From Squalus acanthias (Eukaryota): a DNA stretch of 64,000 nt. The notes under the pieces were generated by a model that saw only the letters and a list, made by a program, of their open reading frames with translations, was not told the origin of the DNA and did no database searches. The stretch lies in the NCBI GenBank assembly GCA_030390025.1, contig CM059432.1, positions 37,760,001 to 37,824,000 of the forward strand, written 5' to 3'. Below, piece by piece: positions 1-64,000 of this stretch (positions within the stretch are counted from its first letter, which is position 1; every line of letters starts with the position of its first letter). The position numbers and the translations under genes are program-made.

Positions 1-2110
1 TAATCGAATTCCCCAATCTACCTTAGCCAACTTGCCCCTCACACCTATGTAATTGGCTTTATTTAAGTTTAAGACTCTAGTTTTGGATTTGAGTATTTCA
101 TTCTCAAACCCAATGTGAAATTCTATCTTATTATAATCACTCTTCCCTAGGGATCCTTTACTATGAGATTACTAATTAACCCAATCTCATTACACAATAG
201 AAGATCTAAAATAGTCTGTTCCCTGGTTGGTTCCACGACATATTGTTCTAGGTAACTGTCCCGAATGCATTCCGTGATTTCGTCCTCCAGATTACATTTG
301 CCAATTTGATTTGCCCAGTCTATATGAAGATTAAAGTCCCCCACAATTATTGCAATACCTTTGTTACAAGCTCCTATTGATTATTGATTATTACTCTGTC
401 CAACGGTGTAGCTACTGTTAGGGAGCCTATAAACAACTCCCACCAGTTTTTTCTGCCCCTTGTTATTTCTTATCTGCACCTATATTGGTTCTACTTCCTG
501 ATCTTCGATGTGAAGATCCTTTCTCACTACCGTCCTTATGTCATACTTTATTATCAGGGCTACCTCCTTCCTTTTTCATTCTGCCTGTCTTTTCAAAACA
601 TCAAGTACCCTGGACTATTTAGTTTCCTGGTCAACTTTGCAACCACATCTCTGTAATGACTATTAGATCAAAGCTATTTATCTCTATTTGTGCGACTAAT
701 TCGTCTATCTTGTTATGAATGCTTCGTGCATTCAGCTAAAGAGCCTTTAATTTTAACTTTTTACCATTATTCCCTCTTTCACCTTATTCGCTGTTGCACT
801 GTTACCGTTAAACTCTCTGTCCCTTCCTGTCACACTCTGCTTATCTTTACCCAAATCGCTACACTGCTCCATTGCCTTGACTTTTCTCTTTAGATTTCTA
901 AATTTCCCCTCACCTGACCCCTCCCCCTCCCCTTTTTTAGTTTAAAGCCTTATCTACAGGCCTAGTTATTTGATTCGCCAGGACACTGGTCCCAACCCGG
1001 TTTAAGTGGCGCCCGTCCCAACGGAACAGCTCCCTCTTTCCCCAGTACCCATTAATCGAAACCCGTTCCTCCCACAGCAATCTTTGAGGCACACATTTAA
1101 CTCTCTGATCTGCTTGTCCCTATGCCAATTTGTGCGTGGCTCAGGTAACCATCCAGAGATTATTACCTTTGATGTTCTGCATTTTAATTTGGACCCTAGC
1201 TCCTCAAACTCTCTCAGTAGAACCTCATTCCTAGTTCTACCTATGTTTGGTTCCTATGTGGACCATGACAACTGGATCCTCCCCTTCCCACTCCAAATTC
1301 TTCTCCAGCCACGAGGAAATATCCTTAACCCTGGCACCGGGCAAGCAACACAACCTTCGGAACTCCCGGTCACTGCTACAGAGAACAGTATCTATCCTCC
1401 TGACTATACTGTCCCCTACCACAACTACATTCCCTTTCACTCCCCCCACTTGAATGGCCTCCTGTACCACGGTGCGTGCTCAGTTTGCTCATCCACCCTG
1501 CAGACTCTGCCCTCATCCAAACAGGGAGCAAGAACCTCATAACTGTTGGATAAGGGCAAAGCCCGAGGCTCCTGCAGCACTGCACCTGGGTTCCCCTTAC
1601 CTGCCTGAGTCGCAGTCACAGCCCTCCTGTCCCTGACCACTAACCAGACCTGTACCACTACCTAACCTAAGGGGTGTGACTGCCTCCTGGATCAAAGTGT
1701 CCAGGTAACTCTCCCCCTCCCTGATTCCCCGCAATGTCTGGAGCTCGGACTCCAGCTCTGAGCTGAAATTCCTTGAGATGCAGACGCTTACTGCAGACGT
1801 GGTCGTTCGGGATCGCGATGCTCTCCACAAACTCCCACATGCTGCAGTTGCAGCACACCACCTGCACTGCCATCCCTATATAACCTTGTTTTATATATTT
1901 ATTTTAATTAATTAGAGTTTATGTATTTAATTAACTAATTACTTGATCTAGTTGAAGTTATAGGTAGATTAAATTAAATATTTACCTGTAACACAAAGCA
2001 CTACAAGTATTGGAGGCAAAAAGCCGCACCTCCTTCCCCATCTGCTCCGAATTCCCACTCTCTCCAAATTCCCATGTTTAACACCCTGTTTAGAAGCACT
2101 CTGTTTAAGA
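1..2110 (-). mobile_element. CR1-type LINE, 5' part (ORF1 zinc finger + SGNH esterase, start of ORF2 endonuclease), decayed
   Basis: Frames VVCCNCSMWE..HVCSK (1667-1873), VVVVGDSIVRRID..CCLPGARVKD..VHIGT (1237-1470) and GDFNLHIDW..YVVEPTREQTILDLLL (147-344). Frameshifted. Confidence 0.88.
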
Positions 2111-2487
2111 CCACCCTGTGCAGACCACATCTTAAGCATATATCTGGAAACTGATATTGTTAACTAAAGGAGAATGCCAATGGTGATTAGGGGGAGACGA
2201 GAACACTGAGGCACCACTGAAACGATTCTGTGAGCACAGGAGGAAACGCAGTGACTGTGACCAGACGGGTAAGAGTGGAACCATGAGAAAGCAGTACCAT
2301 GAAGCTGAACAGGGGAGGAGAGACAGTGGAGGAAACTGAAGTGACCAAAAATGTCGAAGGCGGTGAGGAGGTTGTGGAGGCCCAAGCAAGGATAACAAGC
2401 CACAGTCACATTGGAGTGGAGAGTCCTGATGCTTTGGGCTGTTCAGAAACCATATTGAAAGGACTCGACAACAAACAAAATAAAGCA

Positions 2488-2736
2488 GGGCCGATTTTAA
2501 CCCTGCCTGCCCAGTAAAACTGGCTGGATTGTACACGGTGCATGCCCATCCAGTTGTCCATCAGAATTTTAATCGGGGTCCTATGTACACAGTAGGACCC
2601 TGATTTGCATATTAAAAGGGACTACAGCCTGAAACAGGCGAGCTCTGCGGCCGCCCAGCGGAAGGCCTTGCTCTGTATATAATGGAACAATTTTCGGCCT
2701 GCTTGTGCCAGGGCGTCCCAAGTTAAAATCAACCCC
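2488..2736. mobile_element. MITE-like non-autonomous TIR element
   Basis: Inverted termini gggccgattttaac / gttaaaatcaacccc. Internal gaccc..tgatttgcatat motif shared with other copies in the window. Confidence 0.6.
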
Positions 2737-2947
2737 ATTTTGTATTACCAGTATGAGCAACCAAATAGTTAAAGCGAACCAAATTTAAAAAAAAACTGAA
2801 AATACAGAAAAAAAGTACTGGAAATGCACAACAGGTCAGTCAGAATCAGAGAGGTGAACGCTTTGGATGTGCTTCCTTCATCAGAAGTTAAACAAGCCAT
2901 AGTTGTGTCTATGTATGATACTAAGCCAGTGTTTCTTTTTTCTTTAG

Positions 2948-3054
2948 ACAACAGTGATAGAGTACGTCAAACCCTCCGATCTGAAAAAGGACATGAATGA
3001 AACTTTCAGGGAAAAGTTTCCCCATATCAAATTGACCCTCAGTAAGATAAGAAG
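2948..3054 (+). CDS. CABLES1: CABLES1 internal coding exon (third from last)
   Basis: tttag acceptor and AG|gtaagc donor. Translates [35 protein letters not shown](S), the conserved CABLES C-terminal region. 107 bp; its phase-2 end fits the next exon. Confidence 0.95.
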
Positions 3055-3278
3055 GTAAGCAAATACAATAGCTGCGAGGATGGAGTAATATTTACCTGTT
3101 CGGGAACTCTAAAGCACGGTCCAAGTTATCAGGGAGGAGGAGTTTATGGAAAAGTAACCACAGAATAAGAGTTTCTGCCAGTACTACGACTGCTGTTTGA
3201 GGAACGTGACTTTCCCATAAACCACAACTGACAAACCGTTTGATTTGATTAACACTGTCTATTTTTTTAAAACCCTAT

Positions 3279-3469
3279 GGGGATGAAATTCAACTTCGGC
3301 GGGGGTGCAACACTGGCGTTGGTGGATCCACCGCCCGTTATACACCGTGCGTTAAAGTCAATGTAAAAGGAAATCGAGCAGAGTGTACAATGGGTGACTG
3401 ACCTGCGAGTGCCCATTCCCCCTCGCCCCCCCCCCCCCCCACCACCTGCCAAAGTTGAATTTTACCCCC
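3279..3469. mobile_element. MITE, probably PIF/Harbinger-type
   Basis: TIR ggggatgaaattcaactt / aagttgaattttaccccc, with TAT on both flanks (3-bp TSD). Confidence 0.65.
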
Positions 3470-3503
3470 TATATTTCTTCAGTTGAAAATATTTGGCGAT
3501 ATA

Positions 3504-4211
3504 AGCCCAGATTTCGCTGAACGGTGCACACCATTATTAATGCGCAAATCGGCCAGCCACTTGTGGCAAGGAAGAGTTATCCTGTGAATTGCCAATCGCC
3601 ACAAGTTGCTGGCTGATTTGCGCCGCTCTGCCGTTAGATTTGTGAAAGCGGCTTTTCATGAAGTTGCTGCATTTGCACATTAATTGGCCATTATATTCGC
3701 CACAGAATGTTAAGTCTAGTAAGTAACAATTTAATGATGTGGTATTTGTTAATGACTGCCAATCAACTTGTCTGGCCCAGAAAATGAACAATTAAGAGTG
3801 TGGAGTCTCATTCCTTCAGGTTGTGAATTGTTGTTGGAGATTTTAAAAATGTCTTTTTTTTTTCTTACTTTTCCTTTCTGTCTCTTTTTTTCTCTCTCTC
3901 AATCCAATCTTTCTTTCCGTTTCTTTATTTCTCTTTCTGTACCTGATTTAACATTGAATTCACCCACTATAATTCACCATCTTTCTCAGTGTTTCTGTTT
4001 ATTTCTTAATTCTTTAATCTCATTGGTTAAGGAGATACACTGTTGGTCCCGTCATTCACCAAGGTCCCAGATGCTTTGTTGCCCTCGCAGCACTGTTATC
4101 AGCTCACACTTCCAGAAACTTTGTGGGGGAAAAAATGTTAAAACCTAAACATGAACGAGCAAGTCTAACAGGGCACGCGACTAGATGCCCCGCTCCAGCA
4201 AAATCTGGGCC
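3504..4211. mobile_element. Non-autonomous TIR element, probably PIF/Harbinger-type
   Basis: TIR gcccagatttcgctg / cagcaaaatctgggc, with ATA on both flanks. Confidence 0.65.
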
Positions 4212-4439
4212 ATACTTTATTGGTCGTGTCTATTTGCAACACCAGAATTCTGAATGGTCCCCTTGGAGGACAAGACCATATTTCTGAATGGGCGCCTTGG
4301 AGGACAAGACACACCCAGCAGTTTGTCTGGAATGTGTAAAGTAATCAAGTACTTTGCAATGTGTAATTCGAGCCATTCATTCTGACTGCCAGGCTCTAGA
4401 GCTCACAGAGGACAGACAGGGCACATCCTCGTGGGTTTA

Positions 4440-4975
4440 GGACCTTATCCCACCCCCTCAAACAAGCTCCTGCCGCCCCCAACAAGTTCCTAACCTTCCC
4501 CCACCCCCCGAGTTCCTGACCTTTTCCCTCTCCAACAAGTTTCTGACCTTCTTCCCACCCTCCCAATCCCCCAAGATCCTGACCTTCTCCCCTGCCCAAG
4601 TTCCTCCCTGGCCGGAGTCCCCTGACCTTCCTATCCCCCCACCCCCGCCTGCCCTGAGTTCTTGAACCTCTCCCTCCTCCCCCCACGGTTCCTGACCTTC
4701 TCCCTCCCTGGGTTCTTGACCTTCTCCCCCTGCCCAAGTTCCTGGCCTTCCCCCGCACTCCCCCACCCCGCTCAAGTTCCTGACCTTTTCCCCCTGTCCA
4801 AGTTCCTCTTTCCCCCCCCTCTCGCCCCCCCATATCCTGACCTCCTCCCAATGCCCAAGTTCCTGACCTTTCTTCCCCACCCCCAAGTTCCTAACCTCCT
4901 CCTGCCCAAGTTCATGATATCCCCTCCCCCCTCCCCAGGTCATGACCATCTCCTCTCCTCCACCCCCCCAGGTTC
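4440..4975. repeat. Degenerate ~30-35 bp C-rich minisatellite
   Basis: Repeated ccaagttcctgaccttctcccc-like units. Confidence 0.85.
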
Positions 4976-4979
4976 CTCC

Positions 4980-7365
4980 TCCCCCCTCTCCCTCTCTCCC
5001 CCTCCGATCTCTCTCTCTCTCCCCCTCCGATCTCTCTCTCTCTCCCCCTCCGATCTCTCTCTCTCTCCCCCTCCCCTCCGATCTCTCTCTCTCTCCCCCT
5101 CCGATCTCTCTCTCCCCCTCCCCCTCCGATCTCTCTCTCTCTCTCTCCCCCTCCGATCTCTCTCTCTCTCTCCCCCTCCGATCTCTCTCTCTCCCTCTCC
5201 GATCTCTCTCTCTCCCCCTCCGATCTCTCTCTCTCCCTCTCCGATCTCTCTCTCTCTCTCTCCCCCTCCGATCTCTCTCTCTCTCTCTCCCCCTCCGATC
5301 TCTCTCTCTCTCTCTCCCCCTCCGATCTCTCTCTCCCCCTCCGATCTCTCTCTCCCCCTCCGATCTCTCTCTCTCTCTCTCTCTCTCCCCCTCCGATCTC
5401 TCTCTCCCTCCCCCTCCGATCTCTCTCTCCCTCCCCCCTCCGATCTCTCTCTCTCTCTCTCTCTCTCTCTCCCCCCTCCGATCTCTCTCTCTCTCTCCCC
5501 CCCCTCCGATCTCTCTCTCTCTCTCCCCCCTCCGATCTCTCTCTCTCTCTCTCCCCCTCCGATCTCTCTCTCTCTCCCCCTCCGATCTCTCTCTCTCTCC
5601 CCCCTCCGATCTCTCTCTCTCTCCCCCCTCCGATCGATCTCTCTCTCCCCCTCCGATCTCTCTCTCTCTCTCCCCCTCCGATCTCTCTCTCTCTCCCCCT
5701 CCGATCTCTCTCTCTCTCCCCCTCCGATCTCTCTCTCTCTCCCCCTCCGATCTCTCTCTCTCCCCCTCCCCCTCCGATCTCTCTCTCTCCCCCTCCCCCT
5801 CCGATCTCTCTCTCTCTCCCCCTCCCCCTCCGATCTCTCTCTCTCCCCCTCCGATCTCTCTCTCTCTCCCCCTCCGATCTCTCTCTCCCCCTCCCCCTCC
5901 GATGTCTCTCTCTCCCCCTCCCCCTCCGATCTCTCTCTCTCTCTCTCTCTCCCCCTCCGATCTCTCTCTCTCTCTCTCTCTCTCCCCCTCCGATCTCTCT
6001 CTCTCTCTCTCCCCCTCCGATCTCTCTCTCTCTCTCTCCCCCTCCGATCTCTCTCTCTCCCTCTCCGATCTCTCTCTCTCTCTCTCCCCCTCCGATCTCT
6101 CTCTCCCCCTCCGATCTCTCTCTCTCTCTCTCTCTCTCTCCCCCTCCGATCTCTCTCTCCCTCCCCCTCCGATCTCTCTCTCCCTCCCCCCCTCCGATCG
6201 ATCTCTCCCTCCCCCCTCCGATCGATCTCTCCCTCCCCCCTCCGATCTCTCTCTCTCTCTCTCTCTCTCTCTCCCCCCTCCGATCTCTCTCTCTCTCTCT
6301 CTCTCCCCCTCCGATCTCTCTCTCGCTCTCCCCCTTCCGATCTCTCTCTCTCTCTCTCTCTCTCCCCCTCCGATCTCTCTCTCTCTCCCCCTCCGATCTC
6401 TCTCTCTCTCCCCCTCCGATCTCTCTCTCTCTCCCCCTCTGATCTCTCTCTCTCTCCCCCTCCGATCTCTCTCTCTCTCTCCCTCCGATCTCTCTCTCTC
6501 TCTCCCTCCGATCTCTCTCTCTCCCCCTCCGATCTCTCTCTCTCCCCCTCCCCCTCCGATCTCTCTCTCTCCCCCTCCCCCTCCGATCTCTCTCTCTCCC
6601 CCTCCCCCTCCGATCTCTCTCTCTCCCCCTCCCCCTCCGATCTCTCTCTCTCCCCCTCCCCCTCCGATCTCTCTCTCCCCCTCCGATCTCTCTCTCCCTC
6701 TCCCTCCGATCTCTCTCCCTCTCCCTCCGATCTCTCTCTCTCTCCCTCTCCCCCTCCGATCTCTCTCTCTCTCTCTCCCTCTCCCCCTCCGATCTCTCTC
6801 TCTCTCTCTCTCCCTCTCCCCCTCCGATCTCTCTCTCTCTCCCTCTCCCCCTCCGATCTCTCTCTCTCTCCCTCTCCCCCTCCGATCTCTCTCTCTCTCC
6901 CTCTCCCCCTCCGATCTCTCTCTCTCTCCCTCTCCCCCTCCGATCTCTCTCTCTCTCCCTCTCCCCCTCCGATCTCTCTCTCTCTCTCCCTCTCCCCCTC
7001 CGATCTCTCTCTCTCTCCCTCTCCCCCTCCGATCTCTCTCTCTCTCCCTCTCCCCCTCCGATCTCTCTCTCTCTCCCTCTCCCCCTCCGATCTCTCTCTC
7101 TCTCCCTCTCCCCCTCCGATCTCTCTCTCTCTCCCTCTCCCCCTCTGATCTCTCTCTCTCTCCCTCTCCCCCTCCGATCTCTCTCTCTCTCCCTCTCCCC
7201 CTCCGATCTCTCTCTCTCTCCCTCTCCCCCTCCGATCTCTCTCTCTCTCCCTCTCCCCCTCCGATCTCTCTCTCTACCCCCCCCCCCCCCCCCCACCCCG
7301 ATCTCTCTCTCTACCCCCCCCCCACCCCGATCTCTCTCTCACTCCGGTTCCCTCTCTCTCTCTCC
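4980..7365. repeat. Compound minisatellite CCCCTCCGAT(CT)n, ~2.4 kb
   Basis: Roughly a hundred units of ccccctccgat plus a variable (ct)n run. Almost pure pyrimidine on the plus strand. Confidence 0.97.
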
Positions 7366-7699
7366 CCTTTCGATCCTCGATCTTCCTGCCCCACCCCCGG
7401 CTTCCAATGGATCCCCTGACCTTCTCCGCATGGAGCCGGGGAAAGCGTGGCCCACGGTACAGGCTGCAACTGCAGGTTGGGTACTGCGCATGTGCGGCTC
7501 CGGTATACCACGCGCATGCGCAGAAGGTCACAAAGGTGTTTGTGCAAATAATCACAGCGTACTTTATTTTTAAAATGCTAATTTGAGTCTATTTTCGAGG
7601 ACTGAGCCATTGGTGCAGCAGTGTCAGGGATATGTCATTGAATGTCATTGCTGCCTGTTGTTTAAAAATGAAAAATAGTCGCTACAGAAAAATGCGTTT

Positions 7700-7985
7700 A
7701 CATAGGATATACAGCACAGAAACAGGCCATTCGGCCCAACCAGTCCATGCCGGTGTTTATGCTCCACTCGAGCCTCCTCCCGTCTTTCCTCATCTAAATC
7801 TATCAGCATAACCCTCTATTCCCTTCCCCCTCATATGCTTGTCCAGCCTCTCCTTAAATGCATCTATACTATTCGCCTCAACCACTCCCTGTGGTAACGA
7901 GTTTCACATTCTCACTACTCTCTGGGTAAAGAAGTTTCTTCTGAATTCCCTATTTGATTTCTTGAATTCCCTATTTGATTTCCTA
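7700..7985 (-). mobile_element. CR1 LINE 3' fragment
   Basis: CR1 3' end (cataggatatacagcacagaaacaggccattcggccc) and the reverse complement of the FFTQRVVRMWNSLP motif. Confidence 0.8.
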
Positions 7986-8257
7986 CTGAGACCAACATGG
8001 GTAGGAGGGATGAGTATTTGCCTGAATTTGTAAACCTAGCCAATTTGGGTTAAATCACAAATAACCAAATATAAGTCAGGTCACCTTCAATTTAGGTTGG
8101 CTTGTGCCACTAATTGAAACAAGGCAGAAGGACTTTTTTGTTTCTCTGTACATGTGCGCTACAATTATCCCAGCCTTGCCACTCTTTTCACACTGTCCTG
8201 TTTGGCTGGAGAGTCAATAGCTGTTCATTGTAGCTGGAGCCATTAAAATAAATGTAG

Positions 8258-8405
8258 GATAGCAAAATACTGCGGATGCTGGAAATCCGAAATAACAACA
8301 GAAAACGCTGGAAAAACTCAGCAGGCCAGGCAGCATCCGTGGAGAGAGAAAGAGAGTTAACGTTTCAGGTCGATGACCTTTCATCAGAACTGGGAAGAGC
8401 TGGAA
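8258..8405 (-). mobile_element. Penelope-like element terminal repeat fragment containing a hammerhead motif
   Basis: Same gatagcaaaatactgcggatgctggaaatc... unit as the hairpin copies; carries the motif below. Confidence 0.75.
8355..8391 (-). ncRNA. Minimal type I hammerhead ribozyme motif
   Basis: Minus strand reads AGUU-CUGAUGA-A-AGGUC-auc-GACCU-GAAA-C-GUU-AACU: intact CUGANGA and GAAA boxes, 5-bp helix II, palindromic loopless helix III (AACGUU) and helix I AGUU/AACU. Activity not shown. Confidence 0.75.
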
Positions 8406-8659
8406 ATCAAATAGATTTAAGGCCAGGGTAAAGCTGGGAAAATAATGTAGGTGATGTCCGAGAGAACTGCACTTACAAAGGAACCTCAATCATCTGCACT
8501 TTTCTTTGTGGAAGTCAGGATTGGCAGAATTTTGGTGGATCAAGAGGTCAAAGAAAGTTGAGGCTTTCGACATTTATAAAACCAAGAAAAAGCTTTTAGT
8601 TCAAATGACACAGAGAAGTTCATTTTATTTTGTCAGCTGGGTGTCTGACCTGCACAGGT

Positions 8660-8920
8660 TGGCAATGTAGTGGTCATAGTATGGACAAGCGACCCAGAAG
8701 TTGGAATTCAAATGCCATGTTGTGAAATTGAATTCAATAAATCTGCTCATTTATGGACTAGGAAAAATGACCATCAAATCTGTTGGATTGTTATTGAAAG
8801 CTAATTAGTTCACTAATGTTCTTCAGGGAAGGGAGCCTGCCACCCCTACCTGATCTGAGACTCCAGACCCACAATATGTGGTTGATTCTTAATGTCCTCT
8901 GAACTGGTCTAACAAGTTAC
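8660..8920 (+). mobile_element. tRNA-derived SINE, degenerate
   Basis: Diverged homologue of the SINE at 9882 (tagtggtcatagt..ggac.., cactaatg..ttcagggaagg.., ctccagacccaca..tgtggttgattcttaa). Confidence 0.6.
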
Positions 8921-9106
8921 GATAGCAAAATACTGCGGATGCTGGAAATCCGAAATAACATCAGAAAACGCTGGAAAAACTCAGCAGGCCAGGCAGCATC
9001 CGTGGAGAGAGAAACAGAGTTAACGTTTCTTCGACCTGAAACGTTAACTCTGTTTCTCTCTCCACGGATGCTGCCTGGCCTGCTGAGTTTTTCCAGCGTT
9101 TTCTGT
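8921..9106. mobile_element. Hairpin (inverted dimer) Penelope-type insertion with 16-bp TSD
   Basis: Two inverted arms; tggtctaacaagttac at 8905-8920 and 9107-9122. Confidence 0.85.
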
Positions 9107-9129
9107 TGGTCTAACAAGTTACTCAGTTG

Positions 9130-9780
9130 TAAAGGTGGTTAAAAAGGTATATGGGATACTTGCCTTCATTAGCCGAGGCATAGAATATAAGAGCAGGGAG
9201 GTTATGATGGAGCTGTACAAAATGCTAGTTAGGCCACAGCTGGAATACTGTGTGCAGTTCTGGTCGCCACACTATAGGAAGGATGTGATTGCATTGGAGA
9301 GGGTGCAGAGGAGATTCACCAGGATGTTACCTGGGCTGGAGCGCTTTAGCTATGAAGAGAGACTGGACAGGCTGGGGTAGTTTTCCTCAGAGCAGAGAAG
9401 GCTGAGGGGGGACCTGATTGAGGTGTACAAAATTATGAGGGGCATAGATAGAAATGAACTTTTCCCCTTAGTAGAGGGGTCAATAACCAGGGGGCATAGT
9501 TTCAAGGTAAGGGGCAGGAGGTTTAGAGGGGATTTGAGGAAAAACTTTTTCACCCAGAGGGTGGTTGGAATCTGGAACTCACTGTCTGAAAGGGTGGTAG
9601 AGGCAGGAACCCTCACAACATTCAAGAAGCATTTAGATGAGCACTTGAAACGCCATAGCATACAAGGCTACGGACCAAGTGCTGGAAAATGGGATTAGAA
9701 TAGACAGGGCTTGATGGCCGGTACGGACACGAACGGCCGAAGGGCCTCTTTCTCTGCTGTATAACTCTATGACTCTATAA
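9130..9780 (+). mobile_element. CR1 LINE 3' fragment
   Basis: LVRPQLEYCVQFWSPHY and FFTQRVVGIWNSL motifs; (actctat) tail. Confidence 0.9.
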
Positions 9781-9881
9781 ACAATTGCTATGGAACATAA
9801 TTATAAGAGAAATATCAGCTGGAGTTAGCAACAACAACCCAGGCATCGGATCAGGGCAAGATTCGGAGAGTCGCAGCCTAG

Positions 9882-10450
9882 GGCATGGTAGCGTAGCGGT
9901 TATGTTACTGGACTAGTAATCCAGTAGGCCTGGACTAATAATCCAGCGACGTGAGTTCAAATCCCACCACAGGCAGCTGGGGAATTTTAATTCAGATCAT
10001 CAAATAAATCTGGAATAAAAAGTTAGTAATGGTGACCATGAAACTACCGTAAAAACCCATCTGGTTCATAGGGAAGGAAATCTGCCGTCCTTACTTGGTC
10101 TGGCCTATACGTGATTCCAGACCCACGGCAATATGGTTGAGTCTTAACTGCCCTCTGTTGTACCAAAGCACTATGACAAAGTCACTGTGAGAACACCATC
10201 ACCTGCAAGTTCCCCTCCAAGTCACACACCATCCTGTCTTGGAACTATATCACTACTCCTTCATCGTCGTTGGGTCAAAATCCTGAAACTCCCTTCCTCA
10301 CAGCACTGTGGGAGTACCTTCACCACACTGACTGCAGCAGTTCAAGAAGCCGGCTCACCACCACCACCTTCTCAAGGGCAATTAAGGATGGGCAATAAAT
10401 GCCGGCCAGTGGATGACACTCGCATCCCGTGAATGAATTTTTTTTTTTAT
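9882..10450 (+). mobile_element. tRNA-derived SINE with LINE-derived 3' part
   Basis: A-box-like tagcgtagcgg and B-box gagttcaaatccc. The 3' end ccttctcaagggcaatta.ggatgggcaataaatgc is shared with the LINE ending near 27155. Confidence 0.7.
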
Positions 10451-13400
10451 ATATCGACTCTGCAAAGTTCTCCTCACCAACATCTGGGAACTGCACAAGT
10501 TTGGGGGGGTGGTTGTTCCACAGACTAGTGAAGAAACAGCCTGACATAATTGTATTCCTATATATCATCCAACATCCCAGACTCCTCCATCACCATCCCA
10601 TGGTATATCCTGCAGTGATTCAAGGAGAAGGCTCACCATCACCTTCTCAGGGTGACTAAGGATAAGCAATAAAAATGTGACTTTCCAAAAATCACTGAAA
10701 CAAATGCTAAGAGTCTCCAAACCAAGCTACTTGGGAGTCAACACAGGTACAGTTTCCATTTGTCTGCTATGGAATGCACAGACTTTCCCCGAAGGGTCAT
10801 ACTTCACTTACCTTAAAGAACAGAGGTAGAAGTTGGCAAGAACCAAGGCTCGAGGGTCCCCAAGTCTGTGTACAGGTACTGCTGGAGGCTAACTCGCTAA
10901 AACCGTGCTGCTTACCAGCACAATAAGCTTCCCACGGCTTGTTCTCAAAAACCATCCCACGCATTAGGCCATTGGCTTTCAGGGTTCGCTGGAGCCAAGT
11001 GGGAAGAGTCCCCATGTCCAGTGATAGGCCTACTCTTCGGGTCCCAAACATTAAACCTGAATGGTTGGTCAGTCATCAACAGTGCCCAGGAGTACTGTGA
11101 ATCTACCAGGATGTGGTATCAGATTATTGAGTCTGCTATAGAGGATTGACTGAGCACTAGGGGGCAATTATAATTTAACCCGCCCAGCGGGAAACTGCCG
11201 GGATCGGATTGGACATCTGTTTTACACCCCGCCCGATTTAACTTTCCTTTGAAGTCAATCTCCCCCACCCCCACATTCTCAATTGTCAGCCTCTGTTAAC
11301 TGTTCCTGGCCAGGGGTGAGGGGGTGATACGTGGGGTTTCTTTCTCCAACTTGACCTTAAGGAAACTCCACTCCCCCCCCACCCAATCAAAGAAGATTTG
11401 GTAAAAATTCCACTGTTTGCTGCAACCAGAAAATCACAGCTTGGGAGTGCACAATGTCTCAAATTTACCCCATAGTCACTAGTTGGTCAATAGATACTGA
11501 TGAGCACCAACTTGAGCCTTAAGTACCTGTTGAAGGAGATTTGGGAATTCTCTATCAGCTGTATTCTCCACCAGGGCTCTGCTCCATTAAGGCAGAAAAT
11601 GGGAGTTATTTTGTTTTGTATGTATTTATTCTGTATTTTATTTTTAAAAAGAAGCACGTGTGGTTTTGTGCCAGCACCGGGGATGTGATACCTCAGTGTA
11701 AGGCCTTACGCAATTCATCATTATTTTTCTTTCAATTGTCTGTTGGAGTACTTTCATCTTCCCACAGCAGCTAGTCAATCTGCATATCACAGTGTATCTG
11801 ACAGTGACAATAGCTTTCCAATGATTTGTTTACATTTTATATCCTCATTAATGCCGTTGGCAAAACAGTGAGAATCCTGTAGGAACATAATACTAAGCAG
11901 GAACATTTTGAGTGAATAACCAGCACAGGAGGAATTCAGCTTCACTCCCCAGAGTCTGAAGTACAGCCCGGGCAGCATCATTCCTTTTAAAATTGTCAAT
12001 TCTTGCACATATTTGCGATGGCATCGAGTGAGCTTTTGATTGTGCTGTGCCGCACCTGAGATGGCTCCAGGCACCGACATACTTCTCATCTGGGTGAGCA
12101 AAAATTCCCCTACCCCCTCCAACTGAAAAGGGCGACAGCAGTTCTTAAAAATATCCATTTGATTTATTGAGTGAATGTGTGCAGTGACTCGTACAGTTAT
12201 TTTACAGGAGTGATTTCCCCATTGTGCTGCAACTCAAAAATCCTGCTTCCTACTCATCTTAGGGCGCGATGGGAGTGAAATTCATCGTGTGTGTGTGGGG
12301 GAGAGGGGGTGGGTAGCACAAAATGGCGGGTAGCACAAAATGGCCGATAGCATACTGGCAGCCCATTTTATACCCTGCCCAATTTTCTTTTCCATTGTGT
12401 GTAAAGCGGGTTGCCGGTGCACTATCGCCTGTTTTGTGCTACCGCCCTAGACAGATTTCACCCCCAGTGTGTGTTCTGCAGCATACTGATCTTTCCTTGC
12501 GTGTTAAGACTTTCCTTGTTAAAATTGCCCATAAAGAGACTTCATGTGAATATGTTGGCCACTGCAATACGAGAGGAAATTAAACGCCTTGATGGGAAAC
12601 TAAATTTGCTGATTTGAAATGCAGATGGCACCAACCTGCAATAAAAAAATTACTGACGTTGTGTGATTGATTCTTGCGATGCCACTTTCCTGACCAGATG
12701 GTCACGAATCAGAATCCCACGCTTTTCTTTTCTCTGCCAAATTTATGATGAGTCAGACTGCCTTGGTTAAGTCCTAAAATTGCTGGTACCAGAGCATGCC
12801 AACTGGATCCGTTCGACACATGTTGTTACGTGCCAGCATTATCTCTAGTCTGCACTCACATTGAGATTGTTTTTAAAAAAATTAAAGTAGCAGGACTTAA
12901 AGATGTCCAAACTGCCCAGTCCCAGTGGACACTGGGGGTAATTTTGACTTAGTGTAAAATGGGCGGCTGAATCGATATGGCTGATTTTGCACTTTCACCC
13001 AAAGTTCAAATGACCCCGCCCCCACTGAGGTGCTTCTCATATTGATGTTCCTTTTCCAGAGTTGTCAACTTTGGCCAAATCCGAGGTGTTGAATTTTCAT
13101 GTGCTGTGGGTCAGTTGTGCACCTCAGGCATCACCTACTGCCACAATGCATAAATAATGGTTACAAGTAGCGAGCTGCATCTGTCCAAAATGCTGTGTCC
13201 TTTCAGAAATTTACAACCACAATTTTATGCTTCTAATAACTCTTCCTAATCAGAAGACGAGAATGCTTTTATTAATGGTGCGTCTCTATTCTCTTATCCT
13301 CTCCTTTTCAGATCTGTAGTCATACTTACAGGTTGCTTTTTCATTGCTGATCTGTGGAAACACTCCGTGAATTCTCTCCGGGTTCTCCTGATTGGTCACT

Positions 13401-14169
13401 GTACTCGTGACAGAAATTTCATTTACACGATTTATCCGGGGCTTTTGTCGACATTCCTCCGAAGTAATAATGGCTGATGGGAAGAACCCCGGGGGGGGTG
13501 GGGATGTCCCAGTGACTGACTTAATCAGTAGAGTTCATTCAGCTCTTTTACCCATAATCTTTGCAGTTGACTTTTTGTTGTTGCTGTTATCCTGTCACTA
13601 AGAGAAAGGACTCCTTCATTATTCTTGCTCAGCTGGGGGCCGCATCCTCTCTCGCGCACCCAATTACTTCAGCGTGTAATGTGAAAGGGCATCAAAATAA
13701 AACATTTAGGAAAATGTAGTTAGCGGTGGGAAGCAGCACTACATATCAAAATATGAATTGGTTTTCTGTGTCCTGACTGCAGCAATCCATGAGCCTGAAA
13801 AATAATGCAGTGTAAAATTGCTGCACTTAAGTATTTGTTACAGACTTGTAAGTGCTGGCTACTGTTAGCACTCATCCTATTACTGCTCTTCATGCTACCA
13901 GGTAGGTAGCAGGCTTATTATCTCTATAATATCATGATTACTGATCTTTACAATACCAGGATAGCTGTTGTTCACACTACCAGCGCTACTGTTCACCATA
14001 ATGCCAGGATTGCTGCTCTTCAGATTGCAAGGGTTGTTGTGTTACCAGGATTATCGTAACTGCTCCAATGTTTACTTCCACTTTAGCAAAATTATGATCT
14101 ATAAGCAGAATTAAATATTCCCACTGCACAAAACAGCCCGTGTTACATCGAGTTACATTAAGTCTCCAG

Positions 14170-14480
14170 CACAGAAACAGGGCATTCGGTGCACTGTGCC
14201 AGAAACAAGGGCTATCTGCTCTGCACCTGTCTGATGACTCCCCTCCGCAACCCCACCACTCGTGGCAAGCAATCATAATGACAGCCGTGCTGCCACGTGG
14301 AACGTCATCGAGCAGACCGTTGGGGTGCTCAAGCAACGGTTCCGCCGCCTTGACGGCTCGGGAGGAGCCCTCCAGTACTCACCGGAGCGGCTGTCCCAAT
14401 TTGTGCTGGGCTGCTGCATCTTCCACAACTTGGCCAACATGAGGGCGCAGCCCTTCGCACCACGGGTTCCGTGACCACCT
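14170..14480 (+). pseudogene. PIF/Harbinger DDE transposase C-terminal remnant
   Basis: HNDSRAATWNVIEQTVGVLKQRFRRLDGSGGALQYSPERLSQFVLGCCIFHNLA resembles the HARBI1-type C-terminus (IERxxGxLKxRFRxL..GGxLQYSP..CxxLHN). Confidence 0.88.
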
Positions 14481-14789
14481 CAGGAGGAGGAGGAAGGGAG
14501 AAGGCAGCCTGCAAATCCCCGTTCCAGACGGGCTGTCCATCAGCGCATTATCAGACTTCGGTTCCCCTGAATGAAACCCCAGACTCCCGTTGCTCAACAC
14601 TTCCCCACCTTACCATCTCTCTGCCACAGGACATCACAGCGTCCTCTTGGCCACAATGCTGAAATGAAAGCCAGCACAAAACATACATTCCAAATGATTA
14701 ATTCCAAAACTACATAACAAAATCAACTAATCACCCTTGTGCATTCCCTTAGTGTCTGTCCTTCATGTGCCTTTTCCTATCCTAGTGCT

Positions 14790-16690
14790 CCTATGAAGTG
14801 CTACCCCAGTGGCTGCAGCATGGCTGGTGGAAGGCTGCTGACTTTCCGTGGGGAAGACTGCAGATGGCCTTGCAGCACGATGTCAAGCAGCTCTGGGCCT
14901 TGAAGGCCCGGCTGTAGACAGCACCACCTCGGCATAGGCTGGCTGACAGGCTACAGCAAGGGCACTGGTGGAGTGGCAGTGGTGGAAGTACGAATGCTGT
15001 CATCCTGAGAGAGAACAGCAGGTTCGAGCTCCACAGAGCCACTGCCACTCCCCCGGGGCGACACCTCAGCAATCCTAGTAATCTGTTAGAGGACAGATTG
15101 TTGGACTGTTGTGAGACCCTGCAAGCCCCTATCCACACTTGTAAACGCAGCCACGATGGCAGTAGTCTGAGCTTGCGTGGCAGCAAACTGAGCCTGCATG
15201 AGAGCACTCTGAGCTTCCACTGCAGCTCTCAGACGTTGGGTTGCTTCCACTTGGGCTGCAATAGAAGCTGCGACATCGTCCATCAGACCCTGCATCATGG
15301 TTGGGTCCACAAGTACTCTAATGGAGTTGCCCATCACTTCCATTCTGGAAATCATGGGCTCCAAGCTCTGTGCAAAGCCCTGTGCAAGGTTAGAGCCGGA
15401 TTCGTCCATGCTCCTTGCCAGTGACAGCAGGCTCTCTGGGAGGCCTGTCAATGCACCAAGCATTTCTGTGTGCATGGCCATCACCCTTCTTCAGAAGGCT
15501 GCCCTATCGAAGTCCTCATCTGACTCCTCTGCAGCAGAACTCGTGTGTGACCTCGCCCTCCGGGGAGCTGGCACCTGCGCTACCCTTTCCCCACTCCTGC
15601 CCGGTGACTCACCACGTGCAGTTCCCACCTCTATACGACACTCTAAAGTTCACACAGTGGCATTTTCTGAGCTGGTGCCTGGGAGTGTCAGATCGAGTGA
15701 CACTCTCCTCCTCTTGATCTTGCACAGGCTGGGCTGGTTGGAGTTCTTGGGTATCTGAAAGGAGAAAGGCACAAGGGTAGGGTTGTGTTGAGGGGAGGGG
15801 GGGGAAGCAAGATATGCATGCTTACACCATCAGCAGCTTGTAAGTGAGAAGAGATTGTGGGATATGGGGAAATGGGATGTGAGAAGGAGGATTAGGTATG
15901 AACATACTGTCATCATCAATGCTTTCTGCCTTGACGATCGCCATAGCCTTAGTGATGGCCCCTCCAAAGTTATCCAGAACTGTCTCCTGCAGCTGGGTCA
16001 GGTTCTGCAGCCGTGCCTGCTCCCGCCTTTTAGCTGCTGGTCTGCAAGAGAGAGGGAAGTGTGTCAGTGAGTGTGGCGTAATGTGTTTGGGTGATGTGCC
16101 TGTCATGGTTGAATAGCTGGCATTGGACTTTTGGACTCTAAGGGAATCAAGGGATATGGGGATCGGGCAGGAAAGTGGAGGTGAGGTCGAAGATCAGCCA
16201 TGATCTTATTGAATGGTGGAGCAGGCTCCAGGGGCAGTATGGCCCACTCCTGCTCTGAATTCTTACATTCTTATTGTATGATCGGTGTGAGATGTGGGTG
16301 AGGGGGAGGTGAAGCAATAATTATGAGTAATGAGTCGTAATTGATAGAAATTGTTGGTAGGTGAGTGATGGGGGGTGTGGTGCATTGAGCAGTGTGTGAG
16401 GCTACTGGTGCAGTTGGTGGGATATGGCATTTGAAGATGCATTCACTGAATTCGACCACACATGTGAGGTCATTAAACTTCTTTCAGCACTGGATCCAGG
16501 TCCTGGGGGAAAGACTGGTGGTACTGATCACTTCAGCAATCTGCTCTCACTGCCTTCATACAGTCTGTCTGAGGGCCTCCTGGCCACCAGCAGGTAGAGG
16601 ACCTGTCTCCACCTTTCGACCCCCTGCACTAAGGCCACCAGTGCTGCGTCCGAGAACCGAGGTGTCCTTTCTCTACCCTGTTGCGCCGTT
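14790..16690 (-). pseudogene. Harbinger second gene (Myb/SANT-like, NAIF1-type), decayed
   Basis: Minus strand from ~16690 reads AQQGRERTPRFSDAALVALVQGVERWRQVLY..RTWIQC*KKFNDL. Coiled-coil-like remnant at 15086-15484. Convergent with the transposase. Interrupted by a CR1 tail at ~16125-16270. Confidence 0.78.
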
Positions 16691-17124
16691 GGTACCTTCC
16701 CCTTTCCTTAGTTACACCAAGAATGAGGATACTTCTTTCAGAAAGCACCTCCCCTGTAAGAAGTGCAGACAGCATTTCACGCTGCAGGCTAGCTTTAAAT
16801 AGAGATCACACTTCCCACGAAAATGGGCCCCCTGCTGAGCGCTGAGCCAACCAGCAGCGCGTTCAGCACTGGGCTCAGTGCTTCAATCATGTTCCTTATT
16901 TCAGCATTGTAGCCAAGAGGACACTGTTATGGTCAGTAACAGAGGAAAGGTAAGGTGTGGGAGAAATATTGAAAGGGGAATTGGGGTTGTGTTCACTGGT
17001 ACCACAGGTGGATGATTCCATCCCTGATACCCCGGCCAGAAAGGGGCTGTCTGGGTTGCATCCTTCCTTCCACTTCCTCCTCTTCTACTTCTTCCTCTTT
17101 TGCGTCTTCCTCTTCCCTCTGCAA

Positions 17125-17260
17125 GCGGATGCTGGAGATCTGAAATAAAAGCAGAAAATGCTGGAAATACTCACCAAGTCAGGCAGCATCTCGACCTGAG
17201 ATGTGAACTCTGTTTTTCATTCCACGGATGCTGCTGAGTATTTCCAGCATTTCCTGTCTT
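17125..17260. mobile_element. Older, degenerate hairpin Penelope-type insertion
   Basis: gcggatgctggagatctgaaataaaagcagaaaatgctgg.. followed by the inverted ..ctgagtatttccagcattt. Confidence 0.65.
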
Positions 17261-17724
17261 CTCAGAGGCCTTCCTTTACCATCCGAAGCCTTGCAAGCAT
17301 CCAGCAGCGCTCCCTGCACACTTTAAAAACTTTTAACATCTATTGCACTAAGCCACTACTTCAATAAAATATAAAAAACAGTTCAAAAGCTTAAATCCAA
17401 ACTTCCCTGAAAGATGTGTGTGTCCCTTTAAGAAGCGCTGCCAGCATCTCTGCAGGGCTGCATCATACACACTTTTCTGAGCATGCTTAGGACCCGGCAG
17501 TAAACTCAGTGAAATGGCTGAAGTTTGCAGACATGGTATCAAGTCGGCGTGACGTCAAGCTCTGCTGATTTGCATTTCTGAGGTCAGCGTTGCCAAAGGC
17601 GCGTTTTGGCCCTTACCAAAATGGCAGCCACCAAGTCCTGTGCAGACGGAAATGAGGCAGCCTCCATTTTTTTCTCTGAAACGGGCCTTAATGGCCAACA
17701 ATAAAAGTGCGAATTTCTACGCCA

Positions 17725-19120
17725 TAGAAACTGAAAACATAATAGTCAGCATGGATTCCAAAAGGGAAGGTCATGCTTGACCAACCTTATTGAATTCTTT
17801 GAAGAAGTAACAGATAGGGTAGATAAGGGTAATGCAGTAAATATAATATATTTGGATTTCCAAAAATCCTTTGATAAGGTGCCACATAGTAGACTCATGA
17901 CTAAGGTCAGAACATGTGGAGTCTGGGGACAAGTAGCTGAATGGATAGCAAGCTGACTACAAACAAAGAGTACGGGTTAAAGGTAGTTACCCGGATTGGC
18001 AAATGGTGGGAAGTGGTGTTCCACAAGGATCGATGCTGGGATCATTGTTTTTCACCATTTACATAAACGATTTGGACTCGGGGAATTTTTTTTTAATTTG
18101 TTCATGGGATGTGGGCGTCGCTGGTAAGGCCAGCATTTATTGTCCATCCCTAATTGCCCTTGAGAAGGTGGTGGTGAGCTGCCTTCTTGAACCGCTGCAG
18201 TCCGTGTGGTGAAGGTACTCCCACAGTGCTGTTAGGGAGGGAGTTCCAGGATTTTGACTTAGCTGTACAATTTCAAAATTTGCGGTTGACACAATACAGA
18301 AGACATTGATAAACTGAATAGGCATGCAATTAGCAAATGAACTTCAATAAAGATAAAAGCGAGGTGATTCATTTTGGTAGGAAGAATAAGGAGGCCACAT
18401 ACTCCTGGGAAAATAAGTGTCTAAATGGGATAGAGGAACAGAGGGACCTGGGGGTACAGATACACAAATCACTCAAACTAGTGACGCTGGTTAATAAGGC
18501 CATAAACAAAGCACTGGGGTTCATTTCTAGAGGGATAGAATTGAAAAGCAGAGAAGTTATGTTAAACTTGTATAGAACCTTAGTAGACCACACTTGGAGT
18601 ACTGTGAACAGTTCTGGTTTCTGTATTATAAAAAGAATATAGAGGCATGGGAGAAGGTGCAAAAAAGATTTGGTAGAATGATACCAGAACTGAGAGGTTA
18701 TAGGTATCAGGAAAGATTGAACACACTGGAGGCCCTTTTCTCTAGAAAAGAGTAGACTGAGGGGCGACCTGATAGAGGTTTGCAAGATTATGAAAGGGTT
18801 TGATAGGGTAGACGTAGAGAAGATGTTTCCACACGGGTGAGACCACAACTAGGGGCCATAAGTATAAGATAGTCACTGATAAATGCAATAGGGAATTCAG
18901 GAGAATCTTCTTTACCCAGAGAGTGGTGAGAATCTGGAACTCGCTACCACAGGGAGTAGTTGAGGCGAATAGCATAGATGCATTCAAGGGGAAGCTAGAT
19001 AAGTACATGACGGAGAAAGGAATAGAAGGATATATAGAGGGGTGGGAGGAGGCTGGTGTGGGGCATAAACACCGGAATGGCCCTGTTGGGCTGAACGGCC
19101 TGTTTCTGTGCTGTTAATAC
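17725..19120 (+). mobile_element. CR1 LINE RT 3' part with a nested minus-strand LINE/SINE tail (~18085-18260)
   Basis: [36 protein letters not shown] and QRVVRIWNSLP motifs. Confidence 0.88.
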
Positions 19121-21168
19121 TTTGTAAGAGCTCGATCAGGTCACCCCTCATAGATGGGGCCTTCTCTGTTCTGCTCTAAACTGGGAAGCCAGGGGCTCCA
19201 TTATCTTCTGATCTCTAAGGGGCTGAAATTGCACTCCTGGTGCTGTGAGGTTGCTGTACCACTCTGCTGATGGAAGCTGCCCCAGTGCAGTTGTCCACTG
19301 CCGGATCTGAAATTTGCGCTGCTGAATAATTACGTATCGCCGTCTGCACAACCTTGCCCTTCAGTAACATTTTCTGCTCTTTAAGTTACGGAAAGCTGTG
19401 CCCTTCCGAGTTCTTCTTTCCATAGAAAATATCACAAAATGTCAAGGAAATGAAATCTTCACTGAGTACTCATTACTTTGGCTCGTGCACATGTCCAAAA
19501 GCTCAGTTAGCAGGTGATGTTCAAAGCAGCCCGTCCGCTTAGCAACAGCCTCAGCTGTTCCAGACTGCCAGACATTGGCCAGATGTCTCAGGTGGTTAAA
19601 GTAAGGAAATTACTCAAAGGTCCTGTGTTGTCAATATTACAAACATAAATCAGGGATGTGAAAAAGCCATTTGGACTATCAAAGCTCATCGCTCTAACTC
19701 TTTCACCTCAGCATCAGTTTATATATCTCTAATACTTTTGACTCTACGACCCCGGCCAGCAGGTTATTCCAAACATTTATCACTATGTGAAGAAGAATAT
19801 TTGTTTTCAATTTATTTTTTCAAGCAGTTAAATTTATGCCCCATGCTTTTACTTTCCTAGGTTAGTTTGACGTTTTTGCTTTCTGATTTACAGAATAGAA
19901 GAAATGAATAAAAATCTGGTGTGGTGACAGCATACAGCACCATTCCATCGTCCAGTGTACACCCCACCAGACACACTGCCCCTCAGGGACCATTTACAGT
20001 TCAGTAGCCACAGTAAGGAAACATGGAGCGGGGAGAAGTGTCTTTGGAAAATAGATGAATTTTTCCAAACTCCCCACTGCCACGTATATCATTATTTCGT
20101 GGATGATTGCCAGACTGGTACAGAGCTGCTGGCCATACACCCATACTTGTGCTGCTGCAGGTGGAAATAGCCTGTGCTGTGCAGGTGGCATTATGCATTG
20201 CTGTTGGGAATAGCCTGGGCTGCTTGACACATCACGCAAATTCCCCAAACAGCTGTCAGAAGGACACAGGTTACATGTGAGTTGGAACCCTCCTACCTGG
20301 AGAAAGGAGATGGAGAGTAGCAGAGTAGCATTAACTCACTGAGGGCCAGAGCAGCTTCTGTGCAAGAATGTAGTACTTTTTTGATTTTCAGTTTTACTTA
20401 CAGAATAGTGTGCACAATACAGCACCTTTAATGTAGTAAAATCGTCCCAAGGCGCTTCACATGAGTGTTACCAAACAAGATTTGACACCAAACCACATAA
20501 TAAGATATTAGGACAGGTGACCAAAAGCTTGGTCAAAGAGGTAAGTTTTGAGGAACACTCTGATTTTTGATTGTTCCTTTACTTCTAGTTTACTGTTTTT
20601 TAATATCAGTTTTGTTGCTTGGATGTGATGTAAACTATAGGCAGGTTTTCAAAGTTATTTGTAAAGTGAGGTTCACTATGAGAAGTTGTGGAGGAACTCG
20701 TGGCCTGTTCACTTGCTTTTACTCCAGCGCAGATTTTTTAAAATGTAATTATTTTCTTGGATTCATCAGAGTTTACACATCTTTACATGGTACTTCCAAA
20801 TACAAGCATTGGCAACACTCCCTATTTACTTGAGGGTTTAGCAAATTGTAGACCTCTTTTTGCTCATGATTCACTCAAGAAATTTAAATATGTTACAAAA
20901 AAAAGTTAAAATTTCCTACTTGAAGCATGAACATTTAAAAAATCTAATGTAGATTGCAGCAGTTCAAAATAAATTGCAAGTACAACCAATGCTAAGACAC
21001 ACAATGAAAATCTTACATACTGTAGTTCTGTACACTTTAGTAATACCCTACCTGATCAACCGAGCATGGGTTTACCCAGAAACAAAGTGAACCCTCTAAC
21101 TCAGAAAATAGGTGTGCTGAATGCGCATGCAGTTTAAGAGTTATTGATGGCATTTTTGCTTTCCACAG

Positions 21169-21376
21169 TCTGAAACGCGAGATGAGGAAGCTGGCTCAGG
21201 AGGAGTGTGGCCTGGAAGAGCCCACCGTTGCCATGTCCTTTGTCTACTTTGAGAAGCTGGCCCTCAAAGGCAAACTGAATAAGCAAAATCGAAAACTGTG
21301 TGCCGGTGCTTGTGTTTTACTAGCAGCCAAAGTAGGCAGTGACCTACGAAAGCATGAAGTCAAGCATCTGATAGAT
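21169..21376 (+). CDS. CABLES1: CABLES1 penultimate coding exon (cyclin-like box)
   Basis: ttccacag acceptor and GAT|gtaagt donor. Translates (S)LKREMRKLAQEECGLEEPTVAMSFVYFEKLALKGKLNKQNRKLCAGACVLLAAKVGSDLRKHEVKHLID. Confidence 0.96.
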
Positions 21377-21483
21377 GTAAGTACATCAAAACAGACAGAA
21401 AGGCTTTCTCTCAATGCTGAGATTGAACACTGCAATACCTATCCACCAATACTATATTTGAAAAGTGCTGCTGTATTGACAGC

Positions 21484-21610
21484 GTACACTGATGATTGTA
21501 TCGGAGCTGTTTCCTGCTCTCGCCCTGAACTAGAAAATGTCATTCATTTTGCTTCCAATTTCCACCCTTCCCTCACCTTCACATGGTCCATCTCCGACTC
21601 TTCCCTTCCT
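21484..21610 (+). mobile_element. Penelope-like RT fragment
   Basis: YTDDCIGAVSCSRPELENVIHFASNFHPSLTFTWSISDSSLP: YxDD plus the PLE-typical NFHPSLxFT motif. Confidence 0.8.
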
Positions 21611-21619
21611 CCACTTCAG

Positions 21620-22035
21620 CTGCGGGACTTTAATTACATGGAGAGACTGGAGAAGCTGGGGTTGTTCTCCTTCGAGCAGAGAAGGTTAAGGGGAGATTTA
21701 ATAGGGGTGTTCAAAATCATGAAGGGTTTTGATAGAGTAGATAGAGTAGATAGAGAGAAACTGTTTCCAGTGGCAGAAGAGTCAGTAACCAGAGGACAGA
21801 GATTTAAGGTAATTGGCAAACGAACCAGAGAAGAGATGATGAGAAATTGTTACGATCTGGAATGCGCTGCCTGAAAGGGTGGCGGAAGCAGATTCAGTAA
21901 TAATTTTCAAAAAGGAATTGGATAAATACCTAAGGGGAAAGGGCAGGGGAATGGGATTAATTGGATAGCTCTTGGAAAGAGCTGGCACTGACACGATGGG
22001 CCGAATGGTCTCCTCCTGTGCTGTATCATTCTACG
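21620..22035 (+). mobile_element. CR1 LINE 3' fragment
   Basis: YMERLEKLGLFSFEQRRLRGDLIGVFKIMKG motif. Confidence 0.85.
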
Positions 22036-22691
22036 ATAAGGGTTTCGACAGCAGTGAGAAGAGGTAGAGGCACATGATGTTACAGAGGTGAAAGAAAGCA
22101 GTCGTGCTGACAGATGTGGCAGAGGAAGCCGAGCTTGGGGTTGAGTGGTACACTTCTAGACTCTGAGATGTTAGCCAGAAAGGTTAATGGAGTACCTAGG
22201 TGTCTGTAAAAGAGGATGAGAGAATGACTTAACATTTGCCAACATTTAGCAGGAGGAAGTAACAGCTCCTCCAGGTCTTAATATCAGACAAGCAGTTGGA
22301 GGTACCATATAAATGATGAGGAAGAGACCAAGGATGGAGCCTTGGAATTCACATTTTTCAAATAATTAATCATTGCATATCTGAGTAGGACACTGCCGTG
22401 TTAGACATGGGATAAATGGGTACTCTAGTGCTTCAGTGGATAAATGTACTGTGTGGTATACTAAGCCACAGAGGGAAGGAAGGCCCCAGCTCTACTGAGA
22501 TGTCCCTCATGATCAAGTAACCTGCTATGATTTCGACATGAACATTGGATAAAGTAGTGAATGGCTGCCAGTATCCATGAAACTGTACCTCAGCATGATT
22601 TTCTGAAAAAGAGAAAAACACATTGTATAATTATATTGACTGTATAACATTGATGTAATGTAACACCTGTTTTTCTCTTTTCTCTCTCAAG

Positions 22692-22832
22692 AAACTGGAA
22701 GAGAAATTCAGACTTAACAGACGTGAACTGATAGCATTCGAGTTTCCAGTGTTAGTGGCCTTGGAATTTGCTCTTCACCTTTCTGAACACGAGGTGCTGC
22801 CACACTACAGAAGACTTACCCAGCATTCTTAG
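22692..22832 (+). CDS. CABLES1: CABLES1 last coding exon with stop
   Basis: Pyrimidine tract plus aag acceptor. Translates [46 protein letters not shown], close to the recalled human CABLES1 C-terminus. TMEM241 as neighbour favours CABLES1 over CABLES2. Confidence 0.94.
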
Positions 22833-24190
22833 CCCAGGCTATGTATTAGCCAAGGAGGCCCGGGTTCTTGTGATCAGTATGTCCCGTTTACCACCCCCAC
22901 CCCCCATGGATCTCCAAGTGCTGCTGGAAGTAAACGAAATATGAAGAACTTTAAAGATTGGAAGAGCTTTCTGTAACATATGCGTGTACTGATGAGCCAC
23001 TGCATAAAACAAACAGATCTATTTTTATATATCCGCTGATGGAACTGCACTTTCGTGGCCCGAAGATGTAGCGTTGATGTTTTTCAGTCTATATTTCTGA
23101 ACACGATGTCTATTTATTTGACATCAACTATCAGTACTGAACAACGGTTAGATTGTGTTTTAATATTAAGCTGAAGAGTTTTGAAGGAACCGTTTCTGTT
23201 TGTCCTGTAATGAATTATATGATTGTTTCTTAAGGAATTTACTTCTAAACACTGATAACTTTTTCTAGTATTACCAAACACAGTAGAGTGAGAAGGGACT
23301 CATTATCTTTATACATTTATGTGTATGAAGCTGTTTCTTTTTCTTGCTCACATTACAATTTTACAAGTGTCTCTGTTGTGGAGCACTACTGAATGACGGA
23401 GATGAGTAAAACTGCACTCTTTAGTTTCATAAACATGCTCTATGTTAGAGTTCATACTGAGCACGTTTGTAGTGCTGTGTTGAGGTTTTAGTCTTTTAAA
23501 GATAACTTTTTGTTGAACCATTGATGTAAAACCGGTGTAAATCTGATTGCTGGATTTTCTTTTCCTTATCTGGCATTACTTTTCCTATATTTAATGTATC
23601 TTTTGATAATGCTTGACTGGTGAGATATTTGAATGATGAGCTTTGCACTGTTAGCTGATGAAAACAAGCCATATTTATCAGAACAAACAAGCACAAACGT
23701 AGGCCAGTACCTGTTATGCATTCTGTGATTTCTGCTGGTGTTTTAGAGCAAAGGCAGTATATTGTTCCGAAGAATACAAACTGGTTTAACAAAGTACAGA
23801 CCTACCAAACAGAAATGCTGAATGTACAAACACAATTAACCTGATTTCCCCAATGATAATTCAGATTTCTCATTTTCAAATAAATTCTATTCAAAAGTGA
23901 ATTCCAGTTTCTTCTCATCAGATAGTGGTTCATACACATTTTTTGTGTTAAAGATCACATGCTGTACACTTTACACTGTCTCTTTGAAAACTGATTTATT
24001 GAGTAAAACAAGTTGTTTCAAACTTTTATTTTGTAATTCTGGTCCATATAACACATCTGCACCCATCTAGACTTTTTTGTATAAATAAAAATGCTGATAA
24101 AATGTTATATGCAAATTGAGGTGATGCTGTTTTGAAAATTCTATTACAACATAAGACCAATAAAAGCTGTCTGTCCTGCCAGAGTTGTAT
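22833..24190 (+). other. CABLES1: CABLES1 3' UTR with poly(A) signals
   Basis: AT-rich sequence with no recognisable repeat after the stop. AATAAA at ~24083-24088 and 24159-24164; transposon sequence starts just beyond. Exact end is inferred. Confidence 0.65.
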
Positions 24191-24204
24191 TTAAAGAATA
24201 TTTC

Positions 24205-36563: not shown

Positions 36564-37954
36564 TTGCATGTTACTTAAGATTATGAAATACATGTCATAA
36601 GCACAGATTAATGACAGTACAATCTTACAAACAGTTATATAGTCGATCTTAGGGAAACGAGGAACGAACGGCACAAAATAAATAGGGGCACACATTACAA
36701 ATATCCTTAATCCTTAAACCCTCCCCTATCAATATCTATCCTAAACTAGATTCGTAGGATTTCGAGACTCATGCTCACCACTCGTGATAACTCGGAGAAA
36801 TTCCGAATAGCTGATCGGATGTTTTTCACCGCAGCACCCACGTGTCGGTCAGGAGATCTCCTGGTCCCACTTGTTTACTTGCTTCTGCTGCTCCGGCTAG
36901 CAGGCTGGACCGTCTGCTGTGATGAAGACCTGTGTTGGTTGGTTTAACAGGTACTCTTCGAGCACAGTTGTCGATATCGTCGATACGATATGTTTCCTTG
37001 CAAGTTCAAAGAAGTCTTCCTAGCAAGGAAAACTTGGACAGTCGACCTACAGGCGCGGTCGGGATTTACTGACCGTGGCGATGGATATGGTCTTCCTCTC
37101 TTCTCATCTCATCTCATCTTATCTCATCTCGGGCCTTCGGTTCCGCTGCCAGTTACCAACATAGGTCTTCGTTACGCGACACGAGGTAGATCCGAACGGA
37201 TCAGAAAGTTCAACAGTCTTTTCAGAAGAGGCAACAGGCAAGCAGGAGCGAGCCCAACTACGGAGTACACAGGAGCAGCCACGAGGTTACGAATCGACCG
37301 GATAAAAGCACAGGAGCAAGAGAGAGAATGGACGGTTTGGAGCCTGCAATTATAGTGCAAAATCTTCCGTTTCCCGCCCAACTATAATGTCCATTCTTTT
37401 GTTTAAGGTCTGGCGCTCAAATGTCTTGTATGGGTGATCTCCGTTCTTAATGGGTTTCGGGGCTACTCGTAAATGTCTGAGTACCTGTTAATATTTCTCC
37501 CATTGTTAAATCGGTCGGTGTTCTCCCTGGAGGGGTTTGGGGCTTCCAAGTGTCCTGTATAACTACCTGCTAACGGCTCTCTCATCGTAGAGTCGTTGGG
37601 ATTTTACATATTAATGTCTTTTGGATGGGCCCTTGATTCCTCGGTACAATGGCTTTCCTTTGTACCTGGGAGACCGATTTCAGTATCTATGTGTATACTG
37701 CAAACCCATAATGTCTTGTGTATTATCTTCACTGTGCTGAATCTTAATCGATCTTGCACAAATGTTTATTGGAACGCCATCTTGTCTGCCTGTTGAAAAG
37801 TCTAGAATGTTCTGTCACGAGGTGCGGTGGCCATTTTACAGGCTGCTTGTGTCCACTTTAAACCTGCCAGCATTCTACTGAAATAAAAGCTGTTTGAACG
37901 AAACTTTGTGTTTTCTCCTTATTAATGAAATCACGATATATTGCGAATTCTACA
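36564..37954 (-). mobile_element. Truncated 5' LTR (direct copy of 33629-35018)
   Basis: Ends ..gcgaattctaca followed by TSD CCGC (37955-37958). One 1-bp insertion (~37262) and one substitution seen versus copy 1. Confidence 0.92.
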
Positions 37955-39879
37955 CCGCCCACTCCCTCCGATCGCCTCCAGAGCTCAGCCCCAACTGACT
38001 GCCGTTAAGATCAGCCTGGCCTCCACATTCCCCAGACTCCCAATGTGCGCCACCCGCTTTGTCCTCACACTCCTTTTAAAATCAGCGCCTGGGTGTGAGA
38101 TTCTCATTGGGAAACCCACTGTCCCCATTTCATAACATAAACCAAAAATACAGGGGCATGTGGCATGAAACCTTTTGACCAAAGTCATGAAAAAGCAGCA
38201 AAACAAAACAGCTACCAAAATAAGTTTGAACAACAACAATATTTATTGCTATGGGTCCCTTGAGTCCACTTTCACACCTACCACAGCCCCCACCAACCCT
38301 GGATGCCTATTTAATATGGGTGATTCGCTGACTAAATGCTCTTCCAGGATGAACACTGTGAAGTTGCGTGAACATTTGAATGACATCATTGAACTTTCAT
38401 TTTAGTTTTAGAAAGGAACTGCGATCTGTTTCAGGCAGAAACCTCTGTCAGCATTACTTCTAAGCTGAAAATCATGTGAGGCATGAACTGCTTGGCTGGT
38501 ATATGCAATTTTTTAATTAGTTATTCCCATTTGATAAGCAACTCTACCTTATTGGTCCAAATTGGAAGAGTCTTTCACTTCCCAGGATTGTCAGTCCTCA
38601 TCTTGATCAAAACAAACTTCACCCGAGAAGCTCAAATGAAAAACAAATAACAATTAAAAAAAAGCCTAAATGGCATCTATTTATGTGGCCGAGGTTAGAA
38701 ATGCAGCATTTACTGCACATCCATAGTGGTCCTTTGAAGGTGGTAGTGGACCTTCTCCATGAACCTCTGCAATCCTTATGGGGATGATGCTCTCACAATG
38801 GTGTACTATTACCAGACACTGACATACTGGTCTGAAGAGCCTGATCACCTATTTCAGACACTTAGCAGATAATTGCACCTGTTTGATCACAGAGTGTCTT
38901 ATCTCTCTGCCAGATACCAATGAGGGGAGGGACTGTGTTTGGAATGTCCAGTGTTAACGGTGTTAAACTTCAGGTGCCCTTGGGGCACAGACATTGGTCC
39001 CCAAAATTGGCCCTCATTGTGCCCATTTTACGCCCGTAAAGTGGATGCAACGAGGTCCAATTTCTAAGCCATTGTTTCTAAACATGAAAGAACATGTGTG
39101 ATTGAATGAATTACTACTTTGTGGATTCTGGAAGAGCAACACTGAAGAATGAAAACCTCCTTGCCTGTGGTGTTAATAATTAATTTTTAATCCCCATAGC
39201 CAAGTAAATGTCAAGTTAAACGCATTTACTTCCCTTAGGAACAGCTATGTCCGTCTCATTCTGAGATTACATAAACATTTCTGACTGAGCTCCTTGCTAT
39301 TATTGGATAGGAAGCCAACCCAGGACTAAGAAGTGTCAGTGTTATCATGGGGAAACTAGAGTCTTGAAACTGAATTAGATAGATTGCAGCATTGCCGGAT
39401 ATCGCAGGAAATATTAGTTTGTTTAACTTTCAACAGCAGTTGTACATTCAAATCATGCAAGCTACTGACCAGCTAGAAGCAGTCTGCACTCAGAAAGAGA
39501 GATTAAACAGACAAAGAAATAATGGGACAAAAATAAGTCTGATGTAAGTTTAAACAGTCAAATTTCTTCCGTTTTTTTTCCAATTGACCCACACGCTCCA
39601 TCTCAGTTAGATACAGCAGATCGCCAGACTTCGAAACTGGGATTTGAAAGTTCATTTTTTTTTTACAAATTGATCTTAATTACTCAATGTCACATGATCA
39701 CTTTTTAACTCATCATTTCATTGTTCTAAGATTGCTTTTGGTGCTTCACACTCAAATGTGTATGCAATTTGAGAAAAACAGGAAAATAACTACAGGTATA
39801 CATGAATAGTCTAACTGCTTTCTCTAGATATTTTATCTTCAATCCAACAGGAATAAAACATGCCAGTTTTCAAATGAGC

Positions 39880-39999
39880 TTTAGCTGTCCTTTCTTGCCC
39901 TCCTCCCCTGAAGGTGACAACTCTTGCTTGGGTACATTCGTTTAGCTGTCCTTTCTTGCCCTCCTCCCCTGAAGGTGACAACTCTTGCTTGGGTACATT
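39880..39999. repeat. Tandem duplication, 61-bp period
   Basis: tttagctgtcctttcttgccc..gggtacatt occurs at 39880 and 39941. Confidence 0.9.
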
Positions 40000-40244
40000 T
40001 CCACAAGCACCAACCCTCTTCAAGTATTACATCTGAATGGCCATTCCTCATGACAGACTAGGGACACTATTTCAGCCATGCCCAATCTTGTCTTCACCCG
40101 ACTTCCACGTGTCGGCATGGGTCACTATATGGTGGTCAGAAGTAGAATCCCTTGTTAATTTTCTCTTCCTTAACCTGGCGTGCTAAAGTCAATTGTACTA
40201 CCCTGAATGCCTGCTGAGATCAGATAACTGGGAGTCAAACTCAA

Positions 40245-41280
40245 AAGGTGCGGTGGTTAGACTCTCGCTTGTTGGAGATAGTCATTGTCTGGCACTTTTG
40301 TGGCGCGAATGTCACTTGCCACTTATCAGCCCAAGCCTGAATGTCAGCCAGGTCTTGCTGCATTCGGGCATGAACTGCTTCATTATCTGAGGAGTTGCGA
40401 ATGGAACTGAACACTGCAATCATCAGCGAACATCCCCACTTCTGATCTTATGATGGAGGGAAGGTCATTGATGAAGCAGCTGAAGATGGTTGGGCCTAGG
40501 ACACTGCCCTGAGGAACTCGTGCAGCGATGTCCTGGGGCTGTGATGATTAACCTCCAACAACTACAACCATCTTCCTTTGTGCTAGGTATGACTCCAGCT
40601 AGTGGAGAGATTTCCCCCTGATTCCCATTGACTTCAGTTTTACCAGGGCTCATTGATGCCACAGTCAGTCAAATGCTGCCTTGATGTCAAGGGCAGTCAC
40701 TCTCACCTCACCTCTGGAATTCATCTCTTTTGTCCATGTTTGGACCACGGCTGTAATGAGGTCTGGAGCCGAGTGGTCCTGGCGGAACCCAAACTGAGTG
40801 TCGGTGAGCAGCTTATTGGTGAGTAAGTGCCGCCTGATAGCACTGTCAATGACACCTTCCATCACTTTGCTGATGATTGAGAGTAGGCTGATGGGGCGGT
40901 AATTGGCCGGATTGGATTTGTCCTGCTTTTTATAGACAGGACATACCTGGGCAGTTTTCCACATTGTTGGGTAGATGCCAGTGTTGTAGCTGTACTGGAA
41001 CACCTTGGCTAGAGGCGCGGCTAATTCTAGAGCACAAGTCTTCAGCACGATAGCCGGGATGTTGTCAGGGCCCAGAGCCTTTGCTGTACCCAGTGCGCTC
41101 AGCCGTTTCTTGATATCACATGGAGTGAATCGAATTGACTGAAGACCGGCTTCTGTGATGGTGGGGACCTCAGGAGGAGGCCGATATGGATCATCCACTC
41201 GGCACTTCTGGCTGAAGATGTCTTTTGAACTCGCGTGCTGGGCTCCATCATCATTGAGGATAGGGATATTCATGGAGCCT
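40245..41280 (-). mobile_element. LINE RT fragment (distinct CR1/L2-clade family)
   Basis: KALGPDNIP..NYRPISLLSIISKVMEG..QFGFRQDHSAPDLIT..ALDIKAAFD, then MQQDLADIQAWADKWQVTF. Confidence 0.88.
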
Positions 41281-41434
41281 CCATTCTTGTTCGTGGCTAT
41301 TTTTTTCCAAAACCCAACTTCCTCTTTGTGAAAGTCATAGATTTGAACCCTTGACCTTTCACTGTTCTCCCATCCTCTATTTGTTTGAGTCAACCCCATA
41401 AAAGGGCTCCTCTGATCTGATTATACCAGTTTTT

Positions 41435-44400
41435 ATAGAATCATTGTGTCTGTGCCAGCCGAAAAAGAGCTATCCAGCCTAATCCCACTTTCTAGCCTTG
41501 TAGGTTACGGCACTTCAAGTGCATATCCAAGTCCTTTTTAAATACGATGAGGGTTTCTGCCTCTACCACCCTTTCAGGCAGTGTGTTCCAGACTCCCACC
41601 ACCCTCTGGCTGAAAACAATTCTCAACTCCCCTCTAATTCTTCTACCAATTACTTTAAATCTATGCCCCTTGACCAGTCCATCGATATCTTCCTGTAGTG
41701 TACAGCTTTCACTATCAACCACATGGCCAATTTTTGGATCATCTGCAAACTTCATAATCATGCCCCTTACATTGAAGTCTAAATCATTGATATATACCAC
41801 AAAAAGCAAGGAACCCAATACTGAGCCCTGCGGAACCCCACTGGAAACAGCCTTCCAGTCACAAAAACATCTGTCAACCATTACCCTTTGCTTCCTGCCA
41901 CTGAGCCAATTTTGGATTCAACTTGCCACTGTCCCTTGGATCCCATGGGGTTTTACTTTTCTGGCCAGTCTATCATGTGGGACCTTGTCAAAAGCCTTGC
42001 TAAAATCCATGTAGACTACATCAAATGCACTACCCTCATCAACCCCTTGTTACCTCCTCAAAAAATTAAATCAAGTTAGTCAGACACGACCTTCCCTTAA
42101 CAAATCCATGCTGACTTTCCTTGATTAATCCGTGCCTTTTTAAATGACGATTAATACGGTCCCTCAGAATTTTTTCCAATAATTTGCCCACCACCAAGGT
42201 TAGGCTGACTGGCCTGTGGTTTCTCAGTCTATACCTTTCTCCATACTTAAACAACGGTACAACGTTAGCAGTCCTCCAGTCCTCCGGAATCACGCCTGTA
42301 GCCAGAGAGAATTGGAAAATGATGGTCAGAGCCTCCGCTATTTCCTCCCTTGCTTCTCTTAACAGCCTGGGTTACATTTTATCTGTACCTGGCGATTTAT
42401 CTACTTTCAAAGATGCTAAACCCCTTAATATTTCCTCACTCACTATGTTTATCTCATCTAATATTTTACACACCTCGTCCTTAACTATAATGTCTGCATC
42501 ATCCCTCTCTTTTGTGAAGACAAATGCAAAGTATTCATTAAGAACTTCTTCCACCTCCACACACAGGTTAACTTTTTGGTCTCGAAAGACCCTACTCTTT
42601 CTTTAGTTATCCTCTTGTTCTTTATATATTTATAAAACATCTTTGGGGTTTTCCTTGATTTTACTTGCCAATATTTTTTCATGCCCTCTCTTTGCTTTCC
42701 TAATTTCCTTTTTAATTTCACCCCTGCACTTTCTATACTCCTCTAGGCTTTCTGCAGTATTGAGCTCTCGGTACTTGAGAAAAGCTTCCCTTTTTTTTTT
42801 AACTTATTCTTCCCTGTATGCCCCTTGACATCCAGGGGGGCTCTAGATTTGGGAGTCCACCCTTTTTCTTTGTGGGAACATATTTGCACTGAACCCTCAC
42901 TATCTACTCCTTGAATGCCTCCCACTGCTCTGACACTGATTTACCTTCAAGTAGTTGTTTCCAGTCCACTTTTGCTAAATCACATCCCAGCTTAGTAAAA
43001 TTGGCCTTTCCCTAATTGAGAACTTTTACTCCTGGTCTATCTTTGTCCTTTTCCATAACTACAGTAAATCTAACTTAATTATGATCTCTACCACCAAAAT
43101 GCTCTTCCCCGTAACTTTAAATGTGGGTGCGCGGTCCCTTTAACGGCTGTGCGGCCCATTCAAAGTTTTGTGCGTGCAAAATTTTACATTGGAAAAGCCG
43201 GTCCTGGGCTGTGCAGGACCGGCAGAGAGCTGTGTGGCCGCACAGCTTAGAGGGAACGTTGTTGATATCCCTTCCATCAGCCCAGTTTCATTCCCTAAAA
43301 CTAAGTCCAGAAGCGCCCCCTCTCTTGTTGGGCTTGCTATGTACTGGCTAAAAAGGTTAGTTGAAATCCCCAACTATTACTGCCCTCTTGTTTTTGCACT
43401 TCAGATATTTGCCTACATATTTGCTCTTCTATCTCCCTCTGACTATTTGGGGGTCTATAGTACACTCCCAGCAGTGTGATCGCCCCTTTTTGGTTCTTCC
43501 ATTCAACCCATATGGCCTCATTTGATGATCCTTCCAACATATCATCCCTCCTCACAGCTGTAATTGTTTCTTTAACCAATATTGCGATCCCTTCCCTTTT
43601 TTATCTCCCTCTTTATCTCGTCCGAAAACCCTATATCCAGGAATGTCGAGCTGCCATTCCTGCCCTACTTTAAGCCACGTGTCAGTAATAGCTATGATAT
43701 CATACTTCCATGTGTTTATCTGTGCTCTCAGCTCATCTGTCTTATTCACTAGACTCGTTGCACTGAAGTATATAGCATTAAGCACTGCCAAACCCCTTTC
43801 TTGTCTATTTTCTAGCCTTTGTTTCATCTGCCTTCCAAATTCGCCTCCTAATTTTCTGCCTTCCATTTCCAGTTTTGTTTCTCTCCCTTCTGAATCTACG
43901 CTCAGGTTCCCATCCCCCTGCCAAACTAGTTTAAACCCTCCCCAACAGCACTCGCAAACCTCCCCGCGAGGATATTGGTCCCAGCCCGGTTGAGGTGCAA
44001 CCCATTCAGCTTGTACAGGTCCCACCTCTCCCAGAATCGGTCCCAATGCCTCAGGAATCTAAAGCCCTCCCTCCTGCACCATCTCTCAAGCCATGCATTC
44101 AACTGCTCTAATCTCCTATTTCTGTACTCACTAGCTCATGGCACTAGGAGTAATCTAGAGATTACTACCTTTGAGGTCCTAGCTCCCTATAATCTACCTG
44201 CAGGACCTCATCCCTCTTTCTGCCTATGTCATTGGTACCAATATGGACCACGACCTCTGGCTGTTCGCCCTCCCCCCTCAGTATGTCCTACAACCACACA
44301 GTGACATCCTTGACCCTGGCACCAGGGAGGCAACATACCGTCCTGGAATCACGTCAGCGGCCGCAGAAACGCCTGTCTGTTCCCCTAACTATTGAATCGC

Positions 44401-44960
44401 TTATCACTATTGCTTTGCTGACCTCCTCCCTCCCCCCTGTACAGCTGAGCCACCCGTGGTGCTGTGGACTTGGCTCTGGCTGTATTCCCCAGAGGAACCA
44501 TCAACCTTACCAGGACCGGTTAGAGAACGAGATGCACTCAAGGGATTCCTGCACTAGTGGTCTGGTCCTCCTTGTCTGTCTGCTGGCCACCCATTTCCTC
44601 TCTGCCTGCACACTCTTAAGCTGCAGGGTGACCACCTCCTGAAATGTGCTATCCATGTAGCTCTCGGCCTTGCGGATGCACTGGCGACGCCAGCTTCTGC
44701 CAAAGCTCCGAAACTCGGAGCTCGAGCTCCTCCAGCAGGCGACACTTCCTGCACACGTGATTGCCCAGGACACGAGAAGCGTCCTGGTCTTCCCACATGG
44801 TACAGGATGTGCATTCGACAGGACTGAGGTGCCCTGCCATATCTTATTTATTAGACTACTAACTAAACTTCTTAGTTTAACCCTCTGCCCTAACTTAGAG
44901 AGAAAAAGACAAAGGTAATACTCACCAACCAATCACCTACCTGCTGTTCTGTGACGTCAC
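41435..44960 (-). mobile_element. Near full-length decayed CR1 LINE (ORF1 zinc finger/esterase, EN, RT with 3' internal deletion)
   Basis: VECTSCTMWE..HVCRKC, YDIIAITDTW, GVYYRPPNS, EGALLDLVLGNE, QHGFVKGRSCLTNLI and SGVPQGSVLG motifs in the expected order. Confidence 0.9.
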
Positions 44961-44984
44961 TTTGAATTTCTGCCTGTGCTTAAC

Positions 44985-45745
44985 TCAGCTCTCGTGCTCT
45001 CGCCGTGTTCTCGCCCTCTCGCCGTGCTCTCGTGCTCTCGCCGTGTTCTCGCCCTCTCGCCGTGCTCTCGGGCTCTCGCCGTGCTCTCGGGCTCTCGCCG
45101 TGCTCTCTCGCTCTCGCCGTGCTCTCTCGCTCTCGCCGTGCTCTCTCGCCGTGCTCTCTCGCTCTCTCGCCGTGCTCTCTCGCTCTCGCCGTGCTCTCTC
45201 GCTCTCGCCGTGCTCTCTCGCTCTCAGGCTCTCGCCGTGCTCTCTCGCTCTCAGGCTCTCGCCGTGCTCTCTCGCTCTCGCCGTGCTCTCTCGCTCTCGC
45301 TGTGCTCTCTCGCTCTCGCTGTGCTCTCTCGCTCTCAGGCTCTCGCCGTGCTCTCTCGCTCTCGCCGTGCTCTCTCGCTCTCGCCGTGCTCTCTCGCTCT
45401 CGCCGTGGTCTCGGGCTCTCGCCGTGCTCTCGCCGCGTTCTCTCGCTCTCGCCGTGCTCTCGCCGCGTTCTCTCGCTCTCGCCGTGCTCTCGGGCTCTCG
45501 CCGCGCTCTCTCGCTCTCGCCGTGGTCTCTCGCTCTCGCCGTGCTCTCGGACTCTCGCCGTGCTCTCGCGCTCTCGGGCTCTCGCCGCGCTCTCGGGCTC
45601 TCCCCGTGCTCTCGGGCTCTCGCCGTGCTCTCTCTCTGCTCTCGGACTCTCCCTGTGCTCTCGGGCTCTCCCTGTGCTCTCGGGCTCTCCCTGTGCTCTC
45701 GGGCTCTCGCCGTGCTCTCGGACTCTCCCTGTGCTCTCGGGCTCT
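44985..45745. repeat. GC-rich minisatellite (gctctcgccgt / gctctctcgctctc units) at the 5' end of the CR1
   Basis: Tandem ~11-19 bp variants, CpG-rich. Confidence 0.95.
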
Positions 45746-45924
45746 GCTGCTCCTTTTTTCCATTCTGGGCTCTCCTGCTCTCGTTTTGATGGAGGATCCT
45801 GCTTAGTATCATTAATTTTTCTTTTGCAGATGTTGATTGACCTGCTCTGCATTTCCAGCATCTTGTGTTTTGATGGCGAATCCCAAGGGTTTATTAGAGA
45901 CGTTCCAGGTAAAGGGAAGTGCTA

Positions 45925-46360
45925 TTAGCTCACAGTAGCGCCTTACACATCCTCAGGACATCCAAAAGCACTACACAACCAATAAATTATTTTTGAAGTG
46001 TAGTCACTTCTGTTCTGTATGCAAATACAGAAGCCAATTTGCACACAATCAAAATCCCACCAGCAGCAATGAGATAATGACCACTTAATCTGTTTTTAGT
46101 GCTGTTGGTTGAGAGATAATTGATGGCCAGGGCACCTCCTTTGGTTTTGTTCACATAGCATAAGGGGATGTTTTATGTCCACCTGAACAGACAGAAAGGG
46201 CCTCAGTTTGGCATCTATCCAAAGACAGCACCTCTAATGGAGCAGCACTCCCATAGTACCACAATGAAATGTCATTTAGAATATATGCTTAGATCCTGGA
46301 GTAGGGCTTGAACCCTGACCTTCTAACTCAGAGGCAAGAGTACTAACACTGAGCAAACTG
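45925..46360 (-). mobile_element. DeuSINE-type SINE, degenerate
   Basis: Reverse-strand homologue of 57288-57750. Confidence 0.7.
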
Positions 46361-47092
46361 CTACAATAAACGGCACTCTTATTAAGGTCTCCGAGACTCA
46401 TTTAGGTCTTCCAATCTTCCGCCTCAGCTTTTCATTCAGCGACAATCGGTTTCTGCAACCTATTGTTCATTCTCCCTTTACACGCAGATGTTTATCTAGC
46501 TCCTAATTCTACCTTACTTTGCTAAACATCCCAAATTCTGTTCAATTTATTTATTCCCTGCGATTAAAAGCCCTGTGTGCTAAACACACCTGAACCACAG
46601 TGGGCATTATTTCCTTTATCTCCTTTGGAGTTCTGTATTAAGCTTCAACAACAATTTGTATTTATATAGCACCTTTAATGTAGTAAAACGTCCCAAGGCA
46701 CTGCACAGGTGCCCATTTGGCGTCCGACGCGAAACTTTCCTCTTCTGTTTTATCTAACATTTACTAAGGAGATAAAAAGAACAAATCTACAATTTGCTGC
46801 TACACAAACGCTTTCAATTGAAATTAATGCTTCAATGGCTTGTTTAAAACGTGTTATTTTTACTACTGAATGCAAAGACGGTCTCTTTTTAAAATCAGTT
46901 GCTGGTGTGAAGAACAGCATAAACATACACATTAACACAAGTACACTGTTGTGTTTTATAAAAGAATTTATTGAACCTGTCATCATTCATTTCTAGTCAG
47001 AGCTATTACAAAGGTGAAGGTTTTACATCAGATTAATTCCAAAGGCGTTTCTACAATTACAGCCTATTCATAAACTATAGTAACAGCCTACA

Positions 47093-47598
47093 GGGGGAAT
47101 AGTAACTCCTGGGCGGGATGACGGCAGGAAGCACGAGCTGCCTGCCTGGGAGCTGCAGTGCGAGGCCTGGTCCATTTTAATTGGCCAGCTGCCCACCCAA
47201 AATAGGCACCCAGAGACAGCTTTCCTGCTATGGGCCTGTGAAAGTTGGGAGGGCCCAGGGAGCTGCTAGTCAGGTAAGTCAGGGGGGAGTGGAGCCCTGG
47301 GAGCCAGTGGCCCAAACTCTGCGGCATTCCTGCTCCTTCGGGCCCCACAAAGCTAAGTTTTACACTTACCGCTGCTGGGTGTCCACTCGGTAGGCCGTGC
47401 AAGTTGCATCGGGGTCCTAGCTAAGTGTCATGACCCTGATTTGCATATATTTATGAGTCAGGCAGGCACCTCAGCCGCCCAAGAAAGCAACAGTGTTAAA
47501 ATAGCTGCGGGATGGGCAACAAGCAGCAAGTGTACCGCTTGAATTTTTAACTCCTGTTGCCCCTGGTTACCGCCGGGCGGAGGGAGCTGATTTCCCCC
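47093..47598. mobile_element. MITE-like TIR element
   Basis: Termini gggggaatagtaactcc / ggagctgatttccccc; internal gaccctgatttgcatat motif. Confidence 0.55.
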
Positions 47599-47629
47599 TC
47601 GTGTTCGAGTTGCGATTTACAAAAGAAAC

Positions 47630-48627
47630 TTGGGTATGTGACTGATGGGTGTATTTATTTTTAAAAAGGCAGTGAGTCACCTGACAATATCTGTTATACA
47701 ATAAAACAAAATATTTTAAAAATAAGATTTATCTCAAGTCGAAGTACATGCTGCAATTTCATTTTAACCCTTGGGTACCGAATACTGTACATGCATTTGT
47801 AAATCAGAACACTTCATTTTCAAGCGTTCTGCCTCTTTTTTTTTAAAAAAGGCTGCATTGTTATTGACTGTCCCCATATAAACAGGTTTAAAAAGTCATC
47901 TGTTCTTGGAAAAAAGTATTTTAGTATTTATGAGAAATAAATGGAAAACTAAACTTGAGTTGCACAGTATCATTCGAGATATATTGATTAATATTTTATG
48001 CGCCGTGATGCATCTGAAATTAAAAGCCGCACAATTCATGAAAGATGACCCTCCCAGCGGTTTACTTCTGTTGTATCTTATTCCAAAGAGTGACTTCAGA
48101 GCAGTGAGAAAGTCTATTAAAAAGTATATTCACGTTAATACCTCTGGGGAAAATAACCACAATCTATTTAAATGATCTTTATTTGTGTTGTTGCATTGTT
48201 CACACAGTAATCCTCTCTGAGGCCTTTTGCTGCAGGGCTGGGACATCCAGAGGAGAGCAGTACATTTCCTGTTTCTGCTGTGAATTGACTGCAGTGTTCC
48301 AGTTCCCAGCATGAGAAGGTAAAGCTAAAAGTGGTTCACACACACACTGTTGTCATCAGACACAATGGCGTTTTCTTCCTCTTTTGGTTCTCACACAGCA
48401 CAGTAAAAAGGTTTTTTTGTCCGAGGCCATGAGGTGAAATCTTAATCACCGGGCTGTATATGTGTTCTTCAATCATGTCTATTTGTAGAAAGGTGGGAAG
48501 AGGAAAAATGATTTTCCATGGAAGATTGCAAACCTGCACATCATTTCCTTTCCCCGTAATATCAGGTAACTATTGAGAAACAGACTTCCAAAGAAGAAGA
48601 TGCGTGGCATCTGTCCTGGCACCAACT
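47630..48627 (-). other. TMEM241: TMEM241 3' UTR (putative)
   Basis: Non-repeat AT-rich sequence after the stop. Minus-strand AATAAA (plus tttatt) at 48178-48183 and 47654-47659. Confidence 0.5.
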
Positions 48628-48700
48628 TCATCCCTTTATTTCTGCTCCACTTCTCTCAGCGTAAACAAGTAAGGCTTCTCCAAGTACGCCAAGCATGAGC
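48628..48700 (-). CDS. TMEM241: TMEM241 last coding exon
   Basis: Minus strand ctctctctag|G CTC ATG CTT GGC GTA... translates LMLGVLGEALLVYAERSGAEIKG*, matching the recalled human C-terminus LLLGALGEALLVFSERKSS. Convergent with CABLES1. I did not find upstream exons in the window. Confidence 0.88.
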
Positions 48701-48809
48701 CTAGAGAGAGACACCAAATTACATTATTAGTTCAAACTCAATAAACTGAGGTAAGGATAGATTGGCACCACTGGGGGTAAAAAAGTAACTCGTCTCTTTA
48801 ATGTCAGGT

Positions 48810-49165
48810 TAGCACATTGGTAGCACACAGTTAGAGGATTGTGGACTCAAGCCCTACATAATCTAGGCTGACACTTCAGGGAGTGTTTCATTGCCAGAGG
48901 TACTGTCTTTCAGAAGAGATGTCTGCTTGTTAAGGTGGATGTAAAATATTCCCTGGCACTGTTCAAAGAACAGGGGAGTTGCTCTGGCCTACATGTATTG
49001 CTTAATCAACAGCACCAAGAGAAACACAAAGATTAACTGATCATTTATCTCATTTGCTGTTTGTGAGATCTTGTTGAGCAAATTGGCTGCTGTGCTTAGC
49101 TAGGTAACAGTATTGATTGCACTTGAAAAGTAATTAATTGGCTAGTAAGCACATTGGGTCATGAA
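48810..49165 (+). mobile_element. DeuSINE-type SINE, degenerate
   Basis: Homologous to 57288-57750 with deletions. Confidence 0.6.
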
Positions 49166-49503
49166 AAACATAGAATCATACTGCACAGAAGGAGGCCATT
49201 TGGCCTATCGTGCCTGTGCCGGCTCTTTGAAAGAGCTATCCAATTAGTCCCAATCACCCGCTCTTTCCCCATAGCCTTGCAAATTTTTCTTTTTCAAGTA
49301 TACAGTATATTCAAGTTCTTTATTTCCTTTGAAAGAATTTCAGGCAATGCTTAAACAATGCTTTGTGGCAGAGAATTCCACCTTATAACCAGCCTGTCTA
49401 ATGGTGAGCAATTCCTTCCCTCTCACGGAAGCCTTCCCGCCTGGTTATTCTTTCCACCATTTGCGGCACTTTTGTTGCCGTGGCAATCATTGCGAAGTCT
49501 TAT

Positions 49504-49710
49504 ACAAAAGCAAAATACTGCGGATGCTGGAAATCTGAAATAAAAACAGAAAATGCTGGAAATACTCAGCAGGTCAGGCAGCATCTGTGGAGAGAGAAAC
49601 AGAGTTAACGTTTCAGGTCGATGACCTTTTGTCAGTTGAAACGTTAACTCTGTTTCTCTCTCCACAGATGCTGCCTGATCTGCTGAATATTTCCAGCATT
49701 TTCTGTTTTT
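49504..49710. mobile_element. Hairpin Penelope-type insertion with 15-bp TSD
   Basis: attgcgaagtcttat at 49489-49503 and 49711-49725. Inverted arms; the minus-strand hammerhead core is mutated to CUGACAA. Confidence 0.85.
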
Positions 49711-51339
49711 ATTGCGAAGTCTTATCTTAGCCTTTCCATTTATTCCTCCAGTTCGTTCTCCTCCTTCGAACGTCTTGCCCTTTTCCAGCCCTCATGCCTC
49801 TCATTCATGATACTCATTGTTTCCTTCCTTCCCAAGTCAAATGCCAACTTCCTTCCCAAGCTGTCTGCCCTTCTCTGTTCCATCAGCTTTTGCGCCAAGG
49901 AATTTCTCACCTTTGATGATTTTAATCAAAACCTCAATTTTTCCGAGCCCTCTCCCGTCAAGGAGAAAGAAAATCGAGTGGTGTGTAAAACAGGCTGCCG
50001 ATTCGCTATCGCCCATTTTGCACAACCACCCACGACAAATTTATATCCGTAAGAGTTCTTCTACAGGAAATGATTTTTGTTATTCTACATCTTTTCCTGT
50101 CCTGTTTCAATTCAGACTGACTCAGTAACCACTGGTGCAGTCACAGCCTGTGAACTTGGGATTTTAATAACCCGCTGGCATAACTCAGGCTTGGCTTTCA
50201 ACTTGTAAGGACTGTAACAAGATTCTGGAGCTACTTTTCAGAAAAGCTGCAAGTCACTGTCAGCATCAGGGACAACAGCTTACAATCACAGAATCGTACA
50301 GCACAGGAGGAGGTCATTCGGCCCATCGTGCCTGTGCGGCTCTTTGTGAGAACTGTCCAAGTAGTCCCACTCCCCCGCTCTTTCCCCGTAACCCTGCAGA
50401 TTTATCCTTTTCAAGTCGTAGATTTTCATTCAGAATTAGCAAAATAATGATCAATCAGCACCGTACTAAACATCGAAGTCATCAGTTCTAACTTTAAATA
50501 GTAAACTTACTTTCTTGTTAATTCAACACAGTCTGTCACTAACTTACAACAGCAGCTAAATCACAGATAAATCCTTTGACCAGAACATCCACAATATAAC
50601 AAGGCGATACTGTATGTCATGAGATTACAAAATATCTTCAGCCTATCTGAATAGCATTTTGCTTGTAAAACCAAAAAGCTGATTACTCTAAACCTTCTTA
50701 CTCTAAACTGCTAAAGTAGCAACCACACATACCAATACCATATTTCAATTTAAAATGGCTAACACACAATCATATGGCTGCTTTAGTTTAGATTTTCTTA
50801 AATTCTTTAATCCAGGTAATCAAATTAATTGCTAAATTTTTAAATTTAGATTACATAAAAGATGGAGAGTTCATTGCTGGATGAAAAGCACTGCAGCATT
50901 ATGCAATACTGTAAACTGCAGAAACAAGTTCTGATCAATGGCTACTTACCATATCCTAATTAAAGGTAAACAATCTACACAGTCCTTCTTGTCCTCACCT
51001 TCCACCCACCAATTCGCATTTGACTGATCATCCTCCACCACCTCCTGCGCAATCCCACCACCAAACATATCTTTCCACCCTCCCGCCTCCACCTTTCCAC
51101 ATTCCGAAGTGTGGTATCACAGTGAGTCGTACCTCCACGAGGTCCCACCGGGCAACACCGCAGTGTTGTCTAAACGACTGGCCGAGTAACCCCGGAAATA
51201 GGCAGAGTAGGCAAACCTTCCTAACCTCTTGAAGAGTTGTTGCAAGGCCTTGAGCAGCTCAGGGAGCCTCAGGTCTGTAAGTCCTCCATCTTCAATGTGG
51301 GGAGCCGGTCTTACGAGTAGCTGTGGTTTCTTTTGAGTA

Positions 51340-52220
51340 GTGACACCCTGGTCCAGTGCTCCATCAACCACAATTCCTGCTGCCCTGCCCCCGGCACCTT
51401 TCCATGTAAACGCAGGAAATGGAACACCGTCCAGGGCCCCAAACACTCCTTCAAGATGAGACAGCGATTTACTTGTACTTCTTCCAACCTAGTATCTTCT
51501 TCTTCTCTTCTTAGGCAGTCCCTCGGAACCGAGGATGACTTGCTTCCACATTAAAAATGAGTTCGCAGGTGACTGATGAGTCCAATGCGGGACCTACAGT
51601 CTCTGTCACAGGTGGGGCAGACGGTGGTTGAAGGGGCGGGTGGATGGGGTGCTTGGGTTGACTTGCGCTGCCTGCGCTTGGCTTCCGCTTGCTCCCGGCG
51701 AAGAGACTCGAGGTGTTTGGCGCCTTCCCGGATGCTTCTCCTCCATTTTGTGCAGTCTTGGGCCAGGGATTCCCAGGTGTCGGTGGGGATGTTGCACTTT
51801 TTCAAGGAGGCTTTGAGGGTGTCCTTGAAGCGTTTCCTCTGCCCACCTGGGGCTCTCTTGCCGTGTCGGAGCTCCAAGTAGAGCGCTTGTTTTGGGAGTC
51901 TCGTATCGGGCATGCGGACAATGTGACCCGTCCATCGGAGCTGATCAAGCGTGGTCAAAGCTTCGATGCTAGTATACTGTATTTGCTGCTCACGATTCAC
52001 TCCTCTAAACTGGGGAGACCAAACGCAGATTGGGTGATTGCTCTGCTGAACACCTCTATTCAGTCTGCAATTGTGAGTGACCCTGACCTCTCTGTCCTTG
52101 GCCTCCTATACTATTCCAATAAAGCTCAAGGTAAACTTGAGGAACAGTATCTCATCTTTCTACTAGGCAGATTACAACCTCCTAGCCTTAACATAGACTT
52201 TAACAACTTCAGACTTTAAC
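51340..52220 (+). mobile_element. Penelope-like GIY-YIG endonuclease remnant, split by an RTE insertion
   Basis: PGTFPCKRRKWNTVQGPKHSFKMRQRFTCTSSNLV | YCICCSR.. then KLEEQYLIFLLGRLQPPSLNIDFNNFR. Confidence 0.8.
51496..51968 (-). mobile_element. RTE-clade LINE 3' fragment with 7-bp TSD
   Basis: QLRWTGHIVRMPDTRLPKQALY..GGQRKRFKDTLK..CPTCDRDCRSRIGLISHLRTH. (GAA)n-like tail; ctagtat at 51489-51495 and 51969-51975. Confidence 0.9.
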
Positions 52221-52639
52221 CATCGCTCCCACTTTCTCTCACAGCAGTTTCTAGCAATGTAGGATGGGTGCACTAGAGGAACTGGGAATGGGGGAGGTGT
52301 GAGCGGCTGCTTGGGGTCGAGATCCTACATCGGTACATGGCTGGCGGGGTGGTCCACACTCGTGGTGCCTACCTGACTTCTTCCACCACATTCCTGGATC
52401 ACTAGAGCCTTCTCCGCTTTGCCAGATTTTCCATGCTTCCCTCCTCCTCTGCTTTTCTGCTGTAACCATTTACACCTCCTCTGAACCCATCTTTTGTTTC
52501 TTTACTTGTCTCATTATCACCTTATTTTTCCTGCCCTCCACCCAAACACCGACCTTTCTTTTTTTCCCCTTTTCCTACCCTCTTTTCCCTGGCTCTCTAT
52601 TTGCTTAAAAGTTGTTCATCTGTAATATCTTCCAGTTGG

Positions 52640-55310
52640 CAATGTCAGAGACCTGGCTCAAAAAAGGGCAGGATTGGGTATTAAATATTCCTGGATATAA
52701 GGTGTTCAGGAAAGATAGGAGGTGGTATGGCAGTACTGGTTAAGGAGAATGTTACAGTGCTGAAGAGAGAGGATGTCCTGGAGGGGTTAAGGACAGAATC
52801 TATATGGCTAGAGTTAAGAAATAATAGAGGTGCCAGATTGAGTAGACTAGGCCTATATTCTCTAGAGTTTAGAAGAATGAGAGGTGATCTCATTGAAACA
52901 TACAAAATTCTTACAGGGCTTGACAGGGTAGATGCAGGGAGGATGTTTCCCCTGGCTGGGGAGTCTAGAACCAGGGGTCACAGTCTTAAAATAAGGGGTC
53001 GGCCATTTAGGACTGAGATGAGAAATTTCTTCATTCAGAGGGTGGTGAATCTTTGGAATTCTCTACCCCAGAGGGCTGTGGAGGCTCAGTCGTTGAGTGT
53101 ATTCAAGACAGAGATCGATAGATTTTTGAATATTAAGGGAATCAAGGGATATGGGGATAGTTCAGGAAAGTGAGATGAGGTAGAAGATCAGCCATGATCT
53201 TATTGAATGGCAGAGCAGGCTCGAAGGGCCAAATGGCCTACTCCTGCTCCTATTTCTTATGCCACTACTAGGTGTATTCTATAGGCCACCAACTAGTGGG
53301 AAAAATGGAGGAGCAAATTTGCAGAGAAATTACAGAGAAATGCAAGAACTATAGAGTAGTGATAATGAGGGACTTCAACTATCCTGATATAGACTGGGAT
53401 AGTAATACTGTAAAGGGCAGGGAGAGGGAAGAATTTCTGAAGTGTGTTCAGGAGAACTTTCTTGATCAGTACGTTTCCGGCCCAACGAGGAAGGAGGCAT
53501 TGCTGGATCTGGTTCTGGGGAATGAGGTGGGTCAAGTGGAGCAAGTGTCAGTAGGTGAACATTTAGGGAACAGTGATCATAGTATCATATTATCATAAGG
53601 TTTAGATTAGCTATGAAAAAGGACAGGGAGCAATCTAGAGTAAAAATACTTAATTGGTGGAAGGCCAATTTCAGTGGGATGAGAATGGATCTGGCCCAGA
53701 TAAATTGGAAGATTGGCAGGAAAAACTGTAGTGGAACAATGGGCTGCCTTTAAAGAGGAAATAATTCGGGTACAGTCGAGGTCCATTCCCACTAGGGGGA
53801 AAGGTAGGGCAACTAAAGTCAGAGCTCCCTGGATGACAAAAGAGAGAGAGTAAGATGAAGCAGAAAAAGAGCGTGTATGACAGATGTCAGGTCGAGAATA
53901 CATCTGAGAATCAGGCTAAATATAGAAAGTTTAGAGAAGTGAAAAAGAAAATAAGAGGGGCAAACAGAGGGTATGAGAATAGAATGGCAGCTAAAATAAA
54001 AGGTAATCCAAAAGTCTTCTATAGGCATATAAATAGTAAATGGGTAGTAAGGGGGGGGGGGGGGGGGGAGCAGATTAGGGACCAAAAAGGAAACCTACGC
54101 ATGAAGGCAGAGGGTATGGCTTAGGTACTAAATGAGTACTTTGCATCTGTCTTCAAGGATGAAGATGCTGCTATAGACAGTGAAGGAGGAGGTAGAGGAG
54201 ATACTGGATAGGATAAAAATTGATAAAGGCACGGTACTAGAAAGGCTGGCTGTACTTAAAGTTGATAAATCACCAGGAGCGGATGGGATTCATCCTAGGA
54301 TGCTGAGGGAATTGAGGGCAGAAATCACGGAGGTACTGGCCATAACCTTCCAATCCTCCTTAGAAACGGGGGTAGTGCCAGAGGACTAGAGAATTACAAA
54401 TGTTACACCCTTGTTCAAAAAGGGTGTAAAGATAAACCCAGCAACTACAGGCCAGTCAGTTTAACCTCGGTAGCGGGGAAGCTTTTAGAAACAATAATCA
54501 GAGACAAAATTAACAGTCACTGGGACAAGGGTGGATTAATTAAGGAAAGCCAGCACGGATTTGTTAAAGGCAAATCACGTTTAACCAACGTGATGAGGTA
54601 ACAGAGGGTTGATGAGGGCAATGCGGTTGACATGGTGTACATGGATTTCCAAAAGGCGTTCGACAAAGTGCCACATAATAGGCTTGCCGGCAAAGTTGAA
54701 GCCCATGGAATAAAAGGGACAGTAGCTGCATGGATGTGAAATTGGTTAAGTGACAGTAAACAGAGAATAAAACACTGGTTTGGCCTCAACTGGAGTAGTG
54801 TGTCCAATTCTGGGCACCACACTTTAGGAAGGATGTGAAGGCCTTAGAGAGGGTGCAGAAGAGATTTATGAGAATTATTCCAGGGACTTTAGTTAGTGGA
54901 TAGACTGGAGAAGCTGGGGTTGTTCTCCTTAGAGCAGAGAAGATGAGAGGAGATTTGATAGAGGTGTTCAAAATCATGAAGGGTCTGGACAGAGTAGATA
55001 GAGGGAAACTGTTCCCATTGGCAGAGGGGTCGAGAACCAGAGGACACAGATTTAAGGTGATTAGCAAAAGAACCAAAGGCGACATTTACGTAGCGAGTGG
55101 ATCTGAAATGCACTGCCTGAAAAGGGTGGTGGAGGCAGACTCAATCACGGCTTTCAAATGGGAGTTGGATAAGTACCTGAAAGAACAAAAAATTGCAGGG
55201 CTATGGGGAAAGGGCGGAGGAGTGGGACTAGTTGAGGTGCTCTTGCAGAGAGCCAGCATGGGCTCGACAAGCAAAATGACCTTTTTCCGTGTTGTAACCA
55301 TTCTATGATT
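52640..55310 (+). mobile_element. CR1 LINE ORF2 remnant with a nested CR1 3' fragment (~52835-53260) and an internal deletion
   Basis: ESIWLELRNNRGA|RLSRLGLYSLEF junction; DFNYPDIDW..LLDLVLGNE, DKSPGADGIHP and GDLIEVFKIMKG motifs. Confidence 0.88.
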
Positions 55311-55960
55311 TGACAAACTAGCAAAACTAAAGAGGATAAAACCCAGGTCCACCCACCCATCCATACTCAAGGAAACTAGGGAATAGATAACAGAGGCATT
55401 AGTTTATACATACAAAAGTTCCATAGAAGAGGAGGTAGTGCCAGAGGACTGGCAGACAGCTAACGTTGTTCCAATATACAAAAAGGGAGAGAGAACAAAA
55501 TATGACTGATCTATAGTTCCCAAGTTAACGTCAGTGATAGGAAAGATACTGGAATCTATACTAAAAGAAATGACAGAAGAGCATCTAGAGACAGAAAATA
55601 TAACAAAAAATAGTCAACATGGATTCCGAAACGCTAAGTCATGCTTAACTAACCTGAGAATTCTTTGAAGAGGTAATGGAAAAAGTAGACAAGGGAAATG
55701 CAGTAGATGTTATATACTTGGTTTTTCAAAAGACCTTTGATAAGGTATCACACGGTAGGCTCATGACAAAGGTTAGGGCACATGGAGTCGGGACAAATAG
55801 CTGAATGGATAGCCAATTGGCTAAAAAATAGAAAGCAGAGAGCAGGGGTAAAGGGTAGTTATTCAGATTGGAGGAAGGTAGAAAGTGATGTTCTACAAGG
55901 ATCAGTGCTAGGACCACTGTTATTCATAGTTTACATGAATGAGTTGAACTTAGGAACAAG
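55311..55960 (+). mobile_element. CR1 RT middle fragment
   Basis: EWIANWLKNRKQRAGVKG..QGSVLGPLLFIVYMN. Confidence 0.8.
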
Positions 55961-56900
55961 TACGCTGATGACACCCAGCTCTACCTCACCCCCACTTCTC
56001 TCGACCCCTGCACTGTCTCTAAGTTGTCAGACTCCAGCACTGGATGAGCAGACATTTCCGCCAACTAAATATTGGGAAGACTGAAGCCATTGTCTTCGGT
56101 CCCCACCACAAACTCTGTTCCCTAGCCACTGACTCCATCCCTTTCCCTATCATCTGTCTGAGGCTGAACCAGACTGTTCGCAACCTTGGTGTCATACTTG
56201 ACCTTGAAATGAGCTTCCAATCACATATCCGCGCCATCACTAAGACCGTCTATTTCCACCTCCGTAACATCGCCCGTCTCCGCCGCTGCCTCGGCTCATC
56301 CGCTGCTGAAACCCTCATCCATGCCTTTGTTACCTCTAGACTTGACTATACCAACGCACGCCTGGCTCGCCTCCCATGTTCGACCCTCCGTAAATGGAGG
56401 TCATCCAAAACTCTGCTGCCCATGTCCTAACTCGCACAAGTCCCGTTCACCCATCACCCCTGTGCTCGTTGACCTACATTGGCTCCCAGTTAAGCAACGC
56501 CTCGATTTTTAAATTGTCATCCTTGTTTTCAAATTCCTCCATGACGGCGCCCCTCCCTATCTCTGTAATCAATTCCAGCCCCACAACCCTCCGAGATATC
56601 TGCGCTCCTCTAATTCTGGACTCTTGAGCATCCCTGATTTTAATCGCTCCACCATTGATGGCCGTACCTTCAGCTGCCAAGGCCCTCAGCTTGGAATTTC
56701 CTCCCTATACCTCTTTTCCTCTCTATCTCACTTTCCCCCTTTAAGACACTCCTTAAAACCTACCTCATTGACCAAGCTTTTGGTCACCTGCCTTAATATC
56801 TCATGTGGCTTGGTGTCAAATTTTGTTTGATAACGCTCCTGTGAAGCGCCTTGGGACGTTTTACTACATTAAAGGCGCTATATAAATACAAGTTGTTGAG
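55961..56900 (+). mobile_element. L2-clade LINE 3' fragment
   Basis: YADDTQLY, LNIGKTEAIVFG, VRNLGVILD and HAFVTSRLDY motifs; aaaggcgctatataaatacaagttgttg tail. Confidence 0.88.
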
Positions 56901-56967
56901 GCGTACAAATACCAGCACTGACGAGCTGGGCTGAATAGCCTGTTTCTGTGCTGTGTATTCTATGCAA

Positions 56968-57100
56968 TTTCTGACGAGAGGTCATCGACCTGAAATGTTA
57001 ATCCTATGTTTCTCTCTCCAGAGATGGTACCTGACCTGATCAGTGTTTCCAGCATTTTGTTTTTATTTCAGATTTCCAGCATCTGCAGTACTTGGCTTTT
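56968..57100 (+). mobile_element. Penelope-type terminal fragment with hammerhead core
   Basis: CTGACGA-G-AGGTC-atc-GACCT-GAAA-tgtt at 56971-56999; helix I is weak. Confidence 0.7.
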
Positions 57101-57287
57101 CCACATTACACAGATCAGCTCTGCTGTTTAATGAGCATTCTCTTAGAAAAAGAAATACCAATTACAGTCCCCACCGCTTATAGCGGGCTTGTTCGTGCGA
57201 ACATTTAACAGCCACTGTGTGCTAAACCAAGTCGTGCTCTCTGGGGGTATTTCTCTCTGTTGCCCTCACGGAGTATTTCTCTCTCAG

Positions 57288-57750
57288 TTGTGACTTAGTT
57301 GGTAGCACTCTCGTCTCTGAGTCTGACAGTTGTGGGTTCAAGTCCCGCTCCAGAGACTTGAGCACAAATATTCGAGATTGACACTCCCAGTGCAGTGCTG
57401 AGGGAGTGCTGCACTGTCTGAGGTGCCCTCTTTCTGATGAGATGTTAAACCGAGGCCCCGTCTGCCCCCTCAGGTGGACGTAAAAGATCCCATGGCACTA
57501 TTTTGAAGAAGAGCAGGGGTGTTATCACCGGTGTCCTGGCCAATATTTATCCCTCATTCAATATCACTAAAACAGATTATCTGGTCATTATCACATTCCT
57601 GATTGTGGGAGCTTGCTGTGTGCAAATTGGCTGCCGCATTTCCTACCTTACAACAGTGACTACACTTCAAAAGTACTTCATTGGCTGTAAAGCGCTTTGG
57701 GGCGATCTGAAGTAGTGAAAGGCGCTATTTAAATGCAAGTCTTTCTTTTC
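57288..57750 (+). mobile_element. Full-length DeuSINE-type (SacSINE1-like) tRNA SINE
   Basis: tRNA-like head (ttagttggtagcac..gggttcaagtccc), Deu-domain-like core (gagatgttaaaccgaggccccgtctgcc..aaagatcccatggcacta) and L2-like tail aaaggcgctatttaaatgcaagtctttc. Confidence 0.8.
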
Positions 57751-57929
57751 TTTCTCTCAGTTGCTCTCACTGGAGGTATTTATCTCACTTGCCATCACGG
57801 AGGGTATTTATTTCAGCCAATTGCCCAAGAGAATCTCTGAATGGGGCACCATCTTGAAAGTGTTTCCAAAGAGACGCACTACGTAAACGAGTTTCTGCCC
57901 GAGTGGGAAGCAAACCGGACAGGTCAGTC

Positions 57930-60775
57930 GTCAGACTTCTTGTCAGACATCCAGTACTGGATGAGCAGACATTTCCTCCAACTAAATATTGGGAAGATCG
58001 AATCCATTGTCTTCGGTCCCTGTCACAAACTCCGTTCCCTAGCCACCGACTCCATCCCTCTCCTTAGCATCTGTCTGAGGCTGAACCAGACTGTTCGCAG
58101 CCTTGGTGTCATAGTTGACCCTGAAATGAGCTTCTGACTACATATCCACACCATAATTAAGACCGCCTATTTCCACCTCTAAAGCACAACTCTGCCCCTG
58201 CCTCAGCTCATCTGCTGCTGAAACCCTCATCCATGCCTTTGTTACCTCTAGAATTGACTATTCCAATGCACTCCTGGCTGGCCTTCCACATGCTACCCTA
58301 CGTAAACTTGAGGTCATCCAAAACTCTGCTACCTGTGTCCTAACTCACACCAAGTCCCGTTCACCCATCACCCGTGCTCGATGACCTACATTGGCTCATA
58401 AGAACATAAGAAATAGGAGCAGGAGTAGGCCATTCAGCCCTTCGAGCCTGCGCCGCCATTCAACGAGATCATGGCTGATCTTCTGCCTCAACTCCATTCA
58501 CCGGCCCTATCGCCATATCTCTTGATGCCCTGACGAGTCAGAAATCTATCGACTTCTGTTTTGAATATACCCAATGACTGAGCCTCTACAACCCTCTGGG
58601 GTAGAAAAATCCAAAGATTCACCGCCCTCTGTGTGAAGAAATTTCTTCTCATCTCAGTCCTGAATGGCCTACCCTTTATCCTGAGGCTGTGGCCCCTGGT
58701 TCTAGACTCCCCAGCCAAGGGAAACATTCTCCCAGCATCCACCCTATCAAGCCCTGTAATAATTTTGTATGCTTCAATGAGATCCCCTCTCATTCTTCTG
58801 AATTCAAGAGAATACAGGTCTAGTTTACTCAATCTCTTCTCATACGACAGTCCCGCCATCCCAGGAATCAATCTCGTGAACCTTCGTTGCACTCCCTCCA
58901 TGGCAAGTATATCCTTCCTTAGGTCAGGAGACCAAAATTGTACACAGTACTCCAGGTGTGGTCTCACCAAGGCCCTATATAATTGGAGTAAGACTTCTTT
59001 ACTCCTGTACTCAAATCCTCTTGTAATGAAGGCCAGCATACCATTTGCCTTCCTAATGGGCTTGCTGCACCTGCACATTCACTTTCAGTGACTCATGTAC
59101 AAGGACACCCAGGACCCTTTGAGCATCTGCATTCCCCAATCTTTCACCATTTAGGAAATACTCTGCCTTTCTGTTTTTTCTACCAAAGTGGATAACTTCA
59201 CATTTATCCACATTATATTCCATCTGCCATGTTCTCGCCCACTCACTGAGCCTGTCGAGATCCCCTTGAAGCCTCTTCACAACTGACACTGCCACCTAGC
59301 TTTGTATCAGCAGCAAATTTGGAAATGTTACATTTAGTCCCCTCATCCAAATCATTGATATAGATTGTGAATAGCTGGGGCCCAAGCACCAATCCTTGCG
59401 GTACCCCACTAGTCACAGCCTGCCATCCTGAAAAAGACCCGTTTATCCCTACTCTTTGTTTTCTGTCTGTTAACCAATTCTCAATCCATGCTAGTATATT
59501 ACCCCCAATTCCATGTGCCCTAATTTTGTTCACCAACCTCTTGTGTGGGAGCTTATTGAAGGCCTTCTGAAAATCCAAATACACCACATCTACCGGTTCC
59601 CCTTTGTCTACTCCACTAGTTACATCCTCAAAGAACTCCAATAGGTTTGTTAAACAGGATTTCCCTTTCATAAATCCATGTTGACTCTGCCCAATCTTAC
59701 TATTAGTTTCTAAGTGCCCAGTTATTGCATTCTTTATAATAGATTCCCAACTACTGATGTGAGGCTAACAGGTCTGCAGTTCCCCATTTTCTCTCTCCCT
59801 CCTTTCTTAAATAGCGGGGTTACATTTGCTATCCTCCAATCTGCAGGAACCGTTCCAGAATCTATAGAATTTTGGAAGATGACAACCAATGCGTCCACTA
59901 TCCCAATGGCCACCTCTTTCAAAACCCTAGGATGTAGGCCATCCGGTCCTTGGGATTTATCGACTTTTAGTCCCATTAATTTTGCTAGTACTGTTTTTTT
60001 ACTAATAATTTCTTTAAGTTCCTCATTCTCGCCACACCCTTGGTTTTCTAGTATTTCTGCGATTTTTTTGTGTCTTCCTCCGTGAAGACAGAAACAAAGT
60101 ATTTATTTAATTTCTCTGCCATTTCCTCATTCCCTGTTATAAATTCTCCCGTCTCTGACTGTAAAGGACCTACATTTACCTTCGCCAGTCTTTTCCTTTT
60201 CACATACCTATAGAAGCTTTTACAATCCCTTTTTTATATTTTTCACTAGTTTGTGCTCATATTCCATTTTCCCTTTCTTTATCAATTTCTTGGTCCCCCT
60301 TTGCTGATTTCTAAAAAGATCCCAATCCTCAGGCTGACCGCTTTTTCTGGCAACTTTATAAGCTTCCTCTTTTGACTTAATACTAGTTTAATTTCTTTTG
60401 TTAGTCATGGTTGGATCACTTTTCCTTTTGGGTTTTTATGCCCTAGAGGAATATATGTTTGTTGCAAATTATGCATTATTTCCTTGAATGTTAGCCATTG
60501 TATGTCCACCTTCATACCTTTTAGTGCAGTCTTCCAATCTACCATGGCCAACTTGTCCCTCATACCCGGTTAAGCAACGTCTCGATTTTAAAATTCTCAT
60601 CCTAGTTTTCAAATCCCTCCATGGCCTCGCCCCAAGCTTTTGTTCATCTGCCCTATTTTCTTCTTATGTGGCTCGGTGTCAAATTTTGTTTGATAAACTC
60701 TCCAGTGAAGCGCCTTGGGACGTTGGGATGTTTTACTATGTTAAAGACGCTATATAAATACAAGTTGCTGTTGTT
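57930..60775 (+). mobile_element. L2 LINE fragment split by a CR1 insertion
   Basis: gacctacattggctc (to 58397) resumes as ccggttaagcaacg (~60566), compared with the uninterrupted copy at 56471-56500. Confidence 0.82.
58398..60565 (-). mobile_element. CR1 LINE ORF2 3' half
   Basis: ORFs 59734-59976, 59243-59671 and 58488-59078 with RT motifs; cataagaacataaga tail. Confidence 0.93.
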
Positions 60776-60780
60776 GGAGA

Positions 60781-60828
<48 letters not shown>

Positions 60829-61104
60829 AAGGAAGAGAGAAAACCTGCCGTCTCCCAGCCACAGGAATCTGCAGTGCTGACATCAATCATGCGTTTACTT
60901 TTCAATAAAACACTGGCCTCCAGCTGCTTCTGTCCGAAATAAACAGAGCACTAAAGATGCTAGAACAAGCAACTTTGAAATTGACATTAATGGTTTTCAT
61001 ATTTTGCTGATATAAGCAACTGCCCCTTTTAAACGTGGATGTTTTAAGCAGTGGGGACTGTAGTAGCAAATTAGAAGTGCTATATGCATGAGTTAAATAA
61101 GCAC

Positions 61105-61329
61105 GATAGCAAAATACTGCGGATGCTGGAAATCTGAAATAACAACAGAAAACGCTGGAAAAACTCAGCAGGCCAGGCAGCATCCGTGGAGAGAGAAACA
61201 GAGTTAACGTTTCAGGTCGATGACCTTTCGTCAGACTGACGAAAGGTCATCGACCTGAAACGTTAACTCTCTTTCTCTCTCCACGGATGCTGCCTGGCCT
61301 GCTGAGTTTTTCCAGCGTTTTCTGTTGTT
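61105..61329. mobile_element. Hairpin Penelope-type insertion with 14-bp TSD and back-to-back hammerhead cores
   Basis: agttaaataagcac at 61091-61104 and 61330-61343; palindrome centre tcag-a-ctga at 61235. Confidence 0.9.
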
Positions 61330-62099
61330 AGTTAAATAAGCACATTTGTTCTAAGAGGTTTGGTAAAACTTCACTAGATTCCCTTTAACTGTCCTTAATG
61401 GTGTTACTGCTTTCTGCTAAAAATACTGTGCCATTTTCATGAATTCATTCAAAGACAATATAATAAAGTGGTGAAAATTCTGGTAGATACTCCTCCAATT
61501 TTTACTGCAAGCAAAACATATTTTCGAAGAGTAAGAAAGCGTGCAATGGACAATATATAAATGGCATTTCTGAACTGCTTTGGAATCCAACCCAATAGCA
61601 AGCATTTTTTAAACTGCCAGTTCAGCATTTATATTACACAGTCGTTGTATGATTGATTACATCTCACAAATCTGATACAAATAAGAAGAGATTTAAATTT
61701 CACAAGCAGAACAACATTTTTATCTCCATTGAAAATTTGGAAAGCTTTTTTTGGTAGTTTTATATCTAGTATTTACTGGTTAAGAATGTATGGTTCCCCC
61801 ACAAACTGGCATCAAAATCTTGCCTTTTTATTGTCTATAACTCTGCAACTAACATTTTGCCTGCTTTGAGGAAACTAAAACACGATAATCTGTAGAAGGT
61901 CCCTAACCTTTAGAGGATGCCAATGAAATACACGTAAAGCTAGTTCTGCATGCTGCACTGCTTTTCATGTGAAGCAATACCTGCTCACTACTAGCAGTAC
62001 AAAAACACTATTGTTTGCAAAGACTTAGAAAATGGTGCTAAGTTCCATCTTGCCCCAACATGTTTTTATTCAGACAAGTAATCAAGCTCCCTCAACTAC

Positions 62100-62348
62100 T
62101 GTAGAGAAGTTAGGAAACGCTTATTCACGCAAAGGGTGGTGGAAGTGTGGAACTCTCTCCCACAAAAAGTAGTAGATGCTAGCTCAATTAATAATTTTAA
62201 ATCCGAGAGCGATAGATCTCTGCTGGCCAAGGGAATTAGGGATATGGAGCCAAGGTGAGTGGATGGAGTTAGGATACAGATCAACCATGATCTCATTGAA
62301 TGGTGGAATAGGCTCGAGGGGCTGAATGGCCTACTCCTGTTCCTATGT
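62100..62348 (+). mobile_element. CR1 3' fragment
   Basis: FTQRVVEVWNSLPQ motif followed by the CR1 3' UTR. Confidence 0.8.
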
Positions 62349-64000
62349 CTGTCAAATCTGCTTTTAATTCATTCATTTGCTTCTCCACCTCCAAAACATC
62401 TTGCGCTATATAAAACAATCCATCTGGAGTAGTCAGCTTTTTGGCTTCTGCAAAGTTATAATTCTTATATTCAACTAGAATCAGGGGCAGGAGGTAACAT
62501 AATACACACACACACACACACACACAGGTAGTAATTTCTACAATATGTCTGAGGAATTACTTATCATCTGACTGGGGTAGTGGTGTATAGGGAATCGAAC
62601 CATAATGGCATCAGGCCAAGGAGCCTTATCTCAAAAAACCATGATGCCAAGTCCTGTACTGCATATATAATCACATGTAAAGTGACCGCAGTATATTAAA
62701 AAAAAATTAAATTAAAAAATTTAGTGGATGCCTACACGTTACAAGATTGTGTTAGTAGGTATCTACTTTTTGATGGGAGGTCCTGTCAATTTGGAGCGAC
62801 TGGTGTAATGATCATATTGTGGAGACTTCATGGACAGTGGGAACAAACAGTTTGCACTGCTTTTAGTTTATTATTTAGAAGTAGCACGTTCATAAGCTGC
62901 AGTAATGCCTACAATGCACTCCACCCACGGATGACAGGATGAGCAAACTGATTTATCCAACCGCTACATGTGTAACTGCACCCTATATTGGCATATAATA
63001 AACAACAGTTACGCTTTGGTGCAAGTGATGTGCTTCTTTTTCTTCAAAATATAAATCTTAGTGACTATATTTGTGCTTTTTGTTGACAGGTCTGTTTTGT
63101 GAAAAGCCCCCTTTTATAATCCGCTCATGCGGTATAATGAATATAAAATATTTACATCATTATAATGAGTATTATTTACCGCCTTCCTTGTGTTGCTTAT
63201 CCAATGTTTTTTTTAATTTATAGTTTAGCTTGGCCTAGGCAAATTATCACTTGCACTCTCCTCCTTCCAGCATTGGCAGTCTAGTCGTCATTCTCAAATT
63301 GTTATCTTATCCATGGTACTTGAAGGCTAAGTCATGCAACTCCCCATAGCGAATGAGCATACTTGCTCCTTATGTTTTGAACTCTTCACGTGTCAAACAA
63401 CCTCTTACAGATCCTTTGATCAGAGGAGATGTCACAAAGATAAATGATAAGACCCTCAGGTTCCATTTCCTTTACATGAATAGGTCTCCCTCTCTTTCGT
63501 TAAATGGTTAGTCATAACAACAAATGTAACAAACTAAGTTTTAAAAAAGCTATCACAACAATGGCTCCGTAAACCAAATATAATACTGTAAATGTTGAAA
63601 AATGCAGGCACGGCACATGTACAAGAATCACAGGCCTGAATTTCGCCCCCTCCCCCGGCCGCCGCATTGGTGTGTTTACCATTGGATGGTCCTATCACTC
63701 ACCAATGGAAAACTGCCACTAACCCGTCACAATTTCCTCCCAGAACCTCATTAGCCATGTGGGGTGGTTTGGAGGCCAGAAAACTGCCTTCATTTGCCTA
63801 CTGCTACTAGGAAGCAGGAGAATACAGTTCTGGTAAGGTTGCATCCAGTTAAAGCACAACAACACTTTCAGCAAATTGTCAGAAGGAGCAGCAGGTGTGT
63901 CAGCAGCTGGAAGGGCCCACAGACCTTCCAACATCTCCATGGCAGTGCTGTGCGTTGTCTGATCCCACGGTGTTCAATTTTAACCTGCTCTTCCGAGCAG

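What the first reader, a model, noticed from the sequence alone, without database searches (positions are those of the whole stretch)
8905..61343. Family of ~200-bp hairpin insertions built from two inverted hammerhead-bearing Penelope ends, each with a 14-16 bp TSD
Seen: independent insertions at 8921-9106 (TSD 16 bp), 49504-49710 (15 bp) and 61105-61329 (14 bp), plus a decayed one at ~17125-17260. In each, one arm carries an extra ~35-40 nt (..gcaaaatactgcggatgctggaaatc.gaaata) that the other arm lacks. The inversion point differs between copies but falls in or beside the hammerhead motif in the three clear copies. Established: Penelope-like elements carry minimal type I hammerheads in their pLTRs, have a short 3' tail extension and often show inverted truncated pLTRs. 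Inference: these are minimal PLE-mobilised products whose inversion is created at each insertion, near the ribozyme. They would look like MITEs or pre-miRNAs to annotation tools.
Basis: partly seen in the sequence, partly recalled or inferred. Interest (0 to 1): 0.72.

Follow-up and report, generated by a model that had tools for sequence, protein, structure and literature searches.

The report
Back-to-back Penelope retroelement stubs
These small hairpins are real leftovers of a known kind of jumping gene (a Penelope-like retroelement) pasted in as two back-to-back stubs, and their centres sit near its hammerhead ribozyme probably because the copied RNA begins there, not because the ribozyme cuts there.

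Summary
Observation confirmed. Three hairpins have exact 16, 15 and 14 bp TSDs, one arm 36-40 nt longer (the 'tail') and four different centres, counting the decayed copy. The pattern (head-to-head inverted end, tail, TSD, minimal hammerhead) is published for Penelope-like elements, and this scan reported it before on other shark-like DNA. A physical link to an RT/GIY-YIG gene was not shown here, because no genome is held. Corrections: no hairpin keeps a complete hammerhead, and 7 of 8 arm ends lie 8-30 nt upstream of the predicted cut, none at it, so the templates were uncleaved. In public contigs of two organisms many copies stop at the first base of hammerhead helix I, an initiator-like site, and the commonest next letter is an extra G, as a copied cap would leave. 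Best model: both nicked strands prime reverse transcription at two internal sites 36 nt apart, both cDNAs run at most about 130 nt to the RNA 5' end, and repair joins them. A new member of a known kind, with a testable mechanistic lead.

The parts
8905..8920 (.). Copy A left TSD (16 bp)
   Evidence: exact repeat of 9107-9122
8921..8956 (-). Copy A tail (reference 8258-8293), absent from the other arm
8957..9029 (-). Copy A tailed arm; 5' end at reference 8366 (only the GAAA-to-cut half of the hammerhead core)
9031..9106 (+). Copy A tail-less arm, reference 8373 to 8298; one extra base (9030) at the joint
9107..9122 (.). Copy A right TSD
49489..49503 (.). Copy B left TSD (15 bp)
49504..49635 (-). 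Copy B tail (49504-49541) plus tailed arm, older subfamily; 5' end at reference 8387; G8 of the core is mutated
49637..49710 (+). Copy B tail-less arm, reference 8367 to 8294; one extra base (49636) at the joint
49711..49725 (.). Copy B right TSD; its first 3 bases equal the template's next 3
61091..61104 (.). Copy C left TSD (14 bp)
61105..61235 (-). Copy C tail (61105-61140) plus tailed arm; 5' end at reference 8388; intact core (C3 at 61234, predicted cut after 61206), helix I 5' strand lost
61236..61329 (+). Copy C tail-less arm, reference 8387 to 8294; intact core (C3 at 61236, predicted cut after 61264), no helix I; differs from the other arm at reference 8352, a common family allele
61330..61343 (.). 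Copy C right TSD
17125..17260 (.). Copy D, decayed hairpin: tailed arm to reference 8338, tail-less arm from 8373, 1 base shared at the joint; no TSD found
8258..8442 (-). Solo (non-inverted) tailed copy of the young subfamily, used as reference; runs 51 nt upstream of helix I; imperfect 12-13 bp TSD at 8245-8257/8439-8450
8355..8391 (-). Complete minimal type I hammerhead motif in the solo copy: helix I 4 bp, one extra base after A9, helix II 5 bp, palindromic helix III stub, predicted cut between 8359 and 8358
   Evidence: features as in PMC4209133
8387..8393 (-). Site where many genomic copies end (8390/8391): first base of helix I; fits both an initiator consensus and a splice-acceptor AG (consensus motifs recalled)
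   Evidence: table 7
56965..57098 (+). Old solo tailed copy; similarity ends at about reference 8390-8393; no TSD found
2792..2887 (-). Very old solo copy, reference about 8283-8389
45827..45887 (+). Degenerate fragment of the same arm

Best explanation
Each hairpin is one abortive insertion of a Penelope-like element (PLE), built on the spot from two short cDNAs. Steps: (1) the PLE protein nicks both strands of an AT-rich target about 14-16 bp apart (TSD shown here; two-strand cutting and extension shown in vitro for the anole PLE); (2) each 3' end primes reverse transcription inside the RNA, one at the far start site (arm with tail) and one about 36 nt nearer (arm without tail) (tail shown here; tail = span between two RT starts shown for the anole PLE); (3) the templates are uncleaved RNAs (shown: 7 of 8 arms include bases upstream of the cut); (4) on RNAs whose 5' end is at helix I only about 100-135 nt of template exist, so both cDNAs end in or beside the hammerhead (inferred from the 8390/8391 end cluster); (5) the two cDNA ends are trimmed and joined with 0-1 base shared or added, giving a different centre each time (junctions shown; timing inferred). 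Solo copies are the one-sided outcome. The hairpins are dead ends: no complete ribozyme, and no sign that they move as a unit.
For: Exact, variable 14-16 bp TSDs. Tail 36-40 nt; tail-less ends at 8294, 8294, 8298, sharing 1-3 bases with the TSD (for B and C; A read by eye). Two 3'-end classes, 8258/8261 and about 8289-8291, joined to diverse flanks in contigs. In copies A and D each arm holds template bases the other lacks (tail on one side, 7 and 35 more 5' bases on the other), which snap-back on one cDNA cannot give. The arms of copy C differ only at 8352, where the second base is a common family allele (about 1.5M of 6.55M summed depth in run X1), as if from two source RNAs. Ends behind 8390 and 8391: 196 and 161 contigs in X1, 168 and 153 in X6, agreement 0.33-0.36, first consensus letter C on the + strand (extra G on the RNA) in 4 of 4 rows. 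In translated relatives, 13 of 27 keep the residue encoded by 8390-8388 and only 3 of 27 also keep the next one upstream (p = 2e-6 for the first count). PMC11167929: internal RT start at two sites, both strands cut and extended, predicted dimer, hammerhead cleavage not needed. PMC11702581: extra G at full-length L1 junctions; twin priming keeps 12-18 bp TSDs.
Against: No link to an RT/GIY-YIG ORF was obtained. No genome-wide distribution of centres: only 15 of 37 joints and 24 of 870 loose-end rows were shown, and contigs break or collapse in hairpins. All four centres could also come from a symmetric palindrome ending at 8391 by later central deletion (43, 28, 7 and about 71 bases). The extra G is a plurality letter only: p = 0.06-0.16 per row on window composition, below 1e-5 on a 70% AT background, and X1 and X6 may share insertions. 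Among 10 translated relatives ending at that residue, none has the Arg/Gly that an extra G before 8391 would give. Many copies run past 8391 (solo 8258-8442; shared continuations behind 8393 and 8442). In Drosophila Penelope this position is a splice acceptor, with the start site about 120 nt upstream. Allele discordance was seen in 1 of 3 hairpins, in a GA-rich tract where recurrent mutation is possible.
Confidence: 0.66

Rival explanations
1. PLE insertion makes a symmetric fold-back at each event (self-priming or cDNA snap-back from a single template), and the varied centres arise afterwards by deletion at the unstable palindrome centre.
For: Self-priming was proposed for head-to-head PLE palindromes (PMC3846280). 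Snap-back after full-length cDNA is seen with R2 proteins (PMC11371274). Copy C is only 7 bases short of a symmetric palindrome ending at 8391, and copy B fits snap-back geometry. Palindromes can extrude from their centre (PMC7999016 passages); centre-trimming in vertebrates is recalled, not read.
Against: Snap-back alone cannot give A or D without a second deletion step. It does not explain why the second arm stops at the second RT start (8294 twice) with target microhomology. The arms of C differ at a family allele. A is young (1 mismatch) yet would have lost 43 bases.
Confidence: 0.17
2. A non-autonomous mini-element whose RNA is already a hairpin is transcribed from a few master loci and pasted as a unit by the PLE machinery.
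For: Non-autonomous PLE derivatives exist (PMC8557442 section 10; retrozyme preprint). Both arms of a copy belong to the same subfamily. A fixed 5' end at 8390/8391 would fit a short dedicated transcript.
Against: 4 of 4 centres in the window differ, even between the 98%-identical copies A and C. The opposite-strand joints shown vary and none dominates (partial list). Solo and longer copies share the same 3' ends. RT would have to read through a duplex of 70-100 bp.
Confidence: 0.08
3. Hammerhead cleavage defines the template end, and so the inversion point.
For: Centres lie within about 30 nt of the predicted cut. The source motif is a well-formed minimal hammerhead. Head-to-tail copies that could allow dimeric folding occur in contigs.
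Against: 0 of 8 arm ends at 8358; 7 of 8 include 8-30 nt upstream of the cut. No end cluster at the cut among the 24 rows shown (846 hidden). In the anole PLE, ribozyme mutants insert normally and no RNA reads end at the cut.
Confidence: 0.04
4. A DNA-transposon MITE with long terminal inverted repeats.
For: About 200 bp, non-coding, inverted arms, TSD, very abundant (31,813-58,184 contigs laid per DNA run).
Against: Ends are asymmetric by 36-40 nt; TSDs are long and variable; centres differ; single-armed copies with the same ends exist; the arm continues into longer shared upstream sequence and carries a hammerhead motif.
Confidence: 0.02

Closest known systems
Canonical EN+ Penelope-like element insertions with inverted pLTR and tail (Arkhipova et al. 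2013, PMC3846280, main text read; Craig et al. 2021, PMC8557442, passages and section 10 read)
   Same: Head-to-head inverted 5'-truncated end, 30-40 bp tail at one end only, TSD, variable inverted junction.
   Different: Here both halves are only 67-133 nt and no ORF is included; TSDs are 14-16 bp against 8-10 bp in Adineta. That paper favours self-priming on an antisense template, while the junctions here fit two cDNAs better.
PAc, Poseidon-type PLE of Anolis carolinensis (Frangieh et al. 2024, PMC11167929; main text and methods read, supplements 1-3 opened with little text, GenBank supplement unreadable)
   Same: Same minimal core ending in a palindromic stub; internal RT start downstream of the hammerhead (85-92 nt after the cut there; 65 and 101 nt here); tail between two start sites; uncleaved RNA as template.
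   Different: By eye, no clear sequence likeness outside the core, so the clade is not assigned. The text read does not discuss ORF-less hairpin stubs or a 5' end at helix I.
Minimal hammerheads of metazoan PLEs (Cervera and De la Pena 2014, PMC4209133, main text read)
   Same: Helix I 4 bp, extra base between positions 9 and 10.1, palindromic 15.2-16.2; the paper already notes dual motifs 100-700 bp apart on opposite strands as truncated PLEs.
   Different: Pair 10.1-11.1 is A-U here, not the conserved G-C; helix II is 5 bp; inside the hairpins the motif is incomplete.
L1 twin-priming 5' inversions and cap-derived extra G (PMC11702581, passages read)
   Same: Two RT events from the two nicked ends, TSD of 12-18 bp kept, end-joining at the inversion junction, extra G at full-length 5' ends.
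   Different: In L1 the second primer lands upstream of the first cDNA, giving non-overlapping pieces; here both start within 36 nt of each other and copy the same stretch, giving a palindrome.
Non-LTR retrozymes (bioRxiv 10.64898/2026.07.22.740005, first part and passages read)
   Same: Short, non-coding, PLE-related, type I hammerhead.
   Different: Retrozymes are head-to-tail arrays with a complete ribozyme in each unit; these are head-to-head pairs with broken ribozymes.

Membership tests
Penelope-like element (EN+) | End sequence physically attached to an ORF with PLE-type RT and GIY-YIG endonuclease | tested here: inconclusive
   No genome held. No GIY-YIG family in 151 of the 189 window frames of 75+ aa scanned. 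The arm's open frame found no RT/GIY-YIG protein (0 of 5 candidates; 0 of 56). No window copy is long enough to reach an ORF.
Penelope-like element (EN+) | Minimal type I hammerhead in the terminal repeat | tested here: met
   Complete motif in the solo copy 8355-8391; 0 with helix I in 100 shuffles. Rfam has no hammerhead hit at E<=1.
Penelope-like element (EN+) | [quoted passage not shown] | tested here: met
   36, 38, 40 nt; two 3'-end classes in contigs.
Penelope-like element (EN+) | Inverted 5'-truncated copy adjoining head-to-head, whole unit flanked by a TSD | tested here: met
Penelope-like element (EN+) | 5'-truncated ends of a longer unit; head-to-tail partial tandems | tested here: met
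   Shared continuations behind 8393 (315-418 contigs in three DNA runs) and 8442 (24 in X1); go-back joints such as 8389 to 8262 and 8393 to 8289.
Minimal PLE hammerhead | Conserved G10.1-C11.1 pair | tested here: not met
   A-U in all three cores found.
Minimal PLE hammerhead | Self-cleavage (dimeric or protein-assisted) | not testable with these tools
   Needs an in vitro assay; single-strand folding does not favour the active fold.
MITE (DNA transposon) | Symmetric terminal inverted repeats at both ends | tested here: not met
   36-40 nt unpaired tail at one end.
MITE (DNA transposon) | Short fixed-length TSD | tested here: not met
   16, 15, 14 bp.
MITE (DNA transposon) | Copies share one internal sequence | tested here: inconclusive
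   4 of 4 centres differ in the window; genome-wide only 15 of 37 joints shown.
Non-LTR retrozyme | Head-to-tail units each with a complete hammerhead | tested here: not met
   Window copies are head-to-head or solo; hairpins lack complete motifs.
Known microRNA precursor families | Rfam gathering score reached | tested here: not met
   Best 44.2 bits against a cut-off of 53 (mir-14); MIR1507 40 against 73.

The most novel reading that the evidence does not exclude
This PLE family starts a large share of its capped transcripts at the first base of hammerhead helix I, so the internal RT start sites lie only about 100-135 nt from the RNA 5' end. The element then mass-produces 'strong-stop-like' cDNAs that are integrated directly: singly as stubs ending in a cap-derived G, or in pairs from the two nicked strands (sometimes from two different RNAs) as hairpins. 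This would explain PLE head-to-head palindromes without antisense self-priming and without ribozyme cleavage.
Probability: 0.4. Interest if true: 0.62.

Novelty: new member of a known kind. Interest (0 to 1): 0.4.

Why it matters
As a sequence class it is ordinary for PLE-rich genomes: the inverted end, tail and opposite-strand hammerhead pairs are in print. It matters in two modest ways. First, how PLEs form head-to-head inverted repeats is stated as open in the papers read. A very abundant family of 200-bp insertions with both priming ends, both 5' ends and the TSD readable in one piece makes the rival models (two cDNAs, self-priming, ribozyme-set ends) testable by counting. Second, for annotation: such stubs score as miRNA-like hairpins, resemble MITEs, and give spurious open frames in protein collections.

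Tried and rejected
No whole genome was held, so copies could not be collected or tied to a full-length element. Pattern scans of viral, metagenome and prokaryote collections gave only chance matches limited to the pattern (checked in 23, 28, 84: 46 loci, none extended beyond 35 bases). A protein search with the arm's 43-codon open frame among longer proteins found nothing. The HMM search gave 56 hits, mostly short conceptual translations over other copies, none with RT or GIY-YIG; the AUG inside the core is not conserved (ACG/ACA in copies B and C), so a PAc-like ORF start was not established. Summed contig depth was not used as copy number. The RNA-labelled run X14 is a guess and is kept as contigs, so no claim of transcription, strand or RNA ends rests on it. 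The 8289-8291 'before' rows partly reflect the reference's minor allele at 8288, so the tail-less end in the population may lie a few bases further out. I noticed that TSD length minus the bases shared with the template is about 11 in all three copies, but three cases cannot separate a fixed stagger from primer pairing, so I dropped it. A spliced first exon as cause of the 8390/8391 ends is disfavoured because the loose ends share no sequence after the first letter, but a splice-related cause is not excluded. Joined flanks of the four young copies matched no other repeat in the window. The automatic junction for copy D was thrown off by decay and replaced. One paper was fetched by a wrong DOI and is irrelevant. 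PMC7999016 passages did not document centre-trimming in vertebrates.
Full report
Coordinates. 'Reference' positions are those of the solo copy at window 8258-8442, whose RNA-sense strand is the minus strand: low numbers are the element's 3' end, high numbers its 5' side.

1. The observation. The three clear hairpins are as described. Their TSDs are exact and 16, 15 and 14 bp long; 13 of 3000 random position pairs of like spacing reached 14 bp. Arms differ by 1 of 71, 2 of 77 and 1 of 95 bases. The tailed arm starts at reference 8258 (8256 in the older copy B). The other arm stops at 8298, 8294 and 8294, so the unpaired tail is 40, 38 and 36 nt. The first 1-3 bases of the right TSD equal the template's next bases (for B and C; A by eye). 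Copy D (17125-~17260) is a decayed hairpin without a TSD. A profile search of the window also found single-armed copies at 8258-8442, 56965-57098 and about 2792-2887 and a fragment at 45827-45887. Rfam returns only sub-threshold miRNA-like matches over the hairpins and no hammerhead family.

2. The hammerhead. A descriptor for the minimal type I motif finds three cores in 64 kb against 0.01 expected. Only the solo copy has helix I (4 bp, starting at 8391). It shows the extra base after A9 and the palindromic 15.2-16.2 pair described by Cervera and De la Pena (PMC4209133), but A-U instead of G-C at 10.1-11.1. The predicted cut is between 8359 and 8358. Copy C has two cores without helix I; A, B and D have no complete core. 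The hairpins are therefore not ribozymes, and they fold as long duplexes.

3. Where the centres lie. Arm 5' ends (tailed / tail-less) are 8366/8373 (A), 8387/8367 (B), 8388/8387 (C) and 8338/8373 (D), with 0-1 base added or shared at the joint. None is at 8358, and 7 of 8 include 8-30 nt upstream of the cut, so the templates were uncleaved. None passes 8388. Two of the three solo copies fade out at about 8389-8393; the third runs to 8442.

4. Public contigs. No genome is held. I laid contigs of 4 of the 24 runs listed on 8200-8500: three DNA-type runs of three coded organisms (31,813, 37,908 and 58,184 contigs laid) and one run guessed to be RNA (2,368). Only 24 of 870 loose-end rows and 15 of 37 joints were shown, and contigs break or collapse inside hairpins, so this is not a census. 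What was shown: (a) two classes of 3' end, at 8258/8261 and about 8289-8291, joined to diverse A-rich flanks; (b) shared sequence continuing behind 8393 (all four runs) and behind 8442 (X1, X14), so the arm is the end of a longer element with at least two subfamilies; (c) head-to-tail joints; (d) opposite-strand joints at varied places (8305 with 8376, 8386 and 8390; 8352 with 8387; 8258 with 8290 in all three DNA runs), whose orientation I inferred; (e) in X1 and X6, hundreds of contigs that leave the element behind 8390 or 8391 into long unrelated sequence (196, 161, 168 and 153 contigs; agreement 0.33-0.36), with C as first consensus letter in 4 of 4 rows. That is an extra G at the RNA 5' end. 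No row at the cut site was shown.

5. A second look at the boundary. An HMM of the arm's open frame hit 56 predicted proteins, mostly short translations across other copies; 1 of 10 looked up bears a name, from the horn shark, which with the CR1-like RT fragments around (CR1 label recalled) points to a cartilaginous fish. Of 31 hits reaching the first two profile positions, 27 have upstream residues: 13 keep Val/Ile for 8390-8388 and 3 also keep the preceding Pro. Similarity thus stops between 8388 and 8393. Caveats: an in-frame stop upstream in the older subfamily (read by eye from the consensus) biases against long copies, and none of the 10 that stop there shows the Arg/Gly an extra G before 8391 would give.

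6. What 8391 is. It is the first base of helix I. It fits the initiator consensus with A+1 at 8391, and equally a splice acceptor after a pyrimidine tract (both consensus motifs recalled). In Drosophila Penelope the intron ends at the 5' end of helix I and the start site lies 46 + 75 nt upstream, so a splice site here has precedent. A fixed spliced exon should give a shared loose-end sequence, which is not seen. An extra G marks full-length L1 junctions (PMC11702581). I put a capped start at this site at about 0.4-0.5.

7. Mechanism. For the anole PLE, purified protein cuts and extends both target strands, starts RT at two internal sites whose spacing is the tail, is predicted to be a dimer, and does not need ribozyme cleavage (PMC11167929). 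Applied here: two primers, two start sites 36 nt apart, two cDNAs limited by the RNA 5' end or stalling in helix II, then end-joining. Copies A and D need two templated syntheses or a later deletion, because each arm has bases the other lacks. The arms of C differ only at 8352, a common allele, which hints at two source RNAs; this is 1 of 3 hairpins and lies in a GA tract. The main rival is fold-back or self-priming (PMC3846280; R2 snap-back, PMC11371274) followed by trimming of the centre; it cannot be excluded from four copies. Shown: TSDs, tail, junctions, uncleaved template, end cluster. Inferred: two cDNAs, cap, timing of the asymmetry.

8. Known or new. Inverted truncated ends with a one-sided 30-40 bp tail are standard PLE anatomy, and opposite-strand hammerhead pairs from truncated PLEs were noted in 2014. 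PLE membership is met on five structural features and inconclusive on the defining ORF: 151 of 189 window frames were scanned without a GIY-YIG hit, and protein searches gave no link. MITE, retrozyme and known-miRNA tests are not met. I found no paper describing a 5' end at helix I with an extra G, or strong-stop-like PLE products, in searches. That library lacks most subscription papers and Repbase/Dfam entries, and the anole paper's GenBank supplement and figure panels could not be read, so absence is weak. Earlier notes of this scan report the same hairpins in this and other genomes and, in one case, the 5' clustering upstream of the hammerhead; I had noted the clustering (note 33) before seeing that one. 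Notes on intact PLEs in this genome were not checked and are not counted as support.

9. Verdict. Interest 0.40; the strong-stop reading would deserve about 0.62 if confirmed (probability about 0.4).

Noticed in passing
window 33510-37954: A 1.5-kb non-coding unit with TG...CA ends occurs forward (33510-35018), inverted (35082-36563) and forward again (36561-37954, lacking about 115 bp), 99.8-100% identical, with a 63-bp spacer whose edge reads like a polypurine tract on the minus strand. It looks like an LTR-type element rearranged by template switching, or an assembly artefact; no TSD was evident.
   Followed up: partly
window 21179-21379 (+): Coding exon with a Cyclin_N match; the sequence resembles the CABLES C-terminal domain (recalled label). 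The hairpins may lie in or near this host gene; gene structure not mapped.
   Followed up: partly
joint 8258-8290: Tail end joined directly to tail-less end on the opposite strand in all three DNA runs (3, 4 and 15 contigs), suggesting abutting hairpins or re-insertion at the tail boundary.
   Followed up: no
joints from 8305: Three different opposite-strand joints share one breakpoint at 8305, suggesting a preferred stop about 45 nt from the tail end.
   Followed up: no
window 4400-7400 and 44900-45800: Long CT-rich and degenerate 19-bp-period tandem arrays.
   Followed up: no
window 27589-27707, 12329-12443, 32975-33036: Other, imperfect short inverted repeats unrelated to this family, possibly old DNA-transposon relics.
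   Followed up: no
window 25800-26800, 30500-31900, 40600-42400, 52800-55100, 58400-60100: Many LINE fragments with RT or endonuclease matches, in both orientations; CR1-like by recall.
   Followed up: no
protein P0049, residues 698-728: A predicted horn shark zinc-finger protein contains a translated copy of this arm, probably a gene-model artefact.
   Followed up: partly
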